From a virus (taxonomy: Duplodnaviria > Caudoviricetes), in IMG/VR virus record IMGVR_UViG_3300033475_000013, positions 1-64,000 of that record: DNA of 64,000 nucleotides. The stretch is one strand, 5' to 3'. The notes below the pieces were generated by a model. It searched no databases and was not told the origin of the DNA. It saw nothing but the letters and a program-made list of their open reading frames with translations. A program made the translations under genes and the position numbers. Below, piece by piece: positions 1 to 64,000 of this stretch (positions are counted from its first letter, which is position 1; every line of letters begins with the position of its first letter).

Positions 1-2
1 CA

Positions 3-515
3 AAACTCAATCATTGGGTAGATGATTCCAGTAAGTTATTTCAGAAATATATCGTGATGCACATTGATGACACAGCGATGGAGCATCGGAATGTGCATGG
101 TGTTAACTGGAATATTGTGGCAATCTTTTTAGAGACGAAAGGATACACTGTATTCCAAATCGGTACAGGTAAACATAGAGGAGGCATCAAATTTAATACA
201 CCGGCCACTATGTTATCTTATGCTATCGCCGGGGCTGATTATTTTATTGGTATTGATAGTGGGAATGCCCACATCGCTGTTGGCCTTGGCATTGAATCAT
301 TCATAATCTCAGGAAGTGTTGATCTTAAAAACAGGTATGCTGATTTTAGTAAGATCCATGTTATTCAGAAGGCGTGTCCGATTGGTAATGATGGTTGCTA
401 TCACTCTGTAGTTGGAGTAAGTGGTGTTGATTGTGCTGTAGATAAGAAGACTCCTCCATGTATTACGTTTACGACTGAAGAAATTATTGCTAAACTAAAC
501 GAAGTTATAAAATGA
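3..515 (+). CDS. Glycosyltransferase family 9 (heptosyltransferase-like), 5'-truncated by the window edge
   Basis: Frame is open from position 3. ADYFIGIDSGNAHIAVGLG matches the GT9/WaaF-WaaC DSGxxHxAxA motif; C-terminal Cys-rich segment as in many GT9s. Confidence 0.8.
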   Translation, partial: KLNHWVDDSSKLFQKYIVMHIDDTAMEHRNVHGVNWNIVAIFLETKGYTVFQIGTGKHRGGIKFNTPATMLSYAIAGADYFIGIDSGNAHIAVGLGIESFIISGSVDLKNRYADFSKIHVIQKACPIGNDGCYHSVVGVSGVDCAVDKKTPPCITFTTEEIIAKLNEVIK

Positions 516-1033
516 GGACTTATCATTCAGAAGCCGACAAGGTTAGAGATTTGCCACAAGTAATGCAATACATTATTGGTAGCATTATAGATTTTGGTTG
601 TGGGGATTCAAAAATTACTCCAGACGCAAAAGGTGTAGATGGAAGACCACTACCTGGAGTCGATTATGTTACTGACAATCCATTGATACTTGATTTCATA
701 GGAGAAAAATTTGATACGGTATTTTCATCTCACTTCCTTGAGCATTTATCTGATCAATACTCAGCTATTGAGTGTTGGGGTGATGCATTAAATATTGGTG
801 GTCATCTTGTCCTATATCTTCCTGATGGTGACCATTACGATAATAAAGAAAACCTGGAGCACATGGTCGATATAAAATATGATCCATTTATATTCTGGAT
901 TAAGCGCGCATTCTGCGGAGAAGGGAAAGATTTTCGAGGAGATCATTTACCAAAAGTTTTTGATTTAGTTGACTCAGGAATGGACTTGAGAGAAGGGTGT
1001 TATTCATTTTATGTTATACTTCGAAAGGTATGA
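512..1033 (+). CDS. Class I SAM-dependent methyltransferase
   Basis: IIDFGCG SAM-binding motif I; FDTVFSSHFLEH (Methyltransf_11-like). Confidence 0.85.
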   Translation: MRTYHSEADKVRDLPQVMQYIIGSIIDFGCGDSKITPDAKGVDGRPLPGVDYVTDNPLILDFIGEKFDTVFSSHFLEHLSDQYSAIECWGDALNIGGHLVLYLPDGDHYDNKENLEHMVDIKYDPFIFWIKRAFCGEGKDFRGDHLPKVFDLVDSGMDLREGCYSFYVILRKV

Positions 1034-1278
1034 GTGTTGAATCAATTTTTTCTGATCACTATGATGATCTTTCGATTGAAGCACAGGTGCATCTTAAAAA
1101 AATTTATGAATGGTACTTAGTTCATCCTGATGGATTTCTGCCTAAAGGAGTAGAATTGAATGATAAGCAGTTGAAAGTATTAATTTACAATATTTCATTG
1201 TTGTCAGCATGGGCAATAGATGATGAATTGCCTCTGGTAATACTCGATGATTTTATTAAACCACTATCCGATAATTAA
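1030..1278 (+). CDS. Hypothetical protein
   Basis: ATG at 1030 overlaps the previous stop; fills the operon. Confidence 0.55.
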   Translation: MSVESIFSDHYDDLSIEAQVHLKKIYEWYLVHPDGFLPKGVELNDKQLKVLIYNISLLSAWAIDDELPLVILDDFIKPLSDN

Positions 1279-1279
1279 A

Positions 1280-1903
1280 ATGACAGAACAAGAATTAATG
1301 TATGCCTCAGAGGAGGACATCGCTTTTTTCCATAAATGCACTATCGGATTGCCTTCTGCTGCTGGATTTTCAGGTACAGGATTTGATGCTAGTGGTAATA
1401 GGATTCCCTTCGGATGTGGGCCACATTCTGTTAGATGCTTACGTGAAATTGTTGACTTTGTAAAACCATCTGGTATTATTGAGGTTGGATTAAATTGCGG
1501 ATGGTCTTCATCTATGTGGTTAGAATTGGCACCTAATGCTAAAGTTCTATCTATAGATATAAGTGATAAAGCTGAAACAATGGAGGCAGGAAGTATATTA
1601 TTACATAGGTATTCACCACGATTTGAATTTATGATTTGTGATAGTGCAAAAGCATTCGAGAAATGGCCTAGCACACTTGAATCTGTAAACGCAGATCTTA
1701 TCTTCATAGATGGGGGACATCTGGAGCATCACGTAATGGCCGATATTAAACTCGCTCTTGATCTAAAAATTAAGTGGCTGGCTTTCGATGACATCCTTGA
1801 GCAGTTTGGCCCAGGAGTATTGCCTGCTATCGCAAAGTATCCTGAACTTGAAGAAGTGAAGACACTCGGCAATATTGCTCTATATAAAAACACATCAATA
1901 TGA
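1280..1903 (+). CDS. Class I SAM-dependent methyltransferase (Methyltransf_24-like)
   Basis: IIEVGLNCGWSS motif I; DLIFIDGGH..VMAD and LAFDD motifs. Confidence 0.85.
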   Translation: MTEQELMYASEEDIAFFHKCTIGLPSAAGFSGTGFDASGNRIPFGCGPHSVRCLREIVDFVKPSGIIEVGLNCGWSSSMWLELAPNAKVLSIDISDKAETMEAGSILLHRYSPRFEFMICDSAKAFEKWPSTLESVNADLIFIDGGHLEHHVMADIKLALDLKIKWLAFDDILEQFGPGVLPAIAKYPELEEVKTLGNIALYKNTSI

Positions 1904-2832
1904 GTAAAACTTTAGGCGGCGTTACAATGGCATGGAACGCAATTTCACAGGACTATTCAATTATCGAATGTCTTGAGTGTTTATACCAATTATGCGATGC
2001 TGTATCAATTTCTTTTGGTGGTGATGATGGAACAACAGAACTTGTCTCTAAATGGATTTTTGATAAATTATCAGATAGACCATTTAAACCTGTAATTTCT
2101 CACTACATCTCACAGGCACAATGGCTTGAGCAAAAAGGTAGAGAGAAACTTTCTTATTTCAGCAACATAGCTATTGAACTATTGAACACTGATTATTTTT
2201 ATTATCAACAAGCTGATGAGATCACGCACCAAGATTCCTTTCCATTCATCCGCCAAGCAATAGAAACTAATCAAGAAGCATTCTTAATCCATCGCCTCAA
2301 CTGTTGGCACTCTGCTTACACAGTACTTAATGTAGAGCATAACCGAAAGCCAGTAAGCACACATGTAATCAGGCTTGCTAAGAAGCAATACCGCTGCATA
2401 GATGATGCTGAGTCAGTCATGGCATCAGCGTCTACAGACTTTATTGATCAGATTAGAATGTATCATGTTGGATTTGTACGCGATAAGGATAAGCATCTGG
2501 TTAAGATAAAAAATATGCAGGAAGAAGTATTTCTTTTTGCTGAAGCGGATAGAAGGATACATGATTGTCCAGATGGTTTTGATGCTTGGAAATTTGGATT
2601 CAAACCTGAAGATGTAGAGCCAATAAAAGAGCCGCTGCCAAAGTTTATTAAGGAGTGGGCTGAATACAGGTTAGTTTCTCCTTTTAAGGATAGCGATTTT
2701 GAAATGGCTAAAGAGTGGCTTAGTTCTATGGTTGATAAAAACCTATTTTATGATTTGATAATCAAAGATCAAAAATCATTAATATCATTAGCTAATAATT
2801 TGTGGTGGAATCTAGCTAAACAATATCAATAG
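1900..2832 (+). CDS. GT-A fold (family 2-like) glycosyltransferase
   Basis: N-terminal strand/helix pattern with DDGT; YYQQADE DxD-like motif; YHVGFVR late motif; lies in the GT/MTase cluster. Confidence 0.65.
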   Translation: MSKTLGGVTMAWNAISQDYSIIECLECLYQLCDAVSISFGGDDGTTELVSKWIFDKLSDRPFKPVISHYISQAQWLEQKGREKLSYFSNIAIELLNTDYFYYQQADEITHQDSFPFIRQAIETNQEAFLIHRLNCWHSAYTVLNVEHNRKPVSTHVIRLAKKQYRCIDDAESVMASASTDFIDQIRMYHVGFVRDKDKHLVKIKNMQEEVFLFAEADRRIHDCPDGFDAWKFGFKPEDVEPIKEPLPKFIKEWAEYRLVSPFKDSDFEMAKEWLSSMVDKNLFYDLIIKDQKSLISLANNLWWNLAKQYQ

Positions 2833-2857
2833 TTCGCTTTACGATGAGCGATAACGT

Positions 2858-3295
2858 TTATTTCTTTAGTTTTTCAATTTGTTCAATATAGTTTTCAAGA
2901 GCTTCCATATAATCCCAAAGATCGCTATCTTCACTATAATCAGATCTTAATGGCTTTCTCAGTATTTGTTCTTTCGGTTCCTCTTCTTTAGCAAGCTTTA
3001 GGATTGCTACTTTCTTGTACTCACCCATACAAATATGATCGTAATTGGTACAATATTCATTGTATTTAGGCTCACATTGACTGCAAATTTCTTTCACTTC
3101 ATACTCAAATCCCTCTACTTGGAATGTCTGACCATTTTTAAGGCCATATTGATTTGTGTAAGCAAACTCATTTGGTGCACCACGCCATTTTAAAGTTGCG
3201 TTAAGTATTTCCGGATTATCAATTCTAATGTTCACACCATCAATAAAAGCGTAGAACACATTAGGAGATTCGAATAGAATAGTTAAAGTTTTCAT
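2858..3295 (-). CDS. Hypothetical phage protein
   Basis: ORF in tightly packed minus-strand operon. Confidence 0.6.
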   Translation of the reverse strand: MKTLTILFESPNVFYAFIDGVNIRIDNPEILNATLKWRGAPNEFAYTNQYGLKNGQTFQVEGFEYEVKEICSQCEPKYNEYCTNYDHICMGEYKKVAILKLAKEEEPKEQILRKPLRSDYSEDSDLWDYMEALENYIEQIEKLKK

Positions 3296-3678
3296 GGCTT
3301 CGAGTTTTTGTATTCTTCCATTGCTTTAAGCAAAGCAGAATTGAATTCATCATTTAAAGTTCCAATATCAATGCCATTTTCAAATAGAATAGTTGTTGCC
3401 GATTTATATTGTATCCGATCTATCTCAGCAGCAATAAAAGCACCAGCAACTTTTAGACAATGAATTCTATCTTTTTCTATCCTTTCACGAATAGACCAAG
3501 CCCAATCAGGTGCGGGTAATTGACATGGCATTCCGTCTTTAGCTATAAAAGCAATTGCGCATGCAGCACGGATCAAATCTGAGTCAGGGTATTTTCTAAT
3601 ATCATCTTCAATAGAATATCCGTGTTTTGAAATTTGTTCAGAACGCTCTTCAGCGATTAATTCAATTCCTGTTTTCAT
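3292..3678 (-). CDS. Conserved phage hypothetical protein; paralogue of 38004..38294
   Basis: TGIELIAxER...AGAFIAAEIDR is nearly identical to the 38 kb ORF. Confidence 0.75.
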   Translation of the reverse strand: MKTGIELIAEERSEQISKHGYSIEDDIRKYPDSDLIRAACAIAFIAKDGMPCQLPAPDWAWSIRERIEKDRIHCLKVAGAFIAAEIDRIQYKSATTILFENGIDIGTLNDEFNSALLKAMEEYKNSKP

Positions 3679-3726
3679 AATTATTATTTTTTCATAGTTC
3701 TAATAGAATGTTGAGTACTTTGGTTT

Positions 3727-4155
3727 TTAGGGCTTGGAATATCTACAACTATTCTCACATTTTGGGTTACTATCACAATACATAAAAGGGCAACCATTTA
3801 ATGATGTTGCTTTCGTTTTATAGAATTCATCAGACTCTATTTCCTTCTTAAGCTTAAGAAAACGTTCATATTTTTCAAGCCTTCTTTTAGTCAGAAGTTC
3901 AGGGTTTAACAATTCAAGAATTTTATCCGAAGAATCATAATTACTTATGACCTGAATTATCTCTCTATTAGGCGATTCACCTATAAAAATAATCAAATCA
4001 TCTTCTGATATTCTTCTTTTTATTTTGTTAATGAATACAAAATCTTCATAAGAATTATCAGATTCTCCAAACGCACCATGACCATTTGTCAATATCCTAC
4101 TATGGATTAATCCTAAAGTTTTAGCTTCTTTTTTAGTTATTATTTGTGCTTTCAT
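3727..4155 (-). CDS. Hypothetical protein
   Basis: ORF in operon. Confidence 0.6.
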   Translation of the reverse strand: MKAQIITKKEAKTLGLIHSRILTNGHGAFGESDNSYEDFVFINKIKRRISEDDLIIFIGESPNREIIQVISNYDSSDKILELLNPELLTKRRLEKYERFLKLKKEIESDEFYKTKATSLNGCPFMYCDSNPKCENSCRYSKP

Positions 4156-4373
4156 GGTTCAACTGTTTCGATTAGTTCAAGAAATCTTTTACATTCACTG
4201 ATTTGAATATCAATTTTATTCCATTGATCATTGACTAAAGCAATTTGTTCAAGCTCAGATATTCTCTTTTCAATATCTCTTTTAAGGGATGATTTGAAGT
4301 CGTCACGACCTTGTATGTAATCAAGTCCTTTATGGAGATCTATCCAAGCTTGTTTAGCTTTCTCCTTTGTCAT
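4152..4373 (-). CDS. Hypothetical protein
   Basis: ORF with 4-nt overlap to the next gene. Confidence 0.55.
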   Translation of the reverse strand: MTKEKAKQAWIDLHKGLDYIQGRDDFKSSLKRDIEKRISELEQIALVNDQWNKIDIQISECKRFLELIETVEP

Positions 4374-4456
4374 AATAAAAATCGGGTTAACCCCACACCC
4401 GAAGGCCTAAACTGTGCGATACTTCGCTGTACTGGACTCTACGTCACATGACGCTA
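4374..4456 (-). ncRNA. 5-nt-periodic (NGY-NN)9 array A plus 3' hairpin; candidate vrRNA-like guide
   Basis: Minus strand: cGTca tGTga cGTag aGTcc aGTac aGCga aGTat cGCac aGTtt aGGCCT, then hairpin CGGGT-GTGGGGTTA-ACCCG and a T-rich tail. Confidence 0.8.
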
Positions 4457-5026
4457 TTATAATAATTTTATAGTCGTTAACTCAAATCGTCCGAACATAC
4501 CATTATTTGAAGGCCTAAATGAGCCTATCCCAACATATTTACCAGCATACTCAATGATTTGTTCGATAGTCTGAATAGTGATTGAGTCCTCGTCAATTGA
4601 AAGCGTGAATTCAGCGCTCCATTCAGACCATTTTGGACGAACAACGATTACACGAGCCTTTACATTCCTATTGACAGCAGATCGTTTATCGATGCTATCA
4701 AAATCTGGCAATAATATTTGGTCAGGCGAAACCATAAACATAGCTGCCACTATCTGTTTCATGGATTTTGAACGGCCACCAACTTTAGCTTTCACGTAAG
4801 AACCTGCTGCAATTAATGCCCCTCTAATTTGTTCAGATGGTATAAAACATTGTTCATCGGAATTTCGATAGCAATGATATTCCGCACGAACAAGATCCTC
4901 TTTTACTAACTCTGGACGTTCATGAATTGGGCCTCGTTGCTTCTCCCATTGCTCAAGCTTTTGATCATCCATACGGTGTTGCATGTATGGTGTAATTCCT
5001 TTAATTTTTACTTTGTATATTTTCAT
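4457..5026 (-). CDS. Stand-alone RAMP/Cas7-like (RRM-fold) protein, Vipr-like
   Basis: N-terminal strand YKVKIKGITPYMQH; FIPSEQIRGAL (RAMP IPxxxxxGxl motif); RPKWSEWSAEFTL; C-terminal Gly-rich loop GKYVGIGSFRPSNNGMFGRF. No other cas genes nearby. Confidence 0.75.
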   Translation of the reverse strand: MKIYKVKIKGITPYMQHRMDDQKLEQWEKQRGPIHERPELVKEDLVRAEYHCYRNSDEQCFIPSEQIRGALIAAGSYVKAKVGGRSKSMKQIVAAMFMVSPDQILLPDFDSIDKRSAVNRNVKARVIVVRPKWSEWSAEFTLSIDEDSITIQTIEQIIEYAGKYVGIGSFRPSNNGMFGRFELTTIKLL

Positions 5027-5033
5027 AAAATTG

Positions 5034-5115
5034 GATCACTTTACCCCACAATGATCAGAGGCCATTACTTGACTACACTTCGCCCCACATCGCTTGGCTT
5101 TGCAACGCATCAGCA
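5034..5115 (-). ncRNA. 5-nt-periodic (NGY-NN)9 array B plus 3' hairpin; candidate vrRNA-like guide
   Basis: Minus strand: tGCgt tGCaa aGCca aGCga tGTgg gGCga aGTgt aGTca aGTaa tGGCCT, then hairpin GATCAT-TGTGGGGTAAA-GTGATC. Confidence 0.8.
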
Positions 5116-5142
5116 TAAGTTTTTAAAGTTTAACTGAGTCTT

Positions 5143-5829
5143 TTAAAATTTAATCAATGCCCATTGCATTCCGATACCTACACTTGGTCTATTCTGAATC
5201 GGATCATAACCAACGTAAGGCCCTATACTGAATCGCTTGTCCTTGTAATCCTTCATCAGCACACTGGTGCTATTGGTGATTTTTGCATTCGGATTACCAA
5301 GCATTCCAGAGCCATACAATCGTTCTTTACCGAACAACCACTTTTTCTTTGTACTCATGGTCATTGTGATCACGTCAGAGTAGGTGTATTTATATGGCGC
5401 ATGTAAACTGTCATAGATAGTAGCACGGAAAGCCAGGTATCCGTCCGACACATTCAAGTGCGTAGAATCCATGGACCTTCCAGTACTATCTGTGTAGTGG
5501 TTGTGCGTGATATAAGAATTGCCAGAGCCATGAGCAGTAAATCCTGCCTGCATCACAGCCTTAACTGATTTGAGTTCGATGCCCATCTGCTCGATTTGCC
5601 TAGCTAAGACAGGATAATTTTTTTCAAGGTCTTTTGCTTTCATTTCAGCAGCAAACTTCTCTGCCACCAGTTGACCATTCTTTGTTTTGTGATAATGTAT
5701 AGAGTCGTTCTTCTCAGCAACAACAGATGAGAGTGATTGTTTATCATCCTGAAGGACGTTGACGCGGTGCAGAAGGAAAGCAATGATGAGAATTGCTATG
5801 ATAGTGATTATGATGACGTACTTGTTCAT
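5143..5829 (-). CDS. Membrane-anchored protein, putative spanin-like lysis protein
   Basis: N-terminal TM helix, coiled coil, beta-rich region, C-terminal FSIGPYVGY...GIGMQWALIKF. Confidence 0.45.
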   Translation of the reverse strand: MNKYVIIITIIAILIIAFLLHRVNVLQDDKQSLSSVVAEKNDSIHYHKTKNGQLVAEKFAAEMKAKDLEKNYPVLARQIEQMGIELKSVKAVMQAGFTAHGSGNSYITHNHYTDSTGRSMDSTHLNVSDGYLAFRATIYDSLHAPYKYTYSDVITMTMSTKKKWLFGKERLYGSGMLGNPNAKITNSTSVLMKDYKDKRFSIGPYVGYDPIQNRPSVGIGMQWALIKF

Positions 5830-6203
5830 AATGGTATACCATTTATAATGTTATTGACTTTAATTATTCGTTCTAATTCAGACTCTTGATTTACATCAAC
5901 ATCTTCTCGTCCGCAGATTTTATACAAAAATTGTATGTAATAAACTTGTGTTAATAATCTCTGAATGAGATAATAATTTTCCGGAACCATAATGTTCAAT
6001 GAAGGATCGTGATGATCAATTTCTACTACATGAACTTTATACCACACTCCATCCCTTTCTATTCTAATCAAAGTGCTAGCGTATGTTTTGCTATTTTGTT
6101 TTTCAATTAGAATATCAGGATAGATAGGCGATCGCTCTTTAAGAGTGTAAATTTTTTGTTTGAATTTATCAGCATCTGAACAAATCTCTTGTAATGACTT
6201 CAT
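5826..6203 (-). CDS. Hypothetical protein
   Basis: ORF in operon. Confidence 0.55.
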   Translation of the reverse strand: MKSLQEICSDADKFKQKIYTLKERSPIYPDILIEKQNSKTYASTLIRIERDGVWYKVHVVEIDHHDPSLNIMVPENYYLIQRLLTQVYYIQFLYKICGREDVDVNQESELERIIKVNNIINGIPL

Positions 6204-6466
6204 GATTTTTGTTGGTTAATCTCTAATTCAATAGTTATCTCGTTAATATCCATCAAAGGCTCAAACCATGTTTGAGGAAAACATGCAATACGCCCATCAT
6301 TTCTCGGGCTGAATTGATGCTCGACCAATCCTATACTATTAGGAAAAGTAGATGAGTATTTTTTTACAGTGACTATATCACCATAACCAGGGCCTTTAAA
6401 TATACCTAACCACATACCGGTAGGATGAGTACACACAACTTGCTGGCCTTCTTTGAATCTTTTCAT
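6200..6466 (-). CDS. Hypothetical protein
   Basis: ORF in operon. Confidence 0.55.
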
Positions 6467-7041
6467 ACCATCTTCTCAATTAACCCACACAAAATATGAA
6501 TGATCTGAATATGTATGCCTTGAATGGGTCCGGCGTACCCTTCATGCGGCACTCTGATCTCAACATCAGCAGGACCAAGTAAATCCTGTATCGTGCCTCC
6601 ATCATTACCAGACAAAAATACGACATACATGTTCTTTTGAATAGCGGTCTGCACAGCCGCGAACACATTCTCTGAATTACCTGATGTAGAGATGGCCACC
6701 AGTACATCCTCTGGTCGTCCATGTGCCTCGATCCACCTGGAGAACACGCGATGGTAACCATAGTCATTAGCCACGCAGCTGAGATGTCCAGGATCACTTA
6801 TAGCGATAGCAGGAATTGGTTTACGGTCATCTTTATAGCGTCCAGTTAACTCGCTTGCAAAGTGCATAGCATCCGACATGGAGCCACCATTGCCGCAGGT
6901 GATGATCTTGTTACCTTTTTTGATGCTTGATGCCATCAGCATTGCGGCATTCTCTATAGCTTTGATGTTCGTAGAATCGGCGATGAACTTATTCAGCAGG
7001 CGTGCTGATGACATGAGTTCGTGTAGGATTTCTTTTTTCAT
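6463..7041 (-). CDS. gmhA: Phosphoheptose (sedoheptulose-7-phosphate) isomerase
   Basis: [37 protein letters not shown] and [12 protein letters not shown] follow the GmhA/LpcA SIS-domain signature. Confidence 0.95.
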
Positions 7042-7343
7042 GATTTTTTATTTAGAAAATCTTCAATTTGATCATTTAATATAGTAGCCCTATCAGGAAG
7101 GAATGCTAAAGATAAAGTCAATAATTCCTTTGCTTTTGATAGTTCTAATTCCAAATCCTTTTGCTTAGATTCAAGAGAGGTGAGGTCTCTTTGCATTGGA
7201 ATCACAAAATTGCTAAACATCTGTTTCAGCATAACTTTACATTCTTGTTTATCCATTGGTGTAGTCCCAGGAGCCTCAATAGAAACACCAATATGAGCGA
7301 AGATGTATTTATCCAGTGAATCTTCAAATTCTTGTTGTGTCAT
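7038..7343 (-). CDS. Hypothetical protein
   Basis: ORF in operon. Confidence 0.55.
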
Positions 7344-7675
7344 ATTCCTAATTCTTTTTTAATGTCCTTATACGTTCTGCATGGCTCAGCCTTTCTAATC
7401 TTCACCACTTTCATCAATAGCTTCAAGTCATCATAACCCATGTTTTCACTCCGATTCATCCTGCGCCGGATTTCAAGATGCCTGATCATCCGCTGAATTT
7501 TATCATGTTTCAATCCGAGAATAGCAGAGACTTCAAGTGAGGTGAAATATGTTTTCGCTATCCATCCATGCAATTGAAAGTCATACCAGAATAGTTTCTT
7601 CGCTGTCTTGACATACACAGTGTCAGAAGTTGGTGGATGCTTTTTAAGGTCATGGAGAGAATTTATTATTTGCAT
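7340..7675 (-). CDS. Hypothetical protein, possible HTH
   Basis: FTSLEVSAILGLKHDKIQRMI is HTH-like. Confidence 0.5.
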   Translation of the reverse strand: MQIINSLHDLKKHPPTSDTVYVKTAKKLFWYDFQLHGWIAKTYFTSLEVSAILGLKHDKIQRMIRHLEIRRRMNRSENMGYDDLKLLMKVVKIRKAEPCRTYKDIKKELGI

Positions 7676-8802
7676 ATCTCATTATAAGCGGATAACACTT
7701 TCTTCCATTCTAGTATGGATACTTTCTTCTTACATCCGGAATCAATAGTATCAATGACTAATTTAAAATCATATCCACTAACATTTACTGATGTTATGAC
7801 CGGATTTACAGCTTGATTTAAAGCAGCAATATCAAGCCACTTATCTTCAGGCTTATAATAAATTCCTCTCTTACTCACCTCAATTTCAAAAGTTCCACCT
7901 TCACAGCGTAGAGTAATTACTTTTGTTTGGGCTGCGGTTATTTCTTCTGGAGTGGCTAGTCGATAGCCTGATTTTGTTTCATGACATTGATCTTTGCTTC
8001 GAAATAAATTTTCTCTAACTCTCTCAATTAATTTGTAAGGACCAGCTTTATGTGATTTACCATCAAAAAATATCCAATCACCAACCTTAAACTTTTCTTC
8101 ATACACTGGCTCAAACCAGAGATCAAGAACACCAGCTTTCTTTAAAAAATCAGAAGCAGGAGAAGTAAAAGTAAAATTGTATCCTTCTGCATAATTGGTA
8201 AGTTTCCCATTTGAAAATCTTAGGATAGCACTAGCTGCTTCTTCATACTGTTTGCAATCATCCTTTAATTTGTAACCGATTATTTTCTTTTCCATAGTTT
8301 TAGGTTCTGATCCATTGAATGTTTGGGGTGAGAAATGTGAAATAATTTCTTCTTTTGTGGCCTTTCTTAACCACTTTGAAGCCTTTACACCAACGCCAGA
8401 CATCCAATGTTCTTTGAGATTATACTCATCAGTTATAGCACCATGTAATTCACTTTTGTAAAAGTGATTTTTCTTATAGGCAATTCTATAATCATTATCC
8501 ATTACAAGATTCTTATGACAATAAAATAATTCACCAGGATTTATATCATCATCATCAACCATTGCAGCTAATGCCAGAACAAGATCAGGATTGGAGGCTG
8601 ATACATCATAACGATCTCTGTAATTTCTAAGATGATCATATCCCAATGTTCCAAGTTCATCACACCAATTAGTGAGTAAATACCTATCAGTATTCGTTAT
8701 TTTACTGCCTATCACATATCCTAATTCAAGTAATTTAATAGATAATTCTTTTAATTGTTCGGTTGTGCCTTCAATGGCAAGCGGATACTTAAATTTTTTC
8801 AT
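7666..8802 (-). CDS. Hypothetical phage protein, 378 aa
   Basis: Long ORF with an internally repeated LRKATKEEI / YRLATPEEI motif. Confidence 0.7.
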   Translation of the reverse strand: MKKFKYPLAIEGTTEQLKELSIKLLELGYVIGSKITNTDRYLLTNWCDELGTLGYDHLRNYRDRYDVSASNPDLVLALAAMVDDDDINPGELFYCHKNLVMDNDYRIAYKKNHFYKSELHGAITDEYNLKEHWMSGVGVKASKWLRKATKEEIISHFSPQTFNGSEPKTMEKKIIGYKLKDDCKQYEEAASAILRFSNGKLTNYAEGYNFTFTSPASDFLKKAGVLDLWFEPVYEEKFKVGDWIFFDGKSHKAGPYKLIERVRENLFRSKDQCHETKSGYRLATPEEITAAQTKVITLRCEGGTFEIEVSKRGIYYKPEDKWLDIAALNQAVNPVITSVNVSGYDFKLVIDTIDSGCKKKVSILEWKKVLSAYNEICK

Positions 8803-8989
8803 TGTTGTTTAGTTTAAAAATAATCTACTCATCTCAAGTCCATGCTGCACCCGCAGCGTTAAATTCCAGTCATAGATCCTGCGTAGTTTCCATTCTGGCC
8901 TGTTCATCAATTCTTCGTAACTCATCTCCATGTAGAGATTCAAATAAATCCATTGAGCGTCGTAGTTGAATGAGAAGTAGGTGTCCATC

Positions 8990-9712
8990 TTAATCGCAAT
9001 GACATTGTGGAGGAAACATGTCTTCATGGAAGTAATCGGTGTCTATTTTGAATCTAGTGCCAGATAATACCAATCGCGTTATAAAAGCAATGAAATTATC
9101 TTTCATAAGACCCCTGGTAAACGGTATCTCAGCAACGGCTCCATCAATTGATATTTTCATTTTCTCAGTAGAGCCATTAGATGGTATTGATAAAAAATGA
9201 TATTTTTTTACCTGTTCTTTTTTGGTGGCGTAATCTTCATGAAGTGTGAGATCATAAGTTTTTTCGCCTGTTGAAAGATGTATTTCATACCATCCATATT
9301 GTGAATTTTTTTCCATGCGTAAATCGCAATCATCATAATACTTCACCTCGGTGAATTCAACAAATTTCTTTAGAAATTCAGAAAATAACATTTCACTTTC
9401 TTCGCGCAATAGAATTTCTTTTACTTGTGGTAAATAAGTCTGGCTCAGTGCGGTGTTGGCAATAGCATCTATCTGATCACTTAGTTTTTCATTCAACATC
9501 GTAATGATGTCGGGTAACTGAAGAGGGTAACTGAATTTTTTATCAATCAATGCTTCTTCAATTGCCTTTCGATAAGGAGAATTGTAACCACTGTAATATT
9601 CTTTCAGTGCCTCAATTGCGCCTTTCATTGCAAATTCATTAGCTTTCTCTTGCAGCACAGCAAGATCAAGAACTGGTAATATCTGGTTTGTCTCCATTAT
9701 TTTTTTATTCAA
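8990..9712 (-). CDS. Hypothetical phage protein
   Basis: 240-aa ORF. Confidence 0.7.
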   Translation of the reverse strand: MNKKIMETNQILPVLDLAVLQEKANEFAMKGAIEALKEYYSGYNSPYRKAIEEALIDKKFSYPLQLPDIITMLNEKLSDQIDAIANTALSQTYLPQVKEILLREESEMLFSEFLKKFVEFTEVKYYDDCDLRMEKNSQYGWYEIHLSTGEKTYDLTLHEDYATKKEQVKKYHFLSIPSNGSTEKMKISIDGAVAEIPFTRGLMKDNFIAFITRLVLSGTRFKIDTDYFHEDMFPPQCHCD

Positions 9713-9876
9713 ATAGTTTTAATTTCTTTACAAGAATCATAAAGACTCTTAATATCAGCGCGTTCATTTCCAGTACACTGATTGCTGTTTAGGGCAATAT
9801 GAATAGACTTTTGTAACAAATGATATTCATACTCAGTTAAGTTTAAGATTCACTTCAATGCCGTGTTCTGATAATT

Positions 9877-10170
9877 TTACTGTTGTTTGCATTCTCTTTT
9901 GGTTAGTTTTTTATGAAGATGACTAATCAATTCTTTCTGATTCTCACACCGAGATTTAAGCTTCTTCACTCTCAACTCAAGAAGTTCAACATACTTCTCA
10001 TTGATTGTCTTAAGCCTTAATTGTAATGAATCAATCTTATGCTTTAACTCTTCGATGTAAGCCTCATCCTTACCTTTATCAACTTGATTCTTTCTAAGCA
10101 AGGTATTCTCACACTCCAGCTTTTTGATTTTGAGCAAAAGGTCTTCTTTGGATATCGAATAAAGTCTCAT
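9877..10170 (-). CDS. Coiled-coil hypothetical protein
   Basis: Heptad-rich K/E/L sequence. Confidence 0.55.
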   Translation of the reverse strand: MRLYSISKEDLLLKIKKLECENTLLRKNQVDKGKDEAYIEELKHKIDSLQLRLKTINEKYVELLELRVKKLKSRCENQKELISHLHKKLTKRECKQQ

Positions 10171-10526
10171 ACCAAAAGAGCGTTAGCCTTATAATCATCA
10201 CAAAAAGGATTATTTACATCCCAGTAAAAAATCTCGTGATAGCCAGATAAAGAATATCCCATGTCACGATATAATTTACGATACAACTCATGATTTTTCT
10301 TCACTCCAAGCAGATTGAATAAAACAAGAAACTCATTTAGTAATTGACTGTCATCAATCAATTTACGAACTGATGGATTCGCCTTCCAACGGATCACATC
10401 ATCATCATCAATAATGATTTCATGTTTATGATGTGGTTCATTCCTGAGAATTTTTTTATACTCTGGAACTGAGTCAATTATTTTGGCTATCTCTTCGCTC
10501 ATTATCTTTTGGTTTAAATGATTCAC
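10167..10526 (-). CDS. Hypothetical protein
   Basis: ORF in operon. Confidence 0.6.
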   Translation of the reverse strand: MNHLNQKIMSEEIAKIIDSVPEYKKILRNEPHHKHEIIIDDDDVIRWKANPSVRKLIDDSQLLNEFLVLFNLLGVKKNHELYRKLYRDMGYSLSGYHEIFYWDVNNPFCDDYKANALLV

Positions 10527-10622
10527 TCACAACAATTGATCTGCTATCACGCAGATGAGGAGCAAGCATCACAGGTTCGTAACGCTTGCCATCCACTACT
10601 ATTCTTACTCTTCGTTTTACCA

Positions 10623-11093
10623 TTAGAATGATCGATGAAGAGTCCTCTTAAACAAATCCGTCGTGAGCACAATAGCCTGTGAATGGAAAGGCTTGCCCGC
10701 TACAATCAATGGTTTATTCAACACCGCCATCACAACCTTACCAGGCTTTGCATCACGCTTGAGTGAATTGAATTGTTTCTTCAGCTTCGGATATTTATCC
10801 GTGAATGATTTGAGCTTACCAATACCTTCTTTGGTAAGTGTCATCTTGTACTTGTTACGTACCACAGCACCACGTTTGTTCACTGATGGCATAGTCGCCT
10901 TATCTCGAAGGATATAACCTCCACCAGCCTTGTGCTCCTGCATGTTACGAACATGTACTTCCATTTCTTTTACAGGCTCTTCACGATGGTACAATCCCAT
11001 CTTACGGCGATCAGAACGTGGTATGTTCTTCACATAGTTTTTGTCTTTCTTATAAGCCTCATTGGGCTCGTTGACTGTTACTTTTCTGCTCAT
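10623..11093 (-). CDS. Basic Lys/Arg-rich hypothetical protein
   Basis: Likely start MSRKV at 11093, overlapping the upstream stop. Confidence 0.6.
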   Translation of the reverse strand: MSRKVTVNEPNEAYKKDKNYVKNIPRSDRRKMGLYHREEPVKEMEVHVRNMQEHKAGGGYILRDKATMPSVNKRGAVVRNKYKMTLTKEGIGKLKSFTDKYPKLKKQFNSLKRDAKPGKVVMAVLNKPLIVAGKPFHSQAIVLTTDLFKRTLHRSF

Positions 11094-11371
11094 GATAGTT
11101 TTACAATTAAAGAGTTTAAATATGATTTTCGATTTTGTTTTGATTCCGTTCGATACTGTGTAATCACCAGAATTAGTTTGCGGCGGATAGTGACAAGTAT
11201 AGTGAACACACCTTCCCGCTGGCGAAGCATCCATTGCCAGATTTGTGTCGGCATTGCTATCCATCCACACAGATAGCCTGCATTCACAATATGAACAAAC
11301 ATCTTGCGATGGGTATAGTGTGGTTTACCATGGCCACTTCTGCCGTACTCGGGAAAATATCTATAACTCAT
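11090..11371 (-). CDS. Hypothetical protein
   Basis: ORF with 4-nt overlaps on both sides. Confidence 0.55.
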   Translation of the reverse strand: MSYRYFPEYGRSGHGKPHYTHRKMFVHIVNAGYLCGWIAMPTQIWQWMLRQREGVFTILVTIRRKLILVITQYRTESKQNRKSYLNSLIVKLS

Positions 11372-11643
11372 TTCTTACCGCGTTTTTTGTAATCACTGAA
11401 TACATGCCAATTGTATTTTACTCGTTTGCCGTCACACCACTCGACACTGTCACGACTGATTACAGTATACCCAATACATTTTTGCTTTGTAATCTTTGAT
11501 GGATTTAGTTTGCCATTAAGGTGAACACCTGAATACCAGCCAGCACTAAAAACAAGTGCCAGAACGAAAACAATCAATAAGCCATTTACTGTGCCTCGTA
11601 AGGCATTATGGCGCTGAGCATTTTTCTCTTCGTAGTAATCCAT
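11368..11643 (-). CDS. Small membrane protein
   Basis: Single TM segment GLLIVFVLALVFSAGW. Confidence 0.55.
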   Translation of the reverse strand: MDYYEEKNAQRHNALRGTVNGLLIVFVLALVFSAGWYSGVHLNGKLNPSKITKQKCIGYTVISRDSVEWCDGKRVKYNWHVFSDYKKRGKK

Positions 11644-11650
11644 AAATCTG

Positions 11651-12232
11651 TTATTTTAATCTTTCCGACAAATCAGCGTTTTTATACTCAACAAATTTTA
11701 AGTGTTTGTCAATAGTAGACCGACTAAGCCCTGTTTGTTTAATGATCTCGGAGATACGCGCACCATTGCTACGCAACTCTTCAACCTGGCTTAGCTTATC
11801 TGCATCCGTAAACCTTCTCCCAAGCTTGCGCCCCTGGCTCTTCACATAAGCAAGCCCTGAGATCGTACGCTCTGAAATCAAGTCCCGCTCAAACTCAGCA
11901 ATAGAGGCCATGATATTGAATATTAGTTTGCCCTGGGAAGTAGTGGTATTAAAGTTATCGTTGAGTGAAATGAGATCGACCTGCTTCTCTTTAAAATTGT
12001 TCACAAGTGAAATGAGATGCTGTAAAGATCTTCCTAATCTATCAAGTTTATGAATGACTACAGTATCACCTTCCTTCAGTGTTGCAATCATTTTATCAAG
12101 TTCCGGCCGACTGGCTTTTGTGCCTGTTATTTTTTCAGTGAAGATAATCTCACAGCCATACTTCTGAAGGTCGGACACTTGCCTGCCTAAATTCTGATCT
12201 TGCGTTGAGACGCGGGCGTAACCTATTTTCAT
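11651..12232 (-). CDS. Small serine recombinase (resolvase/invertase family)
   Basis: MKIGYARVST with catalytic Ser, VIHKLDRLGRS, AEFERDLISERT, C-terminal HTH. Confidence 0.95.
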   Translation of the reverse strand: MKIGYARVSTQDQNLGRQVSDLQKYGCEIIFTEKITGTKASRPELDKMIATLKEGDTVVIHKLDRLGRSLQHLISLVNNFKEKQVDLISLNDNFNTTTSQGKLIFNIMASIAEFERDLISERTISGLAYVKSQGRKLGRRFTDADKLSQVEELRSNGARISEIIKQTGLSRSTIDKHLKFVEYKNADLSERLK

Positions 12233-12500
12233 TTCTTTGATTTTAATTTGCGTTCAAAATCATCCCAAAGGGATTTATAAACAATCATTGGTATCACATA
12301 GCCCACGACAACAATAAATGCTATAATCAATACCGTTGATACTACTGTGATAATTATCTCTTTAGGTGTCATTGTTGTATTCTTAAATTTAGTTTGCTTT
12401 TTGTTAAAAGATTGGAGGCTCGTTTCCCTTTCTTATCTGCTATACAAAGGCAAGTGTTACGTACCACATTTTCCTTCTTTACAGAATCATACTCGACCAC

Positions 12501-12878
12501 TTACGTTTTCGCGGGAGCACTCCAATTTTTAATTTCTATTTTAACCAATCTAAACAGCAACTGAGCCCAATCCTTTTTGGTAATGTCCAGGTAACAGCCG
12601 GAAAGCTTAAGCATGTAAAGAAACTTAATGACTACCTCATCATCTTGCACATAAAACTTAATCGACTGGCTTTCGGTCTTACTGTAACCGTCAAACTTGT
12701 ACAAGTAGAATTCTCCGTGGTCATCTTTCATCTTGACATTAATAATATCACCGTACTGGTCAGGTGCCATCAGCTTTTCAAAATTAGTTTGCCGTTGCTG
12801 CAAAGCTTCTATTGCAAACTGGCGAACTTGGCGCCGCTCTGCTTTAGAGGAAGACGGATTTATAAAGGTTGTTTTCAT
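12501..12878 (-). CDS. Hypothetical protein
   Basis: ORF in operon. Confidence 0.55.
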   Translation of the reverse strand: MKTTFINPSSSKAERRQVRQFAIEALQQRQTNFEKLMAPDQYGDIINVKMKDDHGEFYLYKFDGYSKTESQSIKFYVQDDEVVIKFLYMLKLSGCYLDITKKDWAQLLFRLVKIEIKNWSAPAKT

Positions 12879-13864
12879 GCTCTGATTCCAGTTATTTCAA
12901 AAAACTTATCTGAGTCAAAACCAGGCAAAGAAGTAAATACAGATTTCTTTTTATCCGTTAAATTACCCCAAAGATTTGCCCATGCTTCTTTGATTGGAAT
13001 AGTTTTTAAATAACCTTCTGTAGTTTCGTGCTTAGGATTTTTTTCTTTTTCTTCAGCACTCATTAATGAAGATGGAACCCAAATTGTAAAGTCAAGATTA
13101 GACATGATTTGGCAAGCTTCGTGATTCTCCCAATCACGCACATTTATATCAGTCAATTTATCAAATAAAATCAATTTAGGGTTTGATTCGGTGCAGAATG
13201 CGCCCGAATTCCTGTAGCCCGAATTACTGTCGCCCGAATTCCTGTCGCCCGAATTCCAGTTGCCCGAATTCCAGTTGCCCGAATTCCTGTTGCCCGAATT
13301 CCTGTCGCCCGAATTACTGTCGCCCGAATTCCAGTTGCCCGAATTCCAGTTGCCCGAATTCCTGTTGCCCGAATTACTGTTGCCCGAATTCCAGTTGCCC
13401 GAATTCCAGTTGCCCGAATTACTGTCGCCCGAATTACTGTCGCCCGAATTCCAGTTGCCCGAATTCCTGTCGCCCGAATTCCTGTTGCCCGAATTACTGT
13501 TGCCCGAATTACTGTCGCCCGAATTCCAGTTGCCCGAATTAGAATGACCGGTATTGTCCTTTCCTTCATTGGCTAAAAATAAAACTTCAGACCACTCAAT
13601 GATGCGAATGATATGAAGCTTATTAGTACAAACTTTAGAATCTTCATCGTGTGTTTGTGTTTCTCCTAACGCTTCAACTTCGCAGACAATATTTTTTGGA
13701 TCAAAATCGTAATACGAAAAACAATCAGAAGCTTTCAAACAAAAATGTAAGCCTGAACGACAAATTGTTATTGGAAGAGGCACTTCAAAAGTCTTGCCGA
13801 CTTCGTATTTCATATTGTTTTGTTTCGCGGTAAAATCTGGATTGAATACTTTATAACCTTTCAT
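12875..13864 (-). CDS. Phage pentapeptide-repeat protein ([ND][WRS]NSG repeats)
   Basis: N-terminal GYKVF...YEVGK...GLHFC domain; 23 xxNSG repeats; C-terminal domain. Confidence 0.85.
   Translation of the reverse strand: MKGYKVFNPDFTAKQNNMKYEVGKTFEVPLPITICRSGLHFCLKASDCFSYYDFDPKNIVCEVEALGETQTHDEDSKVCTNKLHIIRIIEWSEVLFLANEGKDNTGHSNSGNWNSGDSNSGNSNSGNRNSGDRNSGNWNSGDSNSGDSNSGNWNSGNWNSGNSNSGNRNSGNWNSGNWNSGDSNSGDRNSGNRNSGNWNSGNWNSGDRNSGDSNSGYRNSGAFCTESNPKLILFDKLTDINVRDWENHEACQIMSNLDFTIWVPSSLMSAEEKEKNPKHETTEGYLKTIPIKEAWANLWGNLTDKKKSVFTSLPGFDSDKFFEITGIRA
13202..13546 (-). repeat. 23 x 15-bp coding tandem repeat
   Basis: Unit (A/G)AC-(TGG/AGG/AGT)-AAT-TCG-GGC on the minus strand; 345 bp equals 23 units. 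Confidence 0.95.
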
Positions 13865-13892
13865 ATATATGTTTTTTAAAATTAGTTTGCGC

Positions 13893-14168
13893 CTATGGCT
13901 TTACAGATTTCAAAAGTTCCTTAATGTGTCGCTCTGTTTCTGCGATATTGTAAGACTGAAATACAATCCATCCGCCGTATTGCTTATTATGGAATTTGCG
14001 GCCTCCTATCTTCTTTGCACGGCTCAAAGCAAGTGCGTAACGTGCGTCTAAAGAGGTAAATTCATCTTTATCAGTGAGTAGATTAAGAAAGTGGCACACG
14101 TAACGAGGGTTACCGTTCGTGTCGTTATTGATTCGAGTAAAATCTATTTTACTTTCAATTGTTTTCAT
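13893..14168 (-). CDS. Hypothetical protein
   Basis: Likely start MKTIESK at 14168. Confidence 0.6.
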   Translation of the reverse strand: MKTIESKIDFTRINNDTNGNPRYVCHFLNLLTDKDEFTSLDARYALALSRAKKIGGRKFHNKQYGGWIVFQSYNIAETERHIKELLKSVKP

Positions 14169-14172
14169 GGCC

Positions 14173-14658
14173 TTAATTGATTTCTTGTAGTTGTTCAATC
14201 TCTGATTGAGTAAAAAAATGTTTAACATCGTGCCATTGCTCAACACAAAGTTGCCATGTTGAATAAGCTTTTCGAGAATCTTCATCGTAACCATATTCAC
14301 TGCAAAATTCCTCAAAGTTCCCCGGATCACTTTTAACTATGCAACATAGCACATCATAAGCGGTAGGTTTTTGTCCATTTGGATTATCAACAAAAGTACT
14401 CCATGACCTAATGTCATTTACTCTTTTAGAGTGTTGTAAGTCTTTTAGTTGAATTCTGTAGGAATGTGCAGTTGATTGGCCAAAGGTTAGTGATAATGAT
14501 TTGTTCCTTTGTTCAGGTTTTTTAAAGACAATAGCATATTTGTCTCGTGATTCTTTCTCACCTTCAAAGTAAGGACCGAAAGAAACAAATCTAGCTTCAA
14601 AGGTAATTCCACAAGCTTGCATAAAGTCAATAGCTTGTTGTTCGTATGTAGTTTTCAT
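14173..14658 (-). CDS. Hypothetical phage protein
   Basis: ORF containing PTAYDVLCC...FEEFCSEYGYD. Confidence 0.65.
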   Translation of the reverse strand: MKTTYEQQAIDFMQACGITFEARFVSFGPYFEGEKESRDKYAIVFKKPEQRNKSLSLTFGQSTAHSYRIQLKDLQHSKRVNDIRSWSTFVDNPNGQKPTAYDVLCCIVKSDPGNFEEFCSEYGYDEDSRKAYSTWQLCVEQWHDVKHFFTQSEIEQLQEIN

Positions 14659-14776
14659 AATTTATAACCCGGTTTATGGTTACCGGAAACATTTTTTAGT
14701 TTCTCCAATTGTTTCTTTATGCGCGCACTCATCTTCGTTGTAGACATGACGGATAGGATGAGTTTGTCTTCTTTAG

Positions 14777-14977
14777 TCAGCATAGTTTTGATTCTTTAGG
14801 CAGAGATCCAATGAATACCATTTCGTATTCTTCCTCATCAACCGGATATCCTTGTTCACCATCTTTAATAATGATATGTCCAGCTAATTCAAGATTATAC
14901 CCTGCGTTGTATTCTGGATAGGTTTCATCAGGAACGGCAGTTTTTCTGTAAATCGCATATAAGCTATCGGTTTTCAT
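14777..14977 (-). CDS. Hypothetical protein
   Basis: Short ORF. Confidence 0.5.
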   Translation of the reverse strand: MKTDSLYAIYRKTAVPDETYPEYNAGYNLELAGHIIIKDGEQGYPVDEEEYEMVFIGSLPKESKLC

Positions 14978-14989
14978 AATGTCGCGCGT

Positions 14990-15886
14990 TTAGTGAGTAT
15001 TGATTTGACCCCAACCCATTTTCTTAGCAAAGAGATTGATCTCTTTGCGCTCAATCTTATGACAACCAATAGTAAGAACACCATTCAAACCAAGCACGGT
15101 ATAACCATCAATCACAAATCCTATAACATCTTTGCCGCTCTTTATTCGCTCAAATAATATTTTGGCCTGCTTAACATTTACCCGCGCACCGTGCGAGGTC
15201 TCCACTACATTATCTGAAGCATTAAATCTCAAATAAACCTCATCAACATGATAGTATAACCTAATGTTTGCACCGCGTTTCCATTTCGCTATCTCTTTCT
15301 TTGCTTTTTCACGCCTTTCATTTTCTTGTGCCAACTCCCTACGTTGTGCCTCTAATTTTTGAGCCTCAAACGTGCTTTGTAGCTTGCTTAAATCCTGATC
15401 TTTGGCAAAGGCATACAATGCCACAAACGTATCGAATGTGAAGATTTTAATAGAAGTGTTGATAGCTGCCAGATATTTATCCACACGTTCAGCAATAGCC
15501 ACAATTTCAAGCTTTGCTTTATCATGAGTAACTTTGCGGCGTTTAGTGTCTTGAATAATAAGATATTGCTCATGCATCTCTTTACCAAAAGCCAGTATAT
15601 TACTATTAGCACCTTCAGACGGATCATTGCAGTAAACTAATTCTTTATGAGTTATAGCCCGCTGAACTTGGTACATATGCGAACTAGTCGTTACTGAATA
15701 CCTGCGAGTGGTAAACAATACTCTATTGTTATCAATCATGCGCGCGATACAAAAATGATGGCCATAAGAATAAATTTTGTCACCATTAAAAAACAGGTTC
15801 TTACCTGCGTTTCTACCTTCAGTCTGTGATTGTTTAGACCAAATATGCGCTACTTCATCGGTCGGAAATACTTTTTTCTGTCTCAT
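14990..15886 (-). CDS. Hypothetical phage protein
   Basis: 298-aa ORF with a central coiled coil. Confidence 0.7.
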   Translation of the reverse strand: MRQKKVFPTDEVAHIWSKQSQTEGRNAGKNLFFNGDKIYSYGHHFCIARMIDNNRVLFTTRRYSVTTSSHMYQVQRAITHKELVYCNDPSEGANSNILAFGKEMHEQYLIIQDTKRRKVTHDKAKLEIVAIAERVDKYLAAINTSIKIFTFDTFVALYAFAKDQDLSKLQSTFEAQKLEAQRRELAQENERREKAKKEIAKWKRGANIRLYYHVDEVYLRFNASDNVVETSHGARVNVKQAKILFERIKSGKDVIGFVIDGYTVLGLNGVLTIGCHKIERKEINLFAKKMGWGQINTH

Positions 15887-16230
15887 CTCCTTAAACCTTA
15901 TTTAGACCAAACACTCATTTTATTAGCAAATTCCATAGAGTCAATCTGAGTCTCTAATCTCATTTGCTTTTCAAAGGATGAAAAAGGCTTACTTGCCACT
16001 GGTTTTGGAAACATGTAGATAGCAGTGATAACCGCCGCAATTCCGATAATGATCTTGATTGTCTTCATTTTTGTATCCCGTTTTGCGTGTCCCGGTAACG
16101 TTTTTGTCTGTGATTATGATGTAAAGATATTAACAGATATTAAGAAGTCAATACGTCAAGCAAACTATTTTTTAAATATTGTGTAAGTTGTTGATTGTCA
16201 GAAAGAATAATTTTTTGTTAGGAATGGATT

Positions 16231-16791
16231 TTAGGCCGTTTGGCGTGCTTTATAAGTTGGTAAATCCTCACCAATCACAATAGATCTTATTGGACAGTCA
16301 TCATCAGGATTGATATAACGCTGGAATAATTCAGCCTGTTCCTTGAAATATAAATCCATAACCTGAATACCAAAATCAGTAATGCCAATGGCCAACGAAT
16401 CAGGCGAACTAACATACTCATAACTACCCAAACAACCTTTATCTAACAAGCCCTGAAGATAACCGCTAAACTTTGCCTTCGTCTTGAAACTACCAGTAAC
16501 AATCTTAAGAAATACTGTTTTACTAATTACCTGCCTGCCTAAATTCTCAAGCAATCCAGATAACAATAACAGACAATCAACCTCAAAGCGGTTAATACCA
16601 TAAGCCTGATAAACCTTGTCACGGTAACGAACTAGTAATTGCGTTTTGTAACAACGTTGCATATGCCTCACACTTGTTTGCAAATATTCGGCCGGTGTTG
16701 GCTTAATCGTGCCAACCGTGGGTTGCGCGGTGCGCTGCGTTACGGTGTAAGATGGAGAAATTTTAGTAGGCTTTTCTGATGATTTACCCAC
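16231..16791 (-). CDS. Winged-helix (MarR-like) DNA-binding protein
   Basis: YGINRFEVDCLLLL ... YLQGLLDKGCL ... IGITDFGIQVM matches the MarR wHTH pattern. Confidence 0.5.
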   Translation of the reverse strand: MGKSSEKPTKISPSYTVTQRTAQPTVGTIKPTPAEYLQTSVRHMQRCYKTQLLVRYRDKVYQAYGINRFEVDCLLLLSGLLENLGRQVISKTVFLKIVTGSFKTKAKFSGYLQGLLDKGCLGSYEYVSSPDSLAIGITDFGIQVMDLYFKEQAELFQRYINPDDDCPIRSIVIGEDLPTYKARQTA

Positions 16792-16924
16792 AAAATTATG
16801 TTTGGTTGCGAAGATTTGGTGTTAAACGTTCGATTATTACGAACTATGATCCAAAAATAGTTTAATCCAGCTTCAGTGTCAAGCTTTTATATGCTCTTAT
16901 TTTGAAAATATTGAAAACAGAGGC

Positions 16925-16971
16925 CCCCGGGTCTAGAAAAACCGATTGCCCAATCGGTCAGCGACCCGGGG
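16925..16971. repeat. GC-rich nested inverted repeat
   Basis: CCCCGGGTC (16925-33) pairs with GACCCGGGG (16963-71) and encloses ACCGATTG-CC-CAATCGGT (16941-58). Confidence 0.85.
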
Positions 16972-17004
16972 ATGGTCTACCGCCTGGCGCAGGGAGGTAT
17001 CCTT

Positions 17005-17307
17005 TCAGAATGGGCACCAGTTTTGGCCGTGAATGGCGATCATATCTTTTATCCAGTCATCTTTGGAAGCGAACGGGCTCATTAGAGGCTCGTCACGCGA
17101 AATTATTCGTGGGTAGTGTGTTTGTACGTCTGCATGGTCGATCCAAGCGGAGACGCGGTTTGAGATGAGTCGTCTGGCTTCTTTTCCGGAATCATGGATG
17201 TCGAGGTCGAGGGCTTTGATGAGTTCCTGGACGTTTGGGAGGTTCAGGATTTTGGATTGTTGCTGGTTGAGTATCATGGATTCGAAGGTAAATGAAAATA
17301 TTAACAT
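17005..17307 (-). CDS. Hypothetical protein
   Basis: 100-aa ORF in a higher-GC patch. Confidence 0.45.
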   Translation of the reverse strand: MLIFSFTFESMILNQQQSKILNLPNVQELIKALDLDIHDSGKEARRLISNRVSAWIDHADVQTHYPRIISRDEPLMSPFASKDDWIKDMIAIHGQNWCPF

Positions 17308-17317
17308 TTGTTAATCT

Positions 17318-17510
17318 ACTATCCCGGTCTAAAATTTTATTTATTGTTTTTTTCACCTTCCCACTGGTCACAGATACTAACTCTCCCGCCCCTTTGATAT
17401 ATTTCTCTAAAAAGAAATATATCTACAGGGAGTGACCGGGAGAGTTGATCAGTTGTATTCGGTTGACTCTCCCGGGATAGTCCGGGATAGTCCGGGAGAG
17501 TCGGGGGACT
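17318..17510. repeat. Cluster of CCGGGA(T/G)AGT 10-mers in direct and inverted orientation (iteron-like)
   Basis: Copies at 17318(rc), 17436, 17466(rc), 17472, 17482, 17492; 9/10 copy at 17380(rc). Confidence 0.85.
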
Positions 17511-17620
17511 CTATCAAAAATTTGGATATTATTTCAATTTTTTGCTACTTTGAATTTCTGATTGAAATTTTTCGAAGTAGGACTCGAAGGATTTTGGTCT
17601 GGTTTAAATCCACCTATAGA

Positions 17621-17660
17621 AGCCCGAGCAGACGTCCTACACTGCCGGGTTTTTTATTTT
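17621..17660 (+). terminator. Intrinsic terminator-like hairpin
   Basis: AGCCCG-A-GCAG loop CTGC-CGGGTT followed by a T tract. Confidence 0.55.
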
Positions 17661-17661
17661 C

Positions 17662-18132
17662 ATGAAGAGAATCCCAATTCACTTTAAAAAAATTACTCCT
17701 GAGGTTTTAAAGGAGGCCGCAATGATTGTTGATCAAGGATCAAGAGTTCGGTTTTACAAGATTAAAAACAGCACGGTGCACAAGGTTTATATCAAAATCT
17801 TCCGGATAGATGATGATATGGATACGGAATTTATGTACCACCATTTTGGCGGATACTATTACGTGAAGGACAGTAAGTGCATTCGTGATCAGAAGAACTA
17901 CTGGCTGAACATCCAGCAGCATCGGGCTGTTCGGCTGATGCAATTACTTCTGCCGTACCTGACGCTCAGGAAAGAGGTTGTGGAGTCTATTTTGGCTTAT
18001 TATGATTCGAAGAAAAAGAATAAGAAGCGGAGATTGACGGCTGAAATGAAGGCTGAGCGGGATCAGATTTATAAAAATTACAAGGAAGCACAAGCCAGGT
18101 TTATGGAATGTGTTAAAAAATCAAAATCTTAA
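17662..18132 (+). CDS. Degenerate LAGLIDADG homing-endonuclease-like protein
   Basis: EAAMIVDQGS in place of LAGLIDADG; FGG; YWLNI; AVRLMQLLLPYLTLRKE; C-terminal R..IY helix as in single-domain LAGLIDADG proteins. Confidence 0.6.
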   Translation: MKRIPIHFKKITPEVLKEAAMIVDQGSRVRFYKIKNSTVHKVYIKIFRIDDDMDTEFMYHHFGGYYYVKDSKCIRDQKNYWLNIQQHRAVRLMQLLLPYLTLRKEVVESILAYYDSKKKNKKRRLTAEMKAERDQIYKNYKEAQARFMECVKKSKS

Positions 18133-18134
18133 TT

Positions 18135-18536
18135 ATGAAGAACAGACAAGAACTAGCCTATATCTATGACTATTTTGGATACGCTGTTATCCATTTGAAA
18201 GGGGCTAAAGACAAACGAACTAAAGTTGAATTGTATTTTGTGAAGGATGAGAATGGTCTTTGTAACAGACTCACCATGGAAGGCTATCAATGGCGATTTA
18301 AAAATGGTTATGCTTACATGAGTGGATTAGTTGCTATTTCGTTTTTAAAAGGCATTGTTGATTTGATTCGTATAAAGCGATGTCAGGTGAAAAAGATAAT
18401 TGAGTTATATGGTATGGATCAAAATCCCAAAAATAAATCCAGAAAGATTGTTCTTCGAGATGCCATTCATAAGGATAACAAGAGAACAGATCCGGTTTTG
18501 GATTACTTAAAAAGGCATAATGCGGACTTTTTTTAA
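18135..18536 (+). CDS. Degenerate LAGLIDADG-like protein
   Basis: ELAYIYDYFG; AISFLKGIVDLIRIKRCQVKKIIE; RKIVLRDAIHKDN resemble the LAGLIDADG scaffold without the catalytic DGEG. Confidence 0.5.
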   Translation: MKNRQELAYIYDYFGYAVIHLKGAKDKRTKVELYFVKDENGLCNRLTMEGYQWRFKNGYAYMSGLVAISFLKGIVDLIRIKRCQVKKIIELYGMDQNPKNKSRKIVLRDAIHKDNKRTDPVLDYLKRHNADFF

Positions 18537-18564
18537 CTATCCCAATACTCCCGAATTCAAAAAA

Positions 18565-18584
18565 CCGGGATAGTCCGGGAGAGT
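18565..18584 (+). repeat. Exact 20-bp copy of 17482..17501
   Basis: CCGGGATAGTCCGGGAGAGT at both positions. Confidence 0.9.
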
Positions 18585-18614
18585 GGGACACTTGGATTGA
18601 AAGGTTAATTTTTC

Positions 18615-18622
18615 TATGTTTG
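18615..18622 (+). promoter_or_regulatory. Bacteroidota sigma-70 -7 box
   Basis: TATGTTTG fits TAnnTTTG, with TTG about 20 nt upstream; precedes a short ORF and the tRNA cluster. Confidence 0.45.
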
Positions 18623-18731
18623 AGCCATGAACAATAATCAATTGCATCCGCAACGACTTTTACCAGAAATTCTGGAGGTCATCGCTATGCAGTTTGGATA
18701 AGGATATACTTTTTAAACGACGCAAATGCTC

Positions 18732-18758
18732 AAAGCCTCCCTGATCAGGAGGCTTTTT
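18732..18758 (+). terminator. Intrinsic terminator-like hairpin just upstream of the tRNA cluster
   Basis: AAAGCCTCC-CTGATCA-GGAGGCTTT followed by a T tract. Confidence 0.65.
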
Positions 18759-18766
18759 GTTTTTAT

Positions 18767-18842
18767 CAGGTATTGGGGAAGTCCGGTCGTTCCCGCCACA
18801 CTTGGAATGTGGAGCTCGTTGGTTCAAATCCAGCATGCCTGA
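18767..18842 (+). tRNA. tRNA-Pro(TGG)
   Basis: Acceptor CAGGTAT/ATGCCTG; anticodon arm CCACA-CTTGGAA-TGTGG; T arm GTTGG-TTCAAAT-CCAGC. Confidence 0.9.
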
Positions 18843-18849
18843 CTTTTAT

Positions 18850-18922
18850 TGCCGGATGGTGGAATTGGCAACACATCAGACTTTGATTCTGAAAATTACA
18901 GGTTCGAGACCTGTTCCGGCAA
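18850..18922 (+). tRNA. tRNA-Gln(TTG)
   Basis: Acceptor TGCCGGA/TCCGGCA; TCAGA-CTTTGAT-TCTGA; ACAGG-TTCGAGA-CCTGT. Confidence 0.9.
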
Positions 18923-18924
18923 CT

Positions 18925-18998
18925 GTGATCGTGGGCAAGTGGCTTAAGCCGCGAGATTGTGGTTCTCGTATTCGCCGGTTCGAATCCGGTCGATCACC
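18925..18998 (+). tRNA. tRNA-His(GTG)
   Basis: Acceptor GTGATCG/CGATCAC; CGAGA-TTGTGGT-TCTCG; C73 discriminator. Confidence 0.9.
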
Positions 18999-19008
18999 AA
19001 AAATTAAT

Positions 19009-19088
19009 GCCCCTGTGACATATGCAAACTGGCACAGCTGACGGTTTTAGACACCGTGTTTTTGAGAGTTCGATTCTCTCCAGGGGTA
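19009..19088 (+). tRNA. tRNA-Leu(TAG), atypical (expanded D region, short variable loop)
   Basis: Acceptor GCCCCTG/CAGGGGT; ACGGT-TTTAGAC-ACCGT; GAGAG-TTCGATT-CTCTC. Confidence 0.75.
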
Positions 19089-19092
19089 CAAT

Positions 19093-19166
19093 GGCTGCAT
19101 GGCGAAACTGGCAGACGCGTCAGACTTAAAATCTGAATTTTACGAGTTCGAATCTCGTTGCGGCTA
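19093..19166 (+). tRNA. tRNA-Leu(TAA), short variable loop
   Basis: Acceptor GGCTGCA/TGCGGCT; TCAGA-CTTAAAA-TCTGA; 5-nt variable loop; ACGAG-TTCGAAT-CTCGT. Confidence 0.85.
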
Positions 19167-20210
19167 CAAAAATTTCTCGATCAATGTTCTGAAAGCGAGT
19201 TCGGCTTGCTGTTCAACGACGGCATTTCCTGCCATGCGAAGAAGGTCTTCTCTAAAGTTGTACCCATTAATTGCATAACCCAGGCTGGATTCAAGACGAG
19301 GCTCTTCGAATTCGAATTGATTTGGTCCTTGTCCTGCTGGAAAAAGACTTGTCTGGGCAATTGATCGCACCGATTCCTCCCATCGCTTCTTTGCATTTCC
19401 ATGCCGGCCGTGTCCTTCCAGTCGAGACTGGAAGGAGTTGTCCATTGTCTGACTTGAACTGGTAATGCTGTTCCTCCTTGTTGAAATTTTGTTTTTCTGT
19501 TGGTTGAACTTGATAACGATGTCGTCCACTTTCTCACTGTCTCCGCCAGATATAACGGAACGGTGTTCTGGTTGGCATTTGACTTCCGATAATCCAAGCA
19601 CTTCTGCAAGGTCTCCTCGTCTCTTACTCTGTTCAGAGCAGTAAGTGTCGGCCACGGCAAGGATGAAGAGACGTTTTCTAAGATGTGGCGTGCCCACTTG
19701 CTCCGCAGCGAATATGTCCGCTTCAACTTTGTAACCAAGGCTTGATATTCGTTCTCTGACTTCCTGGTATCCGATATTGAGGTGGTTTGCGACGTTTTCG
19801 AAGAAACAGAGAACAGGTCTAACTGCGTCGATTCCATGTTCAAAGAAGGGGAAGAGATGTCGTGGATCGGCGACTCCGTTCTGTAGCCCGGCTTGTGAAA
19901 ATGGTTGACAAGGATATCCTCCAGTGAGGATGTGTATTTTTCGGTAAAACTGTTCGTACGGGAATGTTTTAAGATCAGTCCAGATAGGCACTGGAGCCAC
20001 CATACCTTGTTCCATTTTCGCTGCCACATTGTAGGCGGCAAAGGATTCGATTTCCACAATAGCGGCATATTGGAGAATTCTAGCTTGATACATTTTTTCT
20101 CCTTGATGTGGGTACCGTAGTGCTGCAATTCCTCGTTCCAGTCCTCGATCAAGTCCACCTTGTCCGTGGCAAAGGCTGAGTGTAGCGAGTGTTTTTTCGG
20201 GATTATCCAC
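19164..20210 (-). CDS. C5 cytosine DNA methyltransferase (alpha polypeptide)
   Basis: Motif I LCHGQGGLD; motif IV GYPCQPFS; motif VI FENV; motif VIII PHLRKRLF; motif X LRMAGNAVV. Confidence 0.92.
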   Translation of the reverse strand: MDNPEKTLATLSLCHGQGGLDRGLERGIAALRYPHQGEKMYQARILQYAAIVEIESFAAYNVAAKMEQGMVAPVPIWTDLKTFPYEQFYRKIHILTGGYPCQPFSQAGLQNGVADPRHLFPFFEHGIDAVRPVLCFFENVANHLNIGYQEVRERISSLGYKVEADIFAAEQVGTPHLRKRLFILAVADTYCSEQSKRRGDLAEVLGLSEVKCQPEHRSVISGGDSEKVDDIVIKFNQQKNKISTRRNSITSSSQTMDNSFQSRLEGHGRHGNAKKRWEESVRSIAQTSLFPAGQGPNQFEFEEPRLESSLGYAINGYNFREDLLRMAGNAVVEQQAELAFRTLIEKFL

Positions 20211-20212
20211 AT
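19181..20212 (-). CDS. Alternative-frame methyltransferase beta polypeptide (TRD and motif IX)
   Basis: 343 codons with no stop inside the MTase gene; WPTL/WTTS/WTTPSSLDWKD repeats and LNPAWVMQLMG (motif IX-like). Confidence 0.7.
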   Translation of the reverse strand: MWIIPKKHSLHSAFATDKVDLIEDWNEELQHYGTHIKEKKCIKLEFSNMPLLWKSNPLPPTMWQRKWNKVWWLQCLSGLILKHSRTNSFTEKYTSSLEDILVNHFHKPGYRTESPIHDISSPSLNMESTQLDLFSVSSKTSQTTSISDTRKSENEYQALVTKLKRTYSLRSKWARHILENVSSSLPWPTLTALNRVRDEETLQKCLDYRKSNANQNTVPLYLAETVRKWTTSLSSSTNRKTKFQQGGTALPVQVRQWTTPSSLDWKDTAGMEMQRSDGRNRCDQLPRQVFFQQDKDQINSNSKSLVLNPAWVMQLMGTTLEKTFFAWQEMPSLNSKPNSLSEH

Positions 20213-20381
20213 CTTTAATTTTCTAATTTTTTTAAATTCTCCAATTCAAATATTGCTTCTGTCAAAACATCAATGGCAACATCGATTGTTTTTGAACCAA
20301 TAACAAAAACCATCACACCACGGACAGTGACATGATATGTCGGTATACTTTCCGGCTTCTCTGACTTTTCTTTCTCGTTAC

Positions 20382-20651
20382 TCATTTCTTTTCAACTTTA
20401 AACCACACATGCATCTCAAATCCAAAAAAACAAAACCGGATGGCGTATGAGTCCCAGCTACAATACCAGTGCTGGATTCCGATGTACACCGGATCAGATG
20501 CATCAAACAATAATCGCTTATGGATAATTTTCCACCTGTTAGTAAAATAGATACGATTAAATTTTGTCACATACTTTATTTTCTTTGGCTTCTCTTCCCA
20601 ATACTCTTCAGGGTAAGGATGCGTTTCATCTACTATAATTTCTTGTGCCAT
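20382..20651 (-). CDS. Hypothetical protein
   Basis: ORF in operon. Confidence 0.5.
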   Translation of the reverse strand: MAQEIIVDETHPYPEEYWEEKPKKIKYVTKFNRIYFTNRWKIIHKRLLFDASDPVYIGIQHWYCSWDSYAIRFCFFGFEMHVWFKVEKK

Positions 20652-20920
20652 GGTAATTTTTTAAGTAACATTTTACCTACCGATTCAGATACAGCTAGGT
20701 TCCATGAAATTATAGCTGATGATATTCCTGGGTGAGGATCCTCCACCCTGTATCCATTTTCAACGAGCCAAACTTTTATTTCATAAGATGGACCAAGAAG
20801 CGAAACACTATACTTACCACGAACTGATGCTTCACGGATCATTTCGATCATTAATTTTTTTTGATTCTCTATGGATTTTGCATATCCATCAGAAATCTTT
20901 TTTGCTTCAATTGCTGTCAT
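20633..20920 (-). CDS. Hypothetical protein
   Basis: ORF in operon. Confidence 0.5.
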   Translation of the reverse strand: MTAIEAKKISDGYAKSIENQKKLMIEMIREASVRGKYSVSLLGPSYEIKVWLVENGYRVEDPHPGISSAIISWNLAVSESVGKMLLKKLPWHKKL

Positions 20921-21093
20921 AACTCATGCATTTTGTATATGATCAATCAGAAGTTCAGTCGAAACCTTATCAGGATGAAGGCCATTACGATAAGTGATTA
21001 TCCACTCATCATGCTCAGCGTCATACGTTACTGTTTTGATATTGCAGTCAGCGATCATGTCGATCAATTCTGAAATTGTTGTATTTTCCATAA

Positions 21094-21384
21094 TTATTCC
21101 TTTAAGGTTCCGACTTCTTTTGAGTACGCTAAAAATTTTTTCACTTTTTCCTTCTTTAGTTCAAGTGCTGGCTGATTAATGATATGTGGAATAGCACCTT
21201 CTTTCTGTAACATCTGCATGATGGCATACAGATCATTGAATTCATAAACTATTCTATCAGCATTCGTAAATTCTTGTCCAGGTTGAATCTCTTCCAAAGT
21301 AAACCGAAGAGCCTTTGATGCACGTTGTGATACCTCGTCACACTCCTCCATGAGCATGATCAGCAGATGTTCTTTTCTTGTCAT
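21094..21384 (-). CDS. MazG-like nucleotide pyrophosphohydrolase
   Basis: LMEECDEVSQRASKALRF ... EFNDL matches the EExxE...ExxD all-alpha NTP-PPase pattern. Confidence 0.65.
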   Translation of the reverse strand: MTRKEHLLIMLMEECDEVSQRASKALRFTLEEIQPGQEFTNADRIVYEFNDLYAIMQMLQKEGAIPHIINQPALELKKEKVKKFLAYSKEVGTLKE

Positions 21385-21640
21385 TTTGTTCAGCTTTATA
21401 TTTTTTCAATTCTTCAAACCACTTGAGTCTTTCAGTGGCACTATCACGCAATTCTAAATATCGTACCCACTTTTCACTTCGTGACCACAAATATTTAACT
21501 CTCAATTCTTCTAGGTAATCTTTCTGTTCTTGAATGCGCTTATCAATGAAATCATCATCCATCAAAAGCTTCATTGCTGATTTTGATATTTCACTCATAA
21601 CCAAGTATTCGTTTAGCTTCCTCCAAGGCCTCGCGGCCAT
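21338..21640 (-). CDS. Hypothetical protein
   Basis: ORF in operon. Confidence 0.5.
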   Translation of the reverse strand: MAARPWRKLNEYLVMSEISKSAMKLLMDDDFIDKRIQEQKDYLEELRVKYLWSRSEKWVRYLELRDSATERLKWFEELKKYKAEQNDKKRTSADHAHGGV

Positions 21641-21773
21641 CGAAAGAATTATGTTTTACTAATACACAATTTTCATCTTCAATATATTCTGTCTCCGGGT
21701 TACACTCGCACACATAGCCAACAAGGTTATGCTGCTTCTCTTCATCAAGAGGATAAATATGAAAAATCTCCAT
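21591..21773 (-). CDS. Small hypothetical protein
   Basis: HN..CECNP..HNSFDGRE. Confidence 0.55.
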   Translation of the reverse strand: MEIFHIYPLDEEKQHNLVGYVCECNPETEYIEDENCVLVKHNSFDGREALEEAKRILGYE

Positions 21774-21776
21774 ACA

Positions 21777-23393
21777 TCAAAAAGGCAAATCTGGATTATC
21801 TTCACTCTGTTCTTCAGTATGATTCTCCATCACAATACTCTCGCTCGGATAGGCATCAAACAAGGATGTCTGCTGCACAGCTTCAGCCATCGGTATCAAC
21901 CTGCCACCTTCATCATTAATCATCAACCGCCAGGTTGCACTCGGATCATTGATCTTACCATCCTTCACAATCCATCCTTTATTTCTAAACTCACGGATGA
22001 GTTCAGCCGTCTTATGCTTGGATGTTTTAAAATTCGATTTTATTTCTGCTGTTAATTCTCCACCTTTCAATACGCCACCATCAAAAATCTTAATGAGGAT
22101 ATCACGCTTGGTATCAACCTCTGTTGCTTCAGGTGCAGGAACACCAACAATAAGCGGAAGTGAATCAGGCTTCGGACCATGCTCCAGGTAGAACGGTTCA
22201 AACTCTTCATCACGGGCACTCTCGCATTTCACCTGGGTGATGCCAGTCTTATCATCTTTATTCAGTTCGTATGTCAGCTGAGCTTTGTTGAGTAACTCCG
22301 TTCCGATGTGTCCACGCGCATTACCATCTGTCTTATTCAAATGCAGCACTTCAATAATGTGTACATTGTATTCCAGAATTAATGATTCAAGCCACACAAT
22401 CAATTCAGTCGTTTCAATCGGATCATTGATGTTGTTCATCAGATCACGCACGCCATCAATGATGATAATCTTCGGTTTATTCTTCCAGTACTTGATGGTG
22501 TACTTGATAAAATCACGACGCTCTGCCGGCGACATACCACGCATGAAGAAGATCGGAAGTTCAATACCAGTTAGTTTTTTTAATTTCTCGCGCATGTTCC
22601 ATACGTGTGACTTTCCCTGCTCAGTATCAAAACATAGTACATCATCAGCAGTGGCTGATTTGTTCTGAAGAAAATATTGATAGACAAGCCATACTAAAAA
22701 TAAAGTCTTACGTGACTTTTTCTTTCCCAGGAGCAATGAATGGTTTCCGAGTGTAGCGACAATTATTCCGAAGATGGTGATGAGAGGAATTTCTGCTGGA
22801 GGTTGTTCGGTAAGCAGGCGCGTCTTCCAGAGTTCTTTTATTTTTGATTCATTATTTTCAACTTCAATTCCATCCTGAAGAGCTTTGATGGAGTTGAGCG
22901 ATGTTTCAAGAATTTCAAAAGCATCCGTAGTATCTTCGTAAGATTGATGATGCAGCGATGATGCAATTTCAATGATGCGCCGCTTGATGGCCATCTCCAC
23001 AATGACCCTGGCGTGATATTCAATATTGGAAGCAGAAGAAACTTTAGATGTTAGCTCAGCGATGTAATAAAAGCCACCAACAATTTCGAGTTTACCTGTT
23101 TTTTTAAGATGATTACCAACTGAGCGCATATCAATTGGATCTTTCTGCTGGTGCAGATCAGAGATTGCAGTATAAATTTCTTTATGCTTCTCTGCATAGA
23201 AATGTTCGGCTAATAAAAATTTTTCTGTGATTAAAAATGCATCTTTCTCCAGCATTATGCTACCAAGAACGGCTTCCTCCATCTCGATTGCCTGTGGCGG
23301 AAGCTTACCCAATGATTCACTAATGTCTCTAGGAACCAATTTCTGATTTTTCCCTTGACTCAAGCGTAATGGTGTTTCTCTTTTACCCTCCAT
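21777..23393 (-). CDS. Replicative helicase-like: DnaB N-terminal domain fused to an AAA_25/RepA-type ATPase
   Basis: PPQAIEMEEAVLG...HFY...PIDMRSV...SSASNIEYHARVI (DnaB-N); Walker A GKKKSRKT; FDTEQG; IIIDGVRD; LHLNK; RGHIGTEL. Confidence 0.8.
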   Translation of the reverse strand: MEGKRETPLRLSQGKNQKLVPRDISESLGKLPPQAIEMEEAVLGSIMLEKDAFLITEKFLLAEHFYAEKHKEIYTAISDLHQQKDPIDMRSVGNHLKKTGKLEIVGGFYYIAELTSKVSSASNIEYHARVIVEMAIKRRIIEIASSLHHQSYEDTTDAFEILETSLNSIKALQDGIEVENNESKIKELWKTRLLTEQPPAEIPLITIFGIIVATLGNHSLLLGKKKSRKTLFLVWLVYQYFLQNKSATADDVLCFDTEQGKSHVWNMREKLKKLTGIELPIFFMRGMSPAERRDFIKYTIKYWKNKPKIIIIDGVRDLMNNINDPIETTELIVWLESLILEYNVHIIEVLHLNKTDGNARGHIGTELLNKAQLTYELNKDDKTGITQVKCESARDEEFEPFYLEHGPKPDSLPLIVGVPAPEATEVDTKRDILIKIFDGGVLKGGELTAEIKSNFKTSKHKTAELIREFRNKGWIVKDGKINDPSATWRLMINDEGGRLIPMAEAVQQTSLFDAYPSESIVMENHTEEQSEDNPDLPF

Positions 23394-23524
23394 AACAGAT
23401 GTAAATCTTTAAAAGATGGAGATTTTGGCCTGAAAAAGAGGAAAAAGTTTTTATCATAAGCACAGTTGAGTTGAAGCCGGGGGAATGAAGGTAAAAAAGT
23501 TTCGTAACAGATGTTACTTTTGCA

Positions 23525-24022
23525 TTAATAATTTATTTTTTCATGCCAGCACAATATCTGGCCTGAAAATGTCTTGGGATGTTTAAACCAATTTTTAAAA
23601 TCTATAACTTCCAAACCATCATTATTAGCTATTTCATGGATGTAAAGATTCCTATCAGTTAATGATCGACCATCAATGTAAGTTTTACCTTCTTCACCAG
23701 AAATATCAAAATCCCAAACTTTTTTTAATTGAATATCTGGGGCAAGTATAATTTGTTTAGAATTATAAGGTCTTCCTGACCAGATGCGAGGACTAAACCA
23801 ATCTCCTTCTTTCCAGCGATGACCAGCGCGAATAGTGTGATACTTTGGTACAGCACTATAATACTCATGCCAATCCCAAAAATCATTAGCGTTATTTGGA
23901 ATTTTAAAATCAGGAATGATGTCCGCTAATCCAGCATAAATTTTTTCGATAAAGAGAGTTGATTCACCTTTACGAGGATGGTATGATGGAAATTTTTGAG
24001 AGAATGTAATTACCTTACTCAT
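23525..24022 (-). CDS. ASCH/PUA-like protein
   Basis: KYHTIRAGHRWKEGD motif. Confidence 0.5.
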   Translation of the reverse strand: MSKVITFSQKFPSYHPRKGESTLFIEKIYAGLADIIPDFKIPNNANDFWDWHEYYSAVPKYHTIRAGHRWKEGDWFSPRIWSGRPYNSKQIILAPDIQLKKVWDFDISGEEGKTYIDGRSLTDRNLYIHEIANNDGLEVIDFKNWFKHPKTFSGQILCWHEKINY

Positions 24023-24203
24023 CTTTATGCACAATTAATTCATGTGGCATCAACTCATGTTCTTTCCCATCGGGATCAACAACAATAAACCTGGCGCCGA
24101 GACTTCCGTCAGCACCACGCTTATGACGCACGCGATCAATGATACCTTCAACCTCAGTTGATTTAATGGTGGCCTTCTTTCCTTTATAGTCTTCGAATGT
24201 CAT
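24015..24203 (-). CDS. Small SH3-like hypothetical protein
   Basis: Beta-rich 62-aa ORF. Confidence 0.5.
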   Translation of the reverse strand: MTFEDYKGKKATIKSTEVEGIIDRVRHKRGADGSLGARFIVVDPDGKEHELMPHELIVHKDE

Positions 24204-24646
24204 TTCAGTAATGCTTTATAGTTTGTTTGTTTTAATGATTCAAAGAACGTTTGATCTTTTTCAATCTGATAGACGTATGGTAAAAATACTTCAATGAATT
24301 CAGCTTGCTCAAGACGAATTAAAGTAGCCTGTATTTCTACCCAATCACAACAAATTTTCCATGCCGTACGCGCAGACTGTTCTGTTAGATTTTTAAGTGC
24401 CGGTGTTGATAATCGCTTGTATGACTTTTTCAACGCCTGATACACGTTATCAACTTTAGCAGGAAGTTTAAAAGGAACAGATGAACCGTTAACTAAAACC
24501 ATGAAAGAGATAGATACTAACTGTCCATCTTTGTAATTTTTGTTAATATGATCTGCACCAATAGAGACGAGTATTTCTTCAATTCGAGCAACTGACTTTG
24601 ATGCCGCAACGGTAGAAGTATAATTCTTGATATTTATTTTAGTCAT
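24200..24646 (-). CDS. Conserved phage hypothetical protein
   Basis: FKLPAKV...QSARTAWKICCDWVE...EVFLPY. Confidence 0.7.
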   Translation of the reverse strand: MTKINIKNYTSTVAASKSVARIEEILVSIGADHINKNYKDGQLVSISFMVLVNGSSVPFKLPAKVDNVYQALKKSYKRLSTPALKNLTEQSARTAWKICCDWVEIQATLIRLEQAEFIEVFLPYVYQIEKDQTFFESLKQTNYKALLK

Positions 24647-24873
24647 ACAAAAAACATTTCAGTGATTACATATTTACTTCCTTCAACTTTATTATTCTCT
24701 ATCCACATGAGACAGGCATCAAACGCAGTAGCATTATCTTCCAGGATCGGATCAAATGGTGCCTCATACAAAATATTAAAACATGACTTTGATGGAGCGG
24801 GCGTATTACCTAGCAAAATTATTTCTGACTTCTTCTGCTGATATTCGATGACACAATATTTCCACTCCATCAA
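24643..24873 (-). CDS. Hypothetical protein
   Basis: ORF in operon. Confidence 0.5.
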   Translation of the reverse strand: MMEWKYCVIEYQQKKSEIILLGNTPAPSKSCFNILYEAPFDPILEDNATAFDACLMWIENNKVEGSKYVITEMFFV

Positions 24874-25232
24874 TTATCGCGTTCATCGTTATACTCCTCC
24901 TCCTCTTTGTCCTCCTCTGATTCAACAGGAACGTGAGCAGCTAATTTTTTATTAGCCTTCTCCATAAAATCCTTAACATCCCAGGAAGTGATCGGTGCGA
25001 GTGCTAATCGTTTCGCATAATTACGCGCAGTCTCTTCATCGATTGGATTGAGTGCGTAGATAGCAGATGGATTCAATAACCGTGTGAATGCTGGATTGGT
25101 ATCATTCTCTGGTACATCAACCTGAAGGAATGCAGCGCCACCAAGATTACGTTCCGTTACACGTCCTGCTATTTTTTGATGTCCAAATAATTCAACCAGA
25201 CACCAAACGTCAAATTTTTGTTCGTCTTGCAT
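24870..25232 (-). CDS. Conserved phage hypothetical protein
   Basis: WCLVELFGHQKIAGRVTE...AIYALNP; acidic tail. Confidence 0.7.
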   Translation of the reverse strand: MQDEQKFDVWCLVELFGHQKIAGRVTERNLGGAAFLQVDVPENDTNPAFTRLLNPSAIYALNPIDEETARNYAKRLALAPITSWDVKDFMEKANKKLAAHVPVESEEDKEEEEYNDERDN

Positions 25233-25245
25233 ATTGATTTAAAGT

Positions 25246-25734
25246 TTAGTCATTACTGGATGATCCACAATCTGATGATGATGAATCGGAAGATGAAAAG
25301 TCGGAACTACCGGAATTGTCACTCCATGAATCACTGCTGCCTCCGCCACCGAAAGAACCACCACCTCCATGGTCCGAGTGATGTTCGATATGATGATGTG
25401 GAGGTATGTCTTCATTCATCATACTATTGATGATGATTGATTGCTCTGGAAGACTTATAATTGGCACATCATCTTCCTTTCGAATAGGAACAGAACGAAT
25501 ATCGTCTTTATTTTTCTTACGCTCTTGTTCTTTGTTAGCCGGATGAAAGTGGATTTGTTTAGCTTGTGCTATCTTTATCCTATATTCTGAATCTGCAAAA
25601 TGCATAGCCTCATCAACATCAGACTGACGGTACTGTTTGAAAACTTTGATTTCATTGTCTACTTTTTTTGAAGACTTAATGATGAAATAAACAATAACTG
25701 CGACAAGCAATAAAAATAGAATGACGTATACCAT
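25246..25734 (-). CDS. Membrane protein with Ser/Gly/Asp low-complexity tail
   Basis: N-terminal TM; GGGGSFGGGGSSDSW...SSSDCGSSS. Confidence 0.7.
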   Translation of the reverse strand: MVYVILFLLLVAVIVYFIIKSSKKVDNEIKVFKQYRQSDVDEAMHFADSEYRIKIAQAKQIHFHPANKEQERKKNKDDIRSVPIRKEDDVPIISLPEQSIIINSMMNEDIPPHHHIEHHSDHGGGGSFGGGGSSDSWSDNSGSSDFSSSDSSSSDCGSSSND

Positions 25735-25781
25735 AAAAGTTACATTTGTTAATATTATGACATTTAATTAAATTTGCGCTT

Positions 25782-26027
25782 ATGGCTAAGAAAGACAAAA
25801 TTTCATCAATCATATCCCTTCGCGCATTATGTGAGAAAGCTGAGATCATCCATCACCGTGTGTACCATGCTCTGAAAGGAACGCACAAATCATCTTACAA
25901 ACCTCTGGAGCACATTGAGAAAACAAAACTGGCTAACACTATTTATAATGAGATAACACCAATGCTTAAAGCGTTAGGCTTTGGCATTACCATTCACCGG
26001 ATTAAAGATCCAACTCTGGAGCCGTAG
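25782..26027 (+). CDS. Small putative DNA-binding regulator
   Basis: Lone plus-strand gene preceded by TAAATTTG (25769-76). Confidence 0.55.
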   Translation: MAKKDKISSIISLRALCEKAEIIHHRVYHALKGTHKSSYKPLEHIEKTKLANTIYNEITPMLKALGFGITIHRIKDPTLEP

Positions 26028-26562
26028 CCTTGTCCTCTTCATCCATAAAGGATGTTGATGTCTTCTTTTTCTTCTCTCCCTTTTCAACACGAAGAATTGG
26101 CTTGTGTTGGTTGATCTGATCAATCGACATCTCTTTAGTGTACTGCGGCCACTCAGCACCGACAATATCGACACCAACCATTAATGAATATTCAGGATAT
26201 GGAATAATGTACACTGGAATACCTTCTTCTTTAAAGCCTTGATCAAGCTGTTTGTCAGCAAAGGCACGATTTGCTTTTAGTGCTTTCAAACCTTTAGTTG
26301 GATGAATAGTAATTCCAACAGGCTGAAGTTCGCCATCAATGCCAGGCGTACCTTCTTTGATGTAGTCCATGAATTCTTTCTTCAGTTCTTCCAGTTTGTC
26401 AATAGCACGGGATGCCATCGATGACTGGCGCTCAAGTTCATGAGTCTCTTCTTCTCCGAGATTTATTTTCTCTACATGCTGAATCACTTCAGCGGCATTT
26501 GATTTGATCCATTCAGCCAGGGCCTCATAGGTTGATGTTTGTGATACGCAGCGGTGTCGCAT
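26002..26562 (-). CDS. Hypothetical protein
   Basis: 186-aa ORF. Confidence 0.6.
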   Translation of the reverse strand: MRHRCVSQTSTYEALAEWIKSNAAEVIQHVEKINLGEEETHELERQSSMASRAIDKLEELKKEFMDYIKEGTPGIDGELQPVGITIHPTKGLKALKANRAFADKQLDQGFKEEGIPVYIIPYPEYSLMVGVDIVGAEWPQYTKEMSIDQINQHKPILRVEKGEKKKKTSTSFMDEEDKATAPELDL

Positions 26563-26564
26563 AG

Positions 26565-26774
26565 TTAATTTTGTTTAGTTTGAATGTTCTTAATGTTGTC
26601 ACGTATTTTCTTAAGGTGCTCATCAAGCAGCGTGAGCAATTGTTTTTTCTCGGATGCATCAATAACGTCTGACTTACCATCTAATGCAGCACATACTTTA
26701 ACATAAGTCCATCGTTTACCATGCAGGCGGATCAAATCCTTGTAAAAAGCGTTTCGGTTGATGTAATTATCCAT
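26565..26774 (-). CDS. Small putative regulator
   Basis: First gene of the leftward unit. Confidence 0.55.
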   Translation of the reverse strand: MDNYINRNAFYKDLIRLHGKRWTYVKVCAALDGKSDVIDASEKKQLLTLLDEHLKKIRDNIKNIQTKQN

Positions 26775-26779
26775 GGCGA

Positions 26780-26787
26780 CAAATCTA
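26780..26787 (-). promoter_or_regulatory. Bacteroidota -7 box for the leftward unit
   Basis: TAGATTTG on the minus strand directly upstream of the ATG at 26774. Confidence 0.5.
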
Positions 26788-26903
26788 AATTTAAAATTTG
26801 AAATAAAAAATTTGAAATTTATTTTTTATTAAGATTCTTTTTATTTGATTTGTACCACGCAATCAGAAACTAACAAGAGAACATCACTCTTAAATACTTT
26901 ATT

Positions 26904-27761
26904 ATGAGCCAACTCCAGAAATTTGAACAAGCCATTAAAGAGGCTAAATCTGTTAAAGAACTTTTTACACTTCCTGATGTAAGAGATCGTTTTATTAAAA
27001 ATTATCAAAGTGTCACCAATCGAGATGATGGTGAGAACAGATTGGAACAGGAGCGATTCGCTTACCTACAGATCATTGCCGATAAGCCAGACCTGCAAAA
27101 AGTTGATAATTTTTTTCATGTCGCAGCTTTGATCTATGCTGGTACAACTGGGCTGAGCTTCCGCGACAATAAGCTTTATGTGCGCTCAAATGGTAAGGGA
27201 GGACTGAAAGTTGATTCAAGTCCTGCTGGTAAACGTGAAATGTTCCACATGATGCCAACTGTAAAGGATGTTCCTGAAGGTGTTATTGTGTATATGGGTG
27301 ATCATTTCGTTCATGATAAACGGAACCATTGTGTGAAAGAACACTGGAGCACAGATAAGACAAAAGAACTCAATAACATCGATAACATCAGGGCCACGTA
27401 TCAAACTATTACTTATAAAGATGGTACAGCAAAAGATGTGGTCGTTTATAATGATGAGATCAGGAAGGCTATGGCGAAGAGCCCGATGCAGGGAGATAAG
27501 TCTACCTGGGCAACCTGGACGGCAGAGATGGCGAAGAAGACAGCAATGAACAGAGCATTCCGCTTGTACCATCACTATCCTGACAATGTGGTACTGTATG
27601 GTCCATCTGTTGAAGCTGAAGATATTTCGCATGAAGATGTTACTATCATGCCAGATGCACCGGTTTACTCTACTGATGGAGAAGAGGTTGACACTACTAC
27701 AGGTGAGGTAATAAATCCTCTTCCTGATGCGAAAGAGTCATCGCCAAAAAGTTTCATGTAA
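26904..27761 (+). CDS. RecT-like single-strand annealing protein
   Basis: GLSF...LYV; WTAEMAKKTAMNRAFR matches the RecT EMAKKT motif; acidic tail with DTTTGEV. Confidence 0.8.
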   Translation: MSQLQKFEQAIKEAKSVKELFTLPDVRDRFIKNYQSVTNRDDGENRLEQERFAYLQIIADKPDLQKVDNFFHVAALIYAGTTGLSFRDNKLYVRSNGKGGLKVDSSPAGKREMFHMMPTVKDVPEGVIVYMGDHFVHDKRNHCVKEHWSTDKTKELNNIDNIRATYQTITYKDGTAKDVVVYNDEIRKAMAKSPMQGDKSTWATWTAEMAKKTAMNRAFRLYHHYPDNVVLYGPSVEAEDISHEDVTIMPDAPVYSTDGEEVDTTTGEVINPLPDAKESSPKSFM

Positions 27762-28127
27762 AGATATTGGGCATTTGAATAAAATAAAGTTCGCGTAGAG
27801 TGATAAAAGCTTTATGAGTGTCGGTGAGAACCCGGCATGCCCTGAAATAAAGTATCCTGCTTGAAGATAAACAACGAGTGCAGATTACAAACTCACTATA
27901 GCCAAGGCTAGTAAACTGTTCTAGCAGTTAATGTTTATTGTAGAGGTAGTTTTATGAATAGATTCATGTAACAGTGTCCAGCGGCAAAGGGATTGGGGCG
28001 GCGATGCTCATGAACGTGATACCGTATATAATCTAGGATAGCCATTGTTGAGACCTAGATGTAAATGGGCTTGAGATTAAGATTATTCCACTAGAAAATT
28101 GGACAGGATATTTTTAATTAAAAAATT
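27762..28127 (+). ncRNA. Candidate structured non-coding RNA
   Basis: 366-nt gap with no substantial ORF and several hairpins, including a T-loop-like TGTCGG-TGAGAAC-CCGGCA. Confidence 0.35.
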
Positions 28128-28313
28128 ATGGATGAATTCATCAAATTAGCTGAAGAGATGCGTGATGCGCAGAAGAATTACTTCAAAGCCAGACGCAATC
28201 ATGATGACGAAAAATCTCAATACTATCTGGCCTTATCAAAAAGACTGGAAGGTGAGTTTGATGCTTTCATTTTGAAGTATAAGAAGGATAAAGAGCAACC
28301 TAAATTGTTTTGA
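28128..28313 (+). CDS. Small hypothetical protein
   Basis: MRDAQKNYFK...SKRLE. Confidence 0.6.
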   Translation: MDEFIKLAEEMRDAQKNYFKARRNHDDEKSQYYLALSKRLEGEFDAFILKYKKDKEQPKLF

Positions 28314-28316
28314 TGT

Positions 28317-28556
28317 ATGGAATTAATTGAAGGAATGGGCAATGAAACGATGCCGAGTGTTATAAAAGATCCATTCAATAAAAACAAAATTGAAATGGTT
28401 GCCATTTACCTAATGAAAAGTATGTTTGATGACAAGTATAATGCTTCCGGTAAAATAAAGTTTAAAAATGGAAATACCGTTGGAGAGCAGGAATTTACAG
28501 GAAAATCAATTGATGACATTATCATTCAAATGAAAGCAGTTCTTAAAGATTTGTAA
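28317..28556 (+). CDS. Hypothetical protein
   Basis: ORF in operon. Confidence 0.55.
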   Translation: MELIEGMGNETMPSVIKDPFNKNKIEMVAIYLMKSMFDDKYNASGKIKFKNGNTVGEQEFTGKSIDDIIIQMKAVLKDL

Positions 28557-28568
28557 ACCAAAAATAAT

Positions 28569-29045
28569 ATGGAATTAAACGAGAACATTCTAAAAGAAAT
28601 CAATAAGCAGTTGCCTCAATTGGCCGCTACTGAATTAGTGACATTTATTGAAGATGCAAAAGGAACAAAAAAACTCCTTGAAGTAACTCAGCAAAATGTA
28701 AAAACAATGCAGGCGGAACTTAGTGCACTTCGCGAAAAGGAATCTAAGTTTAATAATGCGACTAAAATGATGGAAGATGCTGAAAAACTTTCTAAAACAG
28801 CAGACGCACGGCAGGCTGATATGGAGTTGACACTAACAAAAGAAAAGCTTTCACAGCGTGATTTTGTGATTCAGAAATTCGAAGGTTTCCTGTCACTGCT
28901 TGTTAAAAATCCAAGAGCCATTGAAATGATTTCCGGAAGTGAGAACTTCTCTAATTCAACTTATTATGACGGATCAAGAAATGTTAGAGAACACCTCCAT
29001 TCTTCAACTTCATCACAATCAGAAAAGATTGAAACAAAAGACTAA
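28569..29045 (+). CDS. Coiled-coil hypothetical protein
   Basis: Heptad pattern. Confidence 0.6.
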   Translation: MELNENILKEINKQLPQLAATELVTFIEDAKGTKKLLEVTQQNVKTMQAELSALREKESKFNNATKMMEDAEKLSKTADARQADMELTLTKEKLSQRDFVIQKFEGFLSLLVKNPRAIEMISGSENFSNSTYYDGSRNVREHLHSSTSSQSEKIETKD

Positions 29046-29263
29046 TGCAACTCGAAAAAACTTTCACCGACAGCAAAACAGTATCTGGTATCCGCTACAA
29101 TCCAGAAACCAAAGTTTTATCCATCACCTACGTAACGGGCAAGACTTACGACTATGCAGATGTGCCTGAACGTGTTGTTGATCATGCTATGAACGCTGAG
29201 TCTATCGGAAAATTCGTCAACACCTACATCAAAGAAGAATATAAATACAAACTTGTTAATTAA
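29045..29263 (+). CDS. KTSC domain protein
   Basis: SKTVSGIRYNPETKVLSITY..GKTYDY..VP......AESIGKFVNTYIK. Confidence 0.9.
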   Translation: MQLEKTFTDSKTVSGIRYNPETKVLSITYVTGKTYDYADVPERVVDHAMNAESIGKFVNTYIKEEYKYKLVN

Positions 29264-29269
29264 TTTGTT

Positions 29270-30496
29270 ATGGCAGAAGAAACAACATCACTCATAAAGC
29301 TTGAACCTATCTTAAAACAAATGCAGGAGGTAGTGCCTCGCATGCAAAAAGGAAGTGCTAATAGTGTTGCTGCCATGCGGCAGATCACCGAAATCACTTC
29401 GGATGAAGATCTTCAAAATGCTACTGGCGTACTTGTCGCTGTCAGAAATACATTCGATGCCATACAGAAATTACGCAAGCCTATCACGGAGGAATTTGAT
29501 AAGTTAAAATCTGAATTGATGGAGTTTGAGAAACTGGTTAGCCAGGACTCAAAAGACAATGAAGTAGCACGTATCCGAAATCTTATTGGCGCCTATAACC
29601 AGGCTAAGCTGGACAAGAAACGTGAAGAAGAACTCAAGGCCCAAAAACAAAAGGACAAAGAGAATCATAAAGTTGATATTTCATCTCGACTGAAAAAGAA
29701 ATTGGCCGATCTGTTAATTGAACGTGTGCGCCAAGTTCATGAAGGAAGTAAAAAACATTTTGATGTTCCGCTTGAGCAATTTGATGAACGTGCCGCTCAG
29801 TTTAAAAAGTTCAAGCCCGTTCTTAAAAAAGAGCAGTATGATTCATGCTTCATCACCGACTACAATAAAAGCATAGTATCAGAAGAAGAGTACATTCAAC
29901 TTGTTGCCGATCTTCAGGTAGAAGAAACGTATGCCAAATGGAGCGAACTTGTGCTGGAGCAAATTGTACCGAAGGTTAATGAGTGGATTGGACGTATTCC
30001 TGAGTTAAAACAAAAACTTGTTGATCTGAAAAACGCTACAGATGAAGAAAGCAGGCTAAAGATTGAGAAAGAACAGAAAGAAAAGGCTGAGCAGGAAGAG
30101 CGCGAGAGTAAGGCAGAGATTGAGAACATGCAGAAAGCCTCTGATGAAAATATTCAGCGTGAAGCTGCCGTTGATAAATTACAGAATGAATTCCGGGAGC
30201 AGGCTATTACGCAGCAACTGGAAGATGCAGGTCCGACTAAATTGATTTTGAAGTTCAAGGATGATAAGCCTGTGAAAGCTATCTGTGAGATCATCTATCA
30301 TAATTTCAAACATGATAAATTCCCTAGCATCATAAAACTAGATAAGGACAAGAAGCCTAAGGTTGATGAGTATGGTTTCCCGGTATACGTGGATTGGTTG
30401 GACTTACTGGTTAGCTTCTTTGTTAAGTATGGCGACGTTAACATAAATGGTGTAGAATTGAAAGAGGTCACCAAAACTATTGTGAGAGCAAAATAA
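29270..30496 (+). CDS. Long coiled-coil protein of the recombination module
   Basis: RKPIT..FD motif and extended K/E coiled coil. Confidence 0.65.
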   Translation: MAEETTSLIKLEPILKQMQEVVPRMQKGSANSVAAMRQITEITSDEDLQNATGVLVAVRNTFDAIQKLRKPITEEFDKLKSELMEFEKLVSQDSKDNEVARIRNLIGAYNQAKLDKKREEELKAQKQKDKENHKVDISSRLKKKLADLLIERVRQVHEGSKKHFDVPLEQFDERAAQFKKFKPVLKKEQYDSCFITDYNKSIVSEEEYIQLVADLQVEETYAKWSELVLEQIVPKVNEWIGRIPELKQKLVDLKNATDEESRLKIEKEQKEKAEQEERESKAEIENMQKASDENIQREAAVDKLQNEFREQAITQQLEDAGPTKLILKFKDDKPVKAICEIIYHNFKHDKFPSIIKLDKDKKPKVDEYGFPVYVDWLDLLVSFFVKYGDVNINGVELKEVTKTIVRAK

Positions 30497-30539
30497 TCAT
30501 GTACTTATTCTTCGACACCGTTAAAGAAGTGATTTTAAA

Positions 30540-31133
30540 ATGAGTTACTTCGATCATCATTACGTCTCGAATTCTGATCTAAAGAAACTACATCATAAGC
30601 TGGCAGGAAGAGTTGATCAACCGAATCTTCAGGAGATTTATGATGCTGGTACACTCAACCATAATGCGCTACTGGAGCCATATAAATGTGACAAAACTCA
30701 TCCTGGTTATCCACTGGCAAAGACAATGGCCGAAACTGTACTAAGAGATGAATTGTGTAGAAAGATAATTATGCATCATGACTTCAGACGCGAGCATGAG
30801 TGGTATAGAAGCAACAGATGGGGACTTAAAGGCGTTCGGTGTAAGACTGATGGAGATAGTAAGGAATTATCAACGATCTTTGAATACAAGGGGCTGGCGA
30901 TTACTACTGAGAAAGCATTTGATGCCGCTATTCTTCATCACGATTATGATGCTTCGTGTTACTATTATTTAAATGTTGTTGGCTATAAATACTATTTGAT
31001 TGCTGGCGTATCGAAAGAGAAACCGAAGATGCTTTTCAAACGGCTATACACTAGAGACCATGATGTTTATTCCAGCGGAGGCATTAAGATTGAGACAGAA
31101 ATTAGTGAGTGGAAAAATTTTGGATTTGTATAA
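30540..31133 (+). CDS. PD-(D/E)xK exonuclease-like protein (RecE/DUF3799-like)
   Basis: VSNSDLK, GTLNH, RCKTDG...FEYKG, YDASCYYY. Confidence 0.7.
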   Translation: MSYFDHHYVSNSDLKKLHHKLAGRVDQPNLQEIYDAGTLNHNALLEPYKCDKTHPGYPLAKTMAETVLRDELCRKIIMHHDFRREHEWYRSNRWGLKGVRCKTDGDSKELSTIFEYKGLAITTEKAFDAAILHHDYDASCYYYLNVVGYKYYLIAGVSKEKPKMLFKRLYTRDHDVYSSGGIKIETEISEWKNFGFV

Positions 31134-31145
31134 AAATTAAAAACT

Positions 31146-31436
31146 ATGTTGACCGGAAAAATTGATTGTTCTAAGATTGAAAAAGCCAGATTGTTTAATG
31201 GTAAAGATGGCGCGAAGTATCTTGATATTATTTTGATTCCTACGCCTAATGACAAGCATGGTAATGACTACATGATTGTACAGTCCATTACAAAAGAGGA
31301 ACGTGCTGCCGGGCAGAAAGGTAAAATACTTGGCAATGCTAAAGAATTAGGACAGCGAAGTAATGCTCCTCAGCAAGGAAATGATGGATGGGGAAGTGCT
31401 CCATCTAATAGTGATATTGACGGACTTCCTTTTTAA
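31146..31436 (+). CDS. Single-stranded DNA-binding protein (Bacteroidota phage type)
   Basis: KIDCSKI...GAKYLD...GKILGNAK; C-terminal DGLPF. Confidence 0.7.
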   Translation: MLTGKIDCSKIEKARLFNGKDGAKYLDIILIPTPNDKHGNDYMIVQSITKEERAAGQKGKILGNAKELGQRSNAPQQGNDGWGSAPSNSDIDGLPF

Positions 31437-31439
31437 GAT

Positions 31440-31856
31440 ATGATAGTTGTAGTCGGAGGCTGTTTTGATGTTTTGCACGTCGGGCATATAAACATGCTTA
31501 TGTTTTGTCGCCAGATAGTAGGACAAAATGGAACTGTTATTGTCAGCATTGATAGTGATGATAAAATCGCTAAAGATAAAGGTGCGGACAGACCTATCTT
31601 CAATGTCTTTGAACGCGAAGATGCACTTATGGCACTTACAGCTTACGGAAATAAAGTAGTTAATGAAGTGCTTCGTCATCATGATAATGAAGAGTTACTT
31701 CAAATCATTGAGAAAATAAGGCCTGACTACATCGTGTCTTGTGATGAATATCGAGGACGTGTGGTCGGTGCTGAGTATGCTGAAGTTATTTACTTCAAGA
31801 AAGATGCACGATTTTCTTCTACTAAAATAATTGAGGCATGTCGAAGAAAAGAATAA
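31440..31856 (+). CDS. hldE: Heptose-1-phosphate adenylyltransferase (HldE/RfaE domain II)
   Basis: GGCFDVLHVGH (HxGH), DSDDKIAKDKGADRPI, IRPDYIV..DEY..RVVGAE, FSSTKII. Confidence 0.85.
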   Translation: MIVVVGGCFDVLHVGHINMLMFCRQIVGQNGTVIVSIDSDDKIAKDKGADRPIFNVFEREDALMALTAYGNKVVNEVLRHHDNEELLQIIEKIRPDYIVSCDEYRGRVVGAEYAEVIYFKKDARFSSTKIIEACRRKE

Positions 31857-31995
31857 GATGCACAATTATTAATAATGAATTTGCTTGTGATCTTGGTAAT
31901 GGTTGGATTTATTGGTTTGTGATGAATGGAAATCATTATTACGCAAAACCACTTTTTGGCATATTCGATCCTTTACCTAAAGACTGGAATAATTT

Positions 31996-32874
31996 ATGAC
32001 TAACGAAGAAATACTACAGCGTGCAAAAACTTTGAAGATCGCCATCATCGGTGATCTGATCGAAGACCGATACATCATTGGTGACGTGCATCGAGTGTCA
32101 CCTGAAGCTCCAGTAGTAGTAGTTTCAAAAACATCAGAGACTACATATGCGGGCGGTGCAGGTAATGTGTTTATGAACCTGGTTAATCTTGGAGTTGATG
32201 CATACCTTTTCACCCGAGGTAATCCACGTGCTGATATTCTTTGTGATAGCATCTTCATTCACCCTGGTAGAACTCCAATTAAGACACGGATCATGTCTAA
32301 CAATCATCATCTGCTTAGAGTGGATGATGAAGAGAGTAATCCGGATATAGTAGAGTATGATGATCTGACGTGGAAGGAAGATTTTGAAAAATTATTTCCT
32401 TCACTTGATGCCATTATATTCTCTGATTATCATAAAGGAACTATCAGTCCATCAATATCGAACACCATTATTTCACTGTGTAATGAATTTAACATACCGG
32501 TGTTTGTGGATGCGAAGCGTGATTTTGATAAGTACAAGCATGCATTGATGATTAAATGTAACAAGCATGAGGCCAAAGATATTGATGTTGAGAAACTAAG
32601 GAGTGATTTGAAGGCCACATATTTTGTGGTGACTACTGGAGAAACAGGTATGACTGCTTTTTATTATGGCAATATATGGCTTACACTAGCTGTTGATGTC
32701 GGTGTAGTAGATGTGTGTGGTGCTGGAGACATTGTAATTGCTATAGCAGCGATGGCTTTCGCTGCCGGAATGAACATGATACCAGCACTTGATCTATCGA
32801 ATAAAGCAGCAGGTGAGAGTTGTAAGCATGCTGGTGTGTATGCGTTGACGAAAGAAGACTTTTTAAAATTATGA
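31996..32874 (+). CDS. hldE: Heptose-7-phosphate kinase (HldE/RfaE domain I, PfkB family)
   Basis: IGDLIEDRY..GDVHRVSPEAPV, GGAGNV, SDYHKG, VDVCGAGD. Confidence 0.92.
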   Translation: MTNEEILQRAKTLKIAIIGDLIEDRYIIGDVHRVSPEAPVVVVSKTSETTYAGGAGNVFMNLVNLGVDAYLFTRGNPRADILCDSIFIHPGRTPIKTRIMSNNHHLLRVDDEESNPDIVEYDDLTWKEDFEKLFPSLDAIIFSDYHKGTISPSISNTIISLCNEFNIPVFVDAKRDFDKYKHALMIKCNKHEAKDIDVEKLRSDLKATYFVVTTGETGMTAFYYGNIWLTLAVDVGVVDVCGAGDIVIAIAAMAFAAGMNMIPALDLSNKAAGESCKHAGVYALTKEDFLKL

Positions 32875-33116
32875 GTTTGTATTCAGTTGTGCAGGATATG
32901 TCATCAGGCGAGACAATTGAAATATCTGATTATGTCTATTCTGATGTCTTTATTTCAAAAGATCCTTACGAATGGTTTAAAAATTCTTTACTTGTTTTTG
33001 CTGGTCATAGACCAAACTTAACAACAAAAGAAAAAGAAGAATTATTCTGCCGTCAGACTAATTGCATAATAAAGCATGATATAGTGACAATGAAAATTTT
33101 CATTACAAAAAAATAA
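32871..33116 (+). CDS. Hypothetical protein
   Basis: ORF in operon. Confidence 0.5.
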   Translation: MSLYSVVQDMSSGETIEISDYVYSDVFISKDPYEWFKNSLLVFAGHRPNLTTKEKEELFCRQTNCIIKHDIVTMKIFITKK

Positions 33117-33118
33117 TT

Positions 33119-33652
33119 ATGGAAACAGTTACAAACTTATCACCATCTCATAAATTAAGACCTGCATTATGTCTTGATTTTGATGGCACTATTAGAAGAA
33201 GTCCTAATGGTAATACGTTTATTAAAAACTATCAGGATATTGAATTGATTCCTGGGATGGAAGAAAAAATATGGAGTTTCAGAAATAAAGGATATTTAAT
33301 TCTTGGCATCTCCAATCAAGCAGGCGTTGCTCATGGTTTTAAATTACCAATGGAGATTGAATTAGAACTTCAAACAACTCTTAATTTATTTAAAGAAAAT
33401 CCATTCCACATAGTGAAGCATTGTTACCATGATGGTAAAGGTAAAATTGAACCATACAATCATCGTTCATTATTACGGAAGCCAGATATAGGCATGTTAG
33501 CCGTAATGGAGCATGATGCGTGGAATGAAGGGTTTGTAATTGATTGGGACAATTCTCTTTTTGTTGGAGATCGTCCAGAAGATCAAGAATGTGCTCGTAG
33601 AGCAGGAATGCCATTTTATCATGTTGATGATTTCAAAGGATTAGATGATTAA
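33119..33652 (+). CDS. gmhB: D,D-heptose-1,7-bisphosphate phosphatase (HAD IIIA)
   Basis: LDFDGTI, GISNQAGVAHG, RKPDIGML, FVGDRPEDQECARRAG. Confidence 0.8.
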   Translation: METVTNLSPSHKLRPALCLDFDGTIRRSPNGNTFIKNYQDIELIPGMEEKIWSFRNKGYLILGISNQAGVAHGFKLPMEIELELQTTLNLFKENPFHIVKHCYHDGKGKIEPYNHRSLLRKPDIGMLAVMEHDAWNEGFVIDWDNSLFVGDRPEDQECARRAGMPFYHVDDFKGLDD

Positions 33653-33857
33653 GTTCACTCCAATCAATCACCAATTCTCTCTCTTCAACTTCAATGACAC
33701 GAAGCCAAAGACGAAGATACCTATTAAGCGTATCTCGAAAGAACGATATGAGCAGGCGGTGAAAGAATTGAAAGAAGGAAAAGAAAAGAGCATGTTGAAT
33801 ATGCTTAGAGATTTGAATGATTCATTGGATAGATACGAAAAAAGACATGGCATATAA
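33645..33857 (+). CDS. Hypothetical protein
   Basis: ORF in operon. Confidence 0.5.
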   Translation: MIKFTPINHQFSLFNFNDTKPKTKIPIKRISKERYEQAVKELKEGKEKSMLNMLRDLNDSLDRYEKRHGI

Positions 33858-34434
33858 AACTGAAAATAAAACAATGTGTATCTGCATAAAATGCGGAAAG
33901 CCAATTCAATATGATCAGGAAGATGGATATTGGGACAGCAAAGAGACAGATGAAAATTCCACGTTATGGACACCTATGTGTGAGGATAAAAAATTTCATG
34001 AACCAACATTGCATGTAAGAGGCGATAAAGGGTATTACTATATGAAAAAAGAAATTATACCGAGAACAATTTCTATTGATTTTGATTCTACCTGCGTGCT
34101 AAACGAATGGCCACAGGTTGGCGAAAGTATTGAACATTGTGTTGATGTATTGAAGCGATTGAATAAGGCAGGCCATACTCTTATTCTCGTGACTATGAGA
34201 GCAAACAATCTGCTTGATGATGCTGAAGAATGGTTTCGAAATAATGACATTGAAATAAAATACTCTAACTGCAATCCTGAGTACGAAACTGGATCTCGAA
34301 AAATTTATTCTCATTTAATTTTGGATGATAAATCGATTGGTGTACCACTGATTAACAATCCGGAGATACACAAAAAGCCATTCGTTGATTGGGTTAAGGT
34401 TGAAAAAATATTGGAAGAAAAGGGATACTTATGA
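33817..34434 (+). CDS. HAD-superfamily phosphatase with N-terminal Cys-containing extension
   Basis: ISIDFDSTCV, LILVTMR, LILDDK. Confidence 0.7.
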   Translation: MIHWIDTKKDMAYKTENKTMCICIKCGKPIQYDQEDGYWDSKETDENSTLWTPMCEDKKFHEPTLHVRGDKGYYYMKKEIIPRTISIDFDSTCVLNEWPQVGESIEHCVDVLKRLNKAGHTLILVTMRANNLLDDAEEWFRNNDIEIKYSNCNPEYETGSRKIYSHLILDDKSIGVPLINNPEIHKKPFVDWVKVEKILEEKGYL

Positions 34435-34688
34435 AATACACAAACTTTCCAAAAGCAAAAGAACTTGTAAGTAAAATTGACAAGTACTATGAAAAATTGA
34501 ATGAAATCAATGCAACTCCTATAGTTGTCATTCAAACATTTGGTGCTAGATACAATATTTTCACTATCGGAACTGATGGCAATTGTGAACATGAATACAC
34601 ACAATTAACAAAAGAATTTATTGAAAGAATAAAGGCTGATCTTACAGACAGAATCAATGAACTGATAGCAGAACTTGAATTGCTATGA
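34431..34688 (+). CDS. Hypothetical protein
   Basis: ORF in operon. Confidence 0.5.
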   Translation: MKYTNFPKAKELVSKIDKYYEKLNEINATPIVVIQTFGARYNIFTIGTDGNCEHEYTQLTKEFIERIKADLTDRINELIAELELL

Positions 34689-34930
34689 TCCGCCCAGAGA
34701 TTATCTATCTCGAAGAACCCATTCTTATAGCTGGCATTAAAATTTTACATTCCAGAGAAGGATTGGTTTATCTGATTGATCATTATAAGTGCTTGCTGAA
34801 ACAAGATGTAAAAAGATTACCAGAGATCACGCAGCACATGGAGTTGCTTATTAAAAATTGGGAGATTCATTTAGAACTTTATAAAAAACAGCATGATCAC
34901 ATTACGACCGGAACAGAGAGCAACAGTTGA
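34685..34930 (+). CDS. Hypothetical protein
   Basis: ORF in operon. Confidence 0.5.
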   Translation: MIRPEIIYLEEPILIAGIKILHSREGLVYLIDHYKCLLKQDVKRLPEITQHMELLIKNWEIHLELYKKQHDHITTGTESNS

Positions 34931-36128
34931 TAAAAGTCTTGTTATCTTAAAAAGATATAATCTCCTGTATCTGGCGGCTCAGGTAAGAACTGGAAAAACT
35001 TTTATGTCATTGACTATTGCCAAAGAAATAGGATGGCGAAGAGTATGTTTCATAACCAAAAAAATGGCCATCTCCAGCATTAAGGAAGACTATCAAAAAT
35101 TTGGTCATTTATTCGATTACATCAATATCACAAACTTTGAACAAGCAGAAAAACTTCATCCCGAGTATGATGGTTATATCGTAGATGAATCAGTTTCCAT
35201 TTCTGCTTTTCCCAAACCTGGCGTATACTGCAAGGCACTTAAAAAAGTAATTCAAAAGAAGCCAGTAATACTTATGTGCGGCACGCCTTGCCCAGAAAGC
35301 TATTCTCAGATTTTCCATCAATTCTGGATTTCTTATTTCTCTCCATTCTCTCCATACGCCAATTTTTACCGATGGGCCGATGATTATGTCATCAAAAAGA
35401 TTGTATACCGAAATGGATTTCCGATCACAGAGTATAAAAATGCCAAGCAAAAAGAAATCATGGAAGTGGTCAATCACTACATGGTCACACTCAGTCAGGA
35501 AGAGGCTGGCTTTGTTAGTCACGTTGAAGAGGAAGTAGTGTGGGTAGATATTGATAAGCGTGTATATCAACTGATGGATGTGCTAAAGAAAGATAAGGTG
35601 TATAAAATGAAAAATGGCAATCATATCGTATGTGATACACCAGTTAAAATGCAGAGTGTCTTCCATCAGTTATCATCAGGTACAGTTATTACAGAAGAAG
35701 ATAAACGGGAACTGATTGATGAAAGCAAGGCTTGGTTTATCAAATCAAAGTTCGCCGGACAGAAGATTGCTATTTATTATCAGTTCGTAAGTGAGGGTGA
35801 TTTACTTCGAAAGGTGTTCCCGTTGAACACGAATGTGCCGGAAGTATTCAATGAACATGAAAATATTACGTTTATCTGCCAATTATCAAGCGGCAGGATG
35901 GGCGTTAACCTGAGCACAGCGGATGCACTTGTGCTCTATAATATTGCATTCTCTGCCATTACGTACTGGCAAGTAAGAGCCAGGATGCAGTCACACAGCC
36001 GGACCAAGGCGAGTAAGTTGTTTTGGATATTTAGTAAGAATGGTATTGAGAAGTATATCCATGCCGCGGTGACGAAGAAAAAAGATTATACGCTTAATAT
36101 TTTCAAAAAAGATTTTGGAATAAAATGA
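34893..36128 (+). CDS. SF2 (SNF2-like) helicase
   Basis: QVRTGKT Walker A, IVDES, MCGTP, GVNLSTAD, QVRARM. Confidence 0.8.
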   Translation: MITLRPEQRATVDKSLVILKRYNLLYLAAQVRTGKTFMSLTIAKEIGWRRVCFITKKMAISSIKEDYQKFGHLFDYINITNFEQAEKLHPEYDGYIVDESVSISAFPKPGVYCKALKKVIQKKPVILMCGTPCPESYSQIFHQFWISYFSPFSPYANFYRWADDYVIKKIVYRNGFPITEYKNAKQKEIMEVVNHYMVTLSQEEAGFVSHVEEEVVWVDIDKRVYQLMDVLKKDKVYKMKNGNHIVCDTPVKMQSVFHQLSSGTVITEEDKRELIDESKAWFIKSKFAGQKIAIYYQFVSEGDLLRKVFPLNTNVPEVFNEHENITFICQLSSGRMGVNLSTADALVLYNIAFSAITYWQVRARMQSHSRTKASKLFWIFSKNGIEKYIHAAVTKKKDYTLNIFKKDFGIK

Positions 36129-36628
36129 TTAAGGAAGCCTTCTTTTCCCCATGTAGACAATATCGATATCGCCTAGACAGGACATGGAACCGTAATTTAC
36201 CCACAGCAATGTGTATAGGACTCAATCCGTCTACAGCAGATGAGCACGAAGATGATGCTACCATTGAATCCATCATCCGTATTTTAACCCACAATGGATA
36301 TGGAGCACTGAGAATGTGTAATGTATTTGCTATTATATCACCAAATCCTGAAGATATTCGTTCATGCCCAGATCCAGTGAAGGAAAATGATAAATGGCTT
36401 ATTGAAACTATAGAGTACTCCCACATTCAAATACTGTGCTACGGCAACTTTAAACAAGTAACCTATCGTCTACCGTTCATCAAATCAATTATCACAGAAC
36501 CAATGTGTTTCGGACACAACAAGAACGGATCACCAGTCCATCCATTATATAAGAAGGCAACAACACAAATTATTAAATTTAATGGCCCAAGAGTCCAAAC
36601 TTCAGATACGAATCACCAAAAAGCTTAA
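36125..36628 (+). CDS. DUF1643 family protein
   Basis: QYRYRLDRTW, IGLNPSTAD..EDDATI, NVFA, PVHPLY. Confidence 0.85.
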   Translation: MIKEAFFSPCRQYRYRLDRTWNRNLPTAMCIGLNPSTADEHEDDATIESIIRILTHNGYGALRMCNVFAIISPNPEDIRSCPDPVKENDKWLIETIEYSHIQILCYGNFKQVTYRLPFIKSIITEPMCFGHNKNGSPVHPLYKKATTQIIKFNGPRVQTSDTNHQKA

Positions 36629-36851
36629 AAAATCAGGCTGGCTGGTGACTAAAATCATGTTGTGCTCTACACCTGGATGGCCTGATATTTACGCCATCCG
36701 AAATAAAAGATCTATCCACCTGGAAATAAAATCTAAGGGCAAAAAAGCCGAACCATTGCAGGAATACGTACATTATCAGATAAAAAAGCAGTCCGGAGAG
36801 GTATACCTGATTGACACATGGGAAAAATTTCTTGCCTTAAAGTTGGATTGA
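36582..36851 (+). CDS. VRR-NUC family nuclease
   Basis: ESKLQ...GWPD...LEIKS...PLQ. Confidence 0.85.
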   Translation: MAQESKLQIRITKKLKKSGWLVTKIMLCSTPGWPDIYAIRNKRSIHLEIKSKGKKAEPLQEYVHYQIKKQSGEVYLIDTWEKFLALKLD

Positions 36852-36929
36852 ATATTAATATCTGTTAATATTGTGCTCAGCAATGCGTCAAGAAAGAGAG
36901 GGCTTGATTCATTTTTAGGAATGGTTAAT

Positions 36930-36963
36930 ACCCGCCAGATTCGCATCCTGGCGGGTTATTTTT
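36930..36963 (+). terminator. Intrinsic terminator
   Basis: ACCCGCCAG-loop-CTGGCGGGT followed by TATTTTT. Confidence 0.7.
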
Positions 36964-36976
36964 AAACAGAAAGACT

Positions 36977-37186
36977 ATGAAAAAAGACAGTTTCTTAAAG
37001 TACTTATGGGACGGCCCACTTAAATTATTCCTTGCCGCCACAATCGTATCATGTGTTATTTTTCCTTTATACTGGAAAACAACGGCATTAGGTATCAGTG
37101 TTGATGGTCCAATCACATGGAGTATCTTCGGTGGAATCTGGACATTGATTATCGTGATCAACTATTTTAACTGGAAGAAATTATGA
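36977..37186 (+). CDS. Small two-TM membrane protein
   Basis: Two hydrophobic helices and a basic C-terminus (holin-like shape only). Confidence 0.5.
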   Translation: MKKDSFLKYLWDGPLKLFLAATIVSCVIFPLYWKTTALGISVDGPITWSIFGGIWTLIIVINYFNWKKL

Positions 37187-37659
37187 AAATAATCATCTCC
37201 TTCGTCATCCTGCTATTTCCAACATGGTTTGAAGTTTACCGAGATCGCAATGGTGATGTACATCCAAACTACGACTGGAAATTCAGAGGACTTACCTGCA
37301 TCATTTCCGGATTTTTAGCGCCATACGGAGTTCATGATTACATTAGTTGGGAGTCTTACGTATTGACTTCATTTAAATACACGCTGATCTCAGTGATGAT
37401 GTTCACATCAATCTTTCCTTACTGGATTAATTTCATTCATCTGAAAAACAATGTTACTCGGTTCTCAGGTGTTACGAAGTCACATCGATATGATTTTAAA
37501 TTTCTTACTTACTCTGAAATACTAAAGCATGTGCTCACTCACCTTTCTGATACCGCATGGCCAGATAGTAAAAAATGGTATCGGTCTTTAAGATGGGTAG
37601 GAAGGCTTGTTATTTATATTTTAATTTTGTGTGTCTCAATTTATCTGTTATTTGTATGA
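37183..37659 (+). CDS. Multi-pass membrane protein
   Basis: Several hydrophobic segments. Confidence 0.55.
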   Translation: MKIIISFVILLFPTWFEVYRDRNGDVHPNYDWKFRGLTCIISGFLAPYGVHDYISWESYVLTSFKYTLISVMMFTSIFPYWINFIHLKNNVTRFSGVTKSHRYDFKFLTYSEILKHVLTHLSDTAWPDSKKWYRSLRWVGRLVIYILILCVSIYLLFV

Positions 37660-37997
37660 ACTTACTGTTAGTTTTTTTCTTATCGTTATCAAGCCTGCTT
37701 GACCAAGCTAAGGCAGTCGCCAACAAGCCAAATATTCAAGATGAACGGGTGGTTAAACTGGAGCAGCGTATCGCTGATGAATATGAAAAGTGTGGCGATA
37801 TCTGTGTTGATCGTTTACTGGATGGACTACCAACTGATTGGTATAGAGGCATTGATCTGTATATCAATCATTCCGATGCAGAGGTTATTCACATGATGAC
37901 TACTGATCTGACAGCTTTTTATAAAAATGCTAAATCAGTGTCTGTGTCGGCAGAAAGTTTTGATGGGTATTCGATTATTGTTGTTGTGTCTTATTAA
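37656..37997 (+). CDS. Putative secreted protein
   Basis: Signal-peptide-like start MNLLLVFFLSLSSLL at 37656. Confidence 0.5.
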   Translation: MNLLLVFFLSLSSLLDQAKAVANKPNIQDERVVKLEQRIADEYEKCGDICVDRLLDGLPTDWYRGIDLYINHSDAEVIHMMTTDLTAFYKNAKSVSVSAESFDGYSIIVVVSY

Positions 37998-38003
37998 AAA
38001 ATT

Positions 38004-38294
38004 ATGACTGGAATTGAATTAATCGCCCAAGAGCGAAATGAACAAATCGAAAAGCATGGATATTCCATCGAAGGAGATGTCGAAAAATATCCAGATAGTG
38101 ATTTAATAAGAGCAGCATGCGCAATTGCTTTCGTAGCTAAAGATGGAATGCCGTGTCAATTACCTGCGCCTGATTGGGCATGGGCTATTCGTGACAGGAT
38201 AGAAAAAGATAGAATTCATTGTCTAAAAGTTGCAGGAGCATTTATTGCCGCTGAGATTGATCGGCTTAATAAAGTTTCCGAGCCGACCTCTTAG
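38004..38294 (+). CDS. Paralogue of 3292..3678
   Basis: Near-identical core protein sequence. Confidence 0.75.
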   Translation: MTGIELIAQERNEQIEKHGYSIEGDVEKYPDSDLIRAACAIAFVAKDGMPCQLPAPDWAWAIRDRIEKDRIHCLKVAGAFIAAEIDRLNKVSEPTS

Positions 38295-38655
38295 CCTGCG
38301 GTGATGCAGCGCTCTTATTCACATTTCTTTTCGACTGTCTCATCTGCTTTTTAGAAGCATTACCCATAAGCCCAACAGCACCAGCCAGCGAAGAGTATTT
38401 ACCATCGCCACCAACACGTGGAGCAACACCAGAATTATATTGTTTGTTGCCTTTCATTCTTGAGGCATCTTCCTTAACTCTGCTTGCAGATTGGCCTTGG
38501 TAGTTCTCACCTTCAGTCCGTTCCAAATCGCCTTTCTTATTACGTTTCACAACAGCACCAGTTTCAACGCGCTCTTCATCACTTTTCTGATTATGCTTCA
38601 TGATGGCTGATTTACTTTTCTTGCTGGGATCAGTTACATTTGTGAATATCTTCAT
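38266..38655 (-). CDS. Highly basic small protein, possibly DNA-binding
   Basis: K/R/S/Q-rich; lone minus-strand gene before the packaging module. Confidence 0.55.
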   Translation of the reverse strand: MKIFTNVTDPSKKSKSAIMKHNQKSDEERVETGAVVKRNKKGDLERTEGENYQGQSASRVKEDASRMKGNKQYNSGVAPRVGGDGKYSSLAGAVGLMGNASKKQMRQSKRNVNKSAASPQAKRSARKLY

Positions 38656-38661
38656 GATTTT

Positions 38662-39204
38662 ATGTTAAAGTTTTCTGAGTTTGACGTTTGCAAACAATTC
38701 GTCCATAAAGATAAGGCAAAATTATTTTTATACCTCGAAAAGATGTATTCGAAGGATTCGCCACTCAACAACATACAGAACCTATCCGAACGAAAACGTG
38801 CTGCATGCCTTCAAGCAAAGCTCAGCGATAAAGATCCAGAGATGATTAAAATCATGGATTTACAGCATGAAGAGGTGAATAAATTGATTTTTGCTTACCT
38901 AGCTGAATTTCAGAATCACAACAAATACTTGAAATTATGCAGTGATCAGCAGCTTTTCTGGGACATCCAGAAGATTCTTCTGAGCCCAATCGGTGTGGAG
39001 GATGAGGATAAAATCATGGAGAAATACAAAAAAAGGGGAGATTTATCAAAGACTGCTGATGAGGTGCTGACCAGAATTAACAAATTATTCTCCGACATCT
39101 TCGCCCACGAGGACACACAAGAGATGGCACAGACAGTAATCGCCACGCAGATGTTAAGACCAGAAGATCGGGCCAGACTTAAAGAGAATGTTTCAGCAAA
39201 CTAA
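38662..39204 (+). CDS. Protein upstream of TerL (possible small terminase)
   Basis: Position and helical composition only. Confidence 0.45.
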   Translation: MLKFSEFDVCKQFVHKDKAKLFLYLEKMYSKDSPLNNIQNLSERKRAACLQAKLSDKDPEMIKIMDLQHEEVNKLIFAYLAEFQNHNKYLKLCSDQQLFWDIQKILLSPIGVEDEDKIMEKYKKRGDLSKTADEVLTRINKLFSDIFAHEDTQEMAQTVIATQMLRPEDRARLKENVSAN

Positions 39205-41329
39205 AAATGAATATCGATTTAAGTATTTAGTCACTGCGATAACAGGTGAAGGAATTCCTTGTGTCTATCTTCCAGAAGTACCTGAAGATAAAAAAATCTT
39301 ATTTACCCAGGAACAAAAATGGACACGGCCTACTGCGCCAGATTTTATAAAGAAAGGAATCAGAGAATACGCAAAACGCGTTCAGGCTGATCCGAATTAT
39401 ATCCATCCACTTCAAACAGAGATAAACAGATGGGCTGATCAGGAATGGGAGCGATCAGAAAACGGAATTTGGTTTTGGAATAATGGAGTTCCAACGTACA
39501 TCACTGGGTTTTATTATTGGTATCTGACGGCATGGCAGACAACATTCGGATTTCCTACTTACAGAGAAACGGATAAAGAATTAAGTTATTTTATAAAATA
39601 TTGTGAAGAAGATCCAGATAGCTATGGAGCACTTCTAAATACTATACGTCGTTATGGTAAGTCATCGTTTATGGGCGGATGGGCTACCTATAGAACGACA
39701 CGCAATAGAAATCATTATTGTGGAATGCAGGGTGAGAACGATAAGAAGATTGGTCAGTTCTACACACAAATGATTAAATCTCCATTCAAGAAGTTGCCAT
39801 ATTATTACACACCAACGTATGACACTACGTCAGCTTTAACTTCAGACATAAGATTTGAGCAACCGGCAAACAGAAGTAAGACATTAATCATTGGAGATTA
39901 TGATGAATCTCAGGATTTAGAATCTGTTATTGATTATAGACCATCAGGTGTTGGTGAATATGATGGATCCATGCTTAATACTTATCTGATGGAAGAGGCA
40001 GGTAAGATTTTAAATTGTAATGTGAATGATCGATGGGCTATTGTTAAACCATGTTTACGAAAAGGTAAGGACTTACGAGGTAAGGTTTTCTTCGGCACAA
40101 CGGTCGAATTTATGGATTCTTCCGGTAAGGGTGGAAAGGCATACAAAAAATTATTCTACGAAAGTGATTTCAATCAGCGCCAACCTGACGGTAGAACCAA
40201 ATCAGGACTTTATGTTTGCTTCCTTCCAGGAGATTGTGCTCACGAAAGTTTCTTAGATAAGTGGGGACACCCGTTACGAGAAGAAGCTAAGAAATGGATA
40301 TTACTTGAACGCGAATCTTATAAAGATAATCCAAAAGAACTATCTGGATTGATCAGAAGATTCCCACTTTACATAAAAGAAATTTTCTACATCAATACTG
40401 ATCGATGTGAATTCAATGCTACTATTCTTCAGGATAGAAAATCAGAATTAGAATCGATGTCAACTCCTATTCTTACCAAGGGAGAATTTTACTGGCTTGA
40501 TAATAAACGATTCACTGAAGTCCGCTTCAGACATAATCCACATACAGGTTGGTGTTGGGTACACTCACTCATTAATGACATCAAAGAAACTAATCTTGTT
40601 CAGCGAAACATATCTTCATCTATGCCAACATTCGGCCCGATGAATAATATGAAATTTATTTCAGGTGTCGATCCGGTGGACCATGGTGTAGTGATAGAAG
40701 GTAAAGGTGGTGATGAAGAATTTGTGAGCACACGTAGATCACGACCTGTACTTTTTGTGAAAAGAAAATATGACTCAGCTATTGATGGAATTGTAACGCA
40801 AGAGATACTGGAGCAACGGGCAAAAGAAAAATATCAGTACAAAACCAATCGCTACATAGCCATGATGGATGTTCGCCCAAACGATCCAAATGTTTTCTAC
40901 GAGCGCGCCTTGATGATGATGTGGTATTTTGGATGTAGCCTTCACCCTGAAAGCCAGAAGCCAGGCATTATAAATTATTTTTATGAGCAGGGATGTGGTG
41001 AATTCATCCTTAATAAATATGTGGCTGAGTCTGGTTATAAGAGAAACACCACGATGGATGGTACACCAGCAAGTCAGCCAATCATTCAGGAGTATACCGG
41101 CGCACTGGCTACTTACGTTGAATATTTTGGGCATACTATTCCTTTCATTGATCTGGTTATTGATCTTTTGGAATTTACCCCGAAGAAGACCACTGAGTAT
41201 GACTACTCGGTAGCAGCAGGATTCACCGAACTTGGTGGTAAAATACAGCCCAAGACGTACACGCAGCCTATGGTTGATATCCATGATTTCATGCCCGGAT
41301 TCGATGAATATGGCAACGTTGTTAATTAA
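39188..41329 (+). CDS. terL: Terminase large subunit (crAss-like)
   Basis: IRRYGKS Walker A, LMEEAGK Walker B, FGTT, nuclease GVDPVD and C-terminal YDYSVAAG. Confidence 0.9.
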   Translation: MFQQTKNEYRFKYLVTAITGEGIPCVYLPEVPEDKKILFTQEQKWTRPTAPDFIKKGIREYAKRVQADPNYIHPLQTEINRWADQEWERSENGIWFWNNGVPTYITGFYYWYLTAWQTTFGFPTYRETDKELSYFIKYCEEDPDSYGALLNTIRRYGKSSFMGGWATYRTTRNRNHYCGMQGENDKKIGQFYTQMIKSPFKKLPYYYTPTYDTTSALTSDIRFEQPANRSKTLIIGDYDESQDLESVIDYRPSGVGEYDGSMLNTYLMEEAGKILNCNVNDRWAIVKPCLRKGKDLRGKVFFGTTVEFMDSSGKGGKAYKKLFYESDFNQRQPDGRTKSGLYVCFLPGDCAHESFLDKWGHPLREEAKKWILLERESYKDNPKELSGLIRRFPLYIKEIFYINTDRCEFNATILQDRKSELESMSTPILTKGEFYWLDNKRFTEVRFRHNPHTGWCWVHSLINDIKETNLVQRNISSSMPTFGPMNNMKFISGVDPVDHGVVIEGKGGDEEFVSTRRSRPVLFVKRKYDSAIDGIVTQEILEQRAKEKYQYKTNRYIAMMDVRPNDPNVFYERALMMMWYFGCSLHPESQKPGIINYFYEQGCGEFILNKYVAESGYKRNTTMDGTPASQPIIQEYTGALATYVEYFGHTIPFIDLVIDLLEFTPKKTTEYDYSVAAGFTELGGKIQPKTYTQPMVDIHDFMPGFDEYGNVVN

Positions 41330-41364
41330 TCACTATTTTTGATTAACATTTCCAACTCTACAGT

Positions 41365-41679
41365 ATGGCTAAAGAGAATCTCAGAAAGACAATGGAACAG
41401 GTTTTAGAAAATGCTCCAGAGCCAGAAATCAATCAAGAACATGTCAATGACTGGCATACTGCAAAATCAGCAGAAGCATTTAAGACCATTCACCGGGATT
41501 TAAGCGCAGAAAGGATTGGTACTTTTAATATACGAGCCGCCATCTCCGCACCAAAGTCTATCAAATATCGTCAGATGGCAATTGATTGGGAAGGTGGTAA
41601 TCGTGGAGATTACATCTTTATGGATGCCAGTGGAAATAAAATGATACTTCCATACAAACTTTTTAAACGATTATTTTGA
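41365..41679 (+). CDS. Hypothetical protein
   Basis: Lies between terL and portal. Confidence 0.55.
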   Translation: MAKENLRKTMEQVLENAPEPEINQEHVNDWHTAKSAEAFKTIHRDLSAERIGTFNIRAAISAPKSIKYRQMAIDWEGGNRGDYIFMDASGNKMILPYKLFKRLF

Positions 41680-44075
41680 TGGATCCACTGACCAATCTTA
41701 GTAATACCAGACTTGTAGATTCTTCCTTCGCCACGAAGGGGTCAACATTTCCAAACGAATTTGTATCGCCATTAATAAAAGAACTTCCGGAGTATGGCGC
41801 CATGTATGCCAAAAGCATCTATGCTGCCAGCGGAAGATTTGGAGGATATGTGTTTTGGAATGATACTGAATATCAAGCTTTACTTGAGGTATCACAAGGT
41901 CGGCAGAGTATTGATAAGCTCAGGAACATGTTCGGCTTCTTCCGGGAGAATAAAACTGATCCTTTAGATGATGGTTCTTCAAGTCTTGCCTATCTGGATA
42001 TCCAGGTTTTAAATCTGGCACCAAAATACGTTAATCGGGCAGTGGCGAAGATAATGAACCTAGAATATGATGTCCAGCTTGAGGCTGTAGACTCTGTTTC
42101 GGTACATGAAAAGAAACAATATGAAGCCAATCTTCAGGCTTTTTATGAATTCAGAGGTTGGCTTGATGATCTTAAGATAAGCCCAAAAGAACTATTTCCT
42201 GATCTGGATATTGATATTTTACCAGAATATCCAGATGAATTGATGTATGAGATGCTCACCAATCCAAAGATGCAGAAGGCCATCGATGGTGAAGAGGCGC
42301 TTACATTGATGCAGCAGATCAATGACTTTAATCAGAAAATGCGCATGATGGTGCATGATAAAGTCGTTTATGGTCGTGGGCACATCCATTGTTACCGGGA
42401 TGAGAATGGGATACCGAGAATTGATCACATCAATCCAAAATATTATGTCGGTAGCTATGTGGAGGATGAGAACTTTGAGGGACAGGAGTATGCCGGATTC
42501 TTTGATTTCCCAACCGTAAGCCAGTTTCGGAAAGAAGCATCGGGTTATTTAACCGATGAAGAGATTGAAGAAATTGTTCAGAAGTATGCGTACATGAACA
42601 ATATTCAGACAACCTATAGCCCACTCCGGGCCAATCAAAAATTCGATGGACTGAATTATATTCCTGTTTTACGCTTTTATTTCCTAAGCCAGGATGACCG
42701 GGTATTTGTAAAGCGAAATAACAAAAATGGCAATCCAACCATTTTTGAGCGTAGTTTAGGATGGAAGCCAAGTGAAGATGATCCAAGATTTGGTCAAGAT
42801 GGAGATTCAGACATAATCCGCAATTCATATACCAGTGTCTATGGCGGCACCTGGATATTGGATAGTGATCTGGTGTATAACTATGGTAAAAAGGAATATC
42901 CACGTTCTAATCTTGTTGATCTTACCTTGCCAATAAAAACTTTCGCTCCACTTTACAAAGAAGGAAGAACGGTGAGTTTCTGCGCACAGATGATTGAGCC
43001 ATTGTTTATGATCAATGTGGCATGGAATAAAATCAAGCAGATTTTAGCGCAAGGATTCATGGGCGTGCAGGAAATTGATTTTACTCAGTTGGAGAAAGTA
43101 GCGTTAGGTAAAGGTGGTCAAGCATGGACACCACGTGAAGTTTACAAGCATTTCCTGCAAACCGGCAGATTAATCAAGAGATCGCCAGTTAATAAATATG
43201 ATCAACAGTACTCTGGTAGTGCTGTTGAGGCTGGACAGACCGGATTACAAATGAGTGATTATTTGAGTGTCCTAACTACTGGCATCAATATGCTTGAGCA
43301 GTTGACAGGAACTACAGTGGCTGAATCTACCCAGATGCCAGATAGACTTCCTGTTCGTGTAATGGAGCAATCCCAGGCAACAGGTGATCTTGATATGGAA
43401 TATCTTTTTAATTCATACACCTACATGTATCGCGCTGTTTGCACACAATTACTCGGGATGGTGCAGCAGGCTAAGCGTGATGGAATTGGAATTGCGGGAT
43501 TTATTCCTTCTCTGGGTAAACACGTTACTGTTTCCGATCGGATTGCGCTTTGTGATTATGGATTGTTTTTGGTTAAGTCACCTAGCGGAGCTGAATGGCA
43601 ATCGCTTTGGGATGATCTACAGATTGGTCTTCAAAATGGAACACTTACTCATCTTGATGTGGCGTACATTAAGGATATAAAGAATCTGAAGAAAGCTCGT
43701 CAGATACTTGGAATCAGGGTTAAGGTTAATGAGCGTAAGGCTGCGCAAATTAATGCGATGAATCAGAAAGCGGCCATGGATGCCAATCGTGCGGCAGCTG
43801 CTGATAAGGCTCAGGGAGAACTTTATAGCCTTCAGGCGAAGGGACATATTGATGAGGATTTGATCAAACTTAAGGGGCAGATCGATGAGCACATTATGGT
43901 TTGTGATAATGAACTGAAAGCTGCGATGAATGATAAAACCAATCTGGTTAAACAGCAGATCGCCAAACAAACCAGTGTGGATGAGATTATTAAGAAGTCA
44001 GTTGAGAATAAAGCTAAATATGCTCAGGTTGCCGCAAAGGAACGTAGTGATAAAGAAAAATCAGATTCTAAATGA
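41676..44075 (+). CDS. Portal protein (crAss-like, about 800 aa)
   Basis: Size, position after terL, LNLAPKYVN...LEAVD motif, helical C-terminus. Confidence 0.85.
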   Translation: MMDPLTNLSNTRLVDSSFATKGSTFPNEFVSPLIKELPEYGAMYAKSIYAASGRFGGYVFWNDTEYQALLEVSQGRQSIDKLRNMFGFFRENKTDPLDDGSSSLAYLDIQVLNLAPKYVNRAVAKIMNLEYDVQLEAVDSVSVHEKKQYEANLQAFYEFRGWLDDLKISPKELFPDLDIDILPEYPDELMYEMLTNPKMQKAIDGEEALTLMQQINDFNQKMRMMVHDKVVYGRGHIHCYRDENGIPRIDHINPKYYVGSYVEDENFEGQEYAGFFDFPTVSQFRKEASGYLTDEEIEEIVQKYAYMNNIQTTYSPLRANQKFDGLNYIPVLRFYFLSQDDRVFVKRNNKNGNPTIFERSLGWKPSEDDPRFGQDGDSDIIRNSYTSVYGGTWILDSDLVYNYGKKEYPRSNLVDLTLPIKTFAPLYKEGRTVSFCAQMIEPLFMINVAWNKIKQILAQGFMGVQEIDFTQLEKVALGKGGQAWTPREVYKHFLQTGRLIKRSPVNKYDQQYSGSAVEAGQTGLQMSDYLSVLTTGINMLEQLTGTTVAESTQMPDRLPVRVMEQSQATGDLDMEYLFNSYTYMYRAVCTQLLGMVQQAKRDGIGIAGFIPSLGKHVTVSDRIALCDYGLFLVKSPSGAEWQSLWDDLQIGLQNGTLTHLDVAYIKDIKNLKKARQILGIRVKVNERKAAQINAMNQKAAMDANRAAAADKAQGELYSLQAKGHIDEDLIKLKGQIDEHIMVCDNELKAAMNDKTNLVKQQIAKQTSVDEIIKKSVENKAKYAQVAAKERSDKEKSDSK

Positions 44076-44440
44076 AGCCAACACACGTAAAGCCTCAATT
44101 GTACACTTACTATTTTTTAGCACTAAAGGATATTGCGAAAGACTTTGGTTATAATCTAGTTGTGCATGGATCAATGGCTAGAGACTTAGATTTAATTGCC
44201 ATACCATGGATTAATGATCCTAAACCAGAACTTGATTTGATCAATGCTTTAAGTAAGGAACTTACTGGAAATATTGCGCACGAAGATCATTGGAGAGATG
44301 TTTATATGTACAGTGAATTGCCAGCAGGTAGACATTCGTATGTTATTAATCTGAATCGAAGACAATCTAACAAAGATGGAAATTATCAAGATGATCCTCA
44401 GTACTATATTGATATTTCGGTTACACCATTATCCACCTAA
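44072..44440 (+). CDS. Minimal nucleotidyltransferase-like protein (Pol-beta fold)
   Basis: VHGSMARDLDLIAIPW fits the GS...DxD motif; third acidic residue in YYIDIS. Confidence 0.55.
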   Translation: MKPTHVKPQLYTYYFLALKDIAKDFGYNLVVHGSMARDLDLIAIPWINDPKPELDLINALSKELTGNIAHEDHWRDVYMYSELPAGRHSYVINLNRRQSNKDGNYQDDPQYYIDISVTPLST

Positions 44441-44497
44441 AAAGTGGCTTTTTGCTTTTGATTAAAACTATTCTGAACTTTATGTAAAGATTACGTT

Positions 44498-45775
44498 ATG
44501 GCAAAACAAATTTATGACTTGGATAAAGATGACATGGTGGATGTTGTAGAGCCGCCAGCATCAGAAAAAAAGGTTGAGGATAAAACCAAAACTGAACCCG
44601 ATCCTGCTGAGGAAGAAGAGGAGGAGGAAGAAGAAGTAAAGACTACCGCCGAGAAGGAGAAGGAAAAAACTGATCCCGAAGAAGAGGAGGAAGAGGAAGA
44701 AACTGAAGAAGAAAAAGCCGCTCGTATTGAGGCTGAAAAAAAAGAGAAGGAACAAGAAGAGGAAGAAACTGAAGAATCTGTAGATAAAATTCTTGAATCC
44801 AAATTCGGCGAAAAGTATGGGATTAAGAGCGAAGAAGATTTAAGCACCATCCTTTCTGAATCAGAAGAATTGCTGGATGAAGTAGCCAGCCTCCGCGAAG
44901 AAAATAAGGCTTTAAAAGAAAAGCCAAATACGCCTAGCTTTAAAAGCAAGACCAATGAGGCTGTTTATAATGCCCTGAAAGATTACGATATTGATAAGTT
45001 GTCTGATGGTATTCACATGATTGCCGGCCTTATCAGTATGGATTTGGATAAAACAGACCCTAAACTTATCCTTGAGCAGGCATTCATTATGGAGCACCCA
45101 GAACTGAGTCTGGATAAAGCACGTAAGAAATTCCAGCGTCGGTTTGATGAAAAATATACCATCCAAAATGCGGATGATTTAGATCCAGCCGATCTTAAGG
45201 AAAAAAAGGAAGACCTTGAAAGTGACCTTGAAATAGATGCCGCAAAGGCCAAAAAGTTCATCAAGGAAAAACAAGCAGACTTTAAAACTAAAAGTGAAGA
45301 TAAAGTAGAAACCGAAGAAGTGCCTAAAGAAATCCAGGAAGGTATCGCAAGTCATACCAAGGAATTCCAAGAGCACATGACCGGAATCGACGAATTGATC
45401 TTTGCCGATGATGACAACGATAAGCATCCATTCCGATACAAATTCAGCAAAGAAGAGTTGGGACAGATTAAAAAAATCGTTGGTGACCACCTATCCAATC
45501 CAAATGCCTACGATGGCAAGGGTAAACTGGTTGGTGGTTTTGATCCGGAAGAGAAATTTCAACAAGCAGCGTTCCTGGTAGCAGGTCCTAAAATGGTAGA
45601 AGAAGCGCGAAAATCAGCAGCGAGAATTGCGCAGATTATCAAAGTAGAGGATGTAGCTCAAAAAAAACCAAAACGCAAAGCAGTAGGCAGTGGCGATATT
45701 CAGGATGACAGCATTGATGCTCAGGCTGAACGCATGGCTAAAAAGAAAGAGGCAGAAAGAAAGGCACGAAGATAG
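44498..45775 (+). CDS. Acidic scaffolding-like protein
   Basis: Poly-E N-terminus; directly upstream of the capsid gene. Confidence 0.7.
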   Translation: MAKQIYDLDKDDMVDVVEPPASEKKVEDKTKTEPDPAEEEEEEEEEVKTTAEKEKEKTDPEEEEEEEETEEEKAARIEAEKKEKEQEEEETEESVDKILESKFGEKYGIKSEEDLSTILSESEELLDEVASLREENKALKEKPNTPSFKSKTNEAVYNALKDYDIDKLSDGIHMIAGLISMDLDKTDPKLILEQAFIMEHPELSLDKARKKFQRRFDEKYTIQNADDLDPADLKEKKEDLESDLEIDAAKAKKFIKEKQADFKTKSEDKVETEEVPKEIQEGIASHTKEFQEHMTGIDELIFADDDNDKHPFRYKFSKEELGQIKKIVGDHLSNPNAYDGKGKLVGGFDPEEKFQQAAFLVAGPKMVEEARKSAARIAQIIKVEDVAQKKPKRKAVGSGDIQDDSIDAQAERMAKKKEAERKARR

Positions 45776-45857
45776 AATCTTCGTCCAATCAAAAAGTGTG
45801 CAAGTGAGTTCGGGGTTAAGATATGAACTATGTTTTATCTAAAACCCAAGAAATAAA

Positions 45858-47312
45858 ATGGCATTATTCACGGAAGTAAATACCTGGCAGGATTTCGCAG
45901 TTGCCGCCCGCGAAGAAAATCCGCTTATCTCCCAAATGAGCTTTATCCATAAGCCTCAGGTAGGATCGGTAATGTTTGACGTCAATCCACTGGAAACAGA
46001 TATCGGTGAGATGTTCAAAATGGGCCTCATGGAAGAGGTTAAAGGAGAAGAAATCATTCACCATGAAGCAGCAAAAAGATTTGATGCTCCTTATGTGAAT
46101 TCGGACGCCACACAGTCAAATGTGTATGGAACAGCTGCTGTTATTAATGGCGATGATGCACTTTATGTCGGGCTTGATTATATCCAGCTTGAAGACATTA
46201 GCCATAGCCCACAAACTGGTCCTAATGCACTGAAGTACTCATACCCACGTACTGGTCAATTGATTCAGTTCAAAAATAAAGGCGTATGGAGAATTTCAGG
46301 TAAAAGAGAGTCTATCCCTGGCGCTCACCGTCTTTACCTTGTAAAGATTTCAGGTCCATCGCTTGCCAACACAATCACCAGTGCTGGTGGTCTTTATGGT
46401 GGTGATCAGTTTGGTGTTATCGGTTCAGCTTTCGAGGAAGCAACCTATGGCATGCAAAAAGGTATTGTACCGACCTCTAAAACGTACACCAATTATCTGC
46501 AAACATTCTCTGATTACTATGATCAGACAGATATTGAAGCCACGAATGAGACTTATCCATTCATGTACCAAGGCAAGGAAATCAATTTCGTGTATCCAAG
46601 AGGTATCTCTGATACTGAAATGCGTTTCGCTTTCATGGAGCAGTCTGGTCTATTCCTGACTCCTTACGGTGCATCAATTGCCGGTTTCGATAAGAACGGC
46701 GTTGGTGTTACTATGAACACGACTCAGGGTTATATGCCAAACTTGGAGTTGAATGCTCCTAAGTTGTATTATGACAATAACCCGACAGTGGCATTGTTTG
46801 AGCAGATTATCCGTCTTCGTAGAAAATTGAACCAAGGCCGCGAATGCTTGATGCAGTGCGGTTATGAATTCCTTCTGAAGGCTAAGGATATCATCACTCA
46901 ATTCGGTGTTAACGGTAGCATGGTGTATAACCGTAGCACTGTTGATTTGAATATCGATCAGATTAAGATCGGCGGATTCGTATTCAACATGAAGGAATTG
47001 ATGATTTTGAATCACCCTGATGTGACAGCAATACCTGGATTTAACTATCCATGGTACTTCATCATCGCGCCAATGGATAAAACCAAGGATGCGAAGACTG
47101 GTATTATGAAGGATGCCTTCACAATCATGTGGAAAAAAGCAATTGGTGGTGGAGCACGTGGTCACTACAAAATGTGGATGACTGGTGCCATGGCCGATAC
47201 TCCTACTGATGATCAACAAGTAAGACGTATCCATTTGTATTCAAGAAAGGGCACCCGGGTGGTAGCAGCATCTAAGTTTATCTTAGGTCAGCGCTTACAA
47301 CCTGCTGCTTAA
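45858..47312 (+). CDS. Major capsid protein (crAss-like)
   Basis: 484 aa; position; YTNYLQTFSD and IGGFVFN patterns; followed by a terminator. Confidence 0.8.
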   Translation: MALFTEVNTWQDFAVAAREENPLISQMSFIHKPQVGSVMFDVNPLETDIGEMFKMGLMEEVKGEEIIHHEAAKRFDAPYVNSDATQSNVYGTAAVINGDDALYVGLDYIQLEDISHSPQTGPNALKYSYPRTGQLIQFKNKGVWRISGKRESIPGAHRLYLVKISGPSLANTITSAGGLYGGDQFGVIGSAFEEATYGMQKGIVPTSKTYTNYLQTFSDYYDQTDIEATNETYPFMYQGKEINFVYPRGISDTEMRFAFMEQSGLFLTPYGASIAGFDKNGVGVTMNTTQGYMPNLELNAPKLYYDNNPTVALFEQIIRLRRKLNQGRECLMQCGYEFLLKAKDIITQFGVNGSMVYNRSTVDLNIDQIKIGGFVFNMKELMILNHPDVTAIPGFNYPWYFIIAPMDKTKDAKTGIMKDAFTIMWKKAIGGGARGHYKMWMTGAMADTPTDDQQVRRIHLYSRKGTRVVAASKFILGQRLQPAA

Positions 47313-47336
47313 GTTGCCATAACGTCGCAGCTATAA

Positions 47337-47366
47337 AGGTTCAGGGACTTGTTCCCTGGCCTTTTA
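47337..47366 (+). terminator. Intrinsic terminator after the capsid gene
   Basis: AGGT-T-CAGGGA-CTTGT-TCCCTG-GCCT followed by a T tract. Confidence 0.7.
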
Positions 47367-47415
47367 TTTATAGATAAAATATTAAAATTTGTAAACAATC
47401 TAAACAAATTAACAC

Positions 47416-48555
47416 ATGTCAAAGAAAGCTAAAACACCAGCAGCACCATTACCTACAATGGATGAGATGCAAAAAAACTTCATGGAAGAAGAAAGCGGCA
47501 AAGATTCTACTGGAGATTTAAATACAGAGGAAGAGGAAGAGGAGGAAGAGGAAACTGAGCGAGAACCTGAACCTGAAAAAAAAGGACCACATTTAACTCG
47601 TGAAGCCAGACCCGGGAAAGCCAGAGGAGGAAAAGAAATTGAGGGTTCTTCAGTCCGTGTTTATCGGGAAGATAATAAATTCATGAAGCGCAGGCCAACA
47701 CAACTTCAGGGGCTAAGTTCTCAGATGCTTCCTCCAATTACCAAAAAGAAATTGGCGATGTATGAAGTTATTGGTAAAAATGAAGTCGATCCTCTAACAA
47801 GAGAGCGAATTGTTTCTCCTACTTTAATTCTTCCGGGTAAATACATCATCTATGATCCGTTTGGAGAAGATGTTTTAAAAAGACACATTTTACTTCGAAA
47901 TGTTACCCGAACAGAAACGGTGGTAAGGGATGGAAGAGAAGTACCTGAGGAAACAACGGAAGATTTAATTTTCCCTGATGGTTTCAAATCAGTGGCTATA
48001 GAGCGAAATTATCTTGAATATGTGCTGTTAGAACTCCATCCGCTTAATGAATCCAATAAATTCCGTGATCGATCTCAGGCACCTGCATTTAAGCGCATTG
48101 ATCTTGGATATCGCAAGGATTGGGCAGAAACTACTGCTGGAATGGATTTAGCTTTTGAGGCTGAAAAAATTGTTGTTGGTATGCGGAATGGAGATGAAAT
48201 TATCACGTATGCTACGGCGGCAGGAATTCCAACCGCAGGAAGAATGATTGATAGTGGGGACACTTCTGTTAAAATGGATCTTCGCAGATTCGCCAGACAG
48301 AGCCCAAGAGATTTTTTCAAACTCAATAAACACAATACCATGGCCATTAAAATGGCGGTTTTGGAAGCTATTGATCTTGGATTGATTGAATATTTTGTGG
48401 ATCGAAGAGACTGGTTATTCTCAACGGATGGCGGATCACTTGGTCAACATTTACCTGGGCAAGATCCGACAGAAACACTTATTAAACTTCTTCAAAGAGA
48501 AGAATACCAAGAAGTCTATGCAAAACTTCAAAATCAACTCAATTATTGGGAATAA
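47416..48555 (+). CDS. Conserved post-capsid protein of crAss-like modules
   Basis: Acidic N-terminus; DLRRFARQSPRDF...AIDLGLI. Confidence 0.6.
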   Translation: MSKKAKTPAAPLPTMDEMQKNFMEEESGKDSTGDLNTEEEEEEEEETEREPEPEKKGPHLTREARPGKARGGKEIEGSSVRVYREDNKFMKRRPTQLQGLSSQMLPPITKKKLAMYEVIGKNEVDPLTRERIVSPTLILPGKYIIYDPFGEDVLKRHILLRNVTRTETVVRDGREVPEETTEDLIFPDGFKSVAIERNYLEYVLLELHPLNESNKFRDRSQAPAFKRIDLGYRKDWAETTAGMDLAFEAEKIVVGMRNGDEIITYATAAGIPTAGRMIDSGDTSVKMDLRRFARQSPRDFFKLNKHNTMAIKMAVLEAIDLGLIEYFVDRRDWLFSTDGGSLGQHLPGQDPTETLIKLLQREEYQEVYAKLQNQLNYWE

Positions 48556-48582
48556 TAATTGAAACAAAATAGTTTGTAACTT

Positions 48583-48607
48583 AGGGGTCGTAATTGACCC
48601 CTTTTTT
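48583..48607 (+). terminator. Intrinsic terminator
   Basis: AGGGGTC-GTAATT-GACCCCT followed by a T tract. Confidence 0.75.
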
Positions 48608-49273
48608 ATGAGCTTAGTACCTTCCTTTACAATAACTCAGCAAGATGGTGGTGCCACCGCGCTGGCAGTCAATACTACTCCGTACGGGTCGCCAAATCAA
48701 GATCGAAATCAAGCGGCAGAGTATGTACTATGGTCAAAAACAGACCAAAACGGATTACGATCATTCAATAACCCGGACCAAGGAAACGTACTTACTAATC
48801 TTCAATACAGTGTCCAAACACCAGTTGATGGATGGTATGAATTGATCCGGTTAAGAATTCAATTTTATAATGCTGGTGCTAATTATGTAGAAGAGCAATC
48901 CAGCGGAGGAGTTATCACACAATATGCAAGTATTTTTTATTACGGAACTACTGGTAAAGTTTATCAGGCAATTACACCGTCTATTGGTCAATCACCAACA
49001 GATACTAATTACTTTGTTGAAGTTCCTGACCTAAGTGTCATTCTAGCCAATACCAACATTGAAGTTTATTATCAGAATTTTTATGGTGAATACAATACCA
49101 ATGTGTGTATCCGAGATAAAGATTTAGAGAATTGTAATTGTGGTGGAGGAGATGAAGCACTTGATCTATTGTATGCACAAAAACAATCAGCTGATACAAA
49201 TTTTGCTAATGGCTATCCTGACCGGATGGAGAAAATAATTCGTGAACTTGAACAAACTTGTACACAATGTTAA
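48608..49273 (+). CDS. Virion structural protein
   Basis: Beta-rich N-terminus, C-terminal CNC...C motifs; position. Confidence 0.55.
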   Translation: MSLVPSFTITQQDGGATALAVNTTPYGSPNQDRNQAAEYVLWSKTDQNGLRSFNNPDQGNVLTNLQYSVQTPVDGWYELIRLRIQFYNAGANYVEEQSSGGVITQYASIFYYGTTGKVYQAITPSIGQSPTDTNYFVEVPDLSVILANTNIEVYYQNFYGEYNTNVCIRDKDLENCNCGGGDEALDLLYAQKQSADTNFANGYPDRMEKIIRELEQTCTQC

Positions 49274-52200
49274 TAGCAGATGCATTTAACATACTCTCAG
49301 AAGCTAATGCAAAAATTGCTTCATTAGGGATAGACATTATTGATCAGGCAGGAACTCCTAAGCAGCCAAAAACAGAACGGCAACTTATAAGAGCACGCCA
49401 GTTATATAATCTTCTTAATAAGTTTATTTTTTTAAATGCTGGCGGTACAGCTATTACAGGAACATTTGGTCAGAATGACGCAGCACTAAACAGGCTTTTA
49501 CTGCAATTAAAAAAAGTAGCAGAGATATTTACTTTTCCTGCTATTCCAAATCCCATAAATTCATTTGTTACATCAGGGCAATCTGGTGGATCACAACTTC
49601 CTGTTGGTGCTTCTGAAGGTGATCTATTATATTTTCATAATGGTGGCTGGACTAATTTTGCAAAAGGCGCTGATGGTACAGTGCTCACATCTTCTCCGTC
49701 AGGACTTGTGTGGAGTTCTGCTGTTGGAAATGGTATTCCATCAGGAGGATTAACTGGACAGTATTTAGCAAAGACATCAAATGCTTCTTATGCAGTTGCC
49801 TGGCAAACACTGACTTTAAATAAAATTACAGATGTTACAGCATCTGCGGCAGAGGTTAATATTCTTGATGGTGCTTTAGTATCCTTTCAGGAAATTAATA
49901 CTTTAATCGGAATTAATACCGGAACAACAATTCAATCTCAACTTGATGGTAAGTTGGGAGGATCACTTGCTAATGGTAAATTCCTAGTAGGAAATGGTTC
50001 TGGTATAGCCACTGCGGTTACACCAACTGGAGATGTTACCTTTAATAACACTGGAGTTTTTGCTATTACTTCAGCATCAATAGTTGATGCTGACATCAAT
50101 GGATCAGCAGCAATAACCAGATCAAAAATAGCTTCTGGAAATATTAATAGAGTTGTAGTTAATAATGGTTCTGGAGTTCTATCAGATGCTGCTGCCATCA
50201 CTGCTAACCGTGTGTTATTATCAGATGCTAATGGCATTCCAACAGCAAGCGGAGTAACAACTACAGCATTTGCATTTTTTGATCCAACATCTTCAATACA
50301 AAATCAATTAGATAGTAAACTCACTGTTAGTTTAACTTCTCCCGCTCAAGGTGATACTATTTATTTTAATGGTACTAATTGGACTAATCTTCCTGTAGGC
50401 ACAGCAGGTCAAGTATTAACAACTGATGGAGTAACTGTATCGTGGGGATCTCCAACAGCTAATGGTATTCCAACTGGAGGAACTACACATCAATATCTTC
50501 GCAAGATTGATGCAACAAATTATAATACAGAGTGGCACACTTTTGTGCTCACTGATGTGTCGGATGTAACAACTACATCAACTGAACTTAATTTATTATC
50601 AGGGTTAACAACGCCTGCTTCAAAACTTAATTTTTCAAGTTCAGTAACGAGTGACATTCAGACCCAACTGAATTTAAAACTCAGCACTTCACTTGCTTAT
50701 AATGCACTATTTGTTGGTAATGTATCTAACACAGCGGGACAATTATCACCAGGTGCAGATAATCAAGTCTTGATGATTATTAGTGGCTCTCCAACATGGC
50801 AGACATTCACTCCTGGTACCGGCTCAGTAACATCAATTGATGTATCAGGAGGAACAACCGGATTATCTTTTACAGGCGGTCCGGTGACAACCACAGGAAC
50901 CATCACTGCTTCAGGAACATTGATCGCTGCTAATGGAGGAACTGGATCATCATCGTATACAAAAGGTGATATTTTAATTGCTTCAGCAAGCACAACTTTG
51001 ACCAAACTTGCAGTTGGTACTAATACTTTTGTATTAACTGCTGACTCAACTCAACCAACTGGTGTTAAGTGGGCAGCAGCACCTGGTGCGGGAACTGGAA
51101 CTGTTACATCTGTAGATGTAACAACAGCAAATGGAGTTAGTGCAACTGGCGGACCAATAACTTCTTCAGGTAGCTTTACATTTTCTTTAGGAGCGATAAC
51201 GCCAACAAGTGTTAATGGAATTGTATTCTCAGGTAGTTCAACACCAACATTATCTGTAACTGGAACCTCATCTATATCAGGCTCAAACACTGGAGATCAA
51301 ACAATCACCCTTACTGGTAATGTTACTGGTTCTGGAACAGGATCATTTGCAACAACTATTGCGGCTGGTGTTGTAACCAACTCAATGCTAGCTGGCGGGA
51401 TTGATTTAACGACTAAAGTTACTGGAGTATTACCAGTATCTAACGGTGGTCAAGGAAACGCATCTCTTACAGCTTACGCTCCTTTATTCGGGGGAACAAC
51501 ATCCACAGCACCAGTTCAAAGTGGAACCACCGGAACTGCTGGTCAAGTCCTTACTTCTAATGGTGCAGGAAGTTTACCTACATGGGCAGCAGCATTAAGT
51601 TATGGTTTAGCAACACAGATACCATTTACAAACGGAAGTGCTAATGGATTCAGCTATTCATCAGCATTTGCATTTGATACTACATATCAGAATTTATTTG
51701 TTGGTGGATCAAATACTTATACAATATCCACACCCGGATATATAAATAACACTTACGTATTTGCTGAACAGACAACATTAACAACAGGTAATACAGCCCC
51801 ATCAATTATCACAGATGCTGTTGTCTTTGGATTTCAAAACTTTATTGGTGATGGAACTAATTATTATTCTGGTTCATCATCACTTACTTATGGTGCTCAT
51901 AACAAAAATTATACTGGCGGCGGATTAGTTGGTGGGTTATATGCAAGATTATTACACTCAGGAGAAGGCAGTGGAGTACATTATCATTTTGGTGGAATTG
52001 CAATTGGTGTTGGAGGTTCATCAGCGACAGGAAGTGAACTGGTAACAGCAGTAGCTACATCAATAAACATTAGCTATAATTCATCTTCACAAACAGCGGG
52101 ACATGGTGCTTATGGTTATAATTCAGTTATTATAGCTGGTCAAGACCATAATATTCCAAGCACATCCCCACGCTCAGCTGTTATTGCTGGTAATGCTATC

Positions 52201-54672
52201 AAAGCTAGAGCATCAGATCCTGATCAAGTTTATGTTCCTAATTTTAATATCGTAACTACACCAGCAAATGATGATGCATTAACTCAAATTTTAGCTAGGG
52301 ATGCAACAACAGGATTAATAAAATACAGAACAGCATCTTCTATTATAGGAAGTGCATTCTGGCCATTAACAGGATCGGCACTATTAACTGGAGCAGTTAC
52401 TATTGATGGAGACATTGGTAGTTATGGAGTAACCTTAGATGCATTAGAGCATTTCACTGTCAATGTACAAGGTGGCAATAGCTTTAATGTCAATGTTGCT
52501 GACACTGGAGATATAAACTTGAGTCCAAACTCAGGAAATATCAATCTAACAACATTTGGAAGCAACGTCACTCAATTAGAAGCATCTGGAACTGGGTATG
52601 TATTTGCCGTATCCGGTGCTGGTATAATGCTGAATGTAAACAGTGATGCAACTGGCGATATTCCTTATCGTAATTCTTCTGGATATTTAGCACGAAGAGG
52701 TATAGGAACATCAGGGCAAGTCCTTACGGTATCCGGTGGATTACCAGTATGGGCAACACCATCTGCTGGATTCGCTAATCCTATGACTACACTGGGTGAT
52801 CTTATTTACGAGGACGCCACTCCAACAGCAGTTAGGTTAGCAGGTAATACAACAACGACAAGAAAATTTTTAAGTCAAACAGGTAATGGAACGATAAGTG
52901 CTGCTCCTGTATGGAATGCATTAGTTAGTGGCGATATTCCAAACAATGCTGCAAATACTACTGGTAGTGCAGCAACTTTAACAACATCAAGATCTATCTC
53001 CATGACTGGCGATGCAACATGGACTGTTAATTTTGATGGAAGTGCAAATGTAACGGCAGCAGGAACTTTAGCTACTGTAAATAGCAATGTTGGCACATTT
53101 GGTTCAGCTACTACATCATTGACTGTTACTGTTAATGGAAAGGGTTTGGTGACCGCAATGAGTTCACAAACGGTTACTCCGGCAGTTGGGTCTATAACTG
53201 GATTAGGAACTGGAGTTGGTACTTGGTTAGCTACCCCTTCATGGACTAATTTTACTTCAGCAATTACAGGTACAGCACCATTTTGGAATACTTCAGGGAG
53301 CACTACGATTACCACACCAACGATTACAGGGAAACCAACCTGGACACAAGCTTCTGAATCAGCAACAAATACATTTCAAACATTTACCCAGGCAGCACAT
53401 ACTGGCGGTAGCCCAGTCGGGATATTGTATACTGGCGGTGCTCACACAACAATAGCTGTTTCTGAATTCACAGACTTCAATTTGAACGCATCAAGGACTG
53501 TAAATTTTGCATCCGGTGGTGGTACGATAGCAAACGAACGCATAGTACGAATTCAAGCTCCAACACTAACCGCAACAACAAACGGTATTACAATCACAAA
53601 GGCCGCTACTTTAGCTATAAGTGATGCCCCTACAGCATTCACAAACGTAACTATTACACAAGGCTATGCTTTGGATATTGAAGCCGGTAAAATGAAAGTT
53701 GGAAGCTTTACGCCCCCGGGCACAACCTTAACAGCAGCAATCCAAACCAGCGGTGAGGTCCGGGCTACAGGAGGTTTTAATCTTCGAAACGTTACGACAA
53801 ATGATAACGCAAAAATAGGATTTTTCATCAATGGTACTGCTGATGTTGATATTTTTGCTAATGCTGCCGCAACATTATTAATAAAAAATATAGGATCAAC
53901 ATCAACAGGTGGTGCTTATGTAAGAGCGTCTGGTACATTATCACCAACTACAGGAACGGCAAATGCAACCAGTGCTTTTCTATCTTCTGTTGCTTGGCAG
54001 GCCAGCGGCGGAACTAATAATTTTTCAGGTATTGAAATTAGTGGTGTAATAAGCACATCTGGTACATGGGCTGGTGATATTCGAGGATTTTATTATAATC
54101 CACAATTAAGTGGAACCACAGGACTTGCAAATAATTATGCTATTCTGGCAACAAGTGGAAAAGTTTTAATTAATGGATCTACAATCACTGCCTCTACTGA
54201 AATGGACATTAGAGGAACAGGTACAACTTCTAGCACAATAAATACTAGGTGGGCAGATAGCGGCAACACATTATTAATGTCATTATTAGATAATGGATTT
54301 TTAGGAATAGGTAATATCACTGCTGCGGTAGGTCTTGATATTAATGTAGGAATAGCAAGTAGACAACAATCACCTGCACAAATAACATCTAATCAAAATA
54401 ATTATGCCATTGGTGCTCAGACCTCATTTAGATTAAATACCGATGCTTCCAGAAATATTACAGGATTAACAGGAGGTGTTGATGGTAAATTTTTATTCAT
54501 AAGAAACGTTGGAAGTTTTAATATTGTGTTTACGCATGAAGATGGAGCTTCTACTGCGGCAAATAGAATTACAAGTTCAACAGCGGGAAATTTAACAATT
54601 GCTCCAAATGGAGTATTAGTATTACAATATGACTCCAGCGCAAGCCGATGGTTTGATGTTGCAGTTAGATAA
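49258..54672 (+). CDS. 1804-aa Gly/Ser/Thr-rich tail or head fibre protein
   Basis: At least 6 copies of a GDxxY...GxxGQVL...W module; GTGTVTSV motifs; C-terminal beta domain. Confidence 0.8.
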   Translation: MYTMLIADAFNILSEANAKIASLGIDIIDQAGTPKQPKTERQLIRARQLYNLLNKFIFLNAGGTAITGTFGQNDAALNRLLLQLKKVAEIFTFPAIPNPINSFVTSGQSGGSQLPVGASEGDLLYFHNGGWTNFAKGADGTVLTSSPSGLVWSSAVGNGIPSGGLTGQYLAKTSNASYAVAWQTLTLNKITDVTASAAEVNILDGALVSFQEINTLIGINTGTTIQSQLDGKLGGSLANGKFLVGNGSGIATAVTPTGDVTFNNTGVFAITSASIVDADINGSAAITRSKIASGNINRVVVNNGSGVLSDAAAITANRVLLSDANGIPTASGVTTTAFAFFDPTSSIQNQLDSKLTVSLTSPAQGDTIYFNGTNWTNLPVGTAGQVLTTDGVTVSWGSPTANGIPTGGTTHQYLRKIDATNYNTEWHTFVLTDVSDVTTTSTELNLLSGLTTPASKLNFSSSVTSDIQTQLNLKLSTSLAYNALFVGNVSNTAGQLSPGADNQVLMIISGSPTWQTFTPGTGSVTSIDVSGGTTGLSFTGGPVTTTGTITASGTLIAANGGTGSSSYTKGDILIASASTTLTKLAVGTNTFVLTADSTQPTGVKWAAAPGAGTGTVTSVDVTTANGVSATGGPITSSGSFTFSLGAITPTSVNGIVFSGSSTPTLSVTGTSSISGSNTGDQTITLTGNVTGSGTGSFATTIAAGVVTNSMLAGGIDLTTKVTGVLPVSNGGQGNASLTAYAPLFGGTTSTAPVQSGTTGTAGQVLTSNGAGSLPTWAAALSYGLATQIPFTNGSANGFSYSSAFAFDTTYQNLFVGGSNTYTISTPGYINNTYVFAEQTTLTTGNTAPSIITDAVVFGFQNFIGDGTNYYSGSSSLTYGAHNKNYTGGGLVGGLYARLLHSGEGSGVHYHFGGIAIGVGGSSATGSELVTAVATSINISYNSSSQTAGHGAYGYNSVIIAGQDHNIPSTSPRSAVIAGNAIKARASDPDQVYVPNFNIVTTPANDDALTQILARDATTGLIKYRTASSIIGSAFWPLTGSALLTGAVTIDGDIGSYGVTLDALEHFTVNVQGGNSFNVNVADTGDINLSPNSGNINLTTFGSNVTQLEASGTGYVFAVSGAGIMLNVNSDATGDIPYRNSSGYLARRGIGTSGQVLTVSGGLPVWATPSAGFANPMTTLGDLIYEDATPTAVRLAGNTTTTRKFLSQTGNGTISAAPVWNALVSGDIPNNAANTTGSAATLTTSRSISMTGDATWTVNFDGSANVTAAGTLATVNSNVGTFGSATTSLTVTVNGKGLVTAMSSQTVTPAVGSITGLGTGVGTWLATPSWTNFTSAITGTAPFWNTSGSTTITTPTITGKPTWTQASESATNTFQTFTQAAHTGGSPVGILYTGGAHTTIAVSEFTDFNLNASRTVNFASGGGTIANERIVRIQAPTLTATTNGITITKAATLAISDAPTAFTNVTITQGYALDIEAGKMKVGSFTPPGTTLTAAIQTSGEVRATGGFNLRNVTTNDNAKIGFFINGTADVDIFANAAATLLIKNIGSTSTGGAYVRASGTLSPTTGTANATSAFLSSVAWQASGGTNNFSGIEISGVISTSGTWAGDIRGFYYNPQLSGTTGLANNYAILATSGKVLINGSTITASTEMDIRGTGTTSSTINTRWADSGNTLLMSLLDNGFLGIGNITAAVGLDINVGIASRQQSPAQITSNQNNYAIGAQTSFRLNTDASRNITGLTGGVDGKFLFIRNVGSFNIVFTHEDGASTAANRITSSTAGNLTIAPNGVLVLQYDSSASRWFDVAVR

Positions 54673-54693
54673 AAAAAATAAACTCTCTCAAAT

Positions 54694-55092
54694 ATGGGAA
54701 TACATAGGAAATTTTCAGGAACCATAACTCGTGCTGCCGCAACAGCAAGTGGATCAGAATCAATAACAGGAATAGGAGGAAAACCAATTATGGTTATTTT
54801 TTATGCAATGTCAGATTCAAATTCATCAATAAATTCAAAAGGTTTTGATGATGGATCAATTGCCACATGTATATTTTGTAATGTAATAACTGGTCTCATA
54901 AATTTACTTGGAGGTACATCAAATTTTGCTAATGTAGCAGAAAGTCAAACAAAATCTATTGACGTGGAAAATACTACACCAAACGGACATAATGCAAATA
55001 TATCAAGCATGGATAATGATGGATTTACATTAAACTGGACAAAAATTGGAAGTGGGTTAGCTTTAACAGTAAAATATATCGCAATCTTATAA
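54694..55092 (+). CDS. Small beta-rich fibre-associated protein
   Basis: DGFTLNWTK motif; follows the fibre gene. Confidence 0.55.
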   Translation: MGIHRKFSGTITRAAATASGSESITGIGGKPIMVIFYAMSDSNSSINSKGFDDGSIATCIFCNVITGLINLLGGTSNFANVAESQTKSIDVENTTPNGHNANISSMDNDGFTLNWTKIGSGLALTVKYIAIL

Positions 55093-55104
55093 AAAACAGA
55101 AATC

Positions 55105-55455
55105 ATGGCCTCATTAACATTAAGTGAAAAAGCAACATTATCTGCCTCTCAATCTTTTAGAGATAGATTTATACAAGGTCTATTCTCAAAAGCTAATGTG
55201 TACATTCAGCAAACTCCACTGAATTTAGCATGGCAGAAGCAAGTTAATTTTGGAAAAAGTTTTACCAAAGGAGCGGTTACATATGATGCAGTTGCTTTAA
55301 CTAGATTTTGGTTAGCAAATTATAATGGAAATGCTATTTTAGATGGCAACAATCAACCTATTGATACAGAAATATTAAATAGTGCCGGATTAGACGTTGT
55401 ATACAATGCTATGGCAAATGTGATTACTGGAGATGATGCTTTACCAATACAATAG
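55105..55455 (+). CDS. Hypothetical virion-region protein
   Basis: ORF in the structural operon. Confidence 0.55.
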   Translation: MASLTLSEKATLSASQSFRDRFIQGLFSKANVYIQQTPLNLAWQKQVNFGKSFTKGAVTYDAVALTRFWLANYNGNAILDGNNQPIDTEILNSAGLDVVYNAMANVITGDDALPIQ

Positions 55456-55546
55456 AGGAAATATGACATCAACAGCCGCAATTATTGTAGTTATTAAAAA
55501 ATAAACTTTAATATCTATCTTTGGTCTACATTAAAAACAAAAAGTT

Positions 55547-56011
55547 ATGGCAAAAATATCAATAACAAACGATGAATTGGTTCAATTTAGAACGGCTGCT
55601 CAAGCTTACATTAATCGTTATCCAGATCGGACAAAGCTTCATTATGCTCTTGAAAGAACGCTCAAAAAAACACTCACGCTATTTGAGGATTACGCCGATA
55701 AAGAAAATGATTACAGGGTGGATGCCGCGATCATCGACGAAAAAACAAAAACATTCACATACCTCGAAGATGTTGTAGGTGGTCAAACAAGACGACAATT
55801 AGCTGTTGATCCTGCAAAAGCAAAAACTCTTCAGGCAAACATGAGAAAACTCGGAAGAGAAAAAGTTGAGATTGAAACTTATTTTACAACTGAGCAACCA
55901 AAAGACTTGGAAGCTATGTGGCATCAAGTTTTTAGTGGTATAGTTATTCCTGAAGAAAGAGAAGATTCAGCAAAAGATGCTCTTACTGAATCGGAAGCAT
56001 TATCAAAATAA
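55547..56011 (+). CDS. Hypothetical protein
   Basis: Preceded by a TATCTTTG -7 box. Confidence 0.6.
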   Translation: MAKISITNDELVQFRTAAQAYINRYPDRTKLHYALERTLKKTLTLFEDYADKENDYRVDAAIIDEKTKTFTYLEDVVGGQTRRQLAVDPAKAKTLQANMRKLGREKVEIETYFTTEQPKDLEAMWHQVFSGIVIPEEREDSAKDALTESEALSK

Positions 56012-56014
56012 GAT

Positions 56015-56659
56015 ATGATTGACGAGGTTTATTCGCTAGTAAATTACATCTCAGATAAAAATGGCCGGGGATATATACCTCCGGCCAAATTTAATTTATT
56101 GGCTAAAACCTGTCAGTTAGAATTTATTTCAACACGGCTTGGTAACATTCGTAATCCAGTACCTGGCTACAAGTCAAACAGACGTATTGATACTGATCTT
56201 CGCCCATTTCTTTATGGTCCTATTCAAGTGCCAATAGACTCTAACGGAAACTTTAATTATCCACCAGGGTTTATGTGGCAGGACTCTTGGCAGAAACTTG
56301 ACTATACTCCAATCACTGATATCCAAAGTGATCAGTATCCTGCGATTAAAAAGAATGCCATCATTCCACCAACGGTAGATTATCCGTACATCATTTTTAA
56401 TAATCCGTACGGATTCATTGATCCTTATTCTATTGGTTCTTTTTTGCTCTCTTACATAAAGTATCCAGATGACCCTGTATGGGCCTACACAACGGTAAAT
56501 GATGAGCCAGTTTATAATCCATCAGCAGCAGTTGATTTTAAGTTAGGATCAATAAGTATGATGGATATCACGGCTCTTATTTTAGAGAAGGTTGGTATGA
56601 ACCTTAATAAAGATCAGATTTTACAATATTCTGTTCAAAAACAACTTCAAGGAACATGA
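56015..56659 (+). CDS. Tail ring/adaptor protein
   Basis: MIDEVY..VNYISDKNGRGYIPPAKFNLLA; YIKYPDDPVW; crAss-like ring pattern. Confidence 0.7.
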   Translation: MIDEVYSLVNYISDKNGRGYIPPAKFNLLAKTCQLEFISTRLGNIRNPVPGYKSNRRIDTDLRPFLYGPIQVPIDSNGNFNYPPGFMWQDSWQKLDYTPITDIQSDQYPAIKKNAIIPPTVDYPYIIFNNPYGFIDPYSIGSFLLSYIKYPDDPVWAYTTVNDEPVYNPSAAVDFKLGSISMMDITALILEKVGMNLNKDQILQYSVQKQLQGT

Positions 56660-57315
56660 GTCAGAAGACACGGTTATATTATGCTCATCGCGTTATCCTT
56701 GCATTACAGGATGATTATCCTTCTCTTGAATTTAAGATACAAGAGCGCGAAGTATTTCCTGTCATTGATGATATCGTTAACCGGATGGCTGAGCAGGATT
56801 ATTTTGATAACTGGAAATTTACGGGTCAAGGAATAGATGAAGCTTTTATTACAACCTTTGATGAGATAACAGTAGTTGATCAGGATAATGAATTGCCTTC
56901 TTATTTTGAGTTCCCATCTAATTATGCTGCATTACCAAACAATCGAGGCATAGATGAAATCTGGCCATTGAAATTCAGAATGAAAGGCGATGATCACTCT
57001 GTAGTTATTATGACACATGCTGATTATCGTCGTTATAAAAGCATGAGGGCTGGTAAACTTGAAGGAAGACTCGGTGGATATCCACAAGGAACAAAATTTT
57101 ATTTTACTTCTTGTGGAGTTAAGAAGAAATATGGCAATATGGGATTGCGTCTTGTTATCAGAAGTTCTAAGGATATTTCTGATACTGCGCCATATCCAAT
57201 ACCAGCGAACAGAGAAGGTGATGTTGTACTTATGGCTATCAAATATTTTGTTGATAAACGTAATGGACAGACTGATGTTGTTAGGGATTCCAAGGATAAA
57301 ATAGCCGCATCATGA
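56656..57315 (+). CDS. Tail ring protein
   Basis: Size and position; YPIP motif. Confidence 0.6.
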   Translation: MSQKTRLYYAHRVILALQDDYPSLEFKIQEREVFPVIDDIVNRMAEQDYFDNWKFTGQGIDEAFITTFDEITVVDQDNELPSYFEFPSNYAALPNNRGIDEIWPLKFRMKGDDHSVVIMTHADYRRYKSMRAGKLEGRLGGYPQGTKFYFTSCGVKKKYGNMGLRLVIRSSKDISDTAPYPIPANREGDVVLMAIKYFVDKRNGQTDVVRDSKDKIAAS

Positions 57316-58082
57316 GTGTAGATAATAGCAGATACTATAAAATTTCAACGATTGTTGATGACTTTTTATCCGATAATGATCTGCACAATAGCTGGTATCA
57401 GAAGGCTTTAAAATGGGGACATAAGGCATTACGTGATATTCGACTTGATATCTACCAGGAAGTCAAGACAGAGTTGTTAAATGTTACTGAGCGCAAGACA
57501 GTAGTTCTTCCTGATGGCTTTGTAGACTGGACAAAGATTGCTGTTAAGAATGGTCAGTATGCAGTTACCCTGGCACTGAATGCTGATTTAACCATTCAGG
57601 AAAGATCAACTTCAGATCAAACCATTTCCAGTATTATGAGTCAGCGCCTGCCTAATGGCACAGACTTTGGGCAGTATGGTGGTTATTATTTTAACAACTT
57701 TAACGGATCTAATTTCCTAGCCGTCGGAGGAGGATTGCCTAGTAAGGGATTTTTCAAAGTAGTACAACATGATAATTGTAAGGAAATATTATTAGACTAC
57801 GATTATAATCTTAATCAGGTTTATCTGGAATACATCACAGATGGTCTTGATGCTTGCGATGAAACAGTTGTTCACCCATACGAATACAATTACATTTTCG
57901 CTTACATGGAAATGCGTTATGAGATGAAGAACAATCCGAAAGCAACTAATTATACTAAAGATGAAGCGCAGAAGGATGTATACTTCGAGGGATTAAAATT
58001 AAGAGGCCGTTATAATGAACTTGATCCGAGAACATTTATTACCATGAGTCGAGCGGAATCCAGAATGACAACTAAACTTTAA
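57312..58082 (+). CDS. Tail ring protein
   Basis: VVLPDGFVDWTKI, YLEYITDG, VVHP. Confidence 0.65.
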   Translation: MSVDNSRYYKISTIVDDFLSDNDLHNSWYQKALKWGHKALRDIRLDIYQEVKTELLNVTERKTVVLPDGFVDWTKIAVKNGQYAVTLALNADLTIQERSTSDQTISSIMSQRLPNGTDFGQYGGYYFNNFNGSNFLAVGGGLPSKGFFKVVQHDNCKEILLDYDYNLNQVYLEYITDGLDACDETVVHPYEYNYIFAYMEMRYEMKNNPKATNYTKDEAQKDVYFEGLKLRGRYNELDPRTFITMSRAESRMTTKL

Positions 58083-58086
58083 GGTT

Positions 58087-58308
58087 ATGAAAATATCCAG
58101 CAACAAAAAGAAAGGCAATTCTGTAAAATCATCAGGAATTGTAGAGAAGAAAATATCTGAAGCTAACGATGAGCGATACAGTGTTCAGAAGATTAGTAAC
58201 GGATATATCACTGAAAAGTCATGGACAGATAAGAATGGTGCTTATCAATGCGTTAAAACTTATTCTGAAAAGAATCCGATTGACAATGAAGCTTCTGAAA
58301 AAGAATAA
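58087..58308 (+). CDS. Hypothetical protein
   Basis: Short ORF. Confidence 0.5.
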   Translation: MKISSNKKKGNSVKSSGIVEKKISEANDERYSVQKISNGYITEKSWTDKNGAYQCVKTYSEKNPIDNEASEKE

Positions 58309-61300
58309 ATGAATAAGAATCCTAATTCTAAATTCACTCCTTTAGGTGGCGCAAATCAAGATGATAGTTTAATAACTCCTTCTCCAGATGCCGCTGGACG
58401 TTCGCTTTTTGAGAATGGAGATTATCGCTATGCCCTTAATTTAAGAATAGGATCAAGCAGAGGAAGTAATTTTGGAGATGGTGAGAATATAAAAAGCACA
58501 TTAGCACTTGAAAATTATATTGGTTATGACAGACAAACCTGGGAGAATTCACCAACCAACTTCCCAGGATCATTAAGCGGATGGAGTGTTTATAATTCAG
58601 GAACAGATTTAGCATTTACTTACGGATCGACTCCGCCAAATATTTTTCCTGGCGCAAAAGTCAGCATTAATTTAAGCACTATAAAACAAACAGTTACTCT
58701 TTATCAGGTTCATCCTATATCAGTGGGTGATTATTTAACACTGAGTTATGCTTTCACTAGAAATCTTGTTAATCCAAGTTCATTACTAATTGTCGGATTG
58801 TATTTAGTCTATCTGGATGGCTCTGGTACTGAGATAGCATCAACGCTAATCGATAATTTAAATTCATACTCATCATCCATTGGACATCCGTCCAATGTTA
58901 TTTCATTGTATGCTACGCAAAATTGTGCAGCTATCGGTTTTAAAATAAAGAATACAACTACAGCAGGTTCGACAATAGAGTATGTTGTTGATCAATTTAA
59001 AATTGATCAGGTATTCAACACCATTGTAACTACTCCACCAGTAGGAAATAATAAAGTAATCGGCAGGTATGAGGACGTAGAATTTCAACGTATTTACAAA
59101 TTTGTTTATAACAGCAATAGCAACCATACGATTTCATACTTTGATCCCAACACATCAACGACGTATGAGATACTGAGATGGTCAGGACTTTCTTTTCAAA
59201 GCAATTATTTTGTAAAGGCTGCAAAGCTTGATAATTGGCTTGCGTTTACAGATCGAAATAATGCTCCGAGATTGATAGATACTGATTCAATACAGAGTCT
59301 TTTCCTTCAATTAGGTTCTACAAATTTTAGAGAATTTCATATCTCATTTCATAAATGGGCACCTACCGTTCCGCCTATACCAAGAAATTTTTTCGATACG
59401 ACTACGAATGTTAATAATTTCGAAAAGCTTAAAAACAAACTGCTACAATTTTCTTATAGATACATTTATTTCGGAAATCTTAAATCGCGCTGGAGCCCGA
59501 TAAGCAAAGGATGTATCACTAATATTTGTGGATCATATTATTCAACGGCTCCTGTGGGTCAGCCTATTCAAACACAGAAGATAACTTCTATTGAGGTTGA
59601 TATACCTGGTTGCATTTATGATGATCCAACATCTTCTGCGCAGTATAATTATTTTGATCACACTGATCTGAAGTTTAAAGTTGCTGTGCAGTATATAGAA
59701 TTAGCATTCCGTGAAAGTGAACTTGATTTATGGAAGCAATGGAAGACAGTTGATGTCAATAATGGATATAATCGCTATCAATATTTTGATGGTTCAGCCA
59801 CATTAACACCACTCGCGCAAGATGATTTTAATCAGCCATTTGATACTGTGCCATTTAAAGCAGGTACAGTAGAAGCTGTTGATAATAGATTTGTGTTCGC
59901 TGACATTCTCGATGAACAACCAGCCGCAACAGGATTATCTGTCGGCAATATTTCTATTGCTAAAAATGGTGATTGGGCAACTTCTGTGAATACAGAGTTT
60001 CCTTCATTAACACCACCACAACGCGCTGATATTTTAAGAAAGAATAGTCTGAGTAATTTCAATTTTAAAGATCGTGCGATATACAAAATTGGCATACAGT
60101 GGCTTCATAAAACTGGATGGAGAAGTGCTATCTATACTACTGATCAATTTATTTACAATGTCGATGATAACAATGTAGGTTCAATAAATGCACAAGTTGC
60201 TTTTAATTTCTTATTGAGTGTGACTCCTCCTGATTGGGCTGTTGGTTACCAGTTATTCAGAACGAATGCATTGAATATAGATGCGTTCATTTATGGAATT
60301 GCAAATAAGTTTGTGCCACTTGTTGATGATGTTTCTACCATTCTTGATCAGACAACTCTACCTGACAACATCAAGGATAGAATTCGTCAGCATTTTGAGA
60401 ACTCAAGAATTATCGATGGTAATGATGTCATAAAGCAGGCTGAGATTGAAGTTAACGCTGCCATTCAGGCTGATAAGAATAAAAATAAGAATCGAAATAA
60501 TTTCCTGAAACTTCAGGAAAATATTGGTAAAGGAAGTGGTGTACTGGAGTTGTATGGAACAAATCGAGCACTTAACAAATATTTACGTAGCAATCCTATT
60601 GCTGTAAAACTTATTCCTGAATTACGCAAAACAAAAGCAATCAATGTACTCGCTGATTCTAGTAGGATTTATATTGATATCAACAACTGGTACTCAGGTT
60701 CTAAGAAAGGATTGAATAAAGAAAATCCGCTAAATAAACTTTATTACAATTATCGTGAAGGTGATCGTGTACGGTTTGTAGGAAGCGATGTTGCTTCGCC
60801 ATCAAATGCTTCACAATTGAAGGAGTATGATGTTCCTATCATTGAATTTACCGGTAAAGGAATAATTATTGAAAAGCCTGCAACAATGCTGTGGATGCAG
60901 GCTGAAGGAGCTCTTGGAGGTTTCTATTATTATAACATAGAAATTTATACTCAGAAGACACCAGATTTAGCCGATCATTTATTGTATGAAGTTGGTGAGT
61001 GGTATCCTGTACTTTATCCAGGTGCAAGTAATAGAGCACTTTCTAAATCAGATTTTGTCTATACAAATAATGCAGCGGTAACATCTGTTACTTATGGTCC
61101 ATTCAATATCTTCAATAAGATACCTTTCTTTTACGCGGACTGTTACATTGTTCCTAAGACTGTTTATCGGGACACATACGCCATTTCTCCAGATGTTGCA
61201 CAGAGTACAGGTAATCCAAGTTCTGGTGTTAATCTAAGCATGAGTCCTGATCCTGATAAAACTTTTGATTATTGGGATAAGTGCGATGGTAGAGTGTCTA

Positions 61301-62439
61301 CTACGTATCAAAATTTACCGATTTCAAAATTCAAGACTACGCTGGCTCGATTCGGAGGCAAGATAGTGGAGCAGTCTTATGTGAATAATCTCAACAATTT
61401 TGTTGACGAAAATCAGTTTTTATATCCTTCAGAGTATGGACGAATCAGAAATCTGATCAATACTTCTAATGCCCAAGTTGAATCTGTAGGAAGTATTCTT
61501 CTGGCCATTGGTGAGCGAGAAGCATGGAGCATCTATGTTAATCGCACAACACTTGAAGATCTTAGTGGTAATACCCAGGTTGGGTTAAGTGATCAGATAC
61601 TTGGTAGTTATAATACATTACTTGGTAGCCATGGCACATTAAATCCTGAGTCTGTATCAAAATATCGTGGTAATGTTTACTGGTGGGATCAGATCAATGG
61701 ATCATGGGTACGCTACGGTCGTGATGGGCTTACGCCAATTTCTGATTATAAAAAGAGAAACTGGTTTAAGGAATTAGGAACCTTACTAATGCCTTATTAT
61801 TTCTCTGGTGAAATTCCTGTTGTGATGAGTGAGTTTGATCCATTCAATATGGAACTTGTTACATTTATGAGTCATAGTTTATTACCTGCTACATTCAGAG
61901 GATATGATGATTATAAGGGTGATACCTTCAGTGAGAACGATAAGCGATGGAAACATTGCCATTCTTATAAGCCTGAGATGTTTGCCAAAATGAATAATCA
62001 ATTGTATTATTTTGATGGTGGCACTATTTATCAATTAGAAGCTGGTCCGGATTATAATACTTTTTCAGGAATCAAGTATGATTCAATGATTGAGCCAGTG
62101 TTTAATACTGATGTTACTGATGTTAAACACTGGAGAAATATTGCTTACATTACTACTGATCGGTGGTCAGTTGAACGAATTTTAAGTGAATATCGTGGCA
62201 ATAAGGCTTTGCAGCAATCAAGAATACAGCTTGAGGCTTTTGAATTGAAGGAAGATACGTATTGGGCAGCTATTAAAAATGACATAAATACTCCAAATGT
62301 TTTAAATCCTATTGTAGAAGGAGCGCCGATGAGAAGCAAAGCTATCCAGGTTTTAATGAAGCTTGATCCAGCAGTTGATTACCTGAGCTTATTCCATTTT
62401 GCATTTGGCTTGTACGATGAATCACCAATAAATACGTAA
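58309..62439 (+). CDS. Tail muzzle/stabilisation protein (crAss-like)
   Basis: GGANQDDS...GDYRYALNLR N-terminus, NRFVFAD, YGTLNPES-like HGTLNPES, YWWD, propeller-like repeats. Confidence 0.75.
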   Translation: MNKNPNSKFTPLGGANQDDSLITPSPDAAGRSLFENGDYRYALNLRIGSSRGSNFGDGENIKSTLALENYIGYDRQTWENSPTNFPGSLSGWSVYNSGTDLAFTYGSTPPNIFPGAKVSINLSTIKQTVTLYQVHPISVGDYLTLSYAFTRNLVNPSSLLIVGLYLVYLDGSGTEIASTLIDNLNSYSSSIGHPSNVISLYATQNCAAIGFKIKNTTTAGSTIEYVVDQFKIDQVFNTIVTTPPVGNNKVIGRYEDVEFQRIYKFVYNSNSNHTISYFDPNTSTTYEILRWSGLSFQSNYFVKAAKLDNWLAFTDRNNAPRLIDTDSIQSLFLQLGSTNFREFHISFHKWAPTVPPIPRNFFDTTTNVNNFEKLKNKLLQFSYRYIYFGNLKSRWSPISKGCITNICGSYYSTAPVGQPIQTQKITSIEVDIPGCIYDDPTSSAQYNYFDHTDLKFKVAVQYIELAFRESELDLWKQWKTVDVNNGYNRYQYFDGSATLTPLAQDDFNQPFDTVPFKAGTVEAVDNRFVFADILDEQPAATGLSVGNISIAKNGDWATSVNTEFPSLTPPQRADILRKNSLSNFNFKDRAIYKIGIQWLHKTGWRSAIYTTDQFIYNVDDNNVGSINAQVAFNFLLSVTPPDWAVGYQLFRTNALNIDAFIYGIANKFVPLVDDVSTILDQTTLPDNIKDRIRQHFENSRIIDGNDVIKQAEIEVNAAIQADKNKNKNRNNFLKLQENIGKGSGVLELYGTNRALNKYLRSNPIAVKLIPELRKTKAINVLADSSRIYIDINNWYSGSKKGLNKENPLNKLYYNYREGDRVRFVGSDVASPSNASQLKEYDVPIIEFTGKGIIIEKPATMLWMQAEGALGGFYYYNIEIYTQKTPDLADHLLYEVGEWYPVLYPGASNRALSKSDFVYTNNAAVTSVTYGPFNIFNKIPFFYADCYIVPKTVYRDTYAISPDVAQSTGNPSSGVNLSMSPDPDKTFDYWDKCDGRVSTTYQNLPISKFKTTLARFGGKIVEQSYVNNLNNFVDENQFLYPSEYGRIRNLINTSNAQVESVGSILLAIGEREAWSIYVNRTTLEDLSGNTQVGLSDQILGSYNTLLGSHGTLNPESVSKYRGNVYWWDQINGSWVRYGRDGLTPISDYKKRNWFKELGTLLMPYYFSGEIPVVMSEFDPFNMELVTFMSHSLLPATFRGYDDYKGDTFSENDKRWKHCHSYKPEMFAKMNNQLYYFDGGTIYQLEAGPDYNTFSGIKYDSMIEPVFNTDVTDVKHWRNIAYITTDRWSVERILSEYRGNKALQQSRIQLEAFELKEDTYWAAIKNDINTPNVLNPIVEGAPMRSKAIQVLMKLDPAVDYLSLFHFAFGLYDESPINT

Positions 62440-62470
62440 GGAATCACTAAATTGTATCAAAATTACGATT

Positions 62471-63025
62471 ATGGGACTAGGAACAGCAGTATCGCTCATA
62501 TCCGAAATATCCAAGGATAAAAATAGCAAGGCTTTAAAGCGCCAGATTGCCCGTGCTCCTAAATATACTATCAATGATGAGGCTTATCAGAACAAGGCGG
62601 TAGCGGAGGGACAAGCTTTTGGACGCGACCGATCGATGATGATGGCGCAGCAAAATTTAGAGCAAGATGCCGCTAATGCTGCAAATCAAGCCAAACAAGT
62701 TACAGGGAGCACATCTGGATTATTGAGTACCATCGCAGCTATCAATGCTAATAAAAACACCAACATACGTGGTATCGCCCAGGATGAAGCTTCTCTTCAG
62801 AATCAAAAAATTCAGCAATTATACAATGTCAATAATCAGATGATTGATGAGAAGGATAAGGCATGGAATTATAATGTTAATATGCCATATCAGATGAAGA
62901 TTGCTGCATTACGTGATAAAATTCAATCGAACACTGAGATGTCTGCTAAAGGACTTGATTACGAAACTTCAACATCAACTGCCTTCATGGGCTCTATGGG
63001 CTCAATGATGGGAGGAGGAGCATAA
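62471..63025 (+). CDS. Putative ejection/cargo protein
   Basis: Gly-rich termini and A/Q/N-rich helical body; position after the muzzle gene. Confidence 0.55.
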   Translation: MGLGTAVSLISEISKDKNSKALKRQIARAPKYTINDEAYQNKAVAEGQAFGRDRSMMMAQQNLEQDAANAANQAKQVTGSTSGLLSTIAAINANKNTNIRGIAQDEASLQNQKIQQLYNVNNQMIDEKDKAWNYNVNMPYQMKIAALRDKIQSNTEMSAKGLDYETSTSTAFMGSMGSMMGGGA

Positions 63026-63028
63026 ACT

Positions 63029-64000
63029 ATGGCATATAGGGAATTCCATCACGAGAAAACTTACGCCAAGCCAGACTTGAGCCATTTTTTGGATGCCTCT
63101 ACTCAGGCTGTGTCCAATCTATTTCAATCCCTTGCACAACAACATAGGCAGAAGCAAAAGAATGTTGATCAGTTTAATTATGATCTCACTAATGGGAAGT
63201 TTGAAAATGATCAAAAAATACTCAGTGAATATGCTACTAATGTAGTTAACCGGGGAAAGCAGGAAATCTTAAATAATGGTAAGACTTCCAGTGAGACTGC
63301 TGGTATGATGAATCAAGGCAAGACATGGCAGCAAATGAGCCAGATTCAATTTGAAAAAGCAAAGAATCTACAGGCTGAAGTCTTGGCCCGAGACTCTAAA
63401 GATCCTTATTATGATGCCCAGGTTGATTTAGCGAAAGTTAAAGAGGCTACCAACGGTAAAGATAATGAGGTTAATTTCTTAGATCGTGGTAATAGACTAG
63501 CTGAAGCAGAGAAAAATCTTGGCGGAGTTGATGCTTTCAAATATGCTAATTACCGCGCTGATTATGTTAAAAATTTAGGGAATGCCTACAAAGAAAAAAC
63601 AGTAGGTAATCCTAACGCTACAAAAACTCAATATGATCAGAGTACTTTCTGGCTTCCAAATGGAAAGCCTGGTGTTTCTGATGATCACGCTATTGAGTAC
63701 ATAAAAAGTGATCCGCAAGGCCGGGTTGATGCTTATTTCAATAAACGTGTTAATGACCAACTTGACTCTGAGATCAGTAAGATGAAGGCTAGTGGCGACA
63801 CGCGTGTATCTTGGATGAAGGGAATGAAGGATGAGGATATCAAAAACGAACTAATCAATGATCCATCAAAAAATATCATCAATAAACAGGATTTTGGTAT
63901 TCGTAAAAGAGAATTAGCAAAGGCTGATTTATCTGAAGCGAACAGAATTAACAGTAAAATATCTGTTGATTATAAAGCCGCAAAGAATGATTCTCAAGGA
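63029..64000 (+). CDS. Putative cargo/ejection protein, 3'-truncated
   Basis: ATG at 63029 (MAYREFHHEK...); frame is open to the window end, so it is absent from the ORF track. Confidence 0.6.
   Translation, partial: MAYREFHHEKTYAKPDLSHFLDASTQAVSNLFQSLAQQHRQKQKNVDQFNYDLTNGKFENDQKILSEYATNVVNRGKQEILNNGKTSSETAGMMNQGKTWQQMSQIQFEKAKNLQAEVLARDSKDPYYDAQVDLAKVKEATNGKDNEVNFLDRGNRLAEAEKNLGGVDAFKYANYRADYVKNLGNAYKEKTVGNPNATKTQYDQSTFWLPNGKPGVSDDHAIEYIKSDPQGRVDAYFNKRVNDQLDSEISKMKASGDTRVSWMKGMKDEDIKNELINDPSKNIINKQDFGIRKRELAKADLSEANRINSKISVDYKAAKNDSQG

Follow-up and report, generated by a model that had tools for sequence, protein, structure and literature searches.

The bacterial ADP-heptose pathway relies on separate GmhA, HldA, GmhB and HldC enzymes in Burkholderia and Neisseria, and on a fused HldE in E. 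coli. Phage versions of these genes have long been known, from P-SSM2 in 2005 to at least 590 IMG/VR contigs. Lytic cyanomyoviruses, among them P-SSM2, S-SSM7 and S-CAM1, are annotated with a trio of kinase, nucleotidyltransferase and phosphoheptose isomerase whose function is hypothesised; a surface role against superinfection or sticking to debris was proposed for these "LPS genes" in P-SSM2 (Sullivan et al. 2005; PMC1079782). On the consuming side, TibC and AAH are bacterial autotransporter heptosyltransferases (BAHT; PDB 4rap, 4rb4), and TibC has a compact, four-stranded N-lobe (PMC4358343). The phage described here carries the same trio as the cyanomyoviruses, yet its proteins share only 28-32% identity with theirs, and it belongs to a different phage lineage with a different host phylum. 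Its novelty is an unusual transferase module: its DUF5672-GT9 fusion occurs in none of the cyanomyoviruses, some of which have a stand-alone DUF5672 only.

The window analysed, 64,000 nucleotides, covers positions 1 to 64,000 of an uncultured phage record that represents a CheckV-complete virus genome of 77,943 bp. The contig encodes TerL, portal and a crAss-type muzzle domain and is therefore phage and not host DNA; the host phylum is probably Bacteroidota. The record ends overlap by 127 bp and cut through the gene of a 463-aa fusion glycosyltransferase, whose ORF joins both ends, and the glycosyltransferase module wraps around this junction.

We consider it probable that the phage supplies its own activated heptose to a phage-specific cytoplasmic glycosylation module, and a phage-borne route from sedoheptulose-7-P to NDP-heptose is very likely. 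The four ORFs named in an earlier note lie exactly where it placed them. GmhA (6463..7041, minus strand) would isomerise host sedoheptulose-7-P, and an HldA-type kinase (31996..32874, plus strand) would phosphorylate the product at C1. Dephosphorylation at C7 could then fall to a BT0820-type HAD phosphatase (34042..34434, plus strand), to a HAD-IIIA enzyme (33119..33652, plus strand) or to both, before an HldC-type transferase (31440..31856, plus strand) adenylylates the sugar. The donor would be consumed by two soluble GT9-type enzymes, a 262-aa protein and the GT9 half of the fusion; further sugars may be added by the GT-A domain of the fusion and by a GT2-like protein, and two methyltransferases may O-methylate the glycan. 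This reading is favoured because of the family motifs, the adjacency or fusion of kinase and transferase, the proximity of GmhA to the module, kinase enrichment, the GT9 folds and the lack of an epimerase. The analysis shows which genes these are, how their products fold, which motifs are conserved, and how the genes are linked and co-occur in different phages; the individual reactions, the choice of nucleotide and the acceptor are inferred.

As in the bacterial pathway, the phage set combines a SIS isomerase, a PfkB kinase with an RxSPEAPV motif, an HxGH nucleotidyltransferase and a HAD phosphatase, whereas its scores fall under equivalog cut-offs, it lacks HldD, its genes are dispersed in the phage genome and its phosphatase step may use a non-orthologous BT0820-type HAD. 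Two identities are firm, those of GmhA and of the HldA-type kinase. GmhA, a sedoheptulose-7-phosphate isomerase of 192 aa, scores 253 bits against NF001628 (cut-off 265) and 203 against TIGR00441 (cut-off 209), matches Pfam SIS_2 (E 3e-24), carries GNGGS..HFASEL, STSGNS and a C-terminal QGIHIQIIH, and is 57% identical to the syntenic gene in the complete relative G001. The kinase matches TIGR02198 (rfaE_dom_I) with 211 bits (E 2e-62, cut-off 345), and R33, S35 and PEAPV36-40 of its RxSPEAPV motif, together with GGxGNV and DxCGxGD, are invariant across 35 relatives. The 138-aa nucleotidyltransferase has TIGR02199 (rfaE_dom_II) as its best family match (62.7 bits, E 3e-17, cut-off 181; TagD scores 38.9), and Burkholderia HldC (5x9q) is among its PDB sequence matches. 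The top PDB match by summed score is an ethanolamine-phosphate cytidylyltransferase, and TagD also matches, so that the enzyme's nucleotide, and even its sugar-phosphate, can only be presumed. An HldC-type identity is nevertheless supported by its HVGH and RFSSTKII motifs, by a conserved kinase neighbour, present here and in G001, G006 and G007, and by at least 60 viral contigs in which a homologous sequence forms the C-terminal half of a kinase-transferase fusion ORF. In the HMM searches, three of the four pathway enzymes fall below curated equivalog cut-offs, which counts against the heptose supply line. A six-frame Epimerase search found no HldD, as the earlier note had reported, and the D,D-heptose is therefore expected, the form that TibC uses as ADP-D,D-heptose.

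The putative consumers cluster around the record ends. The fusion gene runs on the plus strand from genome position 76940 across the overlap to window positions 3..515, which encode the C-terminal 170 aa; the intact protein is P0124. It joins a DUF5672 GT-A domain (E 2e-19) to a compact GT9 domain, its AF2 model has a pLDDT of 91.7, and its orthologs pass the Pfam GT9 cut-off. The GT9 domain contains a catalytic-base-type Asp within an invariant GD motif, as well as a DSG donor motif. A second, small GT9 enzyme of 262 aa lies at genome positions 74651-75439; an unbiased search against 48,161 chains gave only GT9-clan members as its top matches (Z 14.5-17.2, next fold 10.8). GT9 is not an exclusively heptose-specific family in CAZy. 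Downstream follow a class I SAM methyltransferase (512..1033, plus strand; Methyltransf_23, Methyltransf_11), which is encoded after the fusion in 16 of the 42 related loci, and a CmcI/rhamnosyl O-methyltransferase-like protein (1247..1903, plus strand; Methyltransf_24 E 6e-11, RMNT_CmcI E 5e-8) with a weak NF045824 match and 69% identity to its G001 counterpart. A 310-aa candidate glycosyltransferase of GT-A fold (1900..2832, plus strand) has no Pfam match; its Atlas model matches GT2 clusters (TM 0.71-0.76), and 29 of the 42 loci have its gene no more than 6 kb from that of the fusion. GmhA is encoded 3.6 kb from this module, 0.9 kb in G001 and 1.7 kb in G007. The "separate" GmhA locus of the earlier note is thus close to the presumed consumers.

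Comparison across phages suggests how supply and module are related. The heptose genes occupy syntenic positions in three complete relatives (38-62% identity), and the phage kinases form one deep group (87 rows including this one) that branches from cellular Bacteroidota kinases with 100% support, in agreement with the long residence in phages suggested earlier. GT9-type consumers are found alongside heptose genes in related phages, as had been anticipated, and another phage subgroup has its kinase and nucleotidyltransferase genes no more than 5 kb from the GT9 pair. Of the 42 IMG/VR records that encode the fusion, 12 also carry the kinase, against at least 590 contigs of 2.9 million IMG/VR-wide. 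The transferase module is common to many uncultured phages, while the heptose genes occur in only some; of the eight complete phage genomes that encode the fusion, five carry neither kinase nor GmhA, so the transferases need no phage-made donor, and another donor is possible in principle. The pathway genes thus look like an optional donor-supply booster for an older and more widespread module. That module is all but confined to phages: a scan of 185,579 species genomes gave 448 matching loci, and of the best 80 only one contains the full-length fusion gene, on a contig of phage size (78 kb); the module was not found in cellular glycan loci.

As for the acceptor, a protein, and then most likely a virion protein, can be put forward tentatively. 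The fusion enzyme might O-heptosylate Ser or Thr of a phage structural or other protein in the cytoplasm, in the manner of TibC and AAH, while the GT-A domain, the GT2-like protein and the methyltransferases extend and cap the glycan. TibC is the top structural match of the fusion GT9 (Foldseek E 4e-10; VIA Z 21.7, ahead of WaaF at 19.8 and WaaC at 18.5; rmsd 2.7 over 257 residues, spanning TibC 96-388) and is also nearest in a profile search of PDB sequences (E 1e-3). The modelled N-lobe has only four strands, as in TibC, and C418, C425, H427, C437 and C446, invariant in 40 of 40 sequences, sit at the C-lobe insertion site of the TibC iron finger (C339, C342, C358, C370). The lead over LPS heptosyltransferases is, however, only about 2 Z units, sequence identity is 15-16%, and the nearest NCBIfam model, TibC/Aah TIGR04414, gives 16.8 bits where 200 is the cut-off. 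Cysteine spacing also differs, with a His in the phage cluster, the donor motif reads IDSGPxQ, the canonical GT9 form, and not LPSGLSW as in TibC, and a GT-A domain stands where TibC has an N-terminal beta-barrel. That GT-A domain matches A64R, the capsid-glycosylating enzyme of PBCV-1 (Z 12.2). Mycobacteriophages offer a parallel, as their virion glycosylation cassettes combine glycosyltransferases with an O-methyltransferase and act on capsid and tail proteins. The idea of mycobacteriophage virion glycosylation is mentioned in PMC11256854. Both systems use soluble phage glycosyltransferases and methyltransferases encoded beside structural or packaging genes, and in 23 of 42 loci the present module is found shortly before TerL; the mycobacteriophage cassettes differ in enzyme families and host and have no known dedicated sugar-nucleotide pathway. 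The near-restriction of the module to phages also favours a protein acceptor. Against a protein acceptor, the structural proteins scanned include none with an obvious Ser/Thr-rich tail, and no acceptor protein was identified.

It is somewhat less likely that the acceptor is a host envelope glycolipid, with methylated heptose-containing residues added to the LPS core or a similar molecule, which could block superinfection or keep progeny from sticking to debris, as hypothesised for cyanophages (PMC1079782). LPS core heptosylation is the canonical GT9 role, the nearest structures to the small GT9 are 3tov, WaaC and WaaF, and the fusion enzyme retains the canonical donor motif. The sole host lead points the same way. 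It is a contig of phage size, related to this phage, within a Chitinophagaceae MAG; this MAG encodes a kinase of its own, and Chitinophagaceae genomes mostly have the kinase (53 of 61) and GmhA (57 of 61), so heptose-bearing acceptors probably exist there. For this lead, the earlier rationale that a heptose-poor Bacteroidota host obliges the phage to bring the route is not supported. However, each GT9 domain falls short of WaaC and WaaF by about 60-80 residues, chiefly in the acceptor-binding N-lobe. No transmembrane segment is predicted in any cluster protein, all module proteins are predicted to be soluble, and the module holds no membrane protein or polymerase; the ORFs scanned also include no flippase or ligase. 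The absence of the module from the cellular glycan loci compared above weighs against this acceptor too, and apart from a small resolvase the scanned ORFs showed no integrase, so lysogenic conversion is not obvious.

Within the proposed supply line, the phosphatase is the weakest member. The HAD-IIIA protein, an uncertain GmhB candidate with DFDGT, SNQAG, RKP and GDRPED motifs, passes the HAD-IIIA model (51.9 bits, cut-off 44.6) but reaches 53.6 bits against a GmhB equivalog cut-off of 178, and the only Pfam family whose cut-off it passes is PNK3P (43.6 bits, cut-off 22). Its best PDB match is E. coli GmhB (2gmw, 37.8 bits), followed by a PNKP phosphatase (29.6), but both Zn-loop cysteines of the E. 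coli enzyme are missing from it in the alignment. Its closest phage match is annotated as a polynucleotide kinase/phosphatase, its neighbours are recombination and replication genes, and the gene was not found in the complete syntenic relatives G001, G006 and G007. Judged by sequence, it appears to be a generic phosphatase, ambiguous between GmhB and a polynucleotide 3'-phosphatase. Hence, of the "complete" ADP-heptose pathway proposed earlier, the NDP-heptose route holds as very likely, but completeness is weakly supported, as it depends on this ambiguous gene. The phosphatase conserved in this lineage is the BT0820-type HAD (ORF 33817-34434, start likely at 34042), which scores 68 bits against NF046079, matches PDB 2obb (E 9e-15) and has a DFDST motif. 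Its gene lies beside the kinase in G001, G006 and G007, only 17 nt away in G007, and none of the five complete records without kinase yielded a copy; the enzyme may act as an alternative heptose-bisphosphate phosphatase. It is unlikely that the four genes do not form one route, with the HAD-IIIA protein serving nucleic-acid end repair and/or the nucleotidyltransferase activating glycerol-3-P, phosphoethanolamine or a similar substrate: the PNK3P score, phage relative, gene setting and cytidylyltransferase and TagD matches speak for it, but the HAD-IIIA protein has a GmhB/HisB-type GDxxxD motif IV besides its GmhB match, rfaE_dom_II is the best family for a nucleotidyltransferase that adjoins or is fused with heptose kinases across many viruses, and the BT0820-type HAD or host GmhB could close the route even if HAD-IIIA acts elsewhere. 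In other viral contigs the kinase and transferase are mostly fused in an HldE-like form, and a GmhB-like gene lies within 10 kb in 17 of 80.

Four open reading frames had been read in an earlier note as a complete ADP-heptose pathway split between two loci, and all four are present at exactly the positions it named. Profile searches give best-family or motif support to GmhA, the kinase and the nucleotidyltransferase, although all three stay below their equivalog cut-offs. GmhA (6463-7041, -) scores 253.4 bits on NF001628 (cut-off 265) and 202.6 bits on TIGR00441 (cut-off 209.45), both just short of the threshold, with DiaA as the next-best family at 140.8 bits against 352. It matches Pfam SIS_2 (E 3e-24), and its translation carries HFASEL, STSGNS and QGIHIQIIH, giving the active-site Glu (HFAxEL) and the C-terminal His of the SIS fold. 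The HldA-type kinase (HldE domain I; 31996-32874, +) matches TIGR02198 rfaE_dom_I with 211 bits (E 2e-62), below the equivalog cut-off of 345; cellular Chitinophagaceae kinases score 243-378 bits, and the phage kinases form a divergent group. The window's kinase has the PfkB fold, with both the RxSPEAPV motif specific to RfaE and the catalytic GAGD motif present. Across 35 sequences R33, S35, P36-V40, G53-G54, G56-V58, D239..G242, G244 and D245 are invariant, the GGxGNV and GxGD motif residues among them, and A55 is nearly so.

The nucleotidyltransferase (HldC or HldE domain II; 31440-31856, +; 138 aa) has TIGR02199 rfaE_dom_II as its best family match, at 62.7 bits against a cut-off of 181.5. 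Its PDB neighbours include ethanolamine-phosphate cytidylyltransferase (ECT), Burkholderia HldC and TagD, and it contains HVGH and RFSSTKII, corresponding to the HxGH and ISTT-type motifs. The gene adjoins the kinase in four genomes, namely that of the window and the three complete syntenic relatives G001, G006 and G007, and more than 60 other viral contigs encode fused kinase-transferase proteins with a C-terminal half homologous to it. The protein can be accepted as a putative HldC-like enzyme, an assignment weaker than those of GmhA and the kinase.

The phosphatase is the weak link of the pathway. The "GmhB" candidate, a HAD-IIIA protein at 33119-33652 (+), has GmhB/HisB-type motifs: aligned to E. 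coli GmhB, it shows DFDGT, SNQAG, RKP and GDRPED for DxDGT, T/SNQ, RKP and GDxxxD. E. coli GmhB is its first PDB match at 37.8 bits, with PNKP 3'-phosphatases close behind at 29.6 bits. On the GmhB model NF006506 it reaches 53.6 bits against a cut-off of 178, on histidinol-phosphatase 55.7, and PNK3P is the sole Pfam model above cut-off (43.6 bits). Its closest GenBank phage relative is annotated as a polynucleotide kinase/phosphatase, and the protein does not separate clearly from PNKP/HisB phosphatases. G001 has no counterpart of this gene or of the small ORF preceding it, and six-frame HAD-IIIA searches of G006 and G007, both of which carry GmhA, kinase and transferase, are negative.

A second phosphatase, a small HAD protein of the BT0820 family (34042-34434, +, within an ORF opening at 33817), lies beside the kinase in all four genomes, 17 nt from it in G007, and was found in none of the five complete relatives without a kinase. 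Because the BT0820-type gene is common to the four kinase genomes and the HAD-IIIA gene is absent from the relatives, this non-orthologous enzyme may be what normally dephosphorylates heptose-bisphosphate in the lineage, and the HAD-IIIA gene may be a later addition of uncertain role; both suggestions come from co-occurrence.

The window covers bases 1-64000 of a 77,943-bp IMG/VR record that is rated complete by CheckV. Its genes include those for a large terminase, a portal, a capsid-type protein and a crAss-type muzzle domain, which confirms that the DNA is phage rather than host. Host DNA or a prophage is rejected on the grounds of circular closure, CheckV completeness and a full virion module. 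The terminase is a distant relative (about 25%) of Cellulophaga and Flavobacterium podovirus terminases, and 14 kb compared with GenBank phages by megablast gives no match. The record ends share a 127-bp "direct terminal repeat" (window 1-127 = genome 77817-77943). Since an intact, highly conserved 463-aa ORF (genome 76940 to window 515) runs across this repeat, the ends reflect an overlap left by the assembly of a genome that is circular or permuted, not a physical end; 127 is a common maximum k-mer. Genes at the ends of the linear record are split for its readers, and the window alone shows just the tail of this ORF.

The ORF encodes P0124, a fusion glycosyltransferase of 463 aa whose family comprises about 1,600 proteins with 48-83% identity. 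Residues 1-195 match DUF5672 (E 2e-19), a domain for which a literature search found no functional study, and adopt a GT6/GT8-like GT-A fold (Z 12-13) in a confident AlphaFold model (pLDDT 91.7). Residues 197-463 form a compact GT-B domain in that model. Its best structure match is TibC (Foldseek E 4e-10; VIA Z 21.7, rmsd 2.7 over 257 residues), with WaaF (Z 19.8), a Veillonella GT9 (Z 19.8) and WaaC (Z 18.5) as further VIA matches, and TibC also comes first when the family profile is compared with PDB sequences (E 1e-3). TibC is an iron-containing protein O-heptosyltransferase. The GT9 hallmarks of the fusion are an invariant GD (D210) where the catalytic base of WaaC and TibC sits and an IDSG donor motif. 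Orthologs of the fusion pass the cut-off of the Pfam GT9 model (PF01075); the copy in the window reaches 11-13 bits, and both GT9-like proteins of this genome fall under the cut-off, so their GT9 assignment draws on folds and orthologs.

The fusion and TibC share a four-stranded N-lobe (PMC4358343). At the site of TibC's iron-finger insertion the fusion has an invariant C418/C425/H427/C437/C446 cluster, which places four Cys and one His in a position equivalent to the Cys4 iron finger but with different spacing. The two also differ in that the N-terminal beta-barrel of TibC is replaced by the GT-A domain (residues 1-195), and in that the fusion has a canonical donor motif, with P300 and W305 of TibC aligning to D and Q. 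The best NCBIfam model for the fusion is the Aah/TibC equivalog TIGR04414, which it matches with 16.8 bits where the cut-off is 200; given this score and the missing beta-barrel, membership of the BAHT family of autotransporter protein heptosyltransferases is rejected. By its structure model, the fusion is a divergent GT9-clan enzyme with a predicted TibC-like architecture. None of the GenBank phages carries it.

The rest of the transferase module surrounds this gene. The small GT9-clan enzyme (genome 74651-75439, 262 aa) has no Pfam match, and its fold is assigned from a structure model (pLDDT 92.4): when 48,161 chains were searched without bias, the five best matches belonged to the GT9 clan (Z 14.5-17.2), and the next fold scored 10.8. 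It retains G14-D15 and has NQS as a variant of the DSG donor motif. The fusion gene is followed downstream by genes for a class I methyltransferase (MT1, 512-1033), a CmcI/rhamnosyl-O-methyltransferase-like enzyme (MT2, 1247-1903) and a GT2-like protein of 310 aa, which in its Atlas model resembles GT2 clusters with TM 0.71-0.76. No membrane segments are predicted in the module proteins. The small GT9 gene lies between genes for two proteins that have Cpn10/GroES-like domains at the C-terminus and are kept in several relatives; these genes are at genome 73431-74243 (-; locus coordinates L002:9431-10243; E 4e-12) and 75883-76374 (+; L002:11883-12374; E 3e-16). After the latter comes a protein that has a YopX domain and a DnaJ-type CxxCxGxG match (genome 76371-76943).

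Heptose genes and module are also linked in relatives. G001, a complete 77.3-kb IMG/VR phage, is syntenic with the window genome over 60 genes, and GmhA, transferase, kinase, both GT9-like genes, both methyltransferases and the 310-aa gene are 57-70% identical between the two. GmhA lies 3.6 kb from the module in the window genome, 0.9 kb in G001, where the neighbour is the GT2-like gene, and 1.7 kb in G007. Window 2858-6463 is extra DNA without a counterpart in G001; it holds a VIPR Cas7-like gene (4457-5026) and a gene for a DUF6549 protein (5143-5829), and looks like an insertion between the module and GmhA.

In the IMG/VR loci where the fusion gene is full-length (n=42), the small GT9 gene lies within 6 kb of it in 40, the GT2-like gene in 29, TerL in 23, MT1 in 16, the nucleotidyltransferase in nine and the kinase in eight. 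Over whole records the kinase appears in 12 of the 42, and among complete genomes in only three of eight, the same three to which GmhA is restricted. The co-occurrence with GT9 genes in related phages that the earlier note raised is thus borne out. The transferase module is a widespread core and the heptose genes an optional supplement, yet a strongly enriched one: IMG/VR as a whole contains kinase relatives on at least about 590 of 2.9 million contigs. A scan with the single kinase protein returned nothing until an alignment served as the query. Matching contig sizes suggest that kinase and fusion gene may also occur together on many 77-85-kb Logan/JGI contigs. A second phage subgroup (IMG/VR loci L105, L108-L112, L115 and L128) has a shorter kinase of about 250 aa; its kinase and nucleotidyltransferase lie on the opposite strand, no more than 5 kb upstream of the two GT9 genes, and TerL lies 3 kb downstream of these. 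Two of its genomes, G027 and G043, have a 97-aa HAD-like ORF directly beside the kinase.

An unrooted tree of the 120 best kinase homologs and one host kinase places every row from phage-size contigs in one group (n=87), which a long, fully supported branch splits from 34 cellular-type rows, including all rows named Bacteroidota. This topology is consistent with long residence in phages and agrees with the long-term domestication proposed earlier. Among 185,579 species-representative genomes, the best 80 of 448 loci matching the fusion gene include one full-length copy, on a 78.3-kb contig of a Chitinophagaceae MAG with the same module; the other 79 are stand-alone DUF5672 domains, mostly from Proteobacteria. 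The binning of this one relative is the sole lead to a host and points weakly to Chitinophagaceae. On its own chromosome the MAG encodes a heptose kinase (346 bits) and GmhA, and of 61 genomes sampled from the family 53 have a kinase scoring at least 243 bits and 57 have GmhA. This lead contradicts the proposal that a heptose-poor host is the reason for the phage to carry the route.

In the proposed route, GmhA would convert sedoheptulose-7-P to heptose-7-P, the kinase would form heptose-1,7-bisphosphate and a HAD phosphatase would release heptose-1-P. No HldD epimerase is found, as already remarked in the earlier note. After a presumed adenylylation, the two GT9 enzymes would transfer the heptose, and the glycan could then be extended by the GT-A and GT2 domains and O-methylated by the methyltransferases. 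The TibC-like architecture, truncated acceptor lobes, phage-only distribution, soluble enzymes and packaging/structural neighbours lead us to lean slightly to a protein as acceptor, probably a virion component. Modification of a host glycolipid instead of a protein is nearly as likely. A look for Ser/Thr-rich tails on structural proteins as possible acceptors was not diagnostic: such a composition is confined to the fibre-like protein of 1804 aa and a few ORFs that are not structural. DNA glycosylation is set aside, with no hydroxymethylase or TET-type gene in the subset of ORFs scanned. Returning to the protein acceptor, the full proposal is that a large and entirely uncultured Bacteroidota-type phage lineage heptosylates its own virion proteins through a phage-exclusive bifunctional enzyme, in which a GT-A domain is fused to a TibC-like metal-finger GT9 domain, some members, the phage of the window among them, having a private ADP-D,D-heptose pathway in which a non-orthologous BT0820-type phosphatase replaces GmhB; taken as a whole, this scheme is speculative and less likely than not.

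Heptose genes in phages are not new. Annotations of GenBank phages such as P-SSM2, S-SSM7, S-CAM1 and others include the kinase, transferase and isomerase, and cyanophage heptose genes were discussed as "LPS genes" in 2005 (PMC1079782). The pathway finding is real but ordinary as first stated; the linked transferase module is what gives it value. After twenty years in which phage-borne heptose genes have been catalogued without a demonstrated purpose, supply genes tied physically and phylogenetically to a defined, highly conserved, phage-only module make the question of why phages make ADP-heptose testable. Virion heptosylation, if true, would be the first protein heptosylation system beyond autotransporter adhesins and would yield the first heptose-decorated phage particle. 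A virion protein acceptor would carry protein heptosylation past bacterial adhesins, represent a new kind of phage particle glycosylation, and place the BT0820 HAD family and DUF5672 in a functional context for the first time. Should the acceptor be host LPS, the system would offer a tractable model for the cyanophage "LPS gene" hypothesis.

Several other features of the genome deserve mention. Searches of Pfam, PDB sequences and PHROG give nothing useful for the 378-aa (7666-8802), 408-aa (29270-30496) and 310-aa proteins. The 378-aa ORF belongs with ORFs of 111 and 101 aa (window 7038-8802, -) that overlap head-to-tail with GmhA in an operon-like arrangement; the 378-aa and 111-aa ORFs also lie upstream of GmhA in G001 (34% and 43% identity), and neither has a match in Pfam, NCBIfam or the PDB. 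A 329-aa protein (window 12875-13864, -) combines DUF7666 with pentapeptide repeats, predicted to form a beta-helix; pentapeptide-repeat beta-helix proteins can be DNA mimics. A DUF1643 protein (window 36125-36628, +; E 1e-33) is encoded at the junction of replication and late genes, and four clustered tRNA genes (Pro-TGG, Gln-TTG, His-GTG and Leu-TAA) occupy window 18767-19167 (+).
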